64,000 bases of DNA from an uncultured Gemmatimonadaceae bacterium (GTDB taxonomy: Bacteria; Gemmatimonadota; Gemmatimonadetes; Gemmatimonadales; Gemmatimonadaceae), in NCBI GenBank assembly GCA_963829055.1, contig CAWHHI010000020.1, positions 960,001-1,024,000 of the forward strand, written 5' to 3'. The translations under genes and the position numbers were made by a program. The notes beneath the pieces are model-generated. The model was not told the origin of the DNA, ran no database searches, and was given only the letters and a program-made list of their open reading frames with translations. Below are positions 1 to 64,000 of the stretch, piece by piece (within the stretch, counting starts at the first letter, position 1; the number at the start of each line of letters is the position of its first letter).

Positions 1-135
1 GGTGCTGGCGGCGCAGGGGCTTCGACGCCGGAGTGTTCGGCGCACAGTGGGATGGGAAGTGGCCGTTTACACGAGGTCCAACGCGGGCGATTCCGAGTCG
101 CGGACGTCGTGATCGGCTGCTTCATGTTCGAATTG

Positions 136-2455
136 TCAGCGCGTCGGTCCGGCCGGGTGTTCGATCATCACGTGCGACCACCACGTTCCCGACGCCATGA
201 CGTACGGCATCTGGGTCCGCTGGAGATCGGACACTGTCGACTCGTCAGGCAAGCCCATCGACACTGCAGTGGCAAACGGGACGTGGAGCGACTGCCAGCG
301 ATTCATTTGCGCCGTTACCGCGCCGGTCGCCGGAACGTATGCGTCCTGAGGACCGAGCACGCGGTAGCCGGCCGCCGGATGCGCGGGCAGCGTCAGCGTC
401 CCCGCGCGCACGTCTGCCGTGATGCGTGCGTCGAGCGAGTCACTCGTTAGGCCCGACCGAAGCAGGTCACCAACCCGGAACATGAGCCGAATCATCGTCG
501 CCTCGTAGCACCGCGCGTCCCACGCCGCCTCACCGGGCACAACCCGCATGCACACCATGCCGTTCGATCCTTGTCGCACGACGACTCGACGGCCCGGCGA
601 TTCGATACGCATCACCGTCGCACCGCTTTGCAGTTGCTCCGGCAGCGGCAGCACCGCGAAGCGGATGTCGTCGCCGACCGCGTCGTTGCCTCCGACCGCC
701 GCTGGCCTGAAGCGCCCGGCCGCACCGGCACGCACCTCGGCCAGCGCGGGGACGTCTGCGTCCGCGCGTTTCCAGATCGTCAGTAGTTGCGTGTACGACT
801 TGATTGCCGCGTCACGGTCACCCATGGCGACACGTGCACGCGCCAACCCGAGCAGTGAGGCAGACCGGTTGGGTACATGGGCGAGCACGCGCTCGAACTG
901 GGCAGCCGCACTGTCGGCACGCCCGGCTTTCATGTACTCGGCGCCGAGGAGCTCTCGGGCGAAAAGGAACGAGGGCGGGCCAACCATCGGAATCTGATCC
1001 TCGAAGTCGCCGGCGTGAGAGAAGCGCTCGATCGCCCGCGACCGGTCTCCGCGCGCTTGCGCGAGCAACCCCTCGAGCTGCGACGCCAGGAAGTCAAACG
1101 CGGGCGGCGCGCGACGACCGGCGGAATCAGCGCGGGACCGGAACGTGGCAGCGCCCGCCGCCAGCGCCGCCGTATCTCCGCGCACTCCCTGAATAACGAC
1201 GCGCTCGTAATCGGCGCGCATCGCGAAGAACTGCTCGCGTCCGTTCTGCGCCGGCCTTTTAGCAGTTGGCGGAAGGACCGCGTCGTTCCAGCGGCCGGTC
1301 TGGGCGGCCGCGAGAAACGCCAGGTTCGACACGGCGTAGCGTCCATCGATGTGGGACGCGGCGGAGACGTCGGCGTTCCCGATCACCCGGCGCGCGGAAT
1401 CGACCAGCGCACGCGCAGCACGCCAGCGTCCGCTCTCGAGATACGCGTAGGAGAGAAAGAGCAGGCTGTGCGAGTCGAGCTCGGCTCCGCTGAGGTGGTC
1501 ACGCGACCATCTCGCGACGCCATGCGGCCCACGACCGCTCGTTCGACGCGGCGACTTCGTCCCACAGTCCGAGCCGAAGGAATACGTGGGACGGCATGTG
1601 CAGTGCGTGCGACGCGTCCGGTGCTATTCGCGCGTAGGCACGGGCCGCGGGCAGCGCGGACGTCGTGAACGATGGATCCTCGTCGGAAATGTGGATGAGA
1701 TAGTGCGGCGCTCCGGGGTGGTTCGGATTCGTCCTGAACACGTGCTCGGCGCGCTCGACCATCTGCTTCGCCCGAACCTTCTTTGTGTCGGGCGGGTACG
1801 CGTCCTCGCCGATCGCTATCACGAGTGCGAGTGACGTGAACGCGGCAGCCTCCAGGTCGTCGGGGTACAGGCTCGTTAGGCTGCGCATCGAATCCGCGAA
1901 CGCGCGAGCGCGAACCTCCATCGATGTGTCGGCGAAGAACGCCTCGATGGCAGCACCATAGGCGCGTTCGCGCGGCGTCGCTGCCCGGGCCAGGCGGGCT
2001 TGCAGCGTCGGTTCCAGCCGCGCGAGCACCTGACGGGCCGCCTTGGGGTCATCCTCGCTCCACAGCGGGTGCGAGTGCGTGAACGCCTCGAACCAGTACG
2101 GAAGGGCGAACGCGGTGTCGGCGCGCTCGGCGGCTTGAAAGGCTTTCGCCGCCTCCTCGTAATGGAAGCTGTGCAGGAACGCGATTCCGCGGAGAAACGC
2201 CGCCTGAGCGCGAGCGTTGGCTGAGGTTGGGAATGCAACTGTGCCCAGGCGCGGAGCGCCTTCGCCTCTGGCGTCGTGCGCGTGTGTGTCGGCCTGGGCG
2301 ACCAGCGGGTGAGCCTGAAGCGCCAGCGCGAGCGCCGTCGTTCGGGCGATCCGTCGTACCCACTGGCGGCGGATCGAACCCGCCTGATCAATGTGTCGTG
2401 TCATTGTTCTCGAAGCCGTATGCGAGTCGTATGTGCGTTCGCGACTCGACGACAT
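136..2455 (-). CDS. Secreted TPR-repeat protein fused to a C-terminal conserved hypothetical domain; one frameshift at ~1500
   Basis: ORF 1499..2455 has a signal peptide (ALALALQAHPLVAQA) and the motifs GTVAFPTS..AQAAFLRGIAFLHSFHY, HPGAPHYLIH and HALHMPSHVF. It continues in another frame (DHLSGAELDSHSLLFLSYAYLESG..VIGNA) into ORF 136..1386. The true start may be ~2402. Confidence 0.75.
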
Positions 2456-2657
2456 GTGGGTGGGCTCGCGCCGAACGGTGGCAACGACGCCTAACGACCA
2501 GTATACGGCGCGCGTCCGGGACGGGATAGAGCCAGCCGTGCCGCAGCCGCGTCTCCTGCTCGCCTGGGGAGTCGGCAGCGTCCTTGACGGTCACCACAAT
2601 GGGCCCCATGGTTCCCGCGCGTGACTGGAGCATTCCCGTCCCCTTTCCCAGCGACGA

Positions 2658-2873
2658 GTGACGACGGCACCGCAACGTCTCACGACCGTGCTCGGCGATC
2701 GCTATCGCATCCCAGCCGGCAGCAGTCGAAGCGTTAGGCTCGGCGACGCACCGGTGCAGGGCCCGCGCACCGAATGGGACTCGTGGGACGGGCGACGGTT
2801 CGTCGTCGTCAAACCCGTCGACCGGCCCGACATCTATCTGCTTCGCAACTTCGGCGAGCTGCTGAAACGCTGA
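2658..2873 (+). pseudogene. Internally deleted Ser/Thr kinase remnant (N-terminus joined to C-terminus)
   Basis: MTTAPQRLTTVLGDRYRI matches the pre-kinase N-terminus. WDGRRFVVVK..IYLLRNFGELLKR resembles the C-terminus of kinase/beta-propeller proteins. The kinase core is absent. Confidence 0.55.
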
Positions 2874-2895
2874 TCCCGCCGCATCACTGACACGA

Positions 2896-5800
2896 TCAAG
2901 GCCCGAGGCGCGCGTGACGTCGCGCAGCCGCCGCCTGTTGCGCGTACGGGGCGTCGCCATGCTCCCACGCGCGCGCCACCCAGGCGTGGTGCACTGCAGC
3001 GCTATCCGCACGGCCCGCCGCGTCCCACGCCTGGGCCAGGAGCGCGTGCACCTCGGTGTGCGTCACATAATAGTTCGACGCGTCCACCTTCCCACGCAGC
3101 ACCGGCTGCAGGGCAGCGATCGCGTCGCGCGGGCGGCCACGCTCGAGCAGGACGACGGCGAGATCGTAGTTCACGCGCGTGTAGCCGGCGGGCCAGGAAA
3201 AGATCGCGGACCGAAATGCGGCCTCGGCGCCGTCCAGATCGTTTCGAGCGAGGAGTACGAGCCCATGGACGTAGCGACCGAGCCGGCGATCACGCACGTG
3301 TCCACTCTGCGCGCCCACGGCGTCGATCGTGTCCGCCAGCGCCACCACGGCCGCCGTATCCCCCGCGCTGGCAAGCGCTCGCGCCTTGTGCGTTAGGCGC
3401 CACGCCCGCTCCCGCGCCCGGCCGGACGGTGCCTCCTCCGGCGCCCGCCAGTGCGATATCGAATCGAACAGGGCGGCAGCCTCCCGGTACCGGCCAGCCT
3501 CGAACAGGATCGCCGCGAGGGGAGCGGCCGACGGCGACACGGCTCCCACGATCCCGCTGTCGAGCGGCACAGCCAGGGCGCGGTACTGTCGCGCGACGGT
3601 AGCGGCTTCCGTCAGCCGGCCCTGATAGCGAAGAGACAGGATGAGCTGCCAGAGCGCTTCGCGCTGCGCCGGTGCGTTGCCGGCTTGGAGCGCGGCACGA
3701 ACCAGTCGCTCGCCCGTCGTTAGGTCTCCGGTTCGGAGTGCGTGTGTCGACGTCCGGGTCACTGCCGCCACGGGATCCTGGTCGAGCGCGGCAATGCGCT
3801 CGGTCAATTTCGCGGCGTCCGTGAACTTCCCCGCGCGCTCGAATACATCCCAGAGCGCGATCCACGACGCGGCAATGTGGGGCTGCAGTTGCGTCCATCG
3901 CCGCGCTTCCCGCTCCGCCGCGGCGAGTGAGTCAGCCACATCGTAGGCAGCCACGATCTGGAACATTGCCGTACATGCGTTGCAGCCGCCCACGCTGTCC
4001 GCGCGCGTGAACGACAGGGAGTCCATGGCAATCACGCGCTGAAGAGGGGCGATGGCCGCCATGTACTCGCCGTCCTGAAGGCGCGCCAGACCGGCGTAGA
4101 GGTGGCCCTCTGTTTCCTGCGGGTACCGGTTCACGAGCGAATCGGCGACCACTCCCAGCTCAGGCGACGCCGCGAACCAGGCCCAGCCTGCTCGAATCGT
4201 CAACCGCTCTCGTTCCGTTGCACGTGCCGAGAGTCGCAGGGCCCGATTCAACCGGTTCATCATCGGCACGCGCAACGTCGATGTGCGACCATATTGGTAG
4301 GCCGCCATGGCAAACATGGAATCCTCTCGCACCGCCAACCCGAACAACCGTTCGGCCGTCGCAAGGTCTCCGTCCGCGAGCGACTGAAGTCCTTCGACGT
4401 AGAAGCTGTACGCCGCCACCGACCTGGTCGTGGCGCCGGCGATCGATCCCGAAGGAACAGGACTGCCGTGCGCCGCAACGAGGCGTGCCGTTCCGCTGTC
4501 CACCAGCGTGAAGAGGTCCTGCCCCTCGATCGAATGGACGCCGCTGATCGCGCCCGTCGCGAGGTCGACGCGCCGCAGATCGAGGCGAAGCATTCCCTCG
4601 GGACGCGCATACAGGATGCCGTCGATGATCTCCGTCGCCCCCGCCTGACGCGCCGCCTCCACAAAGCCCGCTGCGCCGGTGTCCGCCGGCGTTCGGAGGC
4701 GACGCAGCAGTTCCAGCATTCGCCCCGCACTGACGACCCGAAGTCCGCGCGAGCGCCCAAGGCTCGTGGCCAGAAGATCCGCGACCGGGCCGGCGAGCGC
4801 GCGCGTCGACGAGTCCGCACCGTAGCTGACGATGCGCCCCACCGCCACGACCACCGATGGCTCGTTAGGCGACAAGGTGCCGAAACGTCCCTTGAGTCCC
4901 TGCGTGGCCAGAAGCCCCGCAGCGGCGACGCCAGCCAGCGCCGGGATGAGCCATGCCCGAGTCCAGATGCGCGATGCCTGGCGAGTCGATTGGCGCGCGG
5001 CCACGCCGCTCGCGACCTCGACCGGAGCCGGCGATGGCGATGGCATCGCGCGCTCCACGGCGTCGCTCGCTGGCTCGGACTGGGGGACGACTCGCTCCAC
5101 CTCCGCCGCGACGTCCGGCGGCAGCTGATCGCCCGTTGCGATAGGCGGGGCAGCCGGCTCGGCCCGCGCGGCTCCGGGAGTGGGCCGGGTGACTTCATCA
5201 GAGTGCACGCGCAGCCGCTCGGCCAACGCGGTGACCTCCTTGTCCGGCGGAAGCTCGAGCTCCTGCTCGACGAGCAGTTCGTAGACGCGAGCGTGTCTGA
5301 TCGCGCCAGCACGATCGCCGGACGCGGTGAGCGCTTCCATGAGCCCAACCGCGACGCGGGCGTTGAGCGGCTCGAGTGCCGCGAGCCTTCGCCACCAGCC
5401 GACGGACACCGCGGCGTTCCCGCTAGCGAGCGCACTGCGTGCGAGTGACTCGACCACCCGCGCATGGTCCTGCGCAAGCACCGCGCGTTCGCGCTCGACC
5501 CACCGCGTGAATTCGTCGGCGCCGGAAACGTGGAAGCCGTCGAGGAATGGTCCAGCGTACAGCTCCGCCGCGCGTGCGTCGTTGCCGCGCGAGACCGCCG
5601 CGGCGAACTCGGTCACATCGGTCGTGACGAGCGCGGGATCAAAGCGGAGGTCCTTCGAGCCGCCGATCGCGTCTTCGGCGACCAGGTCCTTTCGCAGCGC
5701 GTAGAGCGCCTGGGAGAGCGTGCGCGATCCGCGCTCGTCGTCGGCGTCGGGCCAGAGCAGCGCGAGCACCTTGTCGCGTGACACGCCCCGCTCACCGGCG

Positions 5801-5913
5801 CGCGCGAGCAGGGCCAGGATCGCCATGCGCCTGGGCTGAGCGGCGGCCCCCGCGAGGGAGGCACCATCGCCGCCACGGACGGAGAGACAACCGAACGTCT
5901 GAATTCGGATCAC
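2896..5913 (-). CDS. BTAD/SARP-family transcriptional activator with predicted TM segment and TPR repeats
   Basis: VIRIQTFGCLSV..QPRRMAILALLA..SRDKVLALLWPD..LSQALYALRK..LYAGPFLDGF..EFTRWVERER; hydrophobic segment AWLIPALAGVAAAGLLA. GTG start at 5913 within ORF 2896..6009. Confidence 0.9.
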   Translation of the reverse strand: MIRIQTFGCLSVRGGDGASLAGAAAQPRRMAILALLARAGERGVSRDKVLALLWPDADDERGSRTLSQALYALRKDLVAEDAIGGSKDLRFDPALVTTDVTEFAAAVSRGNDARAAELYAGPFLDGFHVSGADEFTRWVERERAVLAQDHARVVESLARSALASGNAAVSVGWWRRLAALEPLNARVAVGLMEALTASGDRAGAIRHARVYELLVEQELELPPDKEVTALAERLRVHSDEVTRPTPGAARAEPAAPPIATGDQLPPDVAAEVERVVPQSEPASDAVERAMPSPSPAPVEVASGVAARQSTRQASRIWTRAWLIPALAGVAAAGLLATQGLKGRFGTLSPNEPSVVVAVGRIVSYGADSSTRALAGPVADLLATSLGRSRGLRVVSAGRMLELLRRLRTPADTGAAGFVEAARQAGATEIIDGILYARPEGMLRLDLRRVDLATGAISGVHSIEGQDLFTLVDSGTARLVAAHGSPVPSGSIAGATTRSVAAYSFYVEGLQSLADGDLATAERLFGLAVREDSMFAMAAYQYGRTSTLRVPMMNRLNRALRLSARATERERLTIRAGWAWFAASPELGVVADSLVNRYPQETEGHLYAGLARLQDGEYMAAIAPLQRVIAMDSLSFTRADSVGGCNACTAMFQIVAAYDVADSLAAAEREARRWTQLQPHIAASWIALWDVFERAGKFTDAAKLTERIAALDQDPVAAVTRTSTHALRTGDLTTGERLVRAALQAGNAPAQREALWQLILSLRYQGRLTEAATVARQYRALAVPLDSGIVGAVSPSAAPLAAILFEAGRYREAAALFDSISHWRAPEEAPSGRARERAWRLTHKARALASAGDTAAVVALADTIDAVGAQSGHVRDRRLGRYVHGLVLLARNDLDGAEAAFRSAIFSWPAGYTRVNYDLAVVLLERGRPRDAIAALQPVLRGKVDASNYYVTHTEVHALLAQAWDAAGRADSAAVHHAWVARAWEHGDAPYAQQAAAARRHARLGP

Positions 5914-6032
5914 AGCCGGCGGCCTGCCACGTGTTGTGGGCGGTGCGGCTAAGGTAGGTCGCCCCTGAGCGGGGAGCAACGGAGCGGATCGTTCGCGAGT
6001 GCGCTGCATGGCGACGGAACAATCGGCGTGCG

Positions 6033-6063
6033 TATCACGCGGATATCACGCGGTTATCGCGGA
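6033..6063 (+). promoter_or_regulatory. Three direct repeats at 11-bp period (TATCACGCGG, TATCACGCGG, TATCGCGG); candidate SARP/BTAD operator
   Basis: TATCAC at 6033 and 6044, TATCGC at 6055, in the divergent gap between the BTAD gene and the lipoprotein gene. Confidence 0.6.
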
Positions 6064-6251
6064 CGCCTCCGCCAGCCGCCGGGCCGGACCGCAGGCGCGC
6101 ATCGAGACTGTTGGAGCACAACAACTTGAGCGTCATGCGCCGCAGGTGGTTTGCGCGAAATACGCCACGCGCACCATTCGCCCCGCTCGCCACCACGGCG
6201 CGCCGGATTTTCGAATCCGACCCATGCCTGACTAATTCACTGGAGCTACCA

Positions 6252-6671
6252 ATGCGCACGCTTCTTCTCCTATCCGTCGTTGCCACCCTGGCCGCTTGTG
6301 CCGACGAGCAGCCCGCTACGGCCCCACGGAGCACGCCCACGGCAACCGTTCCCATGGCGCAAGCCGGCGTCGACGCTCCGACGGGTCAAGGCAAGCCCGC
6401 AGCTGGACCTGTCGGCTTCACCACGGTCACGGTGGTGACGTCAAACGAGTTCTCGACGCCAGGTGGTGCGATTGCCGGACAAGCCTATTGCCCCGCCGGG
6501 ACGACCCGAATCAGCGGTGGCTACGCCTTCACCAGCGAGGGGAACCCGAGCGCGCCGCCGATCGTGACCCAGAACCAGCCGTTCGGGAACGGCTGGTGGG
6601 TCCGGATTCTGGCCACGCTGCCCGGGTCCTACGGTGGTGCGTTCAAGGTGTACGTGCTCTGCGCGAGCTGA
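6252..6671 (+). CDS. Hypothetical lipoprotein
   Basis: GGAG RBS; lipobox MRTLLLLSVVATLAAC; C-terminal CPAG..SGGY..W..VYVLC motif. Confidence 0.8.
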   Translation: MRTLLLLSVVATLAACADEQPATAPRSTPTATVPMAQAGVDAPTGQGKPAAGPVGFTTVTVVTSNEFSTPGGAIAGQAYCPAGTTRISGGYAFTSEGNPSAPPIVTQNQPFGNGWWVRILATLPGSYGGAFKVYVLCAS

Positions 6672-6761
6672 GCATCGCGGATCACGCTGTGACCGAGTCG
6701 CGCGGCCGGTTGCACGTTGCCGGCCGCGCGACGTCTCCTTCCCTCTCTCATGTCCTGACTC

Positions 6762-7193
6762 ATGACCTCGGATCAGGTTCTGCTCGTGCGGTCGTCGTGG
6801 GCGGCGATCGCGACGCACGGCGACGAACTGAGCGTGCGGTTCTACGACCATCTCTTCGCGATCGACTCGAGCGCGGCACGTCTTTTCTCCCATGTGGACA
6901 TGAGCGCGCAGCGAGCGAAGCTCGCGCAGATGCTCGGCGCGGTGGTCCACGCACTCGATGACATCGACAGCCTGCTGCCCACAGTCGCCGCACTCGGCAA
7001 ACGGCACACGCGGTACGGTGTCGAGCACCGGCACTTCGACAGCGTGGAAGAAGCGCTGTTCCGCGCGTTCTCCGATACGTTAGGCGCTGTCTTCACGGCG
7101 GAGCTGCGCGCGGCCTGGGCGGAAGCGTACGCGCTGATCGCATCGGTGATGAAGCGGGCACTGATGCGCAGTACCGAGAAGGCGAACGTGTAG
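6762..7193 (+). CDS. Single-domain globin (flavohaemoglobin-type globin domain)
   Basis: FYDHLF..LF..DMSAQRAKL..LGKRH..YGV..HFDSVEEAL..AW.EAY. Confidence 0.92.
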   Translation: MTSDQVLLVRSSWAAIATHGDELSVRFYDHLFAIDSSAARLFSHVDMSAQRAKLAQMLGAVVHALDDIDSLLPTVAALGKRHTRYGVEHRHFDSVEEALFRAFSDTLGAVFTAELRAAWAEAYALIASVMKRALMRSTEKANV

Positions 7194-7219
7194 CTCCTGG
7201 CCACCTGTGAGAATCGCCA

Positions 7220-7402
7220 GTGGCGGCGCAACTTCGACGATCTGCTGAAACGCTGATCCGGCCGTGGGCGGAGGAGTGTGGAACGCGCGAGTACATGCAA
7301 CCCTGCATACTGTCGTACGCGGCGGCAGCGGCTGGTGACATGGACAAGGCGATCATGTATGCCGATATCCACAGGCACGGCCGGCAGCGTCGGGCGGCGT
7401 AG
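7220..7402 (+). pseudogene. Fragment resembling a TPR-type C-terminal region
   Basis: REYMQPCILSYAAAAAGDMDKAI resembles the tail of kinase-TPR proteins; no credible start. Confidence 0.3.
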
Positions 7403-7640
7403 AAGTGCAGATCGCATCCGTCGGATCCCAGAAGAACGCCGGGCCGCCGTACGCCACGTCCGCGCCGTCCTTGCCGCCATCCTGCACCCAGTACACGCCC
7501 TTGTCTCCGACCCTCGAGAAGTTGTCGTCGTAGGTCTTCACCGTGATCATGCTGATGTACGCCGTGTTGCCGACGACTCGAATACAAACGGGTTCCTGTA
7601 TGAGCTCTCCCCTTTGTGAACGGCCCGAACGCGGTTCGAC
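7353..7640 (-). pseudogene. C-terminal fragment of a secreted hypothetical protein
   Basis: Coding-like stretch PVCIRVVGNTAYISMITVKTYDDNFSRVGDKGVYWVQDGGKDGADV; the N-terminus appears to be missing. Confidence 0.4.
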
Positions 7641-7746
7641 ATTCGCGAGTTTCACGATCGCGTCCTTGGAGGACGGCGGGGTGCCCCTCACATTCCTGCG
7701 GCTACCAGTCGAACGCTGGGTCACGCAGACAGGCACGAAAGCAAGA

Positions 7747-7850
7747 ATGAGCGAGCGCCGGAGGGCAGCGCTTGCCGATCGCTACCGCATATCCTCGTGG
7801 ATCAGTGGTCTGCGAATTGTGGATTGGTTCTCTGAAGCGGCGCGCGGTTG
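7747..7850 (+). pseudogene. Second internally deleted Ser/Thr kinase remnant
   Basis: MSERRRAALADRYRI is followed within a few codons by LRIVDWFSE, which resembles the terminal 'vv.nWFeE' motif of kinase-propeller proteins. Confidence 0.45.
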
Positions 7851-8040
7851 CGCTGGCGACGTGGATCCAAGAAACGCACACCGACCATCGCCGAATCACC
7901 GATCGGGTCACCACGGAATCACCACCAGCGAGTTCAGGGACGAGACACGATCAGACCGACAGCCAAATGACCTGAACCGCCGGGTTCTTTCGTTATGGCT
8001 GGTGCGGGCACCATCACACGAGATGAGAGGACGGTCTGGG

Positions 8041-9471
8041 ATGCGAACGGGAGCCAGCGTACGAGCAGCAGTGACGGCGGTGGTCGGGTGTGCGGCCACG
8101 CTGACCGCGCAACAACGGCCGCCACTCCCACCCGGCGTCGCCCCATACGTGTCGGTGAACGCACCGCTGGTCGCGCTCACGCACGTGCGCGTCGTCGACG
8201 GAACCGGCGCGCCGGCGCGCGATGATCAGACGATCGTGATTCGCGGCGAGCGGATCGACGCCGTCGGCCCCGCGAGCTCGACTCGCGTTCCCGCCGGCGC
8301 GCAGGTGCTCGATCTCACCGGCCACACCGTCATCCCCGGACTCGTCGGCCTGCACGAGCACACGTGGTTCGGCGGAGTGCGCGTGAGCACGCCGATGGGC
8401 GCGAGCGCGTCATCGCTATACCTCGCGATGGGCGTGACCACGGCCATGACCGCCGGCAGCGAGTTTCCGTATCACGAGCTGAATCTGAAACGCGCCGTGG
8501 ACGCGGGGTCGGTGCCCGGTCCCCGGTTCGAGATCGCCGGGCCCTATCTCAACGGCGGCCCACCGCGCGCCTCCGCGGGGCAGAGCATCGTGCGCTCGCC
8601 GGCGGAAGCTCGACGCACCATCGCGTACTGGGCGAGCGAAGGCGCGACCTGGTTCAAGTTCCTCGGCGCGGAGACCCGCGCCGAGTTGGCGGCCGGGATC
8701 ACGGAGGCGCACGCGCGTGGACTCAAGGTCACGGGTCACCTCTGCTCCGTCACGTTCACCGAGGCGGCCGCGCTCGGGATCGACCTGCTCCAGCACGGGT
8801 TCATCACGAACAGCGAGTACGTGGCGAACAAGGCGCCTGACGTCTGCCCGCCAGAGAACATGCGCGCGCAGGCGAACGTCAATGTGAGCTCCGCGGCGGT
8901 GCAGGCGAGCATCCGCGCGATCGTGTCCCGCGGTGCCGCCGTTGCGTCCACGTTAGGCGTCTACGAGACCTTCATTCCCGAGCGCGCACGCCTCGACTCG
9001 GCTGCAATGGCGATGCTCGCGCCCGCCACACGCACGGAGGTCCAGGCCAACCACGCCGGCCTCGCTCAGAGCGGGTTCACCATTCCCGTACCGCTGTTGA
9101 AGAAGATGATGGAATGGGAACGCGCGTTCGTGCGCGCCGGAGGCCTGCTCGGCGCCGGTTGCGATCCGTGGGGCACCGGCTTCCTGCCCGGCTTCGGCGA
9201 TCTGCGGAACTACGAGTTGCTGCTCGAAGCCGGGTTCAAGCCTGAAGAAGCGGTGCAGATCATGACGTTCAACGGCGCGCGCATTCTGGGCAAGGAACGG
9301 CAGCTCGGCTCGATTGCACCCGGCAAGCTGGCGGACGTCGTGGTCATCCGGGGAAACCCGTTAGGCACGCCGCGAGCCATCTACAATGTCGTGACTGTGT
9401 TCAAGGGCGGCCTGGGCTACGATTCCGCACGGCTGCGGGAGGCGGTGAAGGGTCGAATCGGCGGGTCGTGA
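8041..9471 (+). CDS. Secreted amidohydrolase family protein
   Basis: Signal peptide; DLTGHTVIPGLVGLHEH; GVTT; GSIAPGKLADVVVI. Confidence 0.9.
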   Translation: MRTGASVRAAVTAVVGCAATLTAQQRPPLPPGVAPYVSVNAPLVALTHVRVVDGTGAPARDDQTIVIRGERIDAVGPASSTRVPAGAQVLDLTGHTVIPGLVGLHEHTWFGGVRVSTPMGASASSLYLAMGVTTAMTAGSEFPYHELNLKRAVDAGSVPGPRFEIAGPYLNGGPPRASAGQSIVRSPAEARRTIAYWASEGATWFKFLGAETRAELAAGITEAHARGLKVTGHLCSVTFTEAAALGIDLLQHGFITNSEYVANKAPDVCPPENMRAQANVNVSSAAVQASIRAIVSRGAAVASTLGVYETFIPERARLDSAAMAMLAPATRTEVQANHAGLAQSGFTIPVPLLKKMMEWERAFVRAGGLLGAGCDPWGTGFLPGFGDLRNYELLLEAGFKPEEAVQIMTFNGARILGKERQLGSIAPGKLADVVVIRGNPLGTPRAIYNVVTVFKGGLGYDSARLREAVKGRIGGS

Positions 9472-9478
9472 GCCGGCG

Positions 9479-10585
9479 TCATGGCGCGGGATGCAGCGTC
9501 AGCTTCTGGACGCGCCAGTTGAGCAGCTCCGCCACGTACAGCTCGTTCTCCGACGGGCACGCAATCTCGTGGATCCAGCCGAACTGCTTCACGTCCTTGC
9601 CCGCCTCGCCTAACACACCGAGGACCTTGCCGTCGAGCGAGAGCTTGTAGATGCGACCGGGCACCGCATCCGCGCTGTACAGGACCTGATTCGGCCCCGG
9701 CGTTATGCAGATCGCCCACGGTGCACCCGACACGGCGAGCGGGTTCGACCCCGCGCTCGGCATCGCGCCGAGCATGACGTTAGGCGCCCCGGCGAACGGG
9801 ACGTCGATGGTGAACTGGCGGAGGAAGGTACCGTCCGCGTCGAATACCTGGATGCGCCGGTTCGTGCGGTCGGCCACGTAGACGTTGCCGCGGGCGTCGC
9901 TGGCGATCGAGTGAAGGATGTTGAACTGGCCCTGCTCCGCGCCGCGCTCGCCCCACGTCTTCACCCAGCGACCGTGCGCGTCGACCTTCACGACGCGCGA
10001 GTTGTTGTAGCCGTCGGCGATGAATGCGTTGCCGGCATTGTCCCAGGCGATGTCGGTCGGCCGGTTGAACGATCCCCAGCCCGGTCGCGGCTGCGTACCC
10101 GGCGCCGGCTCGGCCGGCGGCGCTTCCACGGCCTCGGCGCGACGGCCGAGCACCATGAGTACTCGACCCGCGGGACTCAGCTCGATGACCATGTTGGTCC
10201 CTTCGTCCACCGCCCAGATGTTGCCGCCCGGGCCAATGCGCACGGTGTGCGCGAATGCGAAGCCGTAGAGATTCTTGCCGAGCTCGCGGATGAACGACCC
10301 GTCGGGCCCGAACTCGAACAGCTGCGAAGCGGCGGCGCCGTGCACGGTGGTGCGTGAGCCGGTGCGGCTGAAGACGAACAGGTGGCGCCGCGCATCCATC
10401 GCGACGCCGGCGACTTCGCCGAAGTAGAGATCCGGCGGAAGCTTGAGGAAGTCGACGCTGGCGTCGAACTGAATTGTCGGCACGCCGGCGGCACCGGGAG
10501 CGCGCTCGGCCTGCTGTGCCTTCGCAGTGGCCGCAACACTCGCGGACAGCGATGCGACAGCAATGACGCCGTAGGTGAAGCTCAT
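9479..10585 (-). CDS. NHL-repeat protein, peptidyl-alpha-hydroxyglycine alpha-amidating lyase (PAL)-like
   Basis: GEVAGVA, FAHTVRI, FNRPTDIAWD..IADGYNNSRVVK, GQFNILHSIA, HEIACPSENELYVAELLNWRVQK; GGAG RBS. Confidence 0.9.
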   Translation of the reverse strand: MSFTYGVIAVASLSASVAATAKAQQAERAPGAAGVPTIQFDASVDFLKLPPDLYFGEVAGVAMDARRHLFVFSRTGSRTTVHGAAASQLFEFGPDGSFIRELGKNLYGFAFAHTVRIGPGGNIWAVDEGTNMVIELSPAGRVLMVLGRRAEAVEAPPAEPAPGTQPRPGWGSFNRPTDIAWDNAGNAFIADGYNNSRVVKVDAHGRWVKTWGERGAEQGQFNILHSIASDARGNVYVADRTNRRIQVFDADGTFLRQFTIDVPFAGAPNVMLGAMPSAGSNPLAVSGAPWAICITPGPNQVLYSADAVPGRIYKLSLDGKVLGVLGEAGKDVKQFGWIHEIACPSENELYVAELLNWRVQKLTLHPAP

Positions 10586-10736
10586 TGTTATCTCCGCGTT
10601 AGGGCTGACGGGCCGGTCGTCATCGGATCGGGCGCGCAGAATGTACTGCATGACTGCGGTAATCGGGCTGAGCGCTCGACGCCTTGCGGCGCGACCACAG
10701 CATCGTGGGCGTCCATGGTTTGTAGAGGAACAATCG

Positions 10737-10795
10737 TGGACATAGCCTTGACAAATGGTTATTCATCGCCAAATTGCATGGACAAACGGTGGACA
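10737..10795 (+). promoter_or_regulatory. Sigma70-like promoter (TTGACA -35) overlapped by TnGACA repeats at 11-bp spacing
   Basis: TGGACA 10737 / TTGACA 10748 and TGGACA 10779 / TGGACA 10790, upstream of the DUF4397 gene. Confidence 0.55.
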
Positions 10796-10885
10796 GCATG
10801 CGGCCACCGTCGCCGGGGCGGACGACAGACCGAGTCAGTCCTCACCTTCGCCCGGTCCGCCAACACACCCATACGAGGATCCGCC

Positions 10886-11581
10886 ATGATCAACAAACCG
10901 ACTCTCACGCTGGCGCTGCTCGCGACGTTCGCGGTCGCAGCGTGCAGCGACGATGACAACGTGACCGCCCCCGTCACCACGGCGCAGTTGCGCGTCGTGC
11001 ATGCGTCACCCGACGCACCGAACGTGGACGTTCTCGTCGACAATGCGCCGGCGCTCACGAATGTCGCGTACAAGGTGGCGTCGAATTACCTCGACGTTCC
11101 GTCCGGGAGCCGCAACCTGAAGGTGCGCGCGACTGGGACGACCACGGTCGTCATCGACGGAAACAGCACGCTCGCCGAGGGCGTTTTCTACACGGTACTC
11201 GCGACCGGTCGCGTCGCGTCGATCGCCCCACTCGTGCTGACGGACGACCAGACGAGCCCCGCCTCGGGCAACATTCGCCTGCGCCTGGTGCACGCGTCGC
11301 CAACCGCCGGGAACGTCGACATCTACGTGACCGCGCCGTCAGCCGACATCGCTACGGCGACGCCGACGCTGGCGAACGTGCCGTTCCGCGCGGCGTCGGG
11401 CTATCTCGAGGTTCCGGCCGGAACGTATCGCGTACGCATCACTCCAGCCGGTACCAAGACCGTCGCGATCGACGTCAATAACGTCGCGCTCGTCGCCGGT
11501 CAGGTGCGAACCGCGGTCGCCGTCGACGCTCCGGGCGGTGGGGCGCCACTTGGTGCGATTCTTCTCGCCGACAAGAACTGA
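10886..11581 (+). CDS. DUF4397-domain lipoprotein
   Basis: Lipobox FAVAAC; two repeats of (V/L)VHASP.A.NVD(V/I); GAGG RBS. Confidence 0.92.
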   Translation: MINKPTLTLALLATFAVAACSDDDNVTAPVTTAQLRVVHASPDAPNVDVLVDNAPALTNVAYKVASNYLDVPSGSRNLKVRATGTTTVVIDGNSTLAEGVFYTVLATGRVASIAPLVLTDDQTSPASGNIRLRLVHASPTAGNVDIYVTAPSADIATATPTLANVPFRAASGYLEVPAGTYRVRITPAGTKTVAIDVNNVALVAGQVRTAVAVDAPGGGAPLGAILLADKN

Positions 11582-11675
11582 GCCGAGCCAGTCGGTAGAT
11601 GCCGCACGGCCAGGTCACTCGCGTCCAGGTGGCCGGCCGTGTTGCACTCGCGGCATCCGCGCGACGCACTCACAC

Positions 11676-12245
11676 CTACTGCAGCCCGTACACCACGATC
11701 TGGCTCGCGCTGGACCCACCCGGCCAGATCGGCGACTTCATCCCCGCCGCCACGCCGATCCGCTGCTTCCCGCCGGCGAGATAACTCACGATCCCGCCGC
11801 CCATCGACTGCCCCGTCGTTAGGCGCCAGAGCACCGCGCCCGTTCGCGGCATCGAACGCGTACAGCGTCCCGCCCAGGTCCGCGGCGAACACGACGCCTC
11901 CCGCGGTCGGCGTGAGGCCCGCGAGCACGGGACGCGACGCCGCGAACTTCCACCGCACCGCCCCGTTGTCCGCGTCGAACGCGGTGAGCCACCCCCTCGC
12001 GCTGTCCGGCGGATCCAGCCGCTGCGACGCGGCGCCGAACCACCCGGCCCCCTTCGCCGGAACGGGCGCGGACTCGGCACGAGCTGCACGGTCGCGCACC
12101 AGTCGACGGCGCCGACGTAGATCGTGTTCAGTGCCGGATGAAACGCGGCGCCATTCCATTCGGATCCGCCGAGGTAGCCGGGACAGAACCGCGTCTTCGT
12201 GTCCGGCGTGAGCGGCGCTTCGATGTCTCGCGCGTAGGGCTGACG
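11676..12245 (-). pseudogene. C-terminal fragment of a PQQ-binding beta-propeller dehydrogenase, frameshifted
   Basis: RFCPGYLGGSEWNGAAF..GWLTAFDADNGAVRWKF..TAGGVVFAADLGG..GGGIVSY.AGGKQRIGVAAG; the N-terminal part is absent. Confidence 0.75.
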
Positions 12246-12309
12246 GGCGGTCGTCATCGGATCGAGTGCGCAGTGTACCGTCGCGCGTCCCGGGAGTGTC
12301 GAGCCAATT

Positions 12310-12589
12310 CCGTACGGGGAGTTGCTCGTGCCCCCGGACGTGGCGCATTTCACCAGCGCGCCGTCGTCGAGCGCATCGTCGCACGTGGATGCGTAGCTCC
12401 TGGTCGAACACGTCGGTTATGTTCTCACGTCGCCGTCTGACGTCGAGCTCGAGCCGGAGTTCATACACCGCGACTCTACGCCGTGGACGAACGGCGGAGG
12501 TGATCGCGGGACAGTGGTGTGGCCGGCCGGCGAAACAACTCCACTCGCGCTCGACATCGGCGCCCTGTTCCCGCGTTCTGGACACGTGA
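12310..12589 (+). pseudogene. Degraded Uma2-family endonuclease
   Basis: Across frames: GELLV, HQRAVVE, EHVGYVLTSPSDVELEPE, WPAGETTPLALDIGALF; the central PD..E.. part is missing. Confidence 0.5.
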
Positions 12590-12690
12590 CCGCGTCGGAT
12601 CGCGTTAGGCGCTCGAACCGTACGAGGCGGTCACGGATTACCTGGGGCCGGACTGGTAGTAGAACGGCCGTTCTTGACGCAGAAGCCCCC

Positions 12691-13084
12691 TCACGGCAGG
12701 AGTCGAAACCCCTCGGCGGTGAAGTCCGGGTCGAGGCCCATCACGTCCGTGAGCCCTTCGGCGTCCATTACGACGAAGCTCACCACGTCGACGAGGCTCA
12801 CCTTCCGCTTATCGGTGCGGAAGAGTCGCTGACGGCGCGACAATGCAGCTCGCTCGAGACCCACTGCACGGTCACGAGCGGCAGGATCCGCTCGTTCCAG
12901 GTCGCGGACAGGTGCGCGGCCAATGCGGTGCAGCACGCGCATGTCCACGCTGACGCTAGTTCGTCGTCACCATTCGGCGGCCGCGCTCCGCCGCTGCGCG
13001 GAACGCCTCCAGCATCGCGCTGTGATCGCGCTCGGTGCGCACGAGCAGCGCATAGAACCCAGACGTGTCGACGAACAGGCTCAC
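12691..13084 (-). CDS. vapC: PIN-domain toxin (VapC-like), interrupted by frameshift/stop
   Basis: VSLFVDTSGFYALL..TTN..SLVDVVSFVVM..DPDF..GF; its GTG overlaps the antitoxin stop. Confidence 0.8.
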
Positions 13085-13338
13085 CGCCGATACGCGTCGT
13101 GCAGATACTTGTCGTGCTCCTGCGCGACGTCCGTCGCCCCCTCCGGATCCTCGTGGGTTCCTGCAACCTGCAATGCGTCGCGCACGCGTTGCGCACGAGT
13201 AGGCACGCCGTGCTCCGCCTCGAGTTGCTGGTCGACGCATCGGCGGATGGCCTCGGACAGCGAGATACCGCGCTGCTGCGCCCAGCGCTTGAGCCGCCGA
13301 TACTGGTCGGGCGTGAGCTGGATCTGAGTACGCACCAT
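13081..13338 (-). CDS. CopG/RHH-family antitoxin
   Basis: MVRTQIQLT..LKRWA..GISLSEAIRRCVD..DVAQEHDKYL; directly upstream of the PIN gene. Confidence 0.88.
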   Translation of the reverse strand: MVRTQIQLTPDQYRRLKRWAQQRGISLSEAIRRCVDQQLEAEHGVPTRAQRVRDALQVAGTHEDPEGATDVAQEHDKYLHDAYRR

Positions 13339-13390
13339 GATGTAATCAGTAATGATGTAACGATACGTATTGAATGTTACGGCAGAGCCC

Positions 13391-13670
13391 AAACGGCGCC
13401 GAAACGGCGCGAATCCCGAAGGCGCGAAATCCCGAACGGCGCGAAATCCCAGAAGGCGCCAAATGCCAGAGGCGCGAAATCCCGAACGGCGACAGAATGC
13501 GGAACGGCGAGAAGCGGCGGTCGTGGGACGGCGTTCCGCCCTTTGTCGTCGTTCGGGATTTCGCGCCGTCGGGATTTCGCGCCTTCGGGATTTCGCGCTC
13601 TTCGGGATTTCGCGCCGTTCGGGATTTCGCGCCGTCTCACGCCGTGCGCCGTCTCACGCCGTTGGTACTG
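13391..13670. repeat. Fold-back element: about 5 x 17-bp GGCGCGAAATCCCGAAC, a spacer, then about 5 inverted copies
   Basis: Read directly; a homologous copy lies at 19661-19913. Confidence 0.92.
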
Positions 13671-13740
13671 GCGCGCCGCCCCTGAATTCCGGACCTTCAG
13701 CTGCCCCGTTCTACCCCTCACGCGACCGAGATCCCCGACA

Positions 13741-14908
13741 ATGCACGGCCAATTCATCTGGTACGAGCTCACCACGCCCGACGTCGACGCGGCGAAGAAG
13801 TTCTACCCGCGCTTCACCGGGTGGGGGACGCAGCCGTTCGACAACGACTATACGATGTGGACCACCGACGGCGTTCCGATCGGCGGCCTGTTCCAACTCA
13901 GCGACGAGATGCGGCAACAGGGCGTTCCACCGAACTGGATGCCGTACGTCGAATCCAACGACGTCGACGACACCGTCGCGAAGGCGACGTCGTTAGGCGC
14001 CCAGCTCCTCCACGGCCCCGAGGATATCCCCGGCGCCGGCCGCATCGCGGTGCTGCAGGATCCTCAGGGCGCCGCGTTCGGCGTCTACAAGTCGACCAGC
14101 GGCATGAGCGGGTGGGACGGCACGGCGTCCGTCGGACGCTTCTCGTGGCACGAGCTCATGACCACCGACCGCGTCGCCGCGTTCGAGTTCTATCGCGCGC
14201 TGTTCGGCTGGGAGAAGAACGGCGAGATGGACATGGGCGGCGGCGAGATCTACTCCATGTACGGCCACGGCCAGAACATGTACGGCGGCATGTTCAACGC
14301 GACCGGCGACATGGCCGGCAATGCGCCCGTTCTGGCTCGTGTACATCAACGTGAAGGACGTCGGCAAGGCAGTGGCCGCCGCCACGAAGGCGGGCGGCGC
14401 GGTCCACCGCCCACAGATGGACATCCCCGGCGGCTCGATCGCCATCCTCGGCGACCCACAAGGCGCTGGATTCGCGCTGCATCACGTGAGCGCCCAGGCA
14501 CCTGCGGCGCTGCCAGCCGCAAAACCAACCGCGAAGAAAGTCGCGAAGGCGCTCAAGGGAGCGGCGAACTCGCTCGTGAGGGCGGCAAAGAAGGTCACCA
14601 GGAAAGTCGCGACCGCGACAAAGAAGGCCGAGAAGAAAGTCGCCAAGAAAGTCGCGAAGACGGCCAAATCGGCGACGAAACACACCGCGAAGGTAGCAAC
14701 GAAGAAGACTCCGAAGAAACCCGCGCGAGCCGCCACTCGGTCGAAGACAACGGCCAGGACGGCGTCGAAGACTCCCGCTAAGCGGCCGTCAAAGACCGCG
14801 TCGAAAAACGCGTCGAAGAGTCGGTCGAAGAGCGCGTCCAAAGCGAGGCCTAACGCGCGCAAGAAGACGAAGACAGCCAGGAAGTCGGGAGCGACACGGC
14901 GCCGGTAG
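13741..14908 (+). CDS. Two-domain VOC/glyoxalase protein with Lys/Ala-rich histone-H1-like C-terminal tail; frameshift at ~14320
   Basis: MHGQFIWYELTTPD..GRIAVLQDPQGAAF..FSWHELMTTD, then ORF 14321..14908 (WLVYINV..GDPQGAGFALH) followed by a KKVAKKVAK-type tail. Confidence 0.85.
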
Positions 14909-14944
14909 CTGCCGCATCAGGACGGAGCGGTTGGCGGTGGAACC

Positions 14945-15499
14945 CTAGCGAAGCACCTCTGCAAGCGCGCACGTAAAACCAGGGAGGACCGGGCTGGCGT
15001 CGAGAAGGCCATCCGACGAGACAATCGTCAGCCCGCCGTCGTCCCGATACGTGCGCGCCTCGACGCGGGACGGGTCGATGACCCACACGAGCATCGTTCC
15101 CGCGTCGATCCATTGCCCCACTTTGGTCAGCACCTCACCGGGCCGGTCATCGGGCGAAACGATCTCTGCAACCAGATCGGGCGCGAACGCGGCGTACCCA
15201 CGGGACGGAATCAGCCCGACGCGTGCGCGGCAAACGACAGCCACATCCGGCGCGCGCACAGTGTCAGGATCGGATTCGATCTTGAATCCGGTATCCTGCC
15301 CGCACACGACACCGAGGTTGTTTCGGTAGACGTGGTCGGCGAGAAGGTACGCCAGCCTCGCGGCAATGCTGCCATGTCGCGTGCCTGGTGGCTCGCGAAC
15401 GAGCAGCCGTCCGCGCCAGAGCTCGGTCGCCTTCCCGGCCGCGTCCAGCCGCAGAAGCTCCTCAGCCGTAAGAAGATGGGCCATCGAGTCAGCGGGCAT
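14945..15499 (-). CDS. Uma2-family (PD-D/ExK) endonuclease
   Basis: EL.RG.L..EPP..HG..DTVRAPDVA..APDLVAEIVSP..VWVIDP..VLPGF; alternative start GTG at 15505. Confidence 0.92.
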   Translation of the reverse strand: MPADSMAHLLTAEELLRLDAAGKATELWRGRLLVREPPGTRHGSIAARLAYLLADHVYRNNLGVVCGQDTGFKIESDPDTVRAPDVAVVCRARVGLIPSRGYAAFAPDLVAEIVSPDDRPGEVLTKVGQWIDAGTMLVWVIDPSRVEARTYRDDGGLTIVSSDGLLDASPVLPGFTCALAEVLR

Positions 15500-15665
15500 G
15501 GCCACACTATGATCCTCGCGGAGTGGGGGGTCAACGGGTTAGGGCGGAGAATCGCGAGGCCCACGCCTTCGGGCATCATCGTGCGGTCGCAGTCCCCACC
15601 GTTTCGACGCCCTAGCGGGTGTCTTACCGCGCCCTAGCTTCCGTCGAACCTCGCACCCACTTCCC

Positions 15666-18600
15666 ATGCGATCCATCGTTCGCACGTTCGCGGCTATCAC
15701 GCTCTCCGCCAGCGCGTTATCGGCCCAGGGCACCCGCCTGCTTCGCGACCCATCGCTCGGCCCGTCGGCAATCGCGTTCACCTACGGCGGCGACCTCTGG
15801 GTCGTCGGACGCCAGGGCGGCGAGGCGAGGCGCCTCACGAGCACGCCGGCGGTCGAGGAGGATCCACAGTTCTCCCCCGACGGCAAGTGGATCGCCTTCA
15901 CATCCAATCGCGGCGGCGGCAACGCCGTCTACGTCGTCTCGGCCGACGGCGGCGATCCGCGCCGCCTGACGTGGAGCCCCGCCGGCGAAAGCGCCCGCGG
16001 CTGGACGCCGGACGGACGCCGAGTCCTGTTCGCCTCGAGCCGAGTGTCGGCGCCGACCGCGTACGAGAAGCTGTGGACGATTCCGCTGGACGGCGGACCG
16101 GCGCAGATGCTCCCCGCCTACATGGGCTTCCGCGGCAGCTTCTCGCCCGACGGCAAACGCATCGTCGTGGACCGTGTGGATCGATGGGACGTGGAGTTCC
16201 GGAGCTACCGCGGCGGCCAGAACACACCGCTCACCATCACCGACGTCGCCAACGGCGAGCGAGACGCGCCTGCCTAACGAACGGACGATGGACATCGACC
16301 CCGTCTGGGTCGGCGAGACGATCTACTTCCTGTCCGACCGCGACTGGGCAACGAACGTCTGGTCCTTCGACACGCGGTCGTCACAGCTCAAGCAGCTCAC
16401 GCAGTTCAAGGACGCCGACGTGAAGACGATGGACGCGCGCGAGAACGCCATCGTCTTCGAGCAGGACGGGTACCTCTGGATGATGGACCCCGTCGGCTCG
16501 GCCCCGAAAAAGCTGACGATCACCGCGCACGGCGATTTCCCGTGGGCGACCGCGCACTGGACGGACGTCACCCGCTCGATCGCGTCCGCGTCGTTAGGCC
16601 CGAACGGCAAGCGCGCGCTGTTCGAGGCGCAGAGGCGAGATCTTCACGGTGCCGGTCGAGAAAGGCGACGCCCGCAACCTCACACACTCGTCAGGCGCCG
16701 CCGATCGCGCACCCGTGTGGTCGCCGGACGGGCAGCGCGTCGCGTGGTTCTCCGACGAAGGCGCCGGCTACCGGCTGCTCATCGGCAATGGCGACGGACT
16801 CGGCACGCCGCGCGCGATCGCGATCGGCGATGCCGAAGATGGCGTGGACACCGACGTGGTCGCCCGACGGAAACCACATCGCGTTCGTGGACAACAAGGT
16901 GCGCATCCGCGTCGTGAATCTCGCGAGCGGCGCCATCACCGTCGCCGACACCGGCGGCGGCTCCACGGACCTCAACGCCATGCGACCCGTGTGGTCACCG
17001 GACTCGAAGTGGCTCGCCTACGCCAAGACGTACCCGAACCAGTTCCGCCGCGTCGTGGTGTGGTCGCTGGCCAACGGGAGCAAGCACGTGCTCACCGACG
17101 CACTGGCCAGCGCGGCCGAGCCGGCGTGGGATGCGAACGGACGCTGGCTCTACTTCCTCGCCAGCACCGATCTCGGCGTTCAGAGCGGCTGGGCCGACCT
17201 CGGCTCACAGACCCGAACGTCCACGTCTGGCGTCTACGTCGCACTGCTGCGCGCCGACGAGCCCACGCCGTTCACGCCCGAGAGCGATGAAGAGCGCGCG
17301 GCTCGTACGGCCGGTACGCCGCCACCAGGAGCACCGTCACCGACGACACCGCCGCCGGCCGCGCCGCCGGGCGGTGCCGACACGACTCGTCGGCAGCCTA
17401 ACGATTCTGCGCGCGCCGGCGGCGACGCGGCTCGCGCACCGAACGTTCGCATCGACTTCGATCGCTTCGACCGCCGCATTCTCGCGCTGCCCATGCCGGC
17501 GCGGGACTACGCGCAGCTCATTCCGGGACCGACCGGCATTCTGTTCGTGGCCGAGCGGGTGCCGAATCAGCCCGGGACGACGCTGCACAAGTGGGAGATG
17601 ACCGGCCGCAAGGTCTCCGTGTTCGTCAGTGGTGTCGGGCGTGTCTCGACGTCGAGCGACGGAAAGAAGATCTTCTGGCAACAGAGCACCGCGACCTAAC
17701 GGCAACTGGGTGATAGCCGGCACCGACGCGCCACCTCGCGCGGGCGACGGCGTGGTGCGCGTCGCGCTCGGCGCCCAGATCGACCCGGCGCTCGAGTGGA
17801 AGCAGATCTTCGACGAAGCCTGGCGCATCGAGCGCGACTTCTTCTACGCGCCGAACCTGCACGGCGCCGACTGGACGGCGGTGCGAGCGCGCTACGAGCC
17901 GCTCATCCCACACGTCAAGCACCGCGCCGACCTCACGTACATCCTCGACATGCTCGGCGGCGAGCTGTCGGTTGGGCATTCGTTCGTCGGCGGTGGCGAC
18001 AACCCGCAGGTGGACAGCTCGCGCGTCGGCGCGTTAGGCGCCGACCTCGTGGCCGACGGCGAGCGCTGGCGCATTGCCCGCATCTACACGAGCGAGAGCT
18101 GGAACCCGGGGCTGCGCGCGCCGCTCGACGCGCCGGGCGTGAAGGCACGCGTCGGCGACTATCTGCTCGAGGTGAACGGCGTGCCGGTGACGACGCGCGA
18201 CGAGCCGTGGAAAGCGCTCGACGGCACGGCCGAGCGTCAGACGGTGCTGCGCCTGAGCGAGCGCGCGAGTGGCGACGCGGCGTGGAACGTGACCGTCGTC
18301 CCGGTACGCTCCGAGACGCAGCTTCGCCAGCGCGCGTGGATCGAGGACAATCGTCGCCGCGTGGACTCGCTCTCGCGACGGAACGCTGGCGTACGTGTGG
18401 GTGCCTAACACGAGCCGGCCTGGCGTCACGTCCTTCGATCGCTACTACTTCGCGCAGCAGGATCGCAAGGGCGCCGTGATCGACGAGCGGTTCAACAGTG
18501 GCGGGCTGCTCGACGACTACATGGTGACGATCATGAACAAGAAGCTCGTCGGCGGCGTCACGGACTACGTCCCGGGCGTGAGCAGCGTGCAGTCTCCCGA

Positions 18601-19011
18601 TCAGCGGCGTGCCGGGCCCAAAGGTGCTCGTCACGAACGAGCTCGCGGGCTCCGGCGGCGACTTCTTCCCGTGGGTGTTCCGGCAGTTGAACGTCGGTCC
18701 GCTCATCGGCACGCGCACGTGGGGTGGGCTGGTCAATGCGTCGGTGCCCTACCCGCTCGTCGATGGCGGCACGATCACCGCGCCGGCGCGGGCGGTGTTC
18801 GGGCCTAACGGGTTCATCGCCGAGGGTGAGGGCGTGCACCCGGATCTGGAGGTCCTGCAGGAATCGCGACTCGTTATGCAGGGCCGCGATCCGCAGCTCG
18901 AGCGCGCGGTGGACGAGGCGCTCAAGCTGGTCGCGACGAAGGGTGTGCGAGGCCGCGAAGACGCCGGCGTTCCCGGTGAAAGCGAAACGACCAACGACCG
19001 TGGTGCCATAA
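15666..19011 (+). CDS. Tricorn protease (S41 family), split by about 7 frameshifts
   Basis: TRLLRDPSL..IAFTYGGDLW, SYRGG, PD40 repeats, EWKQIFDEAWRIERDFFY, PDZ-like domain, IDERFNSGG, NELAGSGGD.FP, IGTRTWGG, DPQLERAV. Shifts at about 16260, 16630, 16830, 17693, 18380, 18600 and 18947. Confidence 0.88.
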
Positions 19012-19040
19012 CACTCGTGGCGACGTTCGAAGGAACGACA

Positions 19041-19649
19041 ATGGCGACGCACGCTCGTCGGTGGACGGCCGTTGTCATCGCCCTCGCGGGTTGTGCGAGG
19101 CCCGGCGCGTCGGGCGGCGCGGGTCACGCCACGCCAATCTCGCGGGCTGACCCGCTGATGGAGTTGGGCACGCTTCCCGGCGGGAGCTCGTTCACCATCG
19201 ATGCCGGCGTATCGGACGTCCGGCTCTCTCTCGAGGCGCGCGACTCGGTCGTCTGGGCGTTCGAGGCAAAGCCGCCCGGCTGCGCCACCGCCGAGGCCAC
19301 GCCTGGACGACTCACTGTCGCGCACCACCACGACAACTGCTCGGCGCGCTGGGACGTTCACGCCCCGCTCATTGCCGACGTGCGCGTCGACGTTTCCGTC
19401 GGCGACGTCGACGTGAGCGCTCCTCTCGATCGTGCGCTCCGCCTTCGCGCGAATGTCGGCAGCGTGCGGCTCCGCATCGACAATCGGGAGCTGCATCATC
19501 GCGGCTCGCCTGGCTCCGGCGACCAACTCGAGCTTGGCGACTTGAGCTCGGTGCCTCGGCTCGACGTACGAACGGGCGTCGGCTCCGTGAGGGCGGACAT
19601 GTTCGCCGACGCGAGCCTCCGTCCACCTGTCATGCGCGCCCCCAGATGA
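19041..19649 (+). CDS. Hypothetical lipoprotein with adhesin/DUF4097-like beta repeats
   Basis: AAGGA RBS; lipobox VIALAGC; repeats VSVGDV, ANVGSV, TGVGSV. Confidence 0.7.
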   Translation: MATHARRWTAVVIALAGCARPGASGGAGHATPISRADPLMELGTLPGGSSFTIDAGVSDVRLSLEARDSVVWAFEAKPPGCATAEATPGRLTVAHHHDNCSARWDVHAPLIADVRVDVSVGDVDVSAPLDRALRLRANVGSVRLRIDNRELHHRGSPGSGDQLELGDLSSVPRLDVRTGVGSVRADMFADASLRPPVMRAPR

Positions 19650-19660
19650 ACGCAGGGCAG

Positions 19661-19913
19661 CAGTACCGGCGCGAAATGCCGAACGGCGCGAAATGCCGAA
19701 CGGCGCGAAATCCCAGACGGCGCCAAATCCCAGACTGCGCGAAATCCCAAAGAGCGCGAAATCCCGAAGAGCGACAAAGAGCGGAACGGCACCGCCGTTT
19801 GGCGCCTTCTGGGATTCCGCGCCGTTCGGCATTTGGCGCCCTTCGGGATTTCGCGCCGTTCGGGATTTCGCGCTGTCTGGGATTTCGCGCCGTTACGTGG
19901 CCCTGCGCCGTTT
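19661..19913. repeat. Second fold-back element: 6 + 5 opposing 17-bp units, in reverse orientation to the first
   Basis: Starts CAGTACC-GGCGCGAAATGCCGAAC..., central GCGACAAAGAGCGGAACG; lies between convergent genes. Confidence 0.92.
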
Positions 19914-19914
19914 C

Positions 19915-21220
19915 TCAGTTCGCCTTTAGGTTGGCAGCATCGAGCTTGACTCGATTCGTCTCCGGCAGGAAAACCGTGGCGATGATGGTCACGGCGCAGC
20001 ATGCAACCATGTAGCCTGCTACCGCTCCCGAGCCGTACCGCGCAAGCAGCACCGTAGCGATGAACGGCGCGACACCGCCCGACACGACCGACGTGAGCTG
20101 ATAGACGAGTGATGCCCCGGTATACCGCACGTGCGTCCCGAACAGCTCCGACAGCGTCGCGCCCATCGGCCCGTACATCATGTCGTGCCCGAAGTTCATG
20201 GCCAGGATCATCGCGAGAATGACGAACCCCGGCCCGCGCTCGACCAGCCAGAAAAACGGAAACGCGACGAGCAGCGAGGCAATGCCGCCGGCGAGGTAGA
20301 CCGGTCTCCGCCCAATCCGATCCGAGATGTGCGACCACAGCGGAATCGTGAACAGGCCGAGTAACGAGGCGATCATCACGCCGCGCAGCATCACGGATCG
20401 CGGATAGCCTAACGTCTTCTCGCCGTAGCTCAGCACGAACACCGTGTAGATGTAGAAGATCACGTTCTGGGCGAACCGCATCCCCATCCCGATCAACACC
20501 TCGCGCGGGTGCTCGCGGAACACGTCGAGCAGTGGCGCGCGCGATTCGCGCCGAGCGTCCTTGAGCTTCTCGAACGACGGCGACTCGAGCACGCGGAGAC
20601 GGATGAAGAGCCCGACGCCGACGAGTAGCACCGAGACCAGGAACGGCACACGCCATCCCCACGCGAGAAAAGCGGGCTCCGGGAGCCGCGACGAGAGCAC
20701 CGCGAACACGAGCGTCGAGAGCAGCAGCCCGCCCGGCACGCCCATTTGTGGCCACGACCCATGGAAGCCTCGGCGTTCGCCGCCCGAGTGCTCCACCGCG
20801 AGCAGTACCGCCCCGCCCCACTCTCCGCCGACGCCGAAGCCCTGGATGAACCGGAGCACCACGAGGAGAATCGGCGCCCAGATGCCGATCTGGCTGTACG
20901 TCGGAATCAGTCCGATCAGCGCGGTCGCGACGCCCATGATCAGCAGCGACCACACGAGCATCTTCTTCCGTCCGAACCGATCGCCGTAGTGACCGAACAC
21001 GATGCCGCCTAACGGGCGTGCCACGAACCCCACGGCGAACGTGCCGTAGGCGCTGAGCGTCCCGGCCAACGGTTCGAGCGTCGGGAAGAACAGTCGGTTG
21101 AAGACCAGCGCCGCGGCGGTGCCGTAGAGGAAGAAGTCGTACCACTCGATCGTGGTGCCGATGAAGCTGGCGACCACCACTCGCCGGAGCTCGGCCGACT
21201 TCTCGTCGCTGGGTTGTCAT
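19915..21220 (-). CDS. MFS transporter, MHS (ShiA-like) family; frameshift near the 5' end
   Basis: ASFIGTTIEWYDFFLYG, GDRFGRKK, QGFGVGGEWGGA, WGWRVPFL, SELFGTHVRYTG. Confidence 0.92.
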
Positions 21221-21377
21221 GGGGGGCCCAAGTACGACCGAGACAATACGGAGCGCAAGGGGCTAGAGTCGTTGACCGGGCACGGTCGTGGACGCCATGG
21301 ACTCCGGCTGTACGATCATTCGCATATCCCGGCGACCTCTGCCCGACCTATGCGGTGCCAGGCCGACAGTCGACTAT

Positions 21378-21405
21378 TATGTCACACGTGCATATTCGTG
21401 ACATA
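21378..21405 (+). promoter_or_regulatory. Inverted repeat TATGTCAC-N12-GTGACATA flanking a -10-like CATATT; candidate TA operator and leaderless promoter
   Basis: Perfect 8-bp arms immediately before the antitoxin ATG. Confidence 0.6.
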
Positions 21406-21637
21406 TGCGCAGTACTGTCCGCCTTCCAGACGAACTTATGCGCGCCGCAAACGCCGGGCACACCAGACCGGGCGTAGTCTCACGCACTGCTGGAAGACTG
21501 CGTTCGCGCGGCGCTCCGGCAGCCCGCGGCAGCGCAGCGCGTATCCGAGCTCTCTCGACCTACGGTGGCAAAGGGCTGGCTCCAGGCGTGGACCTGATCG
21601 ACTCGAGCGCGTTGGAAGATCTGATGACGGTCGCTGA
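21405..21637 (+). CDS. RHH-type antitoxin (VapB-like), frameshifted
   Basis: MRSTVRLPDELMRAA(K)RRA..TGRSLT..LSTYGGKGLAPGVDL.DSSALEDLM. Confidence 0.7.
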
Positions 21638-21641
21638 TCTG

Positions 21642-22085
21642 ATGCTGCTCGACGTCAACGTGACTCGTGGACGGCCATGCGCGAGGACGCGCCGAGGCAC
21701 CGCGATGTCAACGCGTTCGTCGAGGGGCTCCGCCGGGCGCCGGAGCCGTTCGGCGTGAGCGACGTGGTACTAAGCGGCACAATGCGTGTGCTGACGCATC
21801 CGCGGGTGTTCGTCCCGCCAGACACCGCCGGACGTTGCCCGCGCATACGTGGTCACCGTCCGCTCGACGCCTAACGCCATCGTCGTCGCGCCGGGCCCAC
21901 GGCACTGGGAGCTGTTCGTCGGATTGCTCGAGCAGTCGGGAGCTATTGGAAACCTCGTGGCCAGATGCATGGCACGCGGCGCTGGCCATCGAGCACGGCT
22001 GCGAGTGCGATTCCGACGTCAGCGACTTCTCGCGGATCGTTCCGGGAGCTGCGCTGGCGGCGAAGCCCGGCTGCGCTCGCTGTGA
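21642..22085 (+). CDS. vapC: PIN-domain toxin (VapC-like), multiple frameshifts
   Basis: MLLDVNV..REDAPRH..RVLTHPRVF..PGPRHW..GNLV/PDAWHAALAIEHGC..DFSR. Confidence 0.72.
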
Positions 22086-22210
22086 GATGCCGCACACTGC
22101 GCCGGCGAACGGACGATAGCGACCATCTCGAGTACGTGAACGTTGGGTCGTACGCGCTCGGCATCCATAACGAATGGGAGCGCGCAAACGCTCGCGAGAC
22201 CACCTGACGC

Positions 22211-23170
22211 TCAGCGCGTCTTCCTGATCTCCCGAACGCCGAGATCGAGCCGACGCCGCAGCAGCGCACGCAACGTGGCACCGTCGGCGTAGCCCACGCG
22301 TGCCGCGATGGCGTCAACGCTCGCGCTCCCCGTCTTGAGCAGGTGCACCGCGCGCTCGACACGCAGGCTCTGAAAGTACGAAAGGGGTGTCTTGCCTAAC
22401 GCTGCGTGCATCCGACGCGCGAGCGTGCGCTTGCTGGCGCCTACGGCCTTCGCCGCGTCGTCCAGTGAGAACCCGTCCGCCAGCCGCGCTCGCGCCCAGC
22501 GCTCGAAGCGCTGAACGATCGGATCGGTGTGCACCAGGTGGTCGGTCAACGCGTACGCGGATTGCGACGGCCTGGAATCGACGATGAGATACTTCGCTGT
22601 GAGCGCGGCGAGCTGCGGACTCACGCCGCGGATGAGCCACAGCGCGAGATCCATGTGACTCAGCGCCGCTCCCGCGGTCACGAAGCGGCCGGAGTGCACG
22701 ATCATGCTCGACTCGTCGAGCGACACGCTCGGATAGCGCTGTCTGAACAGCGGCGCGAGCCACCACGTCGTCGTCGCCCGCTGCTCGTCCAGCAACCCCG
22801 ACTCGGCCATCACGAACGTGCCGATGCACGCCGCGGCCATCGTCGCCCCGCCGCGGTGCCACTGTCGAAGCGCGGCGGTCGCATCGCGCACGTCCGGTCG
22901 CGCGAGCGCCGCGACGAGCGGACCGGGCGTCTTGAACCCGATCGCCGGCACGATGGCGCAGTCGGGGCGCCATCGGCCAACGGCGTGAACCGGCACGCGA
23001 AGCCCGTGCGACGTGCGCACCGCCCTCCGTACGCCGACGACGCGCGTCTCGAAACGAGGCACCGCGAGCTCCGACATCTCGGCCAGCTCGTTCGCGGTCT
23101 GAAAGGCGTCGAGCAGGGCCGCCAGGCCGAGGTCGAAGACGTCGTCGAGGACGAGGATGGCGATGCGCAT
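22211..23170 (-). CDS. GlxA-family regulator (DJ-1/PfpI + AraC HTH)
   Basis: MRIAILVLDD..ACIGTFVMAESGLLD..ATTTWW..TAGA..SKRTLARR..IAARVGYAD. Confidence 0.93.
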   Translation of the reverse strand: MRIAILVLDDVFDLGLAALLDAFQTANELAEMSELAVPRFETRVVGVRRAVRTSHGLRVPVHAVGRWRPDCAIVPAIGFKTPGPLVAALARPDVRDATAALRQWHRGGATMAAACIGTFVMAESGLLDEQRATTTWWLAPLFRQRYPSVSLDESSMIVHSGRFVTAGAALSHMDLALWLIRGVSPQLAALTAKYLIVDSRPSQSAYALTDHLVHTDPIVQRFERWARARLADGFSLDDAAKAVGASKRTLARRMHAALGKTPLSYFQSLRVERAVHLLKTGSASVDAIAARVGYADGATLRALLRRRLDLGVREIRKTR

Positions 23171-23273
23171 GGCAATAATGATAACAAAGATGGCGTTCTT
23201 GCCCATGGCCAGATGGACGGTGCATCGCCTACGTTCGGCGTACGCAGATTCCACCAACCAGACGAGTCGTGTC

Positions 23274-24217
23274 ATGAGTGCCATTCGCACCACGCCGCGA
23301 AATATCCTGCAGTGCATCGGCAACACGTCGCTCTTGCCACTGCACCACGATCGTGCCGTCGAGTGGCGCTCGCATTCTCCTCAAGATCGAGAGCGAGAAC
23401 CCCACCGGCAGCATGAAGGACCGCATGGCGCTGGCGATGGTCGAAGCAGCCGAGGCGGACGGGAGGCTCGCGCCCGGCGGCTCGGTCGTCGAATACACGG
23501 CCGGTAGCACCGGCGTGTCGCTGGCGCTCGTCTGCAGCTGTGAAGCGCTACCCGCTGCACATCGTGACATCGGACGCGTTCGCGCGGGAGAAGCTCGATC
23601 ACATGGCGTTGCTCGGTGCAAGGCTGCGCATTCTTCACAGCGACGACGGGCGCATGACGGCCAAGCTCACGCGCGACATGATCGAACAGGCGCGTGTGGT
23701 CACCGAGGAGACGCGCGGCTTCTGGACCGATCAGCTCAATAACCGCGATCAGCTCGCGGCCTATCAGACCATGGCGGACGAGATCTGGACGCAGACGGAC
23801 GGCGAGATCGATGGCTTCGTGCAGAGCGTCGGCTCGGCGGCGTCATTCCGCGGCACCACCGAAGCGCTGCGACAGCGCAACGAGCGGATCAAGGCCGTCG
23901 CGGTAGAGCCGGCCGAGTCGGCCGTGCTTTCAGGCGGAGCGCCCGGCGCTCACAAGATCGACGGCGTGGGCGCGGGGTTCGTCGTGCCGCTCTGGAAGGA
24001 CGGCGTCGCCGATCAGATCGAACGCGTGTCCACGGAGGACGCGGTCGCGATGGCGCGCCGTCTCGCGCGTGAAGAAGGACTCTTTGCGGGCACGTCCACC
24101 GGCGCGAACGTCGTCGCGGCGTTGCGACTGGCCGAACAGCTCGGGCCTAACGCGACGGTCGTGACGATCATGTGCGACACCGGCATGAAATATCTCAAGA
24201 TGTTCGCACACGCTTGA
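23274..24217 (+). CDS. PLP-dependent cysteine synthase family protein; frameshifts at ~23350 and ~23537
   Basis: IGNTSL..KIESENPTGSMKDR..EYTAGSTG..HKIDGVGAGFV..EEGLFAGTSTGAN..CDTGMKY. Confidence 0.88.
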
Positions 24218-24677
24218 GCATCCGCGTCCACTCGGGCACGTATCCGGCCGCCTCGTATACGCGCCGAGCGCGATCGTTGTCCTCGAAAACGTGCAGCGAG
24301 AGCCACGGATAGCCCGCCTCCTCTGCCCACCGCTCCGCCGCCGCGAGCAGCGCGCGCCCGATCCCGCGACCTTCCCCTGCGCGCGTGACCGCAATGTCGA
24401 CCACGTGCCCGGCGAGCATGTCGGTGAAATAATCGCGCTCCGACTTCAACCACACGAACCCCACCGGGTTGCCTAACGCATCCTCGGCCACGAGAAACGT
24501 CGTTTCCGGCGCCGGGGCCACGAGCTCGCGCGCCCACTGCGCGGCGACGGCATCGTCCATGGCTTCGGTCTCGCGCCACGAGGGCGGCCCGAACTCGTGC
24601 ATCCGAGGCGCTAACAGGGTGATCCAGCTCGCATCCTCCGGCCGCGCTGGCCGGATACGAACGTCCGCGTCGCTCAT
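24195..24677 (-). CDS. GNAT acetyltransferase
   Basis: IAV..GEGRGIGRALL..LHVFEDNDRARRVYE..GY. Confidence 0.92.
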   Translation of the reverse strand: MSDADVRIRPARPEDASWITLLAPRMHEFGPPSWRETEAMDDAVAAQWARELVAPAPETTFLVAEDALGNPVGFVWLKSERDYFTDMLAGHVVDIAVTRAGEGRGIGRALLAAAERWAEEAGYPWLSLHVFEDNDRARRVYEAAGYVPEWTRMLKRVRTS

Positions 24678-24738
24678 GACCTGACCCTCAGGAGATGTAC
24701 AGGCGGAAATCTATTCCCGCCGGCGCACTATCGCCCGG

Positions 24739-26223
24739 TCATCGGGCCAGGAACTCACTCCAGGCGATAGGCTGGTAGTTCTGCACGCAGAACAGCGTGT
24801 CCACCGCGAGCTTCTCGCGATCGACCGCGTTGCGCAGGTCCACGAGCGACGTCTCGAAATATCCCTTGCCTGGCTGCCCGGTGACCGCGCGATTCGGGAA
24901 CACCAGGTCGGCGCCATAGAGCAGCTTCGCGTCCGGGAAGTACGCCATGAGCATGCGCTCGCCGTACGGACCGCCGACGGGATAGAGCTCGATGCGGTTC
25001 TCTCCCTTTCCGATGACGGTCTTCGCGCTCACCGGCATGAACTTCGGCGCCCTGGGTTGCTTCGCCAGCCGGTCCGGCTCGAGCGTGTGCGGCGCCTTCG
25101 CGACTTTCGTGAGGAACGGGACGCTCCCGGCCTGCACGTAGATCGGGATGCCTAACGCGATCGCCTCGCGCACGCCGCCGATGTGCGCCCACGGGTCGGA
25201 CGTCATGACGATCGCCTTGATCGGCGACCCGGGCCATCGCCGGTTCGCCTCGTCGATGACGTCGTGAAGGTACTGCGCGCTGATGTGCGCCTCGAAGATC
25301 ACGACGCCGTCCGGCTGCTTCACGAGCGTCATCGCCCACTGGTCCGGGACGCGCACGATCCCCGGCCTGAGCTCCGTCGGCTGTCCGCGCGCGCCGAGCC
25401 GAAATGTCGAGAAGTTGAGCTTCGAGTTTGCCGCGTACTGCGCCCGCGCCGAATCCGACACGGTGAGCGACTCGGCCGGCACGCGCGCGGTGTCGAGCGC
25501 GACGGTCGTGATCGACACGTCGTGAAGCAGTTCCCCGTTCAACAGCACGCGCTCGTGCATCGGCCACCAGGCGCCTGACGAGTGGATCGACCAGCGCCCG
25601 TACTCGGTGCGCATGGTGACGTCGCCGAACGCGGCCCAGCGGAAGTTGTCGGGATAGGCACGGACGATGTCGACGGCGTCCGGCAGATGCGTGTCGCGAT
25701 TCAGCTCGAGGCGCATTCGCCCGTTTCGCCACGGAAACGACAGCACGTCGTACGTGATGCCGAAGTGCGTCGCGGTTCCGTCGAGCCGCAGGGCCGGTGA
25801 CGCGGCGGCAAGCATGAGCGCGCGGGCTGGCGCTGCATCGATGCGGTCGATCGCATCCTCGTACGCCGCACGCGACGAGCCGGTCTCGCGCGCGCCGATT
25901 CGATTGGAGACGACCGAGTCGGTGAGAACGGTGACGAGCTCCGGGCCAGGGCCCGTCGTCGCGAGGTTGCGGAATGTCCGCCGAAAGCTCGAGGAAGTAC
26001 CGTCGCGCAGTTCGGCGAACTGGCTGTACGTGGGGTACCACGGCCCGTCGGCGCGCTCGCCGTTTCCGAGCACGTAGTCGTGTTGAAGACCTGTGAGGCG
26101 GTATGCGCGAACGTCGCGAAGCGACGCGGAGCGCTGTAGCGCCGCGACCGCGGCATCAACAAGCGCGCGCGGGTCTGGCGGTGCGGGCAGGGCGACGGAA
26201 AGCGCGAGCAGGACAGTCAGCAT
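24739..26223 (-). CDS. Secreted protein with C-terminal MBL-fold-like domain (degenerate metal motif)
   Basis: Signal peptide; LVKQPDGVVIFEA..PIKAIVMTSDPWAHIGG..ERMLMAYFPDAKLLYGADL. Confidence 0.8.
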   Translation of the reverse strand: MLTVLLALSVALPAPPDPRALVDAAVAALQRSASLRDVRAYRLTGLQHDYVLGNGERADGPWYPTYSQFAELRDGTSSSFRRTFRNLATTGPGPELVTVLTDSVVSNRIGARETGSSRAAYEDAIDRIDAAPARALMLAAASPALRLDGTATHFGITYDVLSFPWRNGRMRLELNRDTHLPDAVDIVRAYPDNFRWAAFGDVTMRTEYGRWSIHSSGAWWPMHERVLLNGELLHDVSITTVALDTARVPAESLTVSDSARAQYAANSKLNFSTFRLGARGQPTELRPGIVRVPDQWAMTLVKQPDGVVIFEAHISAQYLHDVIDEANRRWPGSPIKAIVMTSDPWAHIGGVREAIALGIPIYVQAGSVPFLTKVAKAPHTLEPDRLAKQPRAPKFMPVSAKTVIGKGENRIELYPVGGPYGERMLMAYFPDAKLLYGADLVFPNRAVTGQPGKGYFETSLVDLRNAVDREKLAVDTLFCVQNYQPIAWSEFLAR

Positions 26224-26268
26224 CGTCGAGTATGATTGTGGTTATAGGCTCAATCCCACACGATGCAC

Positions 26269-26343
26269 GCACCCCGAGGACCTCCAAACGACTTTGTGGC
26301 CAGTGACTGTTATGATGTGGCCACAAGCGGAAAATCGGGGTGC
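26269..26343. promoter_or_regulatory. Nested inverted repeats around an extended -10 (TGnTATGAT)
   Basis: GCACCCCGA 26269 / TCGGGGTGC 26335; TTGTGGCCA 26294 / TGGCCACAA 26318; TATGAT 26311. Confidence 0.45.
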
Positions 26344-26414
26344 TCGTATTCCTGAGGCCACTTTCCTAAGGCCTCCTTCCTGAGCCTACCAACCCTGACG
26401 CGACACACCGCGCA

Positions 26415-27601
26415 TTACTTCGCGCGACTCCCGAAGTACACCACATTCGGCGCGTCCGAGCGCGCCGCGGCAATGTCCATGACGCCATCGCGATTCAGGT
26501 CCGCGATCGCGAAGCCGTAGACCGTGCCTTTCCTGTCGCCAACCGGAATATCGCGGAACCGTCGTCCGGAACCGTCGTTCAAGTGCACGATGGATGGCGC
26601 CTCCACGTTGCCGACGATGATGTCCGGTTTGCCGTCGCCGTTCACGTCCGCGACGGCGAGCGCGTACGGCGCCACCTTCGCGTCGGCCACGGACACAGGC
26701 CGCCGAGAAGGCGCCGTTCCTCTGACCGAAGTAGACCGCCGTGCCTTGTCGCTCGTCGATGGCGACGAGATCGAGGTGTCCATCGCCGTCCAGATCCGCC
26801 GCTTCCGTCATCCGGATTGTGCGCGTTAGGCGGGCCGAACGGAATCGTTCGCGAGGGCGAGAACGTTCCCTTCGGACCCGCGAGGTACACGCGACTCTGG
26901 CCGCCGTCCCGGTACGGCACGGCGAGGTCGATCAACCCGTCGCCATTGAAGTCCGCGGCTGTGATCGTCGTCGCGGGCTCGCGCGAGAACGCGACGCAGT
27001 CCGAGTCGAAGCGCCCCTTCCCCTTGTTGAAGCAGATGTAGTTCGCGCCGGTGCTGTCGCTGCGATTGGCGACGACGATGTCCGGGAGCCCGTCTCCATC
27101 GATGTCCGCCACCGTCGCGTTTCGAGTCTCCCACTCCGGCCGCCCGAACGTCGATCCCACGCTGAAGTGTCCCTTGCCGTCATTCAGGTACACGAGCTTG
27201 GGATCCGGCCTGTCGTTGCTGATGATCACATCGAGATCACCATCGCGGTCCACATCCGCCAAGTGCCCGGAGTACGATCGGTCCGAGGCCTTCCCGAGCG
27301 GGTACCCGGCCGCGAAGTGCCCAGCTCCGTCGCCTAACAGCACCCGATCGACGAGCGGCCAGTGGCGACCCTTCGCGAGCACGAGATCGAGGCGGCCATC
27401 TCCATTGAGGTCACCGGCGCTGACGTTCGCGGACGTCTCCGACGTCGACTCGAGCAGAAGAACCCGGTCGAAGGTGGGGAACGTGTCCACCGAGATTCCA
27501 CTCGGTCCGTGCATCGCCGCTGGAGCCCGTACGGCAGTCGCCGCCGACACCACTCCACCGAGTACGACAACGGCGGCCGCTATAGCGCGCGCGCGGTTCA
27601 T
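26415..27601 (-). CDS. FG-GAP/VCBS repeat protein; frameshift at ~26815
   Basis: Seven DxxxDGxxD-type repeats (GDLNGDGRLD, ADVDRDGDLD, ADIDGDGLPD, ADFNGDGLID, ADLDGDGHLD, ADVNGDGKPD, ADLNRDGVMD); signal peptide. Confidence 0.88.
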
Positions 27602-27609
27602 CGCATCTC

Positions 27610-27757
27610 GTGTCATTCCGAGCGGAGCGGGTGTCATTCCGAGCGAGCAGCGAGAGCGGCGGAGTCGAGGAATCCTTTCCTTCTTGATAGAGGGCCCTCT
27701 ACCCTGCAAGCCAAGGATTCCTCGACTGCGGCCTTCGGCCTCCGCTCGGAATGACAC
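27610..27757. repeat. REP/MITE-like palindromic element GTCATTCCGAGCG...CGCTCGGAATGAC
   Basis: Terminal inverted repeats, inner GTCGAGGAATC/GATTCCTCGAC, central AGAGGGCCCTCT; left end duplicated. Confidence 0.88.
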
Positions 27758-27765
27758 CGTTGCCA

Positions 27766-27804
27766 TCATGCTAAATTATTAGCATGAAACGACGCCGGGG
27801 TCAA
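27766..27804 (-). promoter_or_regulatory. Promoter (TTGACC-N17-TAATAA) overlapped by palindrome TCATGCTAA-N4-TTAGCATGA
   Basis: Perfect 9-bp arms at 27766-27787; an AT-rich island in a GC-rich context. Confidence 0.6.
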
Positions 27805-27887
27805 GCATGAGATCGCACGAGACGCGCCCCGAGCTCGCCACGTTAGGCATGCCGTGCGGCCTTGGCTCGTGAACCGCCGATGCTGGA

Positions 27888-28346
27888 CTATCGGGGACGA
27901 AGATCGCTCACCGAGTACACGGGCGCATCCGCCGCTGGATCGCCGAGCGCGATCCGGGTCGGAAACCCGAGCGTCAGGTCGTACTGCACGGAGAGCGACG
28001 TGGTGCCGTTGCGAATCGCGTCATCCACGATCGCGAACAGTCCCTCCACGGCGGGGAACAGCTCGGCGTATTGAGCGGGAACGGCGGCGTTCGAGCGCGT
28101 GTACTGTCGCGACTCGACGACGCCATTCCGAACCATGACGATGACCGGCCCGCTCATCTCCGGCAGACATTCGCACGACCGCGAGATGGTATACGTGTAC
28201 GCCGCGGGGGCGACGCGAGCCCAACGCGTTCGCGCCGCCGTCAGCTCGTTGGCGGGAGCGGTGCTGCCTGAATTGCATGCGGCGGCACTCAGGACCACGA
28301 CGGCCGCGAGCGAGGTGACACACGAGGAGGCGCGCCGGTAGCGCAT
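27888..28346 (-). CDS. Lipoprotein, DUF6174-like
   Basis: Lipobox LSAAAC; YTYTISRSCEC..V.NG.V..VEGLF..VQYD..GFP. Confidence 0.8.
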   Translation of the reverse strand: MRYRRASSCVTSLAAVVVLSAAACNSGSTAPANELTAARTRWARVAPAAYTYTISRSCECLPEMSGPVIVMVRNGVVESRQYTRSNAAVPAQYAELFPAVEGLFAIVDDAIRNGTTSLSVQYDLTLGFPTRIALGDPAADAPVYSVSDLRPR

Positions 28347-28500
28347 GATGGCTCCGCAGATGAGGAAACGTGTCGATCGGCTGAACTTGCCAAACCTCAT
28401 CTCGCGTTCGCGGTCACTCCGGTCGCTACGCGACGGCGGCGGAATCGCTTATCGCTCGCGACTCCGCCGCCCTGCATTGCAACCTGATACTACTGGGGTA

Positions 28501-29043
28501 CTAGAAGTTCGGCCGCGTCTCCGTGCGCCCGGTGGTCTGGCCCGCGCCGTATGTGCGCCCGCCGAGTTGCGTCAGCTCTGAGCGCAGACGCTCCGCCGAC
28601 ACATCATCCGCATCGACAGCGACGAGCACGCCACCGCGCTCGACTGTCGATCCATAGAACTCCGCTTCATCACGCGAGTATCCGGCTTTGGAAAACGCGC
28701 CAGCCAGCGCGCCAGACGTACCGCCGACGATCGCGCCGGACGCGATCGCGCCGCCCGTCGCGCCGAGTGCCGAGGCGAGCACACCAGCGGTGACGAATGG
28801 GCCGACTCCTGGAATCAGCAGCGCGGCCAGCCCGAACAGCGTGCCGACACCAGCGCCCGCGAGCGCGCCCTTGCCGACGCGCTCGCCAGTCGTGTCATCG
28901 GTTGCACGTCCCGTGACGTCGATGTCATCCGGACGTCGCGATACGATGGACATTTCGCTATCCGAGATGCCTCGGCGACGAAGCTCTGCTATCGCGCGCT
29001 CGGCCTGCGTACGGTCGTCGAAAACTGCGGTCACACGTGCCAT
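28501..29043 (-). CDS. General stress protein (YflT/17M-like with Gly-rich membrane segment)
   Basis: GGAGG RBS; TAVFDDRTQAERAI.EL..GALAGAGVG..LLIPGVGPFV.AG..GGVLVAV. Confidence 0.85.
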   Translation of the reverse strand: MARVTAVFDDRTQAERAIAELRRRGISDSEMSIVSRRPDDIDVTGRATDDTTGERVGKGALAGAGVGTLFGLAALLIPGVGPFVTAGVLASALGATGGAIASGAIVGGTSGALAGAFSKAGYSRDEAEFYGSTVERGGVLVAVDADDVSAERLRSELTQLGGRTYGAGQTTGRTETRPNF

Positions 29044-29373
29044 AGTTGCATCCTCCACCTGCTGTATGTCCCAGCGCGCCACGATTAATGGTTCTGAGAG
29101 CGAGACGATAGCAGCGATGTCCTGTGAGACGGGCACAGCCGCACCCGCGCCCACGCTCCCGGCGCGCGAAAAGCGGTTACACGAATCATGCCGACGAGGG
29201 TCGCGGAGGCCGCCAACCGACAACCACTGAGGCGGGCTATACAGGCGCGGGGATCTACGGTCCAATGACGTTAGGCAGCGCCTCCCCCGTCTACGTGGTC
29301 GCGCACTGGACTGCTGCCGCCACTCGCCGGCATATTCGTGGTCATGGCCTTCACCGCTCACAGCGCACGCGCG

Positions 29374-30873
29374 ATGACAAGCCCGCGCTCCCGTCGGCGC
29401 CTCTCACGACTGCGCGCATTCGTGCCAGCGGCCGGTATCTACCTGACACACCTAACGTGTGCGACCGCCGCCCATGCGCAGGCCGCATCCGGCGCAGCTG
29501 GGACCGACTGGACCTGGAGCACACTGCGACAAACGCCCGGCGTGGATACGGCACGCGTGACGTGGCTCGAGCGACACGTCAACATTTCCGACGCGCGCGC
29601 GCTGTTCGCGATCATTGGCCAGCTGTCGAAGCCCGAGGTCGCGCAGCTCATCGTCGAACGGATGTACGGCGACGGCAGCGTCGGCGCGGATCGCGCGCTC
29701 GCCGACAGTCTCTATACGCGACCGTCGTCAGGCATCGCTGGAGCAGTGGACGTCGCGTATCTCACGACGCGTCTCCGTGAGACGGTACTGGCGCGCGCCC
29801 GCGCGGGCGGCGCGTTCGCGACCGAGTTCTCGGGCGAGCGACTCACCGTCCCGACGATCTCGAGCGCGACGCGAACGAAGCACGCTCCGCGGCTGACGCT
29901 GCGCTTCGACTTCGCGCCGGCCGAGACGTTGCTCGCGATCGTGTCCACGCCGAACATCACGGCGAACGCGGCCACGAAGCGTATCAGCACGCCGTTGTTC
30001 GATCCGCTCATCAGGCACCGGAGCCAGCCGTTCTACCCGATGCCGTGGTCACGCGAGTTGCTCGGCGCGAACCTGGCGCGTGCCGCGAGCACGGATCCCA
30101 TCGACCGGCTCTACATCTACGCGCAACCACGCGGTCTCCTGCAGTACGGTGATGTCAGCCTGCATCGTGAGCGCTATCGCGCCGTGCTGCGTGCCTTGCA
30201 GCAGAACGAGCATGCGATCCTCGCGTACGTGGCCGACACGCTGACGCCCTACGTGCCCGAGGGATTCACGATCGACCGCGCCGTGTCGATCTACTTCGCC
30301 GGCGGTGCCGACGGTTGGGCCTCGAGCGGCGCGACCGCCTTCGATCTCGAGTATTTCAAGGACGACTATCAGCGGCTGCTGAACGTGATCGTGCACGAGA
30401 CGTATCACGGGGCGCAGAGTGCGGTCGCCGCAGCGAGCTCGCCCCGCGCACGACTGGTCACCGTCCGCGACAGTGCGCTGGCTCAGGCCGCGACCACGAT
30501 CTTCCTCGAAGGGACAGCCAACTACATCGCCCCGGCGAAGCAGCGCACGCCCGCGGAGGTGCTGAGCGCGGCGCGCGAGGGAGAGCAGCTCGTATCACGC
30601 GTCTATGCGGCGACGGGCGGCACGGTGGACCGCGACGCGATGCGGCAGGCGTTGAACGCGGGCGTTGCGGGCGGTGGGCCGTTCTACTGGTTAGGCGCCA
30701 CGATGTCCAAGGCGATCGTGGATGCGTTCGGCCGGGAAACTCTCGCGAAAACTCTCCGCGGCTCGGGCGCAGACTTCGTCGCCGAGTACGTACGCGCGAC
30801 GCGCGCGCTGCCCACGGCCCCACGTTTCTTCACGCCAGAAATCACCGCGGCGATTCTGCGACTGCGCAACTGA
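29374..30873 (+). CDS. Secreted putative Zn-dependent protease (DUF5700-like)
   Basis: HETYH zincin motif with downstream EGTANY; C-terminal GPFYWLG. Confidence 0.75.
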   Translation: MTSPRSRRRLSRLRAFVPAAGIYLTHLTCATAAHAQAASGAAGTDWTWSTLRQTPGVDTARVTWLERHVNISDARALFAIIGQLSKPEVAQLIVERMYGDGSVGADRALADSLYTRPSSGIAGAVDVAYLTTRLRETVLARARAGGAFATEFSGERLTVPTISSATRTKHAPRLTLRFDFAPAETLLAIVSTPNITANAATKRISTPLFDPLIRHRSQPFYPMPWSRELLGANLARAASTDPIDRLYIYAQPRGLLQYGDVSLHRERYRAVLRALQQNEHAILAYVADTLTPYVPEGFTIDRAVSIYFAGGADGWASSGATAFDLEYFKDDYQRLLNVIVHETYHGAQSAVAAASSPRARLVTVRDSALAQAATTIFLEGTANYIAPAKQRTPAEVLSAAREGEQLVSRVYAATGGTVDRDAMRQALNAGVAGGGPFYWLGATMSKAIVDAFGRETLAKTLRGSGADFVAEYVRATRALPTAPRFFTPEITAAILRLRN

Positions 30874-30946
30874 GTGAGCCCTCACTTGCATGGGTTGGGC
30901 ATTTGCCGGATGTTCTGCGGCAGGCACCCAACCTGTGAGGACGACC

Positions 30947-32352
30947 ATGAGACGCGCAGCCGAATACATGTCCGCCGCGATGTTTCTCGGCGTCCTCGCA
31001 GTCGCGGGGCCTGCGTTCGCCCAGGACGTGGCGAGCGTAACGGATGCGGCACGATACACTGCTCGGCGCGAGAGAGCCTACGCGCGACTCGGGAACGACC
31101 TGCTGGTCGTTCGGTCGAGTTGGGCCCCAGCGCACTACACACAACCAGCGTTCGAGCAGGACCCGACCTTCTACTATTTCACCGGCGCCGATCATCTGAC
31201 TCGGCGCCATCCTCGTGCTCGACGGCAAGACGCGACGGTCCGAGCTCTTTCTGCCGAGCGCGTTGCCGGCGTTCCTCGGCCCCGTCGCGGACAACCAAGG
31301 GAAGCCGACCCCTGCGAGGGACGCCGCGTGGCACGTCGACGCCGTGGCCGACTGGAACCAGTTCTCGCGGTACATCGCACGCCGGTTGGCGGATGATCCC
31401 CAAACTGTCGATCCGCGTTGACGGCGGCGATTTCACGCTGGAAGGCCTGCGCGGCTGGATCGGGATCCCGCTGGACTCGACGGCCGCGCCCGGTCGGTCA
31501 CGTTCCGTGTGGACGGATGCGCTGCGGCAGCGCTGGCCTGACGCGACCATTGTCCCAAGCCGCGCGACGATTTCCATGGAGCTGCGCGCGGTCAAAGACT
31601 CCGTGGAGATCGCCACGCTCCGCCGCGTCGCGGCGAACAGCGCCGCCGCACTGCGCGCCGGGTTGCTTCGCTTCGCGCCTGGCCGTCGCCAGCGCGTCGT
31701 CGAAGCCGCGGTCGTCGAGACCTGCACCGCCACCGGCGATGGGCCTTCATTCTGGCCGTTGGCACTGTCGGGGCCGAACTCCGTCCTGACGCCGATCGTA
31801 TTGAGCGTGGACATGCACAACCTCGACCGCGTAATGCGCGCCGGCGAAATCGCGCACCTCGACATCGGCTGCCAGGTCGATCACTACATGGGCGACGTCG
31901 GCCGCACGGTGCCGGTGTCCGGGACGTTCACCGCCGGCCAGGCCGAGGTGGTCGACCTGCTGCTCGCGACGTACCGCGCCGGTCTCGCGGTCCTGCGTGA
32001 CGGTGTGGCGGATACAGCGCTGATTCATGCCAGTGTGGCCGAGGCGGCGCGGCTACGCCCGACGATGCGTACCGCGTTAGGCCGGCATGCCGCCGCAGTG
32101 ATCGCCGACCGCGACAGCATTCCGTACTGGCAGGTCCACGGCGTCGGACTCGACGTCGCGGAGAACCTGCCCGCCGTGCTGCGCGCCGGGATGGTACTCG
32201 ACTACGAGCCGATCTTCGCCGTGGACGGCCAGGGGTTCTACATGGAGGACATGATCCTCGTCACCGCGACGGGATACGAGATCCTGACGAAAGGGCTACC
32301 GAACACCGCGGCCGAGATCGAGCGCGCAATGCGTCGTCCGGCGAAGCGGTGA
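30947..32352 (+). CDS. Xaa-Pro aminopeptidase (M24B), frameshifted at ~31200 and ~31400
   Basis: FEQDPTFYYFTG (AMP_N domain), LRAVKDSVEI, LDIGC..YMGDVGRTVPVSGTF, HGVGLDV, EP, EDMILVT. Confidence 0.85.
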
Positions 32353-32375
32353 GTCGTCACCGAAGCGTTTCGGCG

Positions 32376-32798
32376 TTAGGCCCGCCGCAACGCTGCTAAT
32401 TCGGCGTCCGTCGGCGGACGCACCTTGAGCACCGTTTCCTTTCTGATCGTGACCGTTCCCGGCTTCGCGCCGCGCGGCTTGGAGACGTGACGTCCTTCGG
32501 TCATTGATACCGGGACGACCCCGCCCGTGCGCGCCTTGCTGTGGTAGGCCGCAATGCCAGCCGCGCGCTCGAGCGTCAGGCGATCCGGTGTGCGCTCGGC
32601 CGGAACGCGAAGCACGACGTGGCCGCCGGGCATGCCGCGGACGTGGAACCAGCGATCGTTCTGGCGCGCGAGCTTGAGGCTGACGTAGTCGTTGGCAGCG
32701 TCGGTCTTACCCGCGAATACGAGCCAGCCGTCGGGGAGCTCGTATTCGAGGATGCCAGCGGGGAGCGACCGGACCGGCGCATCAGGGTCGCTCATCAC
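32376..32798 (-). CDS. Stand-alone NFACT-R (DUF814) RNA-binding domain protein
   Basis: GKTDAANDY..DRWFHVRGMPGGHVV..AAGIAAYHSKAR..VSKPRGAKPGTV. Confidence 0.9.
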   Translation of the reverse strand: MMSDPDAPVRSLPAGILEYELPDGWLVFAGKTDAANDYVSLKLARQNDRWFHVRGMPGGHVVLRVPAERTPDRLTLERAAGIAAYHSKARTGGVVPVSMTEGRHVSKPRGAKPGTVTIRKETVLKVRPPTDAELAALRRA

Positions 32799-34218
32799 CC
32801 ACTGCTGGCAGCGCCACGCGGAATTCCGTGCGTCCGGGCACCGACTCCACGTCGATCAGCCCGTCGTTCTGATGGACGAGTCGCCTAACGATATCCAGCC
32901 CCAGCCCTGTCCCCTTCCCGATCGGCTTCGTCGTGAAGAAGGGGTCGAAGATCCGATTCTTCACATCCGCCGGAATGCCCGGCCCGTCATCGATGACGCT
33001 CACCACAACCTTGTGCCCTTCGGTTCGCGCCGTCACCGTCACTCTGCCGCCCTGGCTCACCGCGTCGAGCGCGTTGTCGACCAGATTCGCCCACACCTGA
33101 TTCAGCTCACCACCGAACCCGCGCACCCGGGGCAGGTCCGTCGGCAACTTCAGCGTCACGGAGACCGACTTGCCCCGTGCCTTCGCCGCCATCACCGCCA
33201 GCGTGTCGGTGAGTCCCTTCGCCACGTCCACCGGCTCCGGCGCGGTCGCGTGGTCCATGTACGTGAAGCCCTTCACCGCGCTCACGAGCGCGTGCACGCG
33301 CGACGCCGCCCGCTCGATGTCGCGCGCCAGCCCGCGAACCGTGCACCCCGCGGCCACCCAGCGCAGCGTCGCGCGCAACTTCTCGCCAGTGAGCGTGCCC
33401 GCCAGCTCGTCGAGCAGGTCCAACGTTACGTCCGTCTCGGCCAGCGACGCGGCGAACGTCTCATCCGCCTGGTGGCCCGCCAGCCAGTCGGCGATCGACT
33501 CCTCGCGGTCCGACCGCTCCAGCGGCGAGAGCACGCTCGTGACCGGCACCGCGAGGCACAGACCGCGTACACGGTCAGTCAGCGCTACTTCGTTAGGCTC
33601 GAGGTGCGCGGCCCCGAGCGCGCGCGATGCCTCTTCGAGCTCGACGAGAGACTCGGACACGAGCTGCGCACTGCGCGCCGCCGCCGACGCGGGGTTGTTC
33701 AGCTCGTGCGCCAGACCAGCGGCGAGCTTTCCGAGCGACGCCATCTTCTCCACCTGCAGGTCGCTCGACTTGAACGCGCGCACGCGGTCGACCATCACGT
33801 GCACGAGCGCCGCCGTCACGTTCGGACATTCGAAGGGCATTGCCGCCACGTCCGCGCGCGGAACGCAGAGGATCTCGGCCGTCTCGTCGATCACCGAGTT
33901 CCCCGGCGCCTTCGCCAGGCGCGAGTACGGGAGCTGTCCGGTCACGTCTCCGTCGCGCCAGTCCATCACCTTGCGCCAGGTGCCGCCCGGGTCGGTGAGA
34001 TGCGAGAGCCGCCCCTTGAGGATGACGAACAGCGCTTCCACCGGTTCGCCCTTCCGCGCGATCATCTCGCCCGGCTCGAAGGTCCGGACCGTGCCGTGCG
34101 CGACGAGCCACTCCAGCTCCGCGCGCGGCGCGGTCCCGACGGTCCGGTGCGCGGTGAGTCGCGTGAGCAGGTCGGAATCGTCCGTCGCGTTAGGTGCCTG
34201 CGCCAGCGGGTTGGTCAT
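32782..34218 (-). CDS. Sensor histidine kinase with N-terminal cNMP-binding-like domain
   Basis: EKMASLGKLAAGLAHELNNP; ELNQVWANLVDNA; DDGPGIP; IFDPFFTTK..GTGLGL. Confidence 0.93.
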   Translation of the reverse strand: MTNPLAQAPNATDDSDLLTRLTAHRTVGTAPRAELEWLVAHGTVRTFEPGEMIARKGEPVEALFVILKGRLSHLTDPGGTWRKVMDWRDGDVTGQLPYSRLAKAPGNSVIDETAEILCVPRADVAAMPFECPNVTAALVHVMVDRVRAFKSSDLQVEKMASLGKLAAGLAHELNNPASAAARSAQLVSESLVELEEASRALGAAHLEPNEVALTDRVRGLCLAVPVTSVLSPLERSDREESIADWLAGHQADETFAASLAETDVTLDLLDELAGTLTGEKLRATLRWVAAGCTVRGLARDIERAASRVHALVSAVKGFTYMDHATAPEPVDVAKGLTDTLAVMAAKARGKSVSVTLKLPTDLPRVRGFGGELNQVWANLVDNALDAVSQGGRVTVTARTEGHKVVVSVIDDGPGIPADVKNRIFDPFFTTKPIGKGTGLGLDIVRRLVHQNDGLIDVESVPGRTEFRVALPAVGDERP

Positions 34219-34222
34219 CGGA

Positions 34223-35885
34223 TCACACCGTCTGGAGATACTGGTGGATCATGCTCACAGTCGCCGACCCTTCGCCGACGGCCGCTGCCACGCGCTTGCC
34301 AGAGCCGTAGCGTGCGTCTCCGGCGCAGAAGATTCCCGGCACGTTCGTCTCGAAGAGAAACGGGTCACGCGTGGCCGTCCAGCCGGGCGGGCGTCGTCCC
34401 TCGACCATCACATCGCGGCCCGTGAGGACGAAGCCCTGCTCGTCGCGCATCACGAGGTCTGCACACATGGCCGTACGCGGCGTCATGCCGATGAAGATGA
34501 ACATCGCCGTCGCAGTCAACTCCTGCTCCTCGCCGCTCACGGCATTCTTCACCGTCACCGCTTCGAGCCGGCCGTCACCGCGCGCGCCCGCCACGCTCGT
34601 GTTCAGGAGCACTTCGACGTTAGGCGTCTCGGCGATGCGATCCACGAGGTACCGGGACATGCCGGCCGAGAGGTCGGACCCGCGCACGAGCATCGTCACC
34701 TTGCGCGCGTGGCGGGAGAAGAACATCGCGCCCTGGCCCGCCGAATTCGCCGCGCCGACGATGATCACGTCCTTGCCGCGACACGACGACGCCTCGGTGA
34801 GCGCCGCGCCGTAGTACACGCCCACGCCTAACAACGCCTCGACGCCCGGCGTCTCGAGGCGCCGCACCTCCATGCCCGGCGCGATCAGGACCGCGTAGCC
34901 GTTCAGCTCCGCGCCGTCGGAGAGCATCACCTTCCGATAGGGATCGTCGCGCTTGATCTGCACCGCTTCCTGCGCCGTGATGATCTCGGCGCCGAAGCGC
35001 TTGGCCTGCGTCGCCGCGCGCCGCGCGAGGTCCGAGCCGGTGATGCCGGACGGAAAGCCCAGGTAGTTCTCGATGTTCGAGCTGGTGCCCGCCTGCCCAC
35101 CGGGCGCGCTCTGCTCGATGAGGATCGTGCGCAGTCCCTCCGACGCGCCGTACACCGCGGCGGCGAGCCCGGCCGGTCCGCCGCCAACCACGATCAGGTC
35201 GTAGAACGGCTTCTGCGCGCGCGTCTGCATCCCGAGCTTCTCGGCCAGCTCGCGCGTGGTAGGCTGCACGAGCGTGTCCCCGTCGGGGAAGAACACCAGC
35301 GGAAGTCGGGTGACGCCGCCGACCGCGCCCGACAGGAGCTCGCGGACGGTCGCCTCGTCATCCACGTCGAGCCACTGGTACGGCACCTGGTTCGACGCCA
35401 GGAAGTCCTTCACCGCGAAGCTGGCCGATGAGTACGCGGTGCCCGCCAAACGGATCCCGTCGAACGACGGTCGAGCACGCGCGAACCAGTCCGAGAGCAG
35501 ATCGTCGAGCACCGGATAGAGCTTCGAGCTCGGTGGCTCCCACGGCTTGAGGATGTAGTGGTCGAGCCCGATCTGGTTGATCGCGGTGATCGCCGTCTCC
35601 GTGTCGGCGTAGGCGGTGAGCAGCACGCGACGCGCGTCGGGGTAGATCTTGATGGCTTCGGCGAGGAACTGCGTGCCGGTCATCTCCGGCATGCGTTCGT
35701 CCACGAGAAAGAGCGCGACCTGGGCGCCGCGACTGCTTCAACTGGCGCACCGCGTCGAGCGCTTGCGCGCCCGAGGACGCCTTCACGACGCGGTAGTCGG
35801 CGCGATAGTGCGATCGGAGGTCGCGTTCGACGGCGTTCAGGACCTCGGGGTCGTCGTCGACGGTCAATAGGACAGGCTTCGTCAT
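34223..35885 (-). CDS. Response-regulator receiver fused to a thioredoxin-reductase-like FAD oxidoreductase; frameshift at ~35730
   Basis: LLTVDDDPEVL..DERMP..LTAY..KPW; GGGPAGLAAAVY; IENYLGFP; GAANSAGQ; ETNVPGIFCAGD. Confidence 0.9.
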
Positions 35886-35925
35886 CGTCTCGATGATAGC
35901 GCCTCAGTCAATGGCTCACGGGCGA

Positions 35926-38472
35926 TCACGGAGTGCGTATGGTCCGCACTCCAAAGACGGGGACGACCCGCCCACTGGGCCCCGCCTGGAAGCGAACCGT
36001 GACCTTGCGCTTCCCCCGCGAGAGCGACGCCGGCACCGGGTACTGCGCGTCGTAGTAGCCGATGGCGTCCGCGTTAGGCTCGTAGCGTCCGACCGGCGTG
36101 CCGTCCACGAGAATCTGAAAGTCGGCCGCTGACGGTGGCAGGCCGGGCTCGTTCAGGTACGTGACGACCACCACCATGTCCGTCGCGGGATCTGTGGGAA
36201 GATCCCACGAGAACCAGCCGCGGCCTCCCCGGCTCGTACGCCCTTCGGCGTTCCCAACGGGACGATCCGCGGGATCGCTCTGGTAGTTGAATTCGCGGTC
36301 GGACTGCACGTCACCCGACCTAACGAATCCAACCGTGGCCGCCTCCATGCGCCTCACCCGCTCCTGCTCGGCCGCGAGCGCCGCCACCTTCGCGTCGAAC
36401 TCCGGCGGTGTCACGACGTCGAAGTAGATGCTGTAGCGACGCCGGTGTGTGCGGTAGAACGGGGTGAGCGCGACGTCCGTCGACCGCGCCGGATCAGCGG
36501 CCGTGCGCGCGACTCCCTGCACGCGGAAGTCGCCGCTGCGTGAACCCGCGGGCACCAGCCATTCTTCCAGCCGTCGGTCAGCGGCGACGAGCATGGGGAC
36601 TGGAGGAGGAGCCGGTGGCACCGTTGCGGCGCCGTCGGCCGTCTTCCCTTCCCCCTCGACGCGCGGGCCGTGATCGCCGGCCAAGGCGAGCGGACCCCAC
36701 ATGATCGCGGACACCGACGTGTCGTCCGCGCGTCGGCTCGAGACGCAGCGATTTGCGGAACGTGATCTCCACCGTGTCGCCGGACTTCCACGTTCGCCGA
36801 AGCTCGACGTAGCTGCTCGGCTGCGGCGTCACGCGGTCGATCGGCGCATCGCGACCACCGGCGGCTCCGGCGCGGAGACTGGCGAGTCGAGGCTGGTCCA
36901 CCGCTGCGCCGTTGACCCTGACGCCCCAGTCGTCACCGGCCCAACTCGGCCTGCGAATGGCGAGCGTGAACTCTGTTGGCTTGACCATGGCCAGGCGCAA
37001 CGTCGCCGATTCCCCTTCGGGGAACGTCGTGTCCTGAGTGAGCTTGACACCGCCTAACGTGAACTCCGCCGTCGACGGCACGAACAGGTTCACCCAGATC
37101 GTGTCGCTCGACTCGTAGTAGATCCCGTCGCCGTGAAGGCCATGGCTCTCCATGCCCGTGCCCACGCAGCACGTGAAGTCCTCGAGCATGTCCTGGTATT
37201 CCTGCTGCACGCCGCGCCCGACCGGCACCATGTACGACGTGCGTCCGCTGTCGGGGTCGATCGAGGCGAGGATGTGATTGAACAGCACGCGCTCGTGGAA
37301 GTCGGCGTAGAACGCGTCCGGCCGATACGAGAACAGCCGGCGACTGAGCTTGCGCATGTTGTACGCGTTGCACGTCTCGCACGCGCGTCCGTCGACGCGT
37401 TTGCTCAGCTGATCCGGTGGTCCGAAGTACTCCGACGAGACCGTGGCCGCCCGTCGCGTAGCTGTGGTGCTGCACCACGCGATCCCAGAAGAACGTCGCC
37501 GCGAGCAGGTCGCCCGGATCGCCCGTGTAGCCGTAGCGCGCCGCCGACCCGATCAGCTTCGGAATCTGACAGTTGCCGTGCTTGCCGTTGAGGTTGTCCT
37601 GATGGCGCTTGAGCGCGTCGGTGAACTCGTGATGCTCGAAGCGATACGAGAGCGCGAGCCAGCGACGCTCGCCGGTGTCGGCGTAGAGATCGGCCAGCAC
37701 TTCGTTCATGCCGCCATGCTCGGTGTTGAGCATGCGCGCGACCTGCTCGTCGTTGAGCGGCGCGAGCACGCCCTCGGCCCATCCGGCGAACTTTCGCTCG
37801 ACGTCGAGCGCCGTGCGATTGCCCGTGTAGCGATAGCGCGTCGCGCAGTCCGGCGAACGTCTTGTGCAGCGTGTACCACGGCGACCAGAGGCCGTTGAGG
37901 TCGAAGGCGGCGGAGCGGATCTCGCCCTTGGACACCTCGGCGAATGCTTCGCGTCCGCGTCTCGAGCGCGCTGAGATACCCGTCGCCGTGCTTGTCCTGC
38001 ACTTCCTTCAGCTCGGCGACGAGATAGTCGGCGCGCTGCTTGAAGCGCGCGTCGCCGGTCGTCGCGGTACATGATGCTCACCGCGGACAGGTGATGACCC
38101 GCGACGTGTCCCGTCAGGTTCTTCCCGGGCGCCGTCCCATCCGCCGTACGGCTCGGCCTTCGGCGTCAGTCCGGCGCGCGTGCGGTAGAACGCCATCATG
38201 CGATCGGGCTCGAGTGACAGCAGGTATTTCGCCGTGACGTCCTGCGCGCGCTTGAGCGGGCCGCCGGTGACGCGAACACGCTCGAGCGGGAGTGGTCGAG
38301 CGCGCACCATGCGTGCTTCGAACGCGCGAATGGCCGCGGGGTCGTCCACCGCGCGCGTCGCCGGAATGGACTCGAGCGCTTCTGCCGCCGGATGGCTCGT
38401 GAGCGGAGCGAGCGTCAGTGCGGCGGCCGCTGATGCGGAGCGTTCGAGGAAATCGCGTCGAGTCGAGGACAT
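35926..38472 (-). CDS. GH127 (beta-L-arabinofuranosidase-like) glycoside hydrolase with Tat signal; multiple frameshifts
   Basis: TRRDFL Tat motif; YLLSLEPDRM, PWYTLHK, EHGGMNE, H.N.QIPK, NHILAS, FTCCVGTGMESH; shifts at about 38130, 38070, 37960, 37840, 37440 and 36720. Confidence 0.88.
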
Positions 38473-38501
38473 GGTCGCGAACCGAGGCAGTTGGCGTTTA
38501 G

Positions 38502-38600
38502 GTCATCCCGAGCAACAGCGAGGGATCTTGTATGATGTCATCGTGGACAGTCCGGCCACGAGTACTTCACAGAAGATCCCTCGCTGACGCTCGGGATGAC
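38502..38600. repeat. REP-like palindrome GTCATCCCGAGC..GCGAGGGATCT...AGATCCCTCGC..GCTCGGGATGAC
   Basis: Intergenic inverted repeat; variant of the 27610/58668 family. Confidence 0.85.
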
Positions 38601-38612
38601 AACTTCCTCCTG

Positions 38613-39986
38613 TCAGCCTTTCAGTATGGCCAGGGCCTTCTCGACGCCCGCGTCGCGACCCGTCGCGCGCGCCGCCGGCGTGAAGCTCTCGACGGCGACG
38701 TCCGGCGGGATCCCGACGTTGTCATAGGTCTTCCCGTTCGTCACGAACCGCTCGTTCGCCAGGCCGAAGCTCCAGCCGTTAGGCAGCGTGCGGCCGAGCA
38801 CGTCGGAGAATACGCCCTGCGTGGTCTCGCCGACACGAATGACCTTCGGCGTCCGGTTCATCAGCGCCTGCGTGAACGTCTCCGCTGCGCTGATACTCTG
38901 AATGCCGATCAGCTCCACGACGGGTCCCAGGAAGCTCGGCCGCGTACTCGGCTGCACGACCGACGGCTGTTCCTCCGACCATCGCGTGGCATCGACCGGG
39001 TCGCTCCGTGCCTGCTTCACGTATGCGGTGTACGGAGTCGACGTTAGGCGCCGAGCGATCGCGATGCCGTACGGGTCGGCGCCGCCGCCGTTCAGCCGGA
39101 CGTCGATCACCAGGCCCTTCCACGACTTTGCGTTCGCGAACGCCGTGTCCAGCGCCGCCTCGAGCGCGGCGAGGCCAGTCTCGAACGCGCCGTCCTTCGA
39201 GTAGCGGTTGAAGCTACGGATCCGCAGGTACCCGACGTCGGCACCGAGCATCCCGAACTCCACCTGGCCTTCGCAGAAGCGCTGGAGCGGTCCCGTCAGG
39301 TGCGCGGAGACGAGTGCGTAGCCCTTGTCCCGGTCGTCCCGCTCGAGAAAGCTCGGAGACTGTCGCGTGCCGCCGAACCCGCGCTTGATCGATCGCGCCC
39401 CGATGTACGAGTGCGCGTCCTTCAGTGGCGCGATCATGCCGGAGAGAATGTCGAACAGCTGGTCGGGCGTTGTCGTGTCGGTCACGCGCGATCTGTTCGC
39501 CGCGACGACAGCGGGCCAGTCCACGTTCTTCTCGCGGAAGAACCCGTACTGCTCCGCCCACGTCTGCGCGAACACGTCGAAGTTCGAGAGCGGCGTGTCG
39601 GGCGTGGGTTTGTCGCAGACAGCGGGCTTCCGACCGATCCGATGGACGATCATGTCCGACGCGGCGAACGCGACGTGTACGCGCCCATCTGTCGCCGACT
39701 TCCCGGGAAGGAAGAGGAACGTGACGGGCGCGTCAGGCATCCTGAACGCAGTCAACGCGCCCGCTGGCGGTGCGACCGTTGGCGCACGCATCGCGGGGAT
39801 GCACGAGACCTTCGTCACCTCGAAAGTCGCGACGCTATCGGCGCGAACGTCCAGGACGAGTCCGTAGCCTTCGGTAGCCCATAGTCCGACGGCTGATGTG
39901 GGTTGCTGCGCGTGGATCGCGCTCGAAACGCCGAGGGCGGCGACGCCGAGCCCGATTCGACAGGAGCGATGCATAACGACGCTCAT
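38613..39986 (-). CDS. S41 family peptidase
   Basis: VGYLRI, LVIDVRLNGGG, SISAAETF, GETTQGVFSD, GIPPDV; ATG overlaps the upstream stop (ATGA). Confidence 0.9.
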   Translation of the reverse strand: MSVVMHRSCRIGLGVAALGVSSAIHAQQPTSAVGLWATEGYGLVLDVRADSVATFEVTKVSCIPAMRAPTVAPPAGALTAFRMPDAPVTFLFLPGKSATDGRVHVAFAASDMIVHRIGRKPAVCDKPTPDTPLSNFDVFAQTWAEQYGFFREKNVDWPAVVAANRSRVTDTTTPDQLFDILSGMIAPLKDAHSYIGARSIKRGFGGTRQSPSFLERDDRDKGYALVSAHLTGPLQRFCEGQVEFGMLGADVGYLRIRSFNRYSKDGAFETGLAALEAALDTAFANAKSWKGLVIDVRLNGGGADPYGIAIARRLTSTPYTAYVKQARSDPVDATRWSEEQPSVVQPSTRPSFLGPVVELIGIQSISAAETFTQALMNRTPKVIRVGETTQGVFSDVLGRTLPNGWSFGLANERFVTNGKTYDNVGIPPDVAVESFTPAARATGRDAGVEKALAILKG

Positions 39987-41392
39987 TTGACCGGCGCTCG
40001 CACCGGACGTCCCGGACGCGCCGCGGTAACCTTCCCGCCGTCGACGACGACCTGGCCGCCGACGATCACGAACGGAATGCCCGCGGACGGAATCGTGGCA
40101 TCCTCGTATGTCGATCGGTCGATCACGGTTGCGGGATCGAAGATCGTCAGATCGGCGTCGGCGCCGACGCTCAAGCGTCCCTTCGTCGCCATGGACGGGA
40201 CACGTCCCTCGAGCCGACGCGCTGGCTCGATCGTCATCTTCCGCAACGCGTCCATCAGTGTGAGCCCATGTTCCTCGCGGACGTACTTGCCGAGCACCTT
40301 GGCGAAGGTGCCGGACGTGCGTGGGTGACCGCGCCCATTCTCGATGAAGCCGTCGCTCGCGATCATCGTCAGCGGACTCACGATCGCCTGGCGCGTCTGC
40401 TCCTCGGGTCGCCCGTGGATGATCACCGTGCCGCCCTTGGCGCGCGCCTGCTCGAACGTCTTGCGCGTTAGGCGCTCGCCGGTCGAGACCAGCTGGTGCA
40501 GCGCGAACTTCTCGTCGGGCCACGTCTTCCAGTCGTCGAACAGCGCGGACTGGATCGACGTCATCCCGGCACCGTACGGGTAGGCTTCCGTCGTCACGTC
40601 CTGCCCGCGGTCGCGCGCCGCCTGGATGTGCGCGAGGAACGTGGGGAGGTTCGTGTTGCCCGCGACCGAGTTGATGTGCACGATGTGCAGCTTCGCGCCA
40701 GCGGCTTTCGCCGCCGCGATGGTCGAGTCGAGTCCCGGCAATCCGTTGCGGATGTGGATGTGCGCGGACGCGTTGCCCTGCGCCGCGACCTTGAACATGC
40801 GCTGGATCTCGTCCATCGACGCTCCGGGCGTGTACGCGCTCCCGAGGCCGACCGCAACGGCACCCTCCGCGAGCCCTTTTCGCAGCATTGCCTCCATCTG
40901 CGCGACCTGCGCTTCGGTCGCCTTCCCGCTTCCGCCGACACCGGCGGGGAGAATGTTCGTGCTCGGATCGCCGAGCACTTTCATGCGCGCGCCGATGTGC
41001 CCGACGGCCGCGCCGTAGTTGACGATCTGGCCCGCGGCGTGGTCCGCGTAGAATTTCGCGACGTCGGGGACGCCGACCTCCAGCTCGAGCGCGGTGGTGA
41101 CGCCGTCGCGCACCATCATGCGGTAGGCCTCCTCGCTCTGCCCGTGCTCGTGCAGGTCGATGAAGCCGGGCGCGACGACGTGGTTCTTCGCGTCGATGAC
41201 TCGCTTGGCCGTGAGTGGCTTGTCGGACACCACCGCAATGCGGCCGCCGGTGATGCCGATGTTGCGAACGGCGTCGAGTCTGGATGCGGGGTCGATGACG
41301 CGCCCGTTGGCTACAACGAGGTCGTACGTCGTCTGCCCACCGGCGACGCCAGCGACTGAGACGATCAAAGCCATCGAGACGATCCAGCGCAT
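39983..41392 (-). CDS. Amidohydrolase (D-aminoacylase/D-glutamate deacylase-like)
   Basis: APGFIDLHEH, DGVTTALELEVG, EAYPY, ASDG..HPR..GTF, GADAD.TIFDP; GAGG RBS. Confidence 0.92.
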   Translation of the reverse strand: MRWIVSMALIVSVAGVAGGQTTYDLVVANGRVIDPASRLDAVRNIGITGGRIAVVSDKPLTAKRVIDAKNHVVAPGFIDLHEHGQSEEAYRMMVRDGVTTALELEVGVPDVAKFYADHAAGQIVNYGAAVGHIGARMKVLGDPSTNILPAGVGGSGKATEAQVAQMEAMLRKGLAEGAVAVGLGSAYTPGASMDEIQRMFKVAAQGNASAHIHIRNGLPGLDSTIAAAKAAGAKLHIVHINSVAGNTNLPTFLAHIQAARDRGQDVTTEAYPYGAGMTSIQSALFDDWKTWPDEKFALHQLVSTGERLTRKTFEQARAKGGTVIIHGRPEEQTRQAIVSPLTMIASDGFIENGRGHPRTSGTFAKVLGKYVREEHGLTLMDALRKMTIEPARRLEGRVPSMATKGRLSVGADADLTIFDPATVIDRSTYEDATIPSAGIPFVIVGGQVVVDGGKVTAARPGRPVRAPVK

Positions 41393-41490
41393 TGATTCCT
41401 CCAGCGGCGTTGAAATCGAGAGAGCCGAGCAGCGTGCGAGCAGCGTGCGAGGTGTGAGCACCATCATACGACCAAAGCGGCACACGATGA

Positions 41491-41522
41491 AAGCGGCGCT
41501 ACCCAACCGGGTAGCGCCGCTT
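41491..41522 (-). terminator. Probable intrinsic terminator downstream of the Mn-catalase gene
   Basis: AAGCGGCGCTACCC-N4-GGGTAGCGCCGCTT, a 14-bp perfect stem. Confidence 0.75.
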
Positions 41523-41567
41523 CATCACCGCGTGGCCACGCAGGCTCGCGCGGTTTACTCGCGCGGT

Positions 41568-42462
41568 TTACGTGAACAGTTTCTTCGCAATGTCCTTGAA
41601 CATCTCCGAATCGATGTCCGGGCCTAACGGCGCCGTGAGCTGCGGCTCCGCGGGGAGATCCGGTGGCGTGAAGCCTTCGGGCGGACCGTCCTGCACTTCC
41701 AGCGGCTTACCGTCCTCGGGGTGCTTGCCGGTCCAGATCTCGGCGATCTCCTTGTAGTCGTCGGGACTGAAGCGGTAGAGGATGCGGTGCAGGCCCTTCT
41801 CCTCGTGCTTCCGCGCCTCCGGGAATCGCTTGTTGCTGATGTCGGGAATCGGGAGGAGCTTGCCGACGTCGGCGCCGGTCAGCTTCTCGAGCGCCTTGGC
41901 GTAGGCGACGATGTGCACGCCGCCGCGCACGAGCAGGTAGCCGACCATCGCGCGCGACGGTCGTCGTCGCACATCTCGTAGACGCGGATCTTGTTCGCGC
42001 GCGCACCGCACTCGAGGAAGAAGTTGTGCAGCAGGTCGAGCTTGAGGTTGCCGCTGGAGAAGACGTACGTGCCGTTCCAGGGATTCCCCTGCGAGTCGAC
42101 CGGCAGCGCCGACTGCCCGCTGGCGATGAAGTGGTAGGTGTTGCGCGCATCGACCGCATCCGCCAGCGGCGTCACCGACGGGTCGGTGCCACGCTTGGTC
42201 GAGCCGGTCAGCAGCAGGTTGATCGCGTACGAGACCGCTTCGATGTGGCGAACTCCTCGGCCGCGATGTTGGCGATCAGGTCGTAGAACGGACGCATCTG
42301 ACTTCGCCCGCGGAAGTTGAACGACTGGAACGTGTAGTTCATCAGCGTCGACATCTCGCCGAACTTGCCGCCGAGCAGTTCCTGAACCGCGGCAGCCGAG
42401 TTCGGCGATGCGTGCTTCGGCATTGGGAGGTCGACGGCGAGCTTGTCAAATCGTTGAATCAT
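41568..42462 (-). CDS. Manganese catalase family protein; frameshifts at ~42250 and ~41960
   Basis: QELLGGKFGEMSTLMNYTFQSF..IAAEE..GNPW.G.YV..SGNL.LDL.HN..E..YLLVRGGVH..AY.KALE. Confidence 0.9.
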
Positions 42463-42749
42463 GAGACTCCAGGGCTGGCGTTGCTCGGCACGCCCGACGG
42501 ACGCGCTACGGACTCGATGCGTGTCATCGAGTGGGGCGCTCTGGCGAGCAATGCGCGTGCCCGCGGCGGCCCTCGCGCTCGATGCTCGGCGCAATGGACA
42601 ACCCGTTAGGCAACGCGCGTACGAACTGTACGGACCGTGCCACTGGCCCATCGTTTCAGCTCGCTTGCCGCAACACCGCCGTCGCCTATGTTGAGCAGCG
42701 TCGCGATGGTCCAGCCCGCCGCGTTACCTACGCTGTACCTTGGAGCCAG

Positions 42750-43520
42750 ATGGGTCGTTGTCGTGCACTGATCATCGTCCTGGCATCAGCACACCTGCTC
42801 CCGCCGCCGGTCGATCTCCGTGCCGCGCGCGATCGCGCCCAGGCGCCTTTCTCTCCGGTCTGCCGCGACACCGCGTCGAGCAACACCAGCGCTCGCGGCA
42901 GAGCGTACGATGAGCTGACCGCCGAGCAGAGGCGGGTGTTCGACGCGCGCAACCAGGTCTTCGTCCGTCGAGACGTCCCCGGATCACCATGGCCCGCGGT
43001 CGTCGTGTACCAGTACGTCGCCGCTACTCCGGAAGCGGCAGCGGCGGTGTTCGTCGACTACGACTTGCACCGCACGTACATCCCGGGGGTAAAGCAGTCG
43101 CGAGTATCCGCCGTTGTAAATCCAACGACGGTGGAGGTGGACTACGTCGTGAGCGTCCCCGTCGTCTCCGACGAGCGGTACACGGTCCGGAATCATCTCT
43201 GCACGTACCACGGAGGCGAGAGCTACGCAGTCGAGTGGACGCTCGTACGCGCCAGCTCGACGAAAGCGACGACCGGACACGCGCGGTTCGAGCCGCATCT
43301 CGACCCATCACGCAACGAACGCGGGACGGTAATGGTGTATTCGAATTTCGTGACGCCTGGATCCAGCCTGGCTGGCCTCGGCATGATCAAGACGCGGGCG
43401 TTGGAGCAGATGCGAGAGACCGCGTCGGCCCTGGTGCGGCGCATCGAGGCGGAGCGGTCGACTGATCCGGCACTCCTCGAGAAACAGATCGACGCCCTGC
43501 GCGCCGCCCTCAAGCGTTAG
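42750..43520 (+). CDS. SRPBCC/START-like domain protein
   Basis: GGAG RBS; VAATPEAAAAVFVDY..YIPGVKQSRV..W.LV..G..RFEP. Confidence 0.7.
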   Translation: MGRCRALIIVLASAHLLPPPVDLRAARDRAQAPFSPVCRDTASSNTSARGRAYDELTAEQRRVFDARNQVFVRRDVPGSPWPAVVVYQYVAATPEAAAAVFVDYDLHRTYIPGVKQSRVSAVVNPTTVEVDYVVSVPVVSDERYTVRNHLCTYHGGESYAVEWTLVRASSTKATTGHARFEPHLDPSRNERGTVMVYSNFVTPGSSLAGLGMIKTRALEQMRETASALVRRIEAERSTDPALLEKQIDALRAALKR

Positions 43521-43556
43521 GCGCCACTCGACCCGTTTTCGCGAAGGCACCGCGCC

Positions 43557-45572
<2,016 letters not shown>

Positions 45573-45585
45573 CGCTGGCAGCAGG

Positions 45586-48174
45586 TCAGAAGAGAAACCC
45601 CGTCCGGAGGTACAGCCCCGTGCGCTCGGCCCCGTGCGCGATACCGACGGTGACGGTGTTCGTCCGTTTCAGCGGGGCAAGCCAGATCCCGCCGCCGAAC
45701 GCCGTGTGCCACTCACTCGAGCTCTCTCCCGTTGCGTAGACGCGACCGGCGTCGGCGAGTCCGAACATCCCGAGCTCGTTAGGAATGAAGAGGACGAATC
45801 TCGCCAGCGCGAGCCGCAGCTCGGCATTGCCGAAGACGGATGATCGACCCGCGAACCGCTGCTCACTCCAGCCGCGGATTGTCGCGGCCCCGCCGGCGAA
45901 CGCGGCCTCATGGAAGGGGACGTCCCCCCACACATGCTCGCCACCGACGCGCAGCGCGAGCGTCGGATCGAGCGGCGCCGGGACGCTCAGGTATGTCGCG
46001 GCCGTCCCGGACGCCTTACCGAAGGTATGTTCGACATCCCACAGGGCTGGATAGAGTGCCCCGTCGGCAGTGAGCTGAACCCCTCGCACCGCGGCGACGG
46101 GATTGTCCCGCGTGTCGACCGCGAGACGTACCCGGGCGCCGGCCTGGCCGAAGTGCGGAGTGCCGTATGGACGGGTCGTACCAATCAACGTGTTGCTCGG
46201 TAGCTCGGTAGTCGTGTACTGCGCTTCGGCACCGAGAGACAGCGTTAGGTGTGGCCTGACATCGACCGTGTACGCAGGCACGAGGAGATACTGCGTCTGA
46301 TGCACGCGGTAGAAATCACTCGGCTCGTCGGATCGGGTTTCGTTGCCCGCCCCGAAAAAGCGAATCACCTCGATCCCCGACGCCCTCGCGGCGAGCGTCA
46401 TGTACTGTCGCGAGTTCGGCCGCCGGAACTCGGCAGTCAGCAGCGCGCGGGGTCTGTTCGCCTCGAGTGCGTAGCCCGCCTCCATCGTTATGCGCGAAGC
46501 ATAGGGGACGGAACGGAACCCGTACCGGTACAGCGTACGACCGCCGCCCACGAAGAGTCCGACCTCGGGTCCGTAGGTCGTCCACGGAGCGGGACGCCAT
46601 TCGTGGCCCCAATCCCGATGCGGGTCTTGCGGTCGCTTGGCGGGGGGCGCGTCATACGACCGATGATCGACTCGTGCGTCGGACCCCTGCACACGACTGG
46701 CGCGGCCCGACGCGTCATAGAAGCGGGCCGGCTCGCCGCTGGTACTCGACGAGTCCACGAAGTCGTCGTCGCCGGCGCCGGCGACGATTCGCACTGTCAC
46801 ACGCCGCGCGGCGTGTCCTCGTAGCACCACGCGGTCGTTGCCGCCGAAGAGATAGATTCGTACCTCCTTCGTGTCGGTCGGCGCGAAGCGACGGCGGAAG
46901 TACGCTGCTGCGGACGGGCTCTGCTCGGACGCCAGCGGAGAGAGCGAGACCTCCACACCGCCGTCGTCGAGACTGACTACCTCCGCGAGATCGGGTGCAT
47001 CGGTTCCACGGACGTCGACCTCGCGGGCGAGGAGTCGGTAGAACTCCGCCGCGGCGGCGGGAAGGTGGTCGCGGCGTGAGACGAGCGTCCGTCGGAGATG
47101 CGCGCCGTTCACCCTAACGAGTGGTGCCGGCATGGCCGCGATGGCATCGTCGATCACCGAGTCGCTGAGCTGCGCTTGCAGTGCCCGCGCGACAGAGTCC
47201 CAGACGGGCCGCTCGAGACCCGTCAGCAGGCGGCGATCGATTTCGCGGCCGTTCCACGTCAGCCCCAGCATGCCCGGATACGCCGCATCGAAGCTGACGA
47301 GCAGAGGATACCACGCCCGCGCGATCGAGAGTAACAGCCCCTCGTGCTTGACGAACGCCATGTCGCGGTCACGCGGGACGGGCTCCCACAGCGCGTTCGT
47401 TTCCGCGCGGAAGTTCGCCCACCGCCACTGGTCGCGATGTCGGTCGCGGTCGCCAACGAACACGTCGAAGAGTCGCGCCGCGAGAAAGGCCGGCGCGTCG
47501 AAGCGCGTCCTGGCGGACTTCCGCAAACGGTCGAACAGATCCTCGGAGCTGATCTCGTCGAGAGCGCCCGGCGAGACCAGCGTTTCGTCGAAGCCGGGGC
47601 CCGGGCGCTCCTCGAAGGTGCCCAGCTGGTTCGCGAAATCGGCGCGGAACTCGCCGAGCAACGGATGGTCCGGGAGCGCCACGAGTCTCGGGTGTGCGTG
47701 GCGAATCCTCGTGGCATCGAGCAATCGCGCGACGACGAGCGCGCTCGCCGGATGGAAGGAGCTCACCTGGTCCTGGAGCACCTGATCGACGAGCGTCTCG
47801 CGCAGGTCGGGCGGCAGCGCGCGTGACGGGTCCTTGTCGAGGGATCGGAAGACGTACGTGTGGCCGTCGGCGCCGTCGAAGCGGAGCGATCTCGTTTGCA
47901 GTCCACCGCCGCGCCGCGTGGGCTTGAGTCCGCCGGCGAACGTGCTCAGGTCGAGCACCTCGAAAGGAATGGGCGTCGCCCAGAGCGCGCGGTAGTTGGT
48001 GCCGAGCATCGCGCGATGCAGTCGCCCAGCAGGGTACCCGGCGCCCGGCGCGGCGACCACGGTGTCCCGCGGCGCGGGCTGTGTGGATGACGTGCCGGTG
48101 GCCGGAACCTGCGCGCGAGCGGCCGCCGCCAGACCCGCCAGCGCGACGGCGGAGAAACGCGTCCTAACGCGCAC
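45586..48174 (-). CDS. Omp85/BamA-TamA-like outer-membrane protein with N-terminal atypical kinase-like domain
   Basis: Signal peptide; GGGLQTRSL, GDRDRHRDQWRW, PRDRD; barrel motifs DTRDN, IRGWSEQRFAG, DAGRV; terminal GFLF. Confidence 0.82.
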   Translation of the reverse strand: MRVRTRFSAVALAGLAAAARAQVPATGTSSTQPAPRDTVVAAPGAGYPAGRLHRAMLGTNYRALWATPIPFEVLDLSTFAGGLKPTRRGGGLQTRSLRFDGADGHTYVFRSLDKDPSRALPPDLRETLVDQVLQDQVSSFHPASALVVARLLDATRIRHAHPRLVALPDHPLLGEFRADFANQLGTFEERPGPGFDETLVSPGALDEISSEDLFDRLRKSARTRFDAPAFLAARLFDVFVGDRDRHRDQWRWANFRAETNALWEPVPRDRDMAFVKHEGLLLSIARAWYPLLVSFDAAYPGMLGLTWNGREIDRRLLTGLERPVWDSVARALQAQLSDSVIDDAIAAMPAPLVRVNGAHLRRTLVSRRDHLPAAAAEFYRLLAREVDVRGTDAPDLAEVVSLDDGGVEVSLSPLASEQSPSAAAYFRRRFAPTDTKEVRIYLFGGNDRVVLRGHAARRVTVRIVAGAGDDDFVDSSSTSGEPARFYDASGRASRVQGSDARVDHRSYDAPPAKRPQDPHRDWGHEWRPAPWTTYGPEVGLFVGGGRTLYRYGFRSVPYASRITMEAGYALEANRPRALLTAEFRRPNSRQYMTLAARASGIEVIRFFGAGNETRSDEPSDFYRVHQTQYLLVPAYTVDVRPHLTLSLGAEAQYTTTELPSNTLIGTTRPYGTPHFGQAGARVRLAVDTRDNPVAAVRGVQLTADGALYPALWDVEHTFGKASGTAATYLSVPAPLDPTLALRVGGEHVWGDVPFHEAAFAGGAATIRGWSEQRFAGRSSVFGNAELRLALARFVLFIPNELGMFGLADAGRVYATGESSSEWHTAFGGGIWLAPLKRTNTVTVGIAHGAERTGLYLRTGFLF

Positions 48175-48204
48175 GCCGATATGCGGCGTAGCAGAGCGAC
48201 CGGC

Positions 48205-51200
48205 TCATCGGAGCCCGGCCGGCTGGTCGTACGCGGCGGACGAAGGCGCAAGTGCCGTTCGGCCGGTCACGTTAGGCGTGACGGGCCGCTGTGCGTAGGT
48301 CCCGTCCGGCGCGAGCACCCACGCGGTGGGGTCGGCGAGCTCGCGATCGAGGATCCCGTCGAGCCGTGCACGCAGGCGCGGCTCGTGGACCGGCGCCAGG
48401 ACCTCGACGCGCCGGCGCAGATTCCTCGGACGCAGATCGGCCGATCCGATGAAGTACTCCGGGTCGCCACCGTTGGCGAAGACCACGACGCGCGCGTGCT
48501 CGAGAAAGCGCCCGAGCAGGCTGACGACGCGGATCCGGTCGGCTGTGCCCGCGGCCCCTGGGCTGAGCGTGCAGATGCCGCGCACGATCAGCTCGATCTC
48601 GACGCCCGCACGGGCGGCGCGGTACAGCGCGCGCACGACGTCGGCATCGGAAAGTCCGTTGAGCTTCATCCGGATCTGCCCCCCGCGCCCCGAGCGGGCG
48701 TGATCCGCCTCCCGCTCGATCCGCTCGATCAAGCCCGGGAGCAGGCCGGCCGGCGCGACGAGGCAGTCGCGATACGGGTGAGCGGCGAGCGCCAATGATC
48801 CGGTGAGCGCGTTGAACAGATCGTTGACGTCCGCACACAGTGTCTCGCGGGCGGTGAGCAGACCGAAGTCGGTGTACGCGCGCGCGGTCTCAGCGTTGTA
48901 GTTGCCAGTGCCGACGTGGACATAGCGGCGCGGGATGCCGTCCTCTCGACGCACGACCATCGCGACCTTCGCGTGGTTCTTGACGCCCTGCACGCCGTGG
49001 ACGACGTGCACGCCGGCCGCCTCGAGGTGCTTCGCCCACGTGACGTTCCGCTCCTCGTCGAAACGCGCTTTCAGCTCGACGAACGCCGTCACGTCCTTGC
49101 CGGCTTTGGCGGCGCGAGCCAGCGCATCGACTATGGGGGACCGCTCCCCTGCCCGGTACAGCGTCACTCTGATTGCCGCCACGTCGGGATCATCGGCGGC
49201 TTCATCGAAGAAGTGCTCGACCGTCGACGAAAAGGCGTCGTAGGGATGGTGGAGCAACACGTCGTGCTCGCGGAGCGTTTCCCAGAGCGGCCGACTGACG
49301 TCGAGGTGCGCGTTAGGCTGAAACGGCGGGAAGCGAAGCTCGGGGCGCGGCAGTCCGGCGATCTGTCGCAAGGCGCCGGGATCCATGAGCCCATCGATCT
49401 CGTACACCTCATCCGCGCCGAGCCCGCCGCGTTGCGCTCCCGGCTCGAGCTGCAGCTCATGCAGCAGCCGATCGCGGATGGCGGCCGGCATCGCGCGCTC
49501 GACCTCGACCCGGACAACCGGCTGGTGGCGTCGGCGCTGCGTGCTCTCCGCGATGGCCTGCGCCAGATTGCCCGCGTGCCGCTCGTCCACGTCGAGGTCG
49601 GCGTACCGTGTCACGCGGAACAGGTATGCGTGTTCGACGCGGCGACCAGGATAGAGCGCGTCGAGCTCGTGGCGGATCACGTCCTCCAGCGCGACGAAGT
49701 CGTCGCTGTCCGGGAGCCTAACGAACCGGGGAACTGCCGCCGGCACGACGAGGTCCCCGATATGACGCGCCGCCCCGGCGTGCGGGCCCCGCGCCATGAC
49801 CACCATGCATAACGTGAGATCTGGTATGAGGGGGAACGAGAGCCCCGGCGTCGCGGTGATCGCGCGCGGCGTCAGGTACGGAAAGACGGTGGACCGGAAG
49901 TAGGTGCGCAGGTAGTCACGCTGCGCCGCGCTCAGCTCACCCGGCGCACGAAGGAAGATTCCCGCCTCAGCGAGAGCCTGTCGGCAGACATCGATGCAGC
50001 GGTATTGTCGCGCTATCATCGTCCGCACCCGGCGCGAGATCGCCTCGAGCCGAGGCCCCGCCACCTGCCCGCCCGCCTCGGCGGCCACCTCGAGACTCCC
50101 GTACTTCATGCCGCCCATCCTGACCATGAAGAACTCGTCGAGGTTCGCGTTCACGATCGACAGGTAGCGCACACGCTCCAGCAGTGGAACGGATTCACTC
50201 TCCGCGAGCGCGAGCACGCGCTCGTTGAACGCGAGTAGACTCAGATCGCCGTCGAGCAACGGTTCTTCCGCGGACACCGCTTCCATCGCTGGGTCAGTGG
50301 CCACCGTGCGGAAGTCCGCGGTGTAGCCAGTCTCGGATTCGCTCCCGGCCGCGGGCGCTTCGGACAGCCCGGCAAGGAGCCCGGACCGATCGAACGTCGT
50401 CAACGCCGCGACTGTCGGAGGATCCGAAACCAGCGACGAGCCAACTCTCCGCTGCAGGTCGGCTACCGGCATCCACTCGACGTTGGACGTCCGCTCGGGT
50501 CGCGCCGACCTCTCGACGTGCGTCGCGATCCACACCTCGAGCGATTGCCATCGCCCATCGGCGCGGACGGTCGACAGGAGATGCAGGTCCCCGACGGCAC
50601 TCCCGAGCACGTGGCGCATCGAATGGCGGCAGGCGTCTTCGCCGCGTCCCTCGGCGATCGGAAGACGGCGCATGTCGCCATCCACGATGCAGGCGGCCTG
50701 GAGGCCGTCGAGCGCAATGATCACAACCCATTGCCCGGACCCAACCGCCCTGGCCAGCGCTTCGCTCTCGAGCGCCGCACGGAGAAGCGCGCCGCGCACC
50801 GGCCTGTCGGTCGTGATCGTGCGGAGAGCGTAGGCCTCGCGTAGCGCCCGCGACAGTTGTTCGAAGCTCGGTTTCCCCGCGCGCACTTCGCGCAGCTCGA
50901 CTTCCTGGAACGTGCGCGCGAGACCCGCCGCCCGCACCGTGACGACGTCGTAGGTCAGCTCGAAGCGCGCCCGCCGCAGCCACCCCGCTGAGAGCTCGCG
51001 CGTATGACGCTCGGTCTCCAGGTCGAGTTGGACGTCCAGCGCCGCGGGGCTCACGAGCCCACGGAGGAGACGAGCCGGTTCGCTCGGCCCCTCACACGCC
51101 GAGCGCGGCTCATCGGCCACCACCGCGGCTTCCAGCTTCCGGAGCTCGGGACGGCCGTTCACATGAGCGAGCAGAGATACCAGGAGCTCGCAGCGTTCAT

Positions 51201-51390
51201 CCGTCCGGAGCCGGAACCGGCACGTCGCGCCCCGTTGTCGTAAGGCGCCGTCAGCGGTGTCGAGGTAGAGATCGCGATGAAAGCGCGGCCCCACTGGCTG
51301 GCCCTGGAGGCCGAACGGCAGCGGCTCAGCCACCAATCGGCGGAGCGCCGCGGCGGTTGGTACGTCCCAGCAGGCATCAGCTCTGGTCAC
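48205..51390 (-). CDS. ppk1: Polyphosphate kinase 1 with N-terminal CYTH-like and degenerate Nudix-like domains
   Basis: SLLAFNERVL, NLDEFFMVR, LLHHPY, TLYR, ELKARFDE..N, KNHAK, GTGNYN, RGIC, GRFLEH, SAD..RNL.RRVE; GTG overlaps the DUF4956 stop. Confidence 0.93.
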   Translation of the reverse strand: MTRADACWDVPTAAALRRLVAEPLPFGLQGQPVGPRFHRDLYLDTADGALRQRGATCRFRLRTDERCELLVSLLAHVNGRPELRKLEAAVVADEPRSACEGPSEPARLLRGLVSPAALDVQLDLETERHTRELSAGWLRRARFELTYDVVTVRAAGLARTFQEVELREVRAGKPSFEQLSRALREAYALRTITTDRPVRGALLRAALESEALARAVGSGQWVVIIALDGLQAACIVDGDMRRLPIAEGRGEDACRHSMRHVLGSAVGDLHLLSTVRADGRWQSLEVWIATHVERSARPERTSNVEWMPVADLQRRVGSSLVSDPPTVAALTTFDRSGLLAGLSEAPAAGSESETGYTADFRTVATDPAMEAVSAEEPLLDGDLSLLAFNERVLALAESESVPLLERVRYLSIVNANLDEFFMVRMGGMKYGSLEVAAEAGGQVAGPRLEAISRRVRTMIARQYRCIDVCRQALAEAGIFLRAPGELSAAQRDYLRTYFRSTVFPYLTPRAITATPGLSFPLIPDLTLCMVVMARGPHAGAARHIGDLVVPAAVPRFVRLPDSDDFVALEDVIRHELDALYPGRRVEHAYLFRVTRYADLDVDERHAGNLAQAIAESTQRRRHQPVVRVEVERAMPAAIRDRLLHELQLEPGAQRGGLGADEVYEIDGLMDPGALRQIAGLPRPELRFPPFQPNAHLDVSRPLWETLREHDVLLHHPYDAFSSTVEHFFDEAADDPDVAAIRVTLYRAGERSPIVDALARAAKAGKDVTAFVELKARFDEERNVTWAKHLEAAGVHVVHGVQGVKNHAKVAMVVRREDGIPRRYVHVGTGNYNAETARAYTDFGLLTARETLCADVNDLFNALTGSLALAAHPYRDCLVAPAGLLPGLIERIEREADHARSGRGGQIRMKLNGLSDADVVRALYRAARAGVEIELIVRGICTLSPGAAGTADRIRVVSLLGRFLEHARVVVFANGGDPEYFIGSADLRPRNLRRRVEVLAPVHEPRLRARLDGILDRELADPTAWVLAPDGTYAQRPVTPNVTGRTALAPSSAAYDQPAGLR

Positions 51391-52472
51391 AGAAACTCGA
51401 CTCCTACGACGTGCGGGGCGCCGCGCTCGCGGAGCGTGTTGAGGAACCCGGGACGACCATCCTTGCGGAGGCGGATCAGGTAGTCGAGCGTGAAGCGGCC
51501 GTCGTCGGCGGGCATGAGACCGGCGAGCTCCCAACGTTTGGCGCTCTCTCCGAGCACAGCCTCCACGACCGACTGGCTCACTCCAGGGTCCACGGTGTGG
51601 ATACGCAGCCTCGTGGTCCGCTGCGATTCCGTGGGCGCCGCGCGATGATCGGCGCTGATGGCGAGTTGCCGGCGCCACGCCCCCGCGGCGCTGGCGAAGC
51701 GCTCGTCGCTGGTCCAGTCGTCACTGCCGTCGGGCGCTGCCCTTGCCGCAGCCGCTGTGCGTGTCCGAATCGGGGCCAGCTTCGGGAGGCGCGCCAACCG
51801 CGCGAGGCCCCCACGGATCCCGGGGGTCGGCGCTCGGGCGAAATCGATCCACCAGAGTCCGAGCACGCAAACGTTGAACACCACCGACGTGGCGATTCCG
51901 ACGACGAGCACGCCGACGGCAGCCGAGATGCCGATCGTGGTCGCGATGAAGATGTAGACGCCGTCCTTCGTGTCGTCGAGCGTGTTCCGAAATCGCAGCA
52001 CGGCTACGACGCCCCCGAGGCTGAACGCGAGGGCGAGGCTGTCCTGGATGAGCACGAGCATCCCCGCGATGGCGACGGGCAGCAGGATGAGCGTGTGCAC
52101 CATCGATTGCTGAAATCCGCGCTTGCGACGAGTGAGCGAGTACACCCAAGCCAGCGGTAGCGTCGTCGTCAGCGCACCGGCGAGCGCCAGGAGCGTAAAG
52201 GTCAGCAGGCTCCAGCCGCCGAACTGACCCGATTGGAGTGGAGCACGGGCTACGTCGGACCGGGAAAGCGAGCCCGAGAGCTCACCCAGGCGACCCGACT
52301 CGAGGAGCCCTCTGAGGGAGGGAAACCGGCGCCAGAGCAGGCCGAGCGCGGCAATGAACACCGCGTAGTACGCGATGATCCAGAGCAGTCGCCTCGCCGC
52401 GGCGGAAAGCCGCGGTTCGCTGGCGTCCAATCGTTCGCCGAGGTGCGCGGCTCGCTCTTGCTGCCTGGTCAT
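51387..52472 (-). CDS. DUF4956-domain membrane protein
   Basis: DSLALAFSLGGVVAVLRFRNTLDDTKD..YIF..IG, with several TM helices. Confidence 0.88.
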   Translation of the reverse strand: MTRQQERAAHLGERLDASEPRLSAAARRLLWIIAYYAVFIAALGLLWRRFPSLRGLLESGRLGELSGSLSRSDVARAPLQSGQFGGWSLLTFTLLALAGALTTTLPLAWVYSLTRRKRGFQQSMVHTLILLPVAIAGMLVLIQDSLALAFSLGGVVAVLRFRNTLDDTKDGVYIFIATTIGISAAVGVLVVGIATSVVFNVCVLGLWWIDFARAPTPGIRGGLARLARLPKLAPIRTRTAAAARAAPDGSDDWTSDERFASAAGAWRRQLAISADHRAAPTESQRTTRLRIHTVDPGVSQSVVEAVLGESAKRWELAGLMPADDGRFTLDYLIRLRKDGRPGFLNTLRERGAPHVVGVEFL

Positions 52473-52725
52473 CGATAACCCGCCTTCGCGCGAGCGATCC
52501 GCATCCGGTGCCAGGCGACAAGCACAGCTCGAGCGTTGTCGGGTGTCACCAGCCGCGTCGCCGGCACGGGTTCGCCGTCAACTGTTTCCGAGCGTACACA
52601 TTTGTAGTGCGTAGAATTGATGTCAAGCTGAGTCAGCCGCTACGGAGGACTGTCGAGAACCCCGTCTCGGCTCCGACTTACCGGCAACGGACACACGCCC
52701 GTCAACTCAGCTAACGGAGACGATC

Positions 52726-53178
52726 ATGCCGACCATCACGCCGTTCCTCTGGTTCGACACACAGGCCGAAGAGGCCATGAACTTCTACGCCTCGGTCTTC
52801 GAGCGCTCGCGGGTCGTCTCGGTCAGTCGCGCAGGGGGCAAGGTGATGACCGTCGAGTTCGAGCTGGAGGGGCAGAAGTTCATGGCCCTGAATGCCGGCC
52901 CGGCGTTCATGTTCAACGAGTCCATCTCGTTCTTCGTGGGGTGCGAGACGCAGCAGGAGATCGATGACTACTGGGACAAGCTCACCGCGGACGGCGCACC
53001 CGGTCGTTGCGGCTGGCTCAAGGACAAATACGGCCTGTCGTGGCAGATCGTCCCCAAAGCGCTTGGTCGCCTGCTCGGTGGTAGCGACGGCGCGAAGTCG
53101 AAGCGCGTCATGGACACGCTGATGCAAATGAACAAGCTCGACGTGAATGCGCTGCAGCGGGCGTACGACGGAGCGTAA
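52726..53178 (+). CDS. VOC/PhnB-like protein (3-demethylubiquinone-9 3-methyltransferase family)
   Basis: ITPFLWFD..AEEA..FY..ALNAGP..FNESISF..CGWLKDKYGLSWQIVP. Confidence 0.95.
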   Translation: MPTITPFLWFDTQAEEAMNFYASVFERSRVVSVSRAGGKVMTVEFELEGQKFMALNAGPAFMFNESISFFVGCETQQEIDDYWDKLTADGAPGRCGWLKDKYGLSWQIVPKALGRLLGGSDGAKSKRVMDTLMQMNKLDVNALQRAYDGA

Positions 53179-53221
53179 GGAATGGCGACAACGCGGGCCG
53201 TGTGACGCCAGGTCTTCGCGC

Positions 53222-53752
53222 TCAGCGTTGCACCGCCCCGTCCGCCGGCCGGTGGAAGGCGACCGCGTGTTCAGCGTTGATCGCGGCGAGCCTCGCGAAG
53301 TCCGGTGGACCTGGCACCGCGAATACCTCGGCAGCGCGCGCGAAATAGCGCTCGAACCCACTCGGCGTCGTCAGCACCCAGTGCCGGCCCGTAGTCTCGC
53401 TGACGACCTTGAACGTGTGGACGCTGCCGCGCGGGAGATACACGACGCTCCCCGGCCCGGCGTTCGTCCACTCGCCGTCGATGAAGACGCTGTACTCACC
53501 CTCGACGATGATGAACAGCTCGTCCTCGGCGAAGTGTACGTGAGCCGGCGGCCCATTGCCCACGGCCACTTCGGCGAGGCCGAGCGTGAGCGAGCCAGCG
53601 GTCTGTTCGCCAGTCAGCACGAACGCGATTTCGTTACCGAACGAGCGAACGCGCTGGCCCTGACCTGGGCGCACGATGCTGGCGATCCGGCGCGGTGCGT
53701 CTACTGGCGCGGCGGTCGGTGAATCGACGACAGTGGATTCGAGCACGGGCAT
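53222..53752 (-). CDS. Cupin-domain protein (quercetin dioxygenase-like)
   Basis: GPPAHVH..EDELF....G..PRGSVHTF..PSGFERYF. Confidence 0.88.
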   Translation of the reverse strand: MPVLESTVVDSPTAAPVDAPRRIASIVRPGQGQRVRSFGNEIAFVLTGEQTAGSLTLGLAEVAVGNGPPAHVHFAEDELFIIVEGEYSVFIDGEWTNAGPGSVVYLPRGSVHTFKVVSETTGRHWVLTTPSGFERYFARAAEVFAVPGPPDFARLAAINAEHAVAFHRPADGAVQR

Positions 53753-53962
53753 AGGGAGCACCTGAATAGACGGCACGGATGGTCGAGACCGATTGAAGGA
53801 TTGACTGCATCGACGATATGGGCGCATGGGGCCTCGCGCATGGGTCGCATGACCTACGGTCGGATCAGGGCTGCCCCGCCGCCGTGATCCGGCCCTGTCG
53901 GGCGCGGGGCCCAGGTCCCATTTTCCGGACGCCCTGATTCTTTCACGCCGAGGCGAGACATC

Positions 53963-55141
53963 ATGTCGACCGACCGTCGCACCTTCCTCAAGCTCTCAGC
54001 CGTCGCGAGCGGCGCGCTCGCCCTGTCCAATACCCGCAACGCACTGGGGGCGCTGCCTCCGCGATCGGACCCACGTAATACTGACGCGACTGGCCGAGCC
54101 GCCGCGCCGCTCAACATGCTCATCCTCGGCGGCACCGGCTTCACGGGCCCCGAGCAGGTGAACTACGCGCTCGCGCGCGGCCACAAGGTGACGCTGTTCA
54201 ATCGCAACAAGACGCGCCCGGACATGTTCAAGGGCAAGGTCGACCAGCTCATCGGCGACCTGGGCGCGGACGCGAGTGCGCTCAAGGGGAAGAAGTTCGA
54301 CGTCGTGCTCGACAACCCGACGACGTTCCCGTTCTGGGTGCGTAACGCGGCCCAGTACCTCGAAGGCAATGTCGGCCACTACATCTTCATCTCGACGCTG
54401 TCGGTGTACCCCGACAACAGCAAGCCTGGTGCGGACGAGAGCGACGGCACGACACCGATGCCGGAAGGCGTCGACCCCTACACGATCGTGCGCGAGCACG
54501 CCGGCCAGTACTACGGCGCGCTCAAGACGTTCTCCGAACAGGAAGTCGCGAAGCACTACGCGAAGGCATTCACCATCGTGCGGTCCGGCCTCATCGTCGG
54601 CCCGCTCGACCGCTCCGACCGCTTCACGTACTGGCCCGCGCGCATCGACCGCGGTGGTGAGGTGCTCGCGCCCGGCACGCCTAACGATCCGTCACAGATC
54701 ATCGACTCGCGCGACCTCGCCGAGTTCATGATCCGGCTGGCCGAGGGCAAGGTGCTCGGCACGTACAACGCGATGGGTCCGGCGAAGCCGACGACGATGG
54801 CTGAGGTGCTGTATGGCATCAAGGCCGTGACGACGGCGGGGGCGAGCTTCACCTGGGTGCCTAACGACTTCCTGACCGCGCAGGGCGTGCGCGGCTGGCG
54901 CCACATGCCGATCTGGCTTCCGCCCGAGGGGCGGACGGCGGGCTTCCTGAGCCGCAGCAACGCGAAGGCAGTGGCCGCGGGGCTGACGTTCCGCCCGCTG
55001 GCGGTGACGGCGAAGGACACGCTCGACTGGCACAAGACGCGTCCCGAAGCGGAACAGAAGGCGACACTCGAGGGCGCGATCGCCGGTATCCCGCCGGCGA
55101 AGGAGGCGGAAGTGCTGGCGGCGTGGAAGGCGAAGGCCTGA
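53963..55141 (+). CDS. Tat-exported NAD-dependent epimerase/SDR (isoflavone reductase-like)
   Basis: DRRTFLK; ILGGTGFTG; YGALK; GLIVGP.D.SDRFTYWP. Confidence 0.92.
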   Translation: MSTDRRTFLKLSAVASGALALSNTRNALGALPPRSDPRNTDATGRAAAPLNMLILGGTGFTGPEQVNYALARGHKVTLFNRNKTRPDMFKGKVDQLIGDLGADASALKGKKFDVVLDNPTTFPFWVRNAAQYLEGNVGHYIFISTLSVYPDNSKPGADESDGTTPMPEGVDPYTIVREHAGQYYGALKTFSEQEVAKHYAKAFTIVRSGLIVGPLDRSDRFTYWPARIDRGGEVLAPGTPNDPSQIIDSRDLAEFMIRLAEGKVLGTYNAMGPAKPTTMAEVLYGIKAVTTAGASFTWVPNDFLTAQGVRGWRHMPIWLPPEGRTAGFLSRSNAKAVAAGLTFRPLAVTAKDTLDWHKTRPEAEQKATLEGAIAGIPPAKEAEVLAAWKAKA

Positions 55142-55260
55142 GCGCCCCGGAAACGCTACGCTACTCGCCTCCCGGTGATTCAGGCGCAACCGGGAGGCGT
55201 GCGGCTCCCCGAGCAGGCGTGACCGTACGATTCTAACACGACCCCGACCTGGAGACCGTC

Positions 55261-55632
55261 ATGTCTTGTTTTCGCCGCGCGCTCATTGGCGCCCTGATCC
55301 TGATGATGCCGGCGGCGCTCGCGGCGCAGACGCTGACGCCCGGAACGTGGACCGGATCGATTTCGCCACCGTCCGAGCAGAAGCTCGACGTGACGTTCGA
55401 TGTTCGCATGAGCGGCGATACGACGAAGATCACGATGAAGGGTGCCGGCAACGAGCTCGCTTTCGACGACGTCAAGGTGGCGGCGAGTCTTCTCGTCTTC
55501 ACGTTCTCACCCGGCGGCGGAGGCACGATCCGCTGCTCGCTGGCGCTTCAGGCCGACAAGAGCTATTCGGGCGACTGCGTCGACCCGCAAGGCGGGAAGG
55601 GCCAGATCGTCATGCGGCCGCCGAAGTCGTAG
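55261..55632 (+). CDS. Small secreted hypothetical protein (paralog of 61464..61832)
   Basis: GGAG RBS; signal peptide; GTWTG; two Cys. Confidence 0.85.
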   Translation: MSCFRRALIGALILMMPAALAAQTLTPGTWTGSISPPSEQKLDVTFDVRMSGDTTKITMKGAGNELAFDDVKVAASLLVFTFSPGGGGTIRCSLALQADKSYSGDCVDPQGGKGQIVMRPPKS

Positions 55633-55670
55633 CCTAACGACTCATCGCGGTCGGACATGGTCCGGTCGAC

Positions 55671-56852
55671 TCACCGCCCACGCCGTCGTCCTGGCAGGTC
55701 CATTCGCTCGTTTAGAATCTCGGCGTATCGGCTATAGCTGAAGACGCGTCCACGCTGCTTGCGTGTGAGCTCGGTAACGATTCCCAGTCGCTCGAGTGAC
55801 GCCAGCGCCTTGTTGATCGTTGCTTGCGCCAGGCCGGTACTCGCGCCGAGCGAGGCGGCCGTCGCGATTGGCTGCCGTTGTAAGTCGCAATGAACCACGA
55901 GGGCGGAACTGGCGGCACGACCCAACCCTTCGATGCGGCGGCTGTCCGAGGACGCGAGTTCCAGAAGACGCTTGGCGGAGTCGGAGGCCGAGGTGGCGGT
56001 GGCGGCGACCGCGTCGCAGAAGAACTCCAGCCATGCCTCCCAGTCACCCGTTAGGCGGACCTGATTGAGAAGGTCGTAGTAGGTCTGTCGGTGTTCCTTG
56101 AAGTGGAGGCTGAGATAGAGTAGCGGCTCACGGAGAAGCCCATCGGCACACAACTGCATCGTGATGAGTAGGCGGCCAATGCGACCGTTGCCGTCGAGGA
56201 ACGGATGAATCGTCTCGAACTGCACGTGGGCAAGCGCGGCCTTGATCAGCGGCGCTGTTGGCTCGGGCTGATCGTGAAGAAAACGTTCGAGATCCCTGAG
56301 ACAGTCCTGGACCTCGGTCGCGGGCGGCGGCACGAACACCGCGTTCCCGGGTCTGGTCCCGCCGATCCAGACCTGCGTTCGGCGGAGTTCCCCCGGCGCC
56401 AGACTCGCGCCGCGGCCATGACCAAGCAATACCTTGTGGATCTCGCGTAGGAGTCTCACCGAGAGCGGGAATCCGGCGCGCACTCTTTCGAGTCCGTGCT
56501 CGAGAGCTGCGACGTAAAGGCTCACCTCACGCGCATCGTCAACCGGGACACCGGGCTGTTCGTCGAGCTCGTACAGCATGAGGTCCGCAAGCGAGGATTG
56601 GGTACCCTCGATCATGGAGGAGAGCACCGCCTCTTTCCGCACGAAGCTGTACAACAGCAGGGCAGCGTTAGGTAGCAGGTCGGCGATAGCGTCGAGCCGC
56701 CCGAGCGCGAGAAGCGCTGCGTCGTAACGCCGTCGCAGCGCTGGCGTCCACTGGACGTCCGGACGAGGCGGAAGCGGCGTCGGGACAAAAGCCTTGAACG
56801 GCTCATCCGCAGAGCGGACCTGTAGGTAGCGACCCTGCGGCGTGCAATGCAT
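55671..56852 (-). CDS. Fic-family protein with internal inhibitory motif and C-terminal HTH
   Basis: HPFLDGNGRIGR; SSMIEG. Confidence 0.95.
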   Translation of the reverse strand: MHCTPQGRYLQVRSADEPFKAFVPTPLPPRPDVQWTPALRRRYDAALLALGRLDAIADLLPNAALLLYSFVRKEAVLSSMIEGTQSSLADLMLYELDEQPGVPVDDAREVSLYVAALEHGLERVRAGFPLSVRLLREIHKVLLGHGRGASLAPGELRRTQVWIGGTRPGNAVFVPPPATEVQDCLRDLERFLHDQPEPTAPLIKAALAHVQFETIHPFLDGNGRIGRLLITMQLCADGLLREPLLYLSLHFKEHRQTYYDLLNQVRLTGDWEAWLEFFCDAVAATATSASDSAKRLLELASSDSRRIEGLGRAASSALVVHCDLQRQPIATAASLGASTGLAQATINKALASLERLGIVTELTRKQRGRVFSYSRYAEILNERMDLPGRRRGR

Positions 56853-56864
56853 TGATTCTGGAAC

Positions 56865-56914
56865 GTGAAATAGCAGGAGTTTTTATTTTACGATGTAGCC
56901 ATATGTTAAAATAG
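56865..56914 (-). promoter_or_regulatory. AT-rich fic promoter with TATTTTA/TAAAATA inverted repeat and a third TATTTCA half-site
   Basis: Minus strand reads CTATTTTAACATATGGCTACATCGTAAAATAAAAACTCCTGCTATTTCA. Confidence 0.5.
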
Positions 56915-57007
56915 GAACACGTGGCGGGCAAGGACAAATCAGTTCAGGGATCGCGCATCGGCGTGCTCCTGAGCTACGTACGCCCAGCCCGCGCCGGTTC
57001 GTACAAA

Positions 57008-58645
57008 TCACCGCTTCGTCAGCGTAGGACGGGTGGGACTTTGCGCGAGGTCCCAGCTCAGCTGATGCACGAGCTTCGCGATGCGCTCCATCTTCGGATA
57101 GTTGATGCGGTCCGCCGTGTCAGTCGTTAGGTGGTAATCGGGGTGCAGGCCCGTGTGAAACCAGATCGCCGGCACCCCGTGCTGGAGGAACGGCCAGCTG
57201 TCGCTGCGCCTCACGAGCTGCGACGTGTTGTTGTCGTAGTTCTTCTTGAACGTGAGACCGTACGCGGCATTCGCGCGCTCCGCGGCCGCGGTGAGCGAGC
57301 TCCGGCTCCAGCCGAGCAGCGTGACCGTGTTCTTGTTGGACTCGCCCGTCTGGACCGGAAGTCCGCGAAACCGCGCGCCGCCGTTCTCCGGCACCTCTTC
57401 GTTCCGACCGATCATGTCCATGTTGATCATGGCCACCGTGCGATCCAGCGGAACTGACGGCGCCTCCGTGTAGCCCCACGACCCCATCAGCGGCCCGCGT
57501 TCCTCGGAGTTGAAGGACGCGAACAGGACCGAACGTTTTGGGCGTTGCCCGTTCGCCGCTGCCTTCGCGTACGCTTCGGCGATCGCGAGCAGCGCCGCGG
57601 CGCCGGACGCGTTGTCGTCGGCGCCGTGGAAGATCGTGTCGCCGACCGCGCCGTTGTGATCGGGATGCGCGGCGATGACGACCCACTCGTTCTTGAGGCG
57701 CGGGTCCGATCCCTCGATCGCGCCGAGCACGTTGCGATCGACAACCGTCCGCCTAACGACTGACGCGGTGACCGTCACGCGAACTCCGGCAATGGCGACA
57801 GGCGGCGAGCCTTTCGCGGTCTCCGACTCACGGGCAAGGTCGGCGAGTGACTTCCCCGCTCCGCGCACGAGACTGTCCCCGAGCGCGACGGAGATCTGGC
57901 CGACGGGAATCGTGAGCTTGTCGGCCCACGCCGCGAGCGTGTACGGCAGGAGATGTGGTGGCTGCGCCGGCCAGTAGCCGCGCGACGCCGCCTCGAAGTT
58001 CTGTGCACCCTGATGATTCTGCACATCGGTCACGAACAGCACCGCCGCCGCACCGCGCGCCTGCGCCGCGAGCGCCTTCTTGAGCGGGTTCGAGTACTCG
58101 GTGGTGACGACGCCATCGAACGCGCTCGTGCTGTCGGTCTCGCCGGGCTCGTGGTCGAGCACGAGCAATACCTTCCCGCGCACGTCGCCGCCGAGGTCGT
58201 CGTAGCCTAACGGTTGAGCGGTGATGCCGAAGTGCGCGAATACGAGCTCGCCGGTCGCGGTGCCCGACGCGCTGTACCGTAGTGGGTAGAACCCGGTCGT
58301 CAGGCCATAGCGGACCACCTGATCACCACGTGCGACGGCGAGCTCGTTGGTGCCGCTTCCGAGCGCCCCGAGCGATAGGCCGTATGGAAGGAGGTAGGAA
58401 CCGTTCGCACCCATGGGCTTGAGACCGAGCCACTTGAAGCGCGACGCAACCCACTCGAGCGCGATGGCGTTCTCGGGAGTGTCCGTTAGGCGGCCGCGGA
58501 GTTCATCACTGGCAAGGAACTCGAGGTCGGCCCGCATCTTCTGCGTCGTGATGACGTCGCTGGCGGGCGCACGCGTGGACTTCGCTGTCTGCGCGCCGAG
58601 GAGAGCGGGAAGAGCGATCGCGATCAGTGCAGAGATACGACGCAT
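57008..58645 (-). CDS. M28 family peptidase with PA domain
   Basis: LASDELRGR, AHPDH, GADDNASG, SEERG, NMDMIGR, RSDSWPF, HPDYH. Confidence 0.93.
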   Translation of the reverse strand: MRRISALIAIALPALLGAQTAKSTRAPASDVITTQKMRADLEFLASDELRGRLTDTPENAIALEWVASRFKWLGLKPMGANGSYLLPYGLSLGALGSGTNELAVARGDQVVRYGLTTGFYPLRYSASGTATGELVFAHFGITAQPLGYDDLGGDVRGKVLLVLDHEPGETDSTSAFDGVVTTEYSNPLKKALAAQARGAAAVLFVTDVQNHQGAQNFEAASRGYWPAQPPHLLPYTLAAWADKLTIPVGQISVALGDSLVRGAGKSLADLARESETAKGSPPVAIAGVRVTVTASVVRRTVVDRNVLGAIEGSDPRLKNEWVVIAAHPDHNGAVGDTIFHGADDNASGAAALLAIAEAYAKAAANGQRPKRSVLFASFNSEERGPLMGSWGYTEAPSVPLDRTVAMINMDMIGRNEEVPENGGARFRGLPVQTGESNKNTVTLLGWSRSSLTAAAERANAAYGLTFKKNYDNNTSQLVRRSDSWPFLQHGVPAIWFHTGLHPDYHLTTDTADRINYPKMERIAKLVHQLSWDLAQSPTRPTLTKR

Positions 58646-58667
58646 GAAATCCTCTTGTGAAATGATC

Positions 58668-58828
58668 GTCATTCCGAGCGGCGTTGTCATTCCGAGCGGA
58701 TGATGTCATTCCGAGCGAGCGCAGCGCAGTCGAGGAATCGCTGGTCATCGCGTAGCAGAGGGCCCTCTACTCGGCGACAGTCGCGATTCCTCGACTCCGC
58801 CGCTGACGCGGCCTCCGCTCGGAATGAC
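58668..58828. repeat. REP/MITE-like element (same family as 27610), left end triplicated
   Basis: 3 x GTCATTCCGAGCG, GTCGAGGAATC, AGAGGGCCCTCT, GATTCCTCGAC, CGCTCGGAATGAC. Confidence 0.88.
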
Positions 58829-58830
58829 GG

Positions 58831-59745
58831 CTAGGGTGTGATGGGCCAGATAGTCACGTGCGCGAGCGGCGTGCGGGTCATCCGGCCGCGCATGGTCTTC
58901 ACCACGGAATCGAGCTCGAACAGCTCCGCGCGGCCGAGTGCCAGTGCATGCTCGTCCGGCTGATCGACGGTGCCTTGCGGGTAGTCGCGGAACGGAGTGC
59001 GGGTCTGCTCGATGTGTGCGCCGAGCAGGTGCGCGACGTCGTGGCTCCGCGTGAACCGGGCGAGCCGATCGATGCTCACCGCAAACGCGGCGGTATCACG
59101 GACGTAGAGACGGCCCGGGTAGAACGTGTCGCCAGTGAGGAGCACGCCGGTGCGACGATCGTAAACGGCGATGCTCGCCGGCTGGTGACCGGGGATCGGC
59201 AATACGTCCAGGACTCGGCCGCCCAGGTCGATCGTGGCACTGTCCTCGGGCCAGCGCGCGATCTTGAAGAACGCACGCACCGAGGCCGTATCACGGCCGA
59301 CGACGGTCGTTTCCGGTCGACGCACGAACTGGCTGTCGCCGGCGACGTGGTCGCCGTGCGCGTGACTGTGCGCGACGACGAGCTCCATCGGTGCACCGGC
59401 GCCAGCGTGCTGGGCCGCCCACGACCTAACGAGGCTATCCACGGGGCCAACCACATCGACGTGGCCAGCTCCCGTGTCGAGCAGTAGCGCGCGCTCGCGG
59501 CCGAAGATCAGATAGAGAAACGGCTTCTCGAAGTTCGTGCACGCCGCCTGACGCAGGATGAAGAAGTCCGGATTGTAGGCGTGCACGCGGATGTGAGGCG
59601 CACTGCCGCAGTCCGCGCCTCCGGCGTAGAAGCTGTCCGGCAGCCGGCCCGGTTCGAGGTGGCCGGTCTGGTCGGACGTGCGAGGCCCACGCGCGCACGA
59701 GAGCGCGGCACACACAACTCCGACGAAAACAAGAGATCGTGACAT
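58831..59745 (-). CDS. MBL-fold metallo-hydrolase lipoprotein
   Basis: LLLDTG, HSHAHGDH, PGHQ, LTGDT, GAHIE; lipobox-like AALSC. Confidence 0.9.
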   Translation of the reverse strand: MSRSLVFVGVVCAALSCARGPRTSDQTGHLEPGRLPDSFYAGGADCGSAPHIRVHAYNPDFFILRQAACTNFEKPFLYLIFGRERALLLDTGAGHVDVVGPVDSLVRSWAAQHAGAGAPMELVVAHSHAHGDHVAGDSQFVRRPETTVVGRDTASVRAFFKIARWPEDSATIDLGGRVLDVLPIPGHQPASIAVYDRRTGVLLTGDTFYPGRLYVRDTAAFAVSIDRLARFTRSHDVAHLLGAHIEQTRTPFRDYPQGTVDQPDEHALALGRAELFELDSVVKTMRGRMTRTPLAHVTIWPITP

Positions 59746-59780
59746 TGCCGGTATTATGGCCCATCTCGGTGTCGAGCGGG

Positions 59781-60589
59781 ATGTCAGACGAACGAGCGTC
59801 GCTACCTTCGTGCGGTGCGATCCTCCTCCGACTCTCGCTGTCCACACTCGCGGCACTCGCGGCGTCCAGCTGGCCCGTCGCCAACGCCGGCGCCCAGCGG
59901 CTCGAAGCCCTCTGGTACCTGCGCGGCGAGCAGAGCATCCAGTCCTTCCTCGCGAACGCCGACCAGATCGCGATCGTCGCTCCGCAAGTCTTCACGATGG
60001 ACTCGACGGGGATGATTCGCGGGCAGGTCGATCCGCGGGTGATCGAGACCGCTCGCGCGAAGGGCGTGAAGCTCATGCCGCTGGTGATGAATGCGGCGCG
60101 TTCGACTACAAGGCGCTCGCCGATACGCTCGACTTCATCTCGTACATGACGTACGCGCAGCACACGGGCGGCTCTCCTCCGGGACCAGTGGCGGGCTATC
60201 CGTGGATGAAGGCGTGCCTCGAGTATGTGCTGTCGCTCGGCGTGCCGCCATCGAAGATCTCGTTAGGCCTCGCCGCGTATTCGGACTGGTGGTACCCCGC
60301 CTACGACGAGACGAACGGCGCTCGGCTGCGCGGCAGCGACGTCTCGTACGTGCGCGTCAAGGCGATCCTCGACAGCGCGGGAGTGAAGCCGATCTGGGAC
60401 GCCACTCAGAAGTCGCCGCACGCGATGTGGGAGGTGCAGGACGTCTTCCGTCACGCATGGCTCGAGGACGCACGCGCATTCATGGCCAAGCGTGAGCTCG
60501 CGCGGAGGTATCGCCTGCGCGGCTACTCGGTGTGGGTGTTAGGCAGCGAGGATGCGGCGGTCTGGGGCCTGCTCAGGGCGCACCCGTGA
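59781..60589 (+). pseudogene. GH18 family protein with internal deletion of the catalytic segment
   Basis: N-part ends KLMPLVMN and abuts, in another frame, FDYKAL..MTY.QH..GPVA..KISLG..WLEDA..GYSVWVLG.ED; no DxxDxDxE motif. Confidence 0.75.
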
Positions 60590-60983
60590 CGGTCTCGGCG
60601 GGTGCTCGCAGGTGCGCCGCGGCCATCAGGCTGGGGAGCTGACGAAACCACTGCAGCGCAGTCACCAGGTCCTCTGGCGACTCGAGCTCCACGGTGCGCT
60701 CGTCGCGGCCGCGCTCGATGCGCACGTACAGGAGATGCTTGATCGGCAATCCGTGCCCGCCCTTCCCCGCGTAGAAGTAGCGATACGGGAGGACGACGGT
60801 CGCATCGAACGGCCGCGTTCCGAGAATACGCTCGATGAGTGCGCGTCCTGCCGCCGAGATGGCGAATCGGAACCGCCCCACTTCGCCTCCGCGATGCACG
60901 GACACCTCGGCGAATGCACCACGCGGCGTTTCACCCGCCTGGATGATCTCGGGGTCTTGAGGGTCTCGATCGTTCAGTTCCAT
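60573..60983 (-). CDS. Hypothetical protein
   Basis: AGGA RBS; 136-aa ORF with coding-like composition. Confidence 0.6.
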   Translation of the reverse strand: MELNDRDPQDPEIIQAGETPRGAFAEVSVHRGGEVGRFRFAISAAGRALIERILGTRPFDATVVLPYRYFYAGKGGHGLPIKHLLYVRIERGRDERTVELESPEDLVTALQWFRQLPSLMAAAHLRAPAETVTGAP

Positions 60984-61063
60984 GCGGTCCTGCCATCTCT
61001 CGGAGAGGTACGTTCACCAGCGTAACCTACCTCCCCGGCGCGACCACCGCTCGCGGCTGCAGC

Positions 61064-61288
61064 TTACGGCTTGTCGTGCCAGTGCCCGTGCGCCGCCGAC
61101 CAGACGCGACCGTTGCTCTCCTCGCCGTCTTTGTGACCACGAGTAGACAGGAACGCGGTCGCGATCAGCACGAGCGCGCCTAGAGCAACGAGCGCACGCG
61201 ACCTCAATCGCCGCCGACGTTTTTCGTGCTCCTCAGCCTCGCGGTTCAACTCCGCGCGCTGCTTGCGGTCTTCTCGCTTCGTGGACAT
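61064..61288 (-). CDS. Small membrane protein with C-terminal GRVWSxxHGHWH motif
   Basis: GAGGTG RBS; basic N-terminus, one TM helix, His/Trp motif. Confidence 0.8.
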   Translation of the reverse strand: MSTKREDRKQRAELNREAEEHEKRRRRLRSRALVALGALVLIATAFLSTRGHKDGEESNGRVWSAAHGHWHDKP

Positions 61289-61463
61289 TCGCGCGCCTCA
61301 CCTCGGATGAGGCAACGCTACGGTCGTTCGTGCGAGCCGGCAAGCGGTGCGCGTGTCATCCACGCCCAAGCGCGCCTGGAACCTGGGGGGTCGTCGAGCC
61401 GTACCGAGGGAACAGCGTGTGATGTGCACCTGACCGCACAACGGCTCTTCCCTGGAGAATTAC

Positions 61464-61832
61464 ATGCACTCCCTGCATCGACTACTCATCGGCGCGCTCA
61501 TTCTCGCGATGCCGGCCTCGCTGGCGGCGCAGAAGCTGACCCCCGGCACCTGGACCGGGACGATGTCCCCTCCGGGGAACCAGACGATGGACATGGCCTT
61601 CGACGTTCGTGTGAGCGGTGACACGACGAAGATCACGATGAAGGGCGGCGGCCTCGAGATGGAGGTCACCGGCGTCAAGGTCGAGGCCAACCGACTCCTG
61701 TTCACGTTTACGCCCGGCGATGCAACGGTCCAGTGCACGTTGCTGCTTCGCGATGACAAGAGCTACTCGGGAGATTGCGTCGATCTCCAGGGCGCCAAGG
61801 GCGTGATCGTCATGAAGCCACCGAAGGCGTAG
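61464..61832 (+). CDS. Small secreted hypothetical protein (paralog of 55261..55632)
   Basis: GGAG RBS; shares LTPGTWTG, FDVR.SGDTTKITMKG and DKSYSGDCVD.QG.KG.IVM.PPK. Confidence 0.85.
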   Translation: MHSLHRLLIGALILAMPASLAAQKLTPGTWTGTMSPPGNQTMDMAFDVRVSGDTTKITMKGGGLEMEVTGVKVEANRLLFTFTPGDATVQCTLLLRDDKSYSGDCVDLQGAKGVIVMKPPKA

Positions 61833-61858
61833 CCTGCGAACGGCCCTCGGAATGACAG

Positions 61859-63331
61859 CTAGGGCGTGCGCACCGCGACGCGCCCGACCACGCGAATCCA
61901 GTTCACGCGACCGCCGTCGTCACGCACGAACTCAATGGACTGGCCGAGGTCCGGGCCGTCCGTGACGACGGCGCGGTCGCGTCCGAAGAAGGCGATCGGA
62001 AACTCGCGAGGGGTGCCGTTCCCGGTAGGACGGTCCTGCACGATCAGCTTTCCGCCCTCGGCGCGCACGACGACCGTGTTGCTCGGGCGCGCGTATGAGC
62101 CCACGTACGGCGCGAGGTCGGGCTGCCGCGCGAGCGGCTTCACGGACGGCAGCGTCTCGACGAGCCCGCGATGCGCGATGCCCTGATTGAGCGCGTACGT
62201 AGCGTCGAGGTAGGACTTGAGCGCCTCGCGCTCGACGTCCTGTATGAGGCGCCAGCCGGTATTCGAGTTCGTCAGGATGGCGATGGCAAAGTTGCGCTCC
62301 GGCACGAGCTCGAGGAGCAGGATGTGTCCGCCTAACGTGCCGCCGTGGGAGAACGTGCGGATCGGGCCGACGTGGCGCATGTGCCACGAGATGCCGATCG
62401 AGTCGTCGGTGCTCTGCTTGGCGCTCTGCGCCGTGCGCATGAGCTCGAGGGACTTGCGCTCGAGCACGCGCTCGCCGTTAGGCGCGGTGCCGTCGCCCAG
62501 ATGGAAGCGCGCGTAGGTGAGGATGTCCGTGATGCAGAGCCCGACGCCGCCGGCGGTGACGCTCGCCGATGGCGAGAATGGACGCTGGAGCGTCGTCTTG
62601 CCGTCGCGTGTGGAATGGCCGGCCGCGAATCGATTGACGATGAAATCGCCCGGCGTCGTTCCCGCATGCTCGAGGCCTAACGGCTGGAACACGAGGTCGC
62701 GGATGGCGCGGTTGATGGACGTGCCCGTCGCGACCTCGATGACGCGCCCCGCGATGCTGAAGCCGGCGTTGTTGTAGCTCCACGCCTTGCCGGGCGGCGC
62801 GACCTGCATCAGGTCGGTGAGCGTCGGCGACGCGACGAAGTTCTCGAGTGTGGCGCTGCCACGGTCGGGACCGGAGACCTGCCCTTCCCAGCCGCCGAGG
62901 TGCGTGAGGAGATGCCACACGGTGACGTCGCGGCTCACGGTCGAGTCGCGCACGCGGAAGTTGGGGATGTAGGTCCGCACGGGTGCACGGAGGTCGACCT
63001 TCCCCTGCTCGACGAGCCGCATCATCGCGGTCGCGGCGAACGTCTTCGAGATCGATGCGATCGGGAAGACGGTGTGCGCGGTGACGGGCAGCGAGTCTTC
63101 GACGTTGGTGATGCCGAGTCCACGTGTGGTCACGGTGTTGCCGTCGATGATTCCGAGGGCGACGCCGGGGACGCCGAACTCCTTCATCTTCGCTTCGGTG
63201 AGCGCCACGAGCGCGTCGAAGCGCGGATTGCTGGCGGCTTGTGCGTGTAGCTCGCGGTCGCCGACAAACGGCATCGCGAGCACGGCGACCGCGACGTATG
63301 CCGCGGGTCGTCGACGAGGGAGAGTGCGCAT
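61859..63331 (-). CDS. Serine hydrolase, beta-lactamase/class C family
   Basis: F.IASISK (SxxK), LLTH, YNN, HGG. Confidence 0.93.
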   Translation of the reverse strand: MRTLPRRRPAAYVAVAVLAMPFVGDRELHAQAASNPRFDALVALTEAKMKEFGVPGVALGIIDGNTVTTRGLGITNVEDSLPVTAHTVFPIASISKTFAATAMMRLVEQGKVDLRAPVRTYIPNFRVRDSTVSRDVTVWHLLTHLGGWEGQVSGPDRGSATLENFVASPTLTDLMQVAPPGKAWSYNNAGFSIAGRVIEVATGTSINRAIRDLVFQPLGLEHAGTTPGDFIVNRFAAGHSTRDGKTTLQRPFSPSASVTAGGVGLCITDILTYARFHLGDGTAPNGERVLERKSLELMRTAQSAKQSTDDSIGISWHMRHVGPIRTFSHGGTLGGHILLLELVPERNFAIAILTNSNTGWRLIQDVEREALKSYLDATYALNQGIAHRGLVETLPSVKPLARQPDLAPYVGSYARPSNTVVVRAEGGKLIVQDRPTGNGTPREFPIAFFGRDRAVVTDGPDLGQSIEFVRDDGGRVNWIRVVGRVAVRTP

Positions 63332-63425
63332 GGGTTCAACCTACACCATGGTCACGCTGACTTCACGAAGCGCTGTTCGACAGCGAAGGCGTTGACGGGC
63401 CGCGTAACGCTCCGGAGATTGCCGC

Positions 63426-64000
63426 ATGACCTCTCGTCTTCGGTTCGTTGCGTTGTTGCTGGCGTTCGCCGGTTGCTCGTCGCCTGAAGGAAAGGGAACG
63501 GCAGGGCTCGCGGCGCTGCCATCGCCTGCCGGTCCGCGCAGCGGGGAGCCATTCCTCGCCACAGACGCTTCCGGCGCGGTGCACATGACGTGGATCGAGC
63601 GGACCGGCGACTCGACGCACGCGGTGCGGTACGCGCGACTGGACAGCGGCAACACGTGGTCGACGCCGACCACGGTCGTCGAGCGTCGCGATCTGTTCGT
63701 CAACTGGGCCGACTACCCCAGCGTGATCGCCACGCCGTCCGGTCGGCTGGTCGTTCACTGGTTGCAGCGCAGCGGGAATGGGCGATACGCCTACGACGTG
63801 CGCATCGCACAGTCCACTGATCGTGGGGTGACCTGGAGCGACGGGACCGTGTTGCACACCGATCGGTCGGGAAGTGAGCACGGGTTCGTGGCGACGTGGG
63901 TCGCGCCCGGTGATTCCGTACGCGCGGCGTGGCTCGATGGGCGGCACATGACGAGCGACAGCGGCGGTCATGGGACCGGTGCGATGAGCGTGCAATCCGT
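63426..64000 (+). CDS. BNR/sialidase-like lipoprotein (partial, runs off the window)
   Basis: My translation: MTSRLRFVALLLAFAGC..FVNWADYPSV..STDRGVTWS (Asp-box)..EHGFV..WLDGR; GGAG RBS. Confidence 0.85.
   Translation, partial: MTSRLRFVALLLAFAGCSSPEGKGTAGLAALPSPAGPRSGEPFLATDASGAVHMTWIERTGDSTHAVRYARLDSGNTWSTPTTVVERRDLFVNWADYPSVIATPSGRLVVHWLQRSGNGRYAYDVRIAQSTDRGVTWSDGTVLHTDRSGSEHGFVATWVAPGDSVRAAWLDGRHMTSDSGGHGTGAMSVQS

What the first reader, a model, noticed from the sequence alone, without database searches (positions are those of the whole stretch)
446..62681. Highly iterated non-palindromic motif (C)GTTAGGC / GCCTAAC(G) throughout the window, mostly inside genes
Seen: hand count of about 78 GTTAGG/CCTAAC hexamers (44 on +, 34 on -), about 64 of them the full GTTAGGC, roughly one per 0.8 kb (e.g. 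446, 1875, 2489, 8952, 13992, 24145, 32375, 43516, 48271, 62477). A zero-order estimate at ~69% GC is about 7 heptamers. Genes accommodate it in several frames, using codons rare at this GC content: TTA-GGC (LG), CCT-AAC (PN), CTA-ACG (LT). It also supplies stop codons (32376, 43520, 45572). Inference: this is a DNA-level signal, analogous to cyanobacterial HIP1, DNA uptake sequences or nucleoid-protein/methyltransferase sites. It lacks the strong strand polarity of Chi or KOPS and is not palindromic like HIP1. I do not recognise a described system for it; the cognate protein need not be encoded in this window.
Basis: partly seen in the sequence, partly recalled or inferred. Interest (0 to 1): 0.85.

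Follow-up and report, generated by a model that had tools for sequence, protein, structure and literature searches.

The report
Genome-wide CGTTAGGC word in Gemmatimonadaceae
This soil bacterium and some of its relatives have written one exact 8-letter DNA word thousands of times into genes, stop codons and spacers against their own codon habits, which points to an unknown protein that reads the DNA itself; the word is also the core recombination site of the integrons these bacteria carry.

Summary
The window holds 78 GTTAGG, 64 GTTAGGC and 58 CGTTAGGC, against 2.8 heptamers expected.

The full word is CGTTAGGC. The genome has 5004 copies in 7.78 Mb and it is the most over-represented 8-mer. 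That is 49x over an order-2 Markov model and 15-37x over synonymous-codon shuffles.

- It lies on both strands, in every frame without a stop, and supplies stop codons.
- It shows no replication polarity and is spaced more evenly than chance.
- Sites are conserved 2.5x above control words within the genus.
- Representatives of 33 of 77 Gemmatimonadaceae genera are rich in it; 44 sit at baseline. One genus is mixed, and variant words occur.

Contigs from four other sequencing studies carry the same sites, so it is not an assembly artefact. No C5, N4/N6 or type I methylase, Vsr or RecC was found.

The word equals the R' core of integron attC sites in this order, but at least 98% of copies are lone cores, and integrase presence does not track abundance.

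My best reading, at 0.4, is a self-tag of the DNA-uptake-sequence type. The function is not shown.

The parts
445..452 (+). 8-mer; antisense in ORF 139-1386(-), read GC-CTA-ACG (Leu-Thr)
1874..1881 (+). 8-mer; antisense in ORF 1502-2404(-), CTA-ACG
2489..2496 (-). 8-mer; no ORF called
2732..2739 (+). 8-mer; no ORF called
3391..3398 (+). 8-mer; antisense in ORF 2899-5826(-), CTA-ACG
4863..4870 (+). 8-mer; antisense in ORF 2899-5826(-), CCT-AAC (Pro-Asn)
7078..7085 (+). 8-mer; sense in globin ORF 6762-7190(+), TTA-GGC (Leu-Gly)
8951..8958 (+). 8-mer; sense in ORF 8149-9468(+), TTA-GGC
9359..9366 (+). 8-mer; sense in ORF 8149-9468(+), TTA-GGC
9608..9614 (-). 7-mer only; sense in ORF 9482-10651(-), TTA-GGC
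9778..9785 (+). 8-mer; antisense in ORF 9482-10651(-), CCT-AAC
11817..11824 (+). 8-mer; no ORF called
12603..12610 (+). 8-mer; no ORF called
13991..13998 (+). 8-mer; sense in ORF 13741-14778(+), TTA-GGC
14848..14855 (-). 8-mer; no ORF called
16272..16279 (-). 8-mer; supplies the TAA stop (16275-16277) of ORF 15666-16277(+)
16592..16599 (+). 8-mer; inside the fragmented tricorn-protease region (antisense to a doubtful short ORF)
17396..17403 (-). 8-mer; antisense in ORF 16788-17696(+), CCT-AAC
18032..18039 (+). 8-mer; sense in ORF 17752-18405(+), TTA-GGC
18403..18409 (-). 7-mer only; supplies the TAA stop (18406-18408) of ORF 17629-18408(+)
18803..18810 (-). 8-mer; antisense in ORF 18609-19646(+), CCT-AAC
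20407..20414 (-). 8-mer; sense in MFS transporter ORF 19918-21180(-), TTA-GGC
21007..21014 (-). 8-mer; sense in ORF 19918-21180(-), TTA-GGC
21869..21876 (-). 8-mer; no ORF called
22394..22401 (-). 8-mer; sense in ORF 22214-23206(-), TTA-GGC
24145..24152 (-). 8-mer; antisense in ORF 23540-24214(+), CCT-AAC
24471..24478 (-). 8-mer; sense in ORF 24198-24677(-), TTA-GGC
25150..25157 (-). 8-mer; sense in ORF 24742-26223(-), TTA-GGC
26824..26831 (+). 8-mer; antisense in ORF 26645-27490(-), CCT-AAC
27332..27338 (-). 7-mer only; sense in ORF 26645-27490(-), TTA-GGC
27841..27848 (+). 8-mer; no ORF called
29269..29276 (+). 8-mer; no ORF called
30690..30696 (+). 7-mer only; sense in ORF 29542-30870(+), TTA-GGC
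32075..32082 (+). 8-mer; sense in ORF 31393-32349(+), TTA-GGC
32374..32381 (+). 8-mer; its complement supplies the TAA stop of ORF 32379-32798(-)
32883..32890 (-). 8-mer; sense in ORF 32785-34218(-), GTT-AGG (Val-Arg)
33591..33598 (+). 8-mer; antisense in ORF 32785-34218(-), CCT-AAC
34618..34625 (+). 8-mer; antisense in ORF 34226-35704(-), CCT-AAC
34826..34832 (-). 7-mer only; sense in ORF 34226-35704(-), TTA-GGC
36072..36079 (+). 8-mer; antisense in ORF 35929-36594(-), CCT-AAC
37052..37059 (-). 8-mer; sense in ORF 36581-37357(-), TTA-GGC
38777..38784 (+). 8-mer; antisense in ORF 38616-39986(-), CCT-AAC
39042..39049 (+). 8-mer; antisense in ORF 38616-39986(-), CTA-ACG
40466..40473 (+). 8-mer; antisense in amidohydrolase ORF 39986-41467(-), CTA-ACG; shared with G003 and G004, and CGTCAGGC / CGTGAGGC / CGTCAGCC in G005, G001, G002
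41622..41629 (-). 8-mer; sense in ORF 41571-41972(-), TTA-GGC
42604..42611 (+). 8-mer; no ORF called
43515..43522 (+). 8-mer; supplies the TAG stop (43518-43520) of ORF 42531-43520(+)
44872..44879 (+). 8-mer; sense in Ser/Thr kinase ORF 43557-45569(+), TTA-GGC
45567..45574 (-). 8-mer; supplies the TAA stop (45570-45572) of ORF 43557-45572(+)
48270..48277 (+). 8-mer; antisense in polyphosphate kinase ORF 48208-51333(-), CCT-AAC
49311..49318 (+). 8-mer; antisense in ORF 48208-51333(-), CCT-AAC
49716..49723 (-). 8-mer; sense in ORF 48208-51333(-), GTT-AGG
54679..54686 (-). 8-mer; antisense in epimerase ORF 53963-55138(+), CCT-AAC; shared with G001 and G002, not with G003-G005
54859..54866 (-). 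8-mer; antisense in ORF 53963-55138(+), CCT-AAC; G000 only among 6 congeners (Asn where the others have Ser or Ala)
55632..55639 (-). 8-mer; abuts the end of ORF 55261-55629(+)
56049..56056 (+). 8-mer; antisense in Fic ORF 55674-56852(-), CTA-ACG
57751..57758 (-). 8-mer; sense in M28 peptidase ORF 57011-58690(-), GTT-AGG; shared with G001 and G005
58205..58212 (-). 8-mer; sense in ORF 57011-58690(-), CCG-TTA-GGC where G001 has CCA-CTG-GGC and G005 CCG-CTC-GGC (same Pro-Leu-Gly)
58484..58491 (+). 8-mer; antisense in ORF 57011-58690(-), CTA-ACG; absent in G001
60261..60268 (+). 8-mer; sense in ORF 60188-60586(+), TTA-GGC
60538..60544 (+). 7-mer only; sense in ORF 60188-60586(+), TTA-GGC
62330..62337 (-). 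8-mer; sense in beta-lactamase-family ORF 61862-63283(-), TTA-GGC
62476..62483 (+). 8-mer; antisense in ORF 61862-63283(-), CCT-AAC
62675..62682 (-). 8-mer; sense in ORF 61862-63283(-), TTA-GGC

Best explanation
SHOWN: CGTTAGGC (weak flanks, D before and R after) is a DNA-level word that a sequence-specific process has driven to about 5000 scattered single copies in this Gemmatimonadaceae genome. It works against GC and codon bias, is held back only by protein coding, and is kept at orthologous positions within the genus. INFERRED, most likely mechanism: it is a self-tag of the DNA-uptake-sequence type (DUS of Neisseriaceae, USS of Pasteurellaceae). In that model a still unidentified DNA receptor of the competence machinery binds the 8-mer in double-stranded DNA in either orientation. 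Fragments that carry it are taken up and recombined more often. Alleles with the word therefore replace alleles without it (molecular drive) until roughly one copy per gene-sized fragment is reached. Lineages that lose or never had the receptor drift back to baseline. ComEC, a ComEA-like HHH protein, a secretin and seven type IV pilin-like proteins are encoded in the genome.
For: Size of the excess is in the class of uptake sequences and HIP1. There are 5004 copies against 102 expected (order-2 Markov) or 19 expected (background with the core masked), and it is the top 8-mer by z-score under orders 2 and 3. Codon-aware excess is 37x sense and 15x antisense.
Both strands are equal (2547/2457). 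There is no replication polarity (355 of 639 on the G-rich strand across the C16 skew switch) and only 53:47 sense to antisense.
Flanks are not conserved and copies are single. Gaps under 200 bp number 215 against 611 expected; gaps of 400-1600 bp number 2593 against 2086. Per-gene counts are under-dispersed.
The word is made by several synonymous changes to rare codons, and sometimes by amino-acid changes.
Sites are conserved: 43 of 75 against G005, versus 22.7% for same-composition control 8-mers.
Density is four times lower in the lowest-GC genes than in the highest-GC genes, although the word is AT-rich for this genome. It is zero in three 30-50 kb stretches that look foreign or chimeric.
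The distribution is lineage-specific and graded. Thirty-three of 77 genus representatives have at least 35 copies per Mb and 44 have at most 19 per Mb. Genus g56 is split. Outside the family, 116 of 119 genomes have at most 91 copies.
Variant words occur in relatives: CGTTTGGC in G010, CGTTATGC in G030.
Uptake hardware is present: ComEC in G000 and in 139 of 151 family genomes; an HHH_3 match, a secretin and 7 pilin-like genes in G000.
The methylase and repair rival lacks its enzymes.
Against: No uptake, binding or transformation data exist for any member, and no paper links the phylum to uptake sequences. The competence genes are just as present in motif-poor relatives, so they do not discriminate. 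No receptor candidate was identified: profiling a basic pilin-like protein across genus g56 aligned only the shared N-terminal helix. The close inverted pairs that serve as terminators in Neisseria are absent. The ComEA-like match in G000 is only a partial 81-residue frame. Positional conservation is also what selection for a chromosomal function would give, as argued for HIP1 (PMC5861425, abstract). The exact identity with the integron core site is not explained by this model unless the receptor's specificity is tied to integrons.
Confidence: 0.4

Rival explanations
1. HIP1-like selected word. An abundant DNA-binding protein, for example a nucleoid or chromosome-organising factor, reads CGTTAGGC, and each site is kept by selection for a chromosomal function unrelated to DNA uptake.
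For: Sites are conserved 2.5x above control words. Spacing is even and per-gene counts under-dispersed. The fold excess lies within the 15-300x reported for HIP1, and the HIP1 authors argue for selection from site conservation (PMC5861425, abstract). Abundance is graded across lineages.
Against: The word is not palindromic. The methyltransferases that go with HIP1 have no counterpart here. An essential structural role fits poorly with sister species in one genus holding about 4000 copies or about 30. No candidate protein was found. I did not test long-range periodicity.
Confidence: 0.2
2. Integron-linked word. The copies are double-stranded R boxes read by the integron integrase or by a related tyrosine recombinase or partner. 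They could serve as landing or decoy sites. Alternatively the uptake or recombination machinery is tuned to the ends of gene cassettes, and the chromosome filled with that sequence as a by-product.
For: The 8-mer is the R' end of canonical 90-103 nt attC hairpins, with R'' GCCTAAC, in same-strand cassette arrays of the sister family. Integron integrase genes above the curated cut-off lie beside arrays in G019 and G463, and a frameshifted one in G021. G000 has an integrase at C20:208041-208958 (265.7 bits against a cut-off of 265) and two attC-like sites ending in the word nearby. The word fits GTTRRRY / RYYYAAC (PMC12901181 and PMC5027507, passages). By my estimate a random heptamer fits that consensus with a chance of about 0.002. 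Integrases insert cassettes into genomes outside att sites (bioRxiv 10.1101/2022.09.11.507474, passages), and transformation feeds cassettes to chromosomal integrons in Vibrio (PMC12614218, abstract).
Against: Integrase presence does not track abundance. It is found in 98 of 151 family genomes, including motif-poor G007, G008, G009, G011, G012 and G016. It was not found in motif-rich G004, G010, G065, G056 and G058. At least 98% of copies are lone cores: an inverse core lies 25-150 nt upstream of 86 of 5002 sites and downstream of 73. Genome insertion needs only GWT. Other GTTRRRY members are not enriched: CGTTAAGC 24 copies, CGTTAGAC 24, CGTTGGGC 0.65x. Thousands of insertion sites inside genes should be harmful.
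Confidence: 0.12
3. Biased repair or gene conversion without uptake. A mismatch- or nick-directed repair activity converts near-matches into CGTTAGGC, as very-short-patch repair does for Dcm sites.
For: The word is created against mutation bias by many small changes. The most common non-word orthologous states are one-off GC-richer variants such as CGTCAGGC, which is itself 2.9x enriched.
Against: No Vsr and no C5, N4/N6 or type I-like methylase match was found in G000 (86% complete) or G066 (96% complete). The only DNA methylase match in G000 is a broken D12-class gene that motif-poor genomes also have. Known repair biases give far smaller excesses (recalled). Positional conservation argued against this model for HIP1.
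Confidence: 0.1
4. Chi-like recombination hotspot read by a helicase-nuclease during double-strand-break repair.
For: It is an over-represented, asymmetric 8-mer spread through the core genome. There is a slight excess on the G-rich strand (55.6%).
Against: Polarity is far below that of known Chi sites (recalled: about 75% or more). The excess is one to two orders of magnitude larger than for known Chi (recalled). RecC (PF04257) was not found in 5 of 5 genomes tested. AddAB was not tested.
Confidence: 0.04
5. Artefact, or a by-product of codon or peptide usage or of a dispersed repeat.
For: G000 looks like a long-read assembly with many frameshifted genes.
Against: Contigs from four runs of four studies (2017-2024) cover window 54000-63900 at about 99% identity. 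None of the 40 best-supported differences shown (of 263) falls in any of the 12 sites there. Fragmented assemblies of congeners and of G014 carry the word at equal or higher density. Codon-aware shuffles exclude a codon or peptide cause. Flanks are not conserved.
Confidence: 0.01

Closest known systems
DNA uptake sequences: DUS of Neisseriaceae and USS of Pasteurellaceae
   Same: A short asymmetric word with thousands of single copies, about one per 1-1.5 kb. Both strands are used, mostly inside genes in the frames that tolerate it. It is restricted to a lineage with variant 'dialects' (PMC3630211, abstract). Density is lower in foreign DNA. Competence genes are present.
   Different: Different phylum. 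No uptake bias has been shown and no receptor is known. There are no inverted terminator pairs. Sister species can lack the word altogether, and the word is identical to the integron core site.
HIP1 (GCGATCGC) of cyanobacteria
   Same: A hyper-abundant octamer with an excess of 15-300x. Sites are conserved between genomes, spacing is non-random, abundance varies between lineages, and the function is debated. Recent work proposes a role in transformation (PMC5861425 and PMC13756078 abstracts; bioRxiv 10.1101/2024.09.10.611283, search listing only).
   Different: HIP1 is a palindrome recognised by two orphan methylases. This word is asymmetric, and no matching methylase was found.
Integron core site: R' box GTTRRRY of attC and attI, inverse core RYYYAAC
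   Same: Identical letters. GTTAGGC / GCCTAAC are the R' and R'' boxes of attC sites in cassette arrays of this order and next to G000's own integrase.
   Different: attC sites are 60-140 nt folded hairpins found in arrays. At least 98% of the 5004 copies are lone 8-mers inside ordinary genes with no partner core, and their number is unrelated to integrase presence.
Chi sites
   Same: An over-represented asymmetric octamer of the core genome.
   Different: There is no strong co-orientation with replication. The excess is much larger. RecC was not found.

Membership tests
DNA uptake sequences (DUS/USS) | Hundreds to thousands of copies, far above expectation, genome-wide | tested here: met
   5004 copies; 49x over order-2 Markov; 15-37x over synonymous shuffles
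DNA uptake sequences (DUS/USS) | Either orientation, no replichore polarity | tested here: met
   2547 forward and 2457 reverse; 55.6% on the G-rich strand at the C16 skew switch
DNA uptake sequences (DUS/USS) | Lineage-specific, with related variants ('dialects') | tested here: met
   33 of 77 genus representatives are rich. CGTTTGGC occurs in G010 and CGTTATGC in G030. Whether the variants are functional dialects is unknown.
DNA uptake sequences (DUS/USS) | Competence machinery encoded (ComEC, ComEA, type IV pilus or pseudopilus) | tested here: met
   It is equally present in motif-poor relatives, and the ComEA-like match in G000 is partial.
DNA uptake sequences (DUS/USS) | A receptor that binds the word (ComP-type minor pilin) | tested here: inconclusive
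   There are seven pilin-like genes, three of them strongly basic. The ortholog profile in genus g56 aligned only the N-terminal helix.
DNA uptake sequences (DUS/USS) | Preferential uptake or transformation by DNA carrying the word | not testable with these tools
   Needs an isolate or purified proteins
DNA uptake sequences (DUS/USS) | Inverted pairs acting as terminators (Neisseria type) | tested here: not met
   Pairs within 50 bp: 30 in total, 9 of them in opposite orientation. Short gaps are depleted.
HIP1-type iterated palindromes | Palindromic octamer | tested here: not met
   CGTTAGGC is not its own reverse complement
HIP1-type iterated palindromes | Cognate orphan methyltransferases | tested here: not met
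   No PF00145, PF01555 or PF02384 match in G000 or G066. The D12-class gene is broken in G000 and is shared with motif-poor genomes.
HIP1-type iterated palindromes | Sites conserved between genomes beyond control words | tested here: met
   43 of 75 against 22.7%
Integron attC / attI sites | Core sequence GTTRRRY with the crossover at G/TT | tested here: met
   GTTAGGC fits the consensus
Integron attC / attI sites | Paired inverse core and an imperfect hairpin of 60-140 nt | tested here: not met
   86 of 5002 sites have an inverse core upstream against 73 downstream. Only 5 site records (3 loci) have complementary ends.
Integron attC / attI sites | Integron integrase in the genome, with abundance following it | tested here: not met
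   An integrase is present in G000, but integrases occur in rich and poor genomes alike (98 of 151).
Chi | Strong co-orientation with replication | tested here: not met
   355 of 639 (55.6%)
Chi | Cognate RecBCD or AddAB | tested here: inconclusive
   RecC was found in 0 of 5 genomes. AddAB was not tested.
REP / MITE-type dispersed repeats | Conserved sequence beyond the core | tested here: not met
   Information content is about 0 beyond one base on each side
Restriction-modification target | Cognate methylase; sites usually avoided, not enriched | tested here: not met

The most novel reading that the evidence does not exclude
The word is the integron R box on purpose. In motif-rich Gemmatimonadaceae, a DNA-reading component of uptake or recombination has the same specificity as the ends of gene cassettes. 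This could be a competence receptor, or an integrase-family or integrase-partner protein. Environmental DNA carrying cassettes would then be favoured ('cassette fishing'), and the same bias has filled the chromosome with about 5000 lone R boxes by molecular drive. That would tie natural transformation, integron cassette traffic and genome-wide word accumulation into one system. It would also give every gene of these genomes a ready-made half of an attC site, which bears on the open question of how new cassettes arise.
Probability: 0.12. Interest if true: 0.95.

Novelty: new variant of a known kind. Interest (0 to 1): 0.8.

Why it matters
Sequence-specific DNA uptake is established only in two proteobacterial families, and the function of the cyanobacterial HIP1 word is still argued after three decades.

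A third, independent case would be useful. It sits in an abundant, little-cultivated soil phylum. It comes with natural on/off contrasts between sister species: genus g56 has either about 4000 copies or about 30.

That makes the question directly testable. Whole-proteome profiling across those contrasts should name the reader protein, and a pull-down with an 8-bp probe should confirm it.

The identity with the integron core site is unexpected. If it is causal, it links transformation to cassette capture or to the birth of cassettes.

Practically, the word is a sharp marker of native versus foreign or mis-binned DNA in Gemmatimonadaceae genomes assembled from metagenomes (three word-free contig ends were found here). 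It would also be the obvious element to add to DNA when trying to transform these bacteria.

Tried and rejected
**Methylase and Vsr profile.** Nothing goes with the word.

**RecC.** Not found in 5 of 5 genomes, so it says nothing for or against.

**ComEC, HHH_3, secretin and N_methyl families.** Present in rich and poor genomes alike, so they do not discriminate.

**Integron integrase as the driver.** Rejected as a simple correlate.

**Uma2 nuclease copy number (one copy lies in the window).** No association. Rich genomes: G000 has 9 copies, G014 10, G045 0, G058 0. Poor genomes: G009 has 12, G042 11, G011 0.

**Pilin ortholog profiling in genus g56 with the most basic pilin-like protein of G000.** Only residues 2-90 aligned. 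Uninformative, so dropped. The other six pilins were not profiled.

**Operator-like clusters.** Only 24 places have 3 or more sites within 400 bp, and none points to a regulator.

**attC scan.** No excess of paired cores.

**80 loci around polyphosphate kinase homologues from named genomes.** At most 3 copies per locus. This only showed that the closest named records are motif-poor.

**Tree building.** The treekit quick maximum-likelihood search did not finish in 288 s, so I used FastTree instead. It is a single-gene tree with many open forks and is not a species tree.

**Run search and read laying.** These used Logan contigs only, so there is no information on methylation or strands. 223 of the 263 differences were not shown, so 'no change in the sites' holds only for the 40 best-supported ones.

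**Notes of this scan for this genome.** None.

**Not attempted:** structure prediction, complex prediction, AddAB search, long-range periodicity test.

Full report
**1. The observation**

The window is G000:C20:960001-1024000 of a 7,784,024-base, 20-contig assembly. Record titles of the nearest polyphosphate-kinase loci place it in Gemmatimonadaceae.

Dinucleotide-preserving shuffles give 2.81 +/- 1.64 (largest 7; 0 of 100 reach 64).
- The hexamer count (78: 44 + and 34 -) is also exact, and 58 of the 64 are the 8-mer CGTTAGGC.
- Pfam annotation of 46 ORFs shows ordinary chromosomal genes: globin, amidohydrolases, peptidases, polyphosphate kinase, a Ser/Thr kinase, an MFS transporter and others. 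There is no mobile element.
- Rfam and ARAGORN find nothing in the window.

**2. The word and its excess**

- Genome-wide there are 5630 heptamers.
- The base before the heptamer is C in 89% of copies. Beyond that, only one weak position on each side carries information (not-C before, G or A after), in coding and in uncalled stretches alike.
- CGTTAGGC occurs 5004 times. Expected counts are 131, 102 and 258 under Markov orders 1, 2 and 3. It is the top 8-mer by z-score under orders 2 and 3.
- With the hexamer core masked out of the background, the expectation is 19.
- The core is strict. Most one-off core variants sit near expectation. The exceptions are CGTTATGC (583 copies, 11x) and CGTCAGGC (2.9x). 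Variants of the two end letters stay 9-65x enriched.

**3. It is not coding**

Gene calls come from my own ORF and codon-usage caller (6670 ORFs, coding fraction 0.74, an underestimate because the assembly has many frameshifted genes).

| Context | Copies |
|---|---|
| xCG-TTA-GGC (sense) | 1281 |
| C-GTT-AGG-C (sense) | 446 |
| GC-CTA-ACG (antisense) | 596 |
| G-CCT-AAC-G (antisense) | 910 |
| At ORF ends | 364 |
| Uncalled stretches | 1401 |
| Stop-frame remnants of the caller | 6 |

- The word supplies 182 of 1711 TAG stops and 207 of 821 TAA stops.
- Twenty within-gene synonymous shuffles give 46.5 +/- 5.9 sense and 97.8 +/- 9.9 antisense copies, against 1732 and 1511 observed.
- 47% of all TTA codons lie in the 8-mer.
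- Orthologue alignments with five congeners show how sites arise. At window 58205 the peptide Pro-Leu-Gly is CCG-TTA-GGC here but CCA-CTG-GGC or CCG-CTC-GGC in the others. At 54859 the word costs an amino-acid change, Asn where the others have Ser or Ala.

**4. It is real DNA**

- The stretch 54000-63900 is held by 20 runs of 16 studies.
- Logan contigs of four runs from four studies (2017, 2018, 2023, 2024) cover it at about 99% identity. None of the 40 best-supported differences shown (of 263) falls in any of its 12 sites.
- Congeners assembled into 260-1170 contigs, and G014 (300 contigs), carry the word at similar or higher density.

**5. Arrangement**

- Strands are equal, 2547 and 2457.
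- Across the only clear GC-skew and gene-orientation switch (C16, about 550 kb), 355 of 639 copies (55.6%) lie on the G-rich strand. That is no more than the 53:47 sense bias would give.
- Neighbouring copies share a strand in 51.9% of cases.
- Copies avoid each other. Gaps under 200 bp number 215 against 611 expected; gaps of 400-1600 bp number 2593 against 2086. Per-gene counts have variance below the mean.
- There are no operator-like clusters and no excess of close inverted pairs.
- Density rises from 0.22 per kb in the lowest-GC genes to 0.84 per kb in the highest-GC genes. That is the opposite of what composition predicts, and it is what one expects if recently acquired DNA lacks the word.
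- Three stretches of 30-50 kb at contig ends have no copy at all. They hold housekeeping genes (chorismate synthase, trp genes, DAHP synthase, FtsK, FolD, isocitrate lyase). Second copies of these, 46-67% identical, lie elsewhere in the assembly. These stretches are most likely chimeric or contaminant DNA.

**6. Conservation**

- In 143 kb aligned to congener G005 (78.5% identity), 43 of 75 G000 sites are intact in G005, and 43 of 77 the other way.
- The comparison values are 20.6% for all 8-column windows and 22.7% for same-composition control words.
- Against G014 (another rich genus) 4 of 10 are intact. Against G010, 3 of 76. Against motif-poor G007, 0 of 12.
- Where the word is missing, the relative mostly has C at the T, T, A positions, which is the GC-rich state.

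**7. Distribution**

Within the family, 401 genomes of 77 genera were searched.

- The genus representatives split into two groups. Thirty-three have at least 35 copies per Mb. Forty-four have at most 19 per Mb, which is below the reversed-word control.
- The highest densities are in g9 (about 1250 per Mb), g56, g62, g1, g47, g55, g80 and one g69 species.
- Genus g56 is mixed. Six species have 3244-4141 copies and eight have 4-66.

These tallies include genomes flagged unpublished (G013, G051, G052, G150, G264, G282, G309). Of the representatives, G052 counts as rich, and G013 and G051 as poor.

- Outside the family, 116 of 119 genomes of 11 families have at most 91 copies. The exception is genus g110 (181-726) (this includes unpublished G453 and G480). 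G030 of a third family has 345.
- De novo 8-mer ranking on fetched DNA shows the same word on top in G014 (124 in 99 kb).
- G010 has a second word, CGTTTGGC (111 in 400 kb), beside CGTTAGGC (63).
- In G030, CGTTATGC and CGTCAGGC rank on top.
- G018, G007, G009 and G016 have no hyper-abundant word.
- On a single-gene ComEC tree (FastTree, 61 rows, many open forks) the rich state needs at least 10 changes. Sisters are often opposite in state, for example G066/G166 beside G124 and G042. This suggests repeated loss or transfer of whatever drives the word, but a species tree is needed.

**8. Candidate drivers tested**

- *Methylases and repair.* No match to C5 methylase, N4/N6 methylase, type I-like N6 methylase or Vsr was found in G000 (86% complete) or in motif-rich G066 (96% complete). 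Motif-poor G124 and G007 do have them. A D12-class methylase is broken in G000 and is present in rich and poor genomes.
- *RecC.* Found in 0 of 5 genomes.
- *Competence genes.* ComEC is in 139 of 151 family genomes. HHH_3, secretin and pilin-like genes are in all five genomes tested.
- *Pilins.* G000 has seven pilin-like genes. Four lie in one operon at C12:400494-402983, and three are strongly basic. An ortholog profile of the most basic one was uninformative.
- *Uma2 nucleases.* Copy number does not follow the word.

**9. The integron connection**

- In motif-poor genomes of the sister family, the few copies lie in same-strand arrays 500-700 bp apart with no long ORFs. Examples are G021:C95:188-23656, G463:C12, C23 and C27, G466:C55 and G019:C3.
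- Each copy is the 3' end of a 90-103 nt imperfect hairpin. The hairpin starts with GCCTAAC and folds at about -27 to -31 kcal/mol on both strands.
- Integron integrase genes above the curated cut-off lie beside arrays in G019 and G463. A frameshifted one lies beside the array in G021.
- These are therefore integron cassette arrays, and the word is their R' box. It fits the published consensus R' GTTRRRY and R'' RYYYAAC (PMC12901181 and PMC5027507, passages).
- G000 has an integrase at C20:208041-208958 (265.7 bits, cut-off 265). Two attC-like sites ending in the word lie next to it, at C20:205101 and C20:207188.

Four results speak against a simple causal link.

- The genome-wide copies are not attC sites. 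An inverse core lies 25-150 nt upstream of 86 of 5002 sites, against 73 downstream.
- Integrases occur in 98 of 151 family genomes regardless of word density.
- Integrase-mediated insertion into genomes needs only GWT (preprint 10.1101/2022.09.11.507474, passages).
- Other members of the GTTRRRY consensus are not enriched.

Still, a random heptamer fits that consensus with a chance of only about 0.002 by my estimate. Transformation has also been shown to feed cassettes to a chromosomal integron in Vibrio (PMC12614218, abstract). I therefore keep a causal link as the boldest reading that is not excluded.

**10. Reading**

What is shown: a sequence-specific process acting on DNA has written and maintains this word.

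The pattern best matches uptake sequences. The relevant features are the size of the excess, orientation independence, single evenly spaced copies, accommodation by the proteome, lineage restriction with variant words, scarcity in foreign-looking DNA, and the presence of uptake hardware. It matches HIP1 second best.

I put a DUS/USS-like self-tag at 0.4, a selected HIP1-like chromosomal word at 0.2, an integron-linked function at 0.12, biased repair at 0.1, Chi at 0.04 and artefact at 0.01. The remainder is for something not yet considered. Copy numbers and polarity figures for DUS, USS and Chi used in these comparisons are recalled, not taken from a call.

**11. Is it in print?**

- Full-text searches for the 8-mer in either orientation returned 478 papers, and the 20 listed were primers and unrelated uses.
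- 'Gemmatimon' combined with either form of the 8-mer returned 25 papers. The 10 listed held both orientations of the word and not the taxon.
- 'Gemmatimon' with 'DNA uptake sequence' returned 0.
- Gemmatimonadetes with natural transformation and competence returned 4, none on such a word.
- A general search on hyper-abundant words returned only the DUS, USS and HIP1 literature.

I found no description of it. The 15 unlisted papers and papers outside the library could not be checked.

Three earlier AI notes of this scan, on other Gemmatimonadaceae genomes, report the same word with the same leading reading, and one notes the integron identity. They are not independent evidence.

Noticed in passing
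window 58660-58830: The intergenic stretch is built of three direct copies of GTCATTCCGAGCG and their inverted partner, plus a second nested inverted repeat. The word family TGTCATTCCGA / TCGGAATGACA has 606-1065 copies in the genome and tops the order-4 Markov ranking. In Logan contigs of four soil runs this spot has depth 74-314 against about 10 around it, with many indels and loose ends. It is therefore a REP/MITE-like element shared by many soil organisms.
   Followed up: partly
window 15666-19649: A tricorn-protease-like gene (PD40, Tricorn C1/PDZ and S41 domains) is spread over at least four overlapping ORFs in different frames. A secretin (C8:360651-361147) and a D12 methylase (C8:134909-135647) are broken in the same way. 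The assembly either carries many indel errors or many pseudogenes.
   Followed up: no
L191-L193 (G000:C6:5440-55037), L194-L196 (G000:C11:1-46789), L197-L198 (G000:C6:591808-623330): Three word-free stretches at contig ends (GC 0.66-0.73) carry housekeeping genes whose second copies, 46-67% identical, lie on word-rich contigs. They are probably chimeric joins or contaminant DNA in this assembly. The word is a usable marker for such regions.
   Followed up: partly
L291 (G000:C20:206541-210458): G000 has an integron integrase gene at C20:208041-208958 (minus strand, just over the curated cut-off). On the 3' side of the integrase, at lower coordinates, lie small same-strand ORFs each ending at a copy of the word. 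Two of those copies (C20:205101 and 207188) have an inverse-core-like CTAACG 80-85 nt upstream. A second partial integrase lies at C4:2862-3170.
   Followed up: partly
L279-L287 (G021:C95:1-30000, G021:C80, G021:C43, G463:C12, G463:C27, G466:C55, G019:C3, G029:C1): Large chromosomal integron cassette arrays occur in the sister family, with at least 27 attC ends on G021:C95 alone. The attC sites are highly uniform, 90-103 nt long. Arrays sit at contig ends, and integrases adjoin them in G463:C23, G019:C26 and G021:C80.
   Followed up: partly
L081-L100 (G010) and L111-L120 (G030): Relatives carry variant words. In G010, CGTTTGGC (111 in 400 kb, 6x) is more frequent than CGTTAGGC (63). In G030 of another family, CGTTATGC (14.5x) and CGTCAGGC (4.4x) rank on top. 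CGTTATGC is also the main secondary word in G000, with 583 copies.
   Followed up: partly
window 14948-15505: A Uma2-family (PD-(D/E)XK) nuclease gene. The family has 9 copies in G000 and 0-14 in relatives, with no relation to word density.
   Followed up: yes
G000:C16, about 550 kb: A sharp switch of GC skew (+ to -) and of gene orientation (up to 99% on one strand on either side). It looks like a replication terminus with unusually strong gene co-orientation.
   Followed up: no
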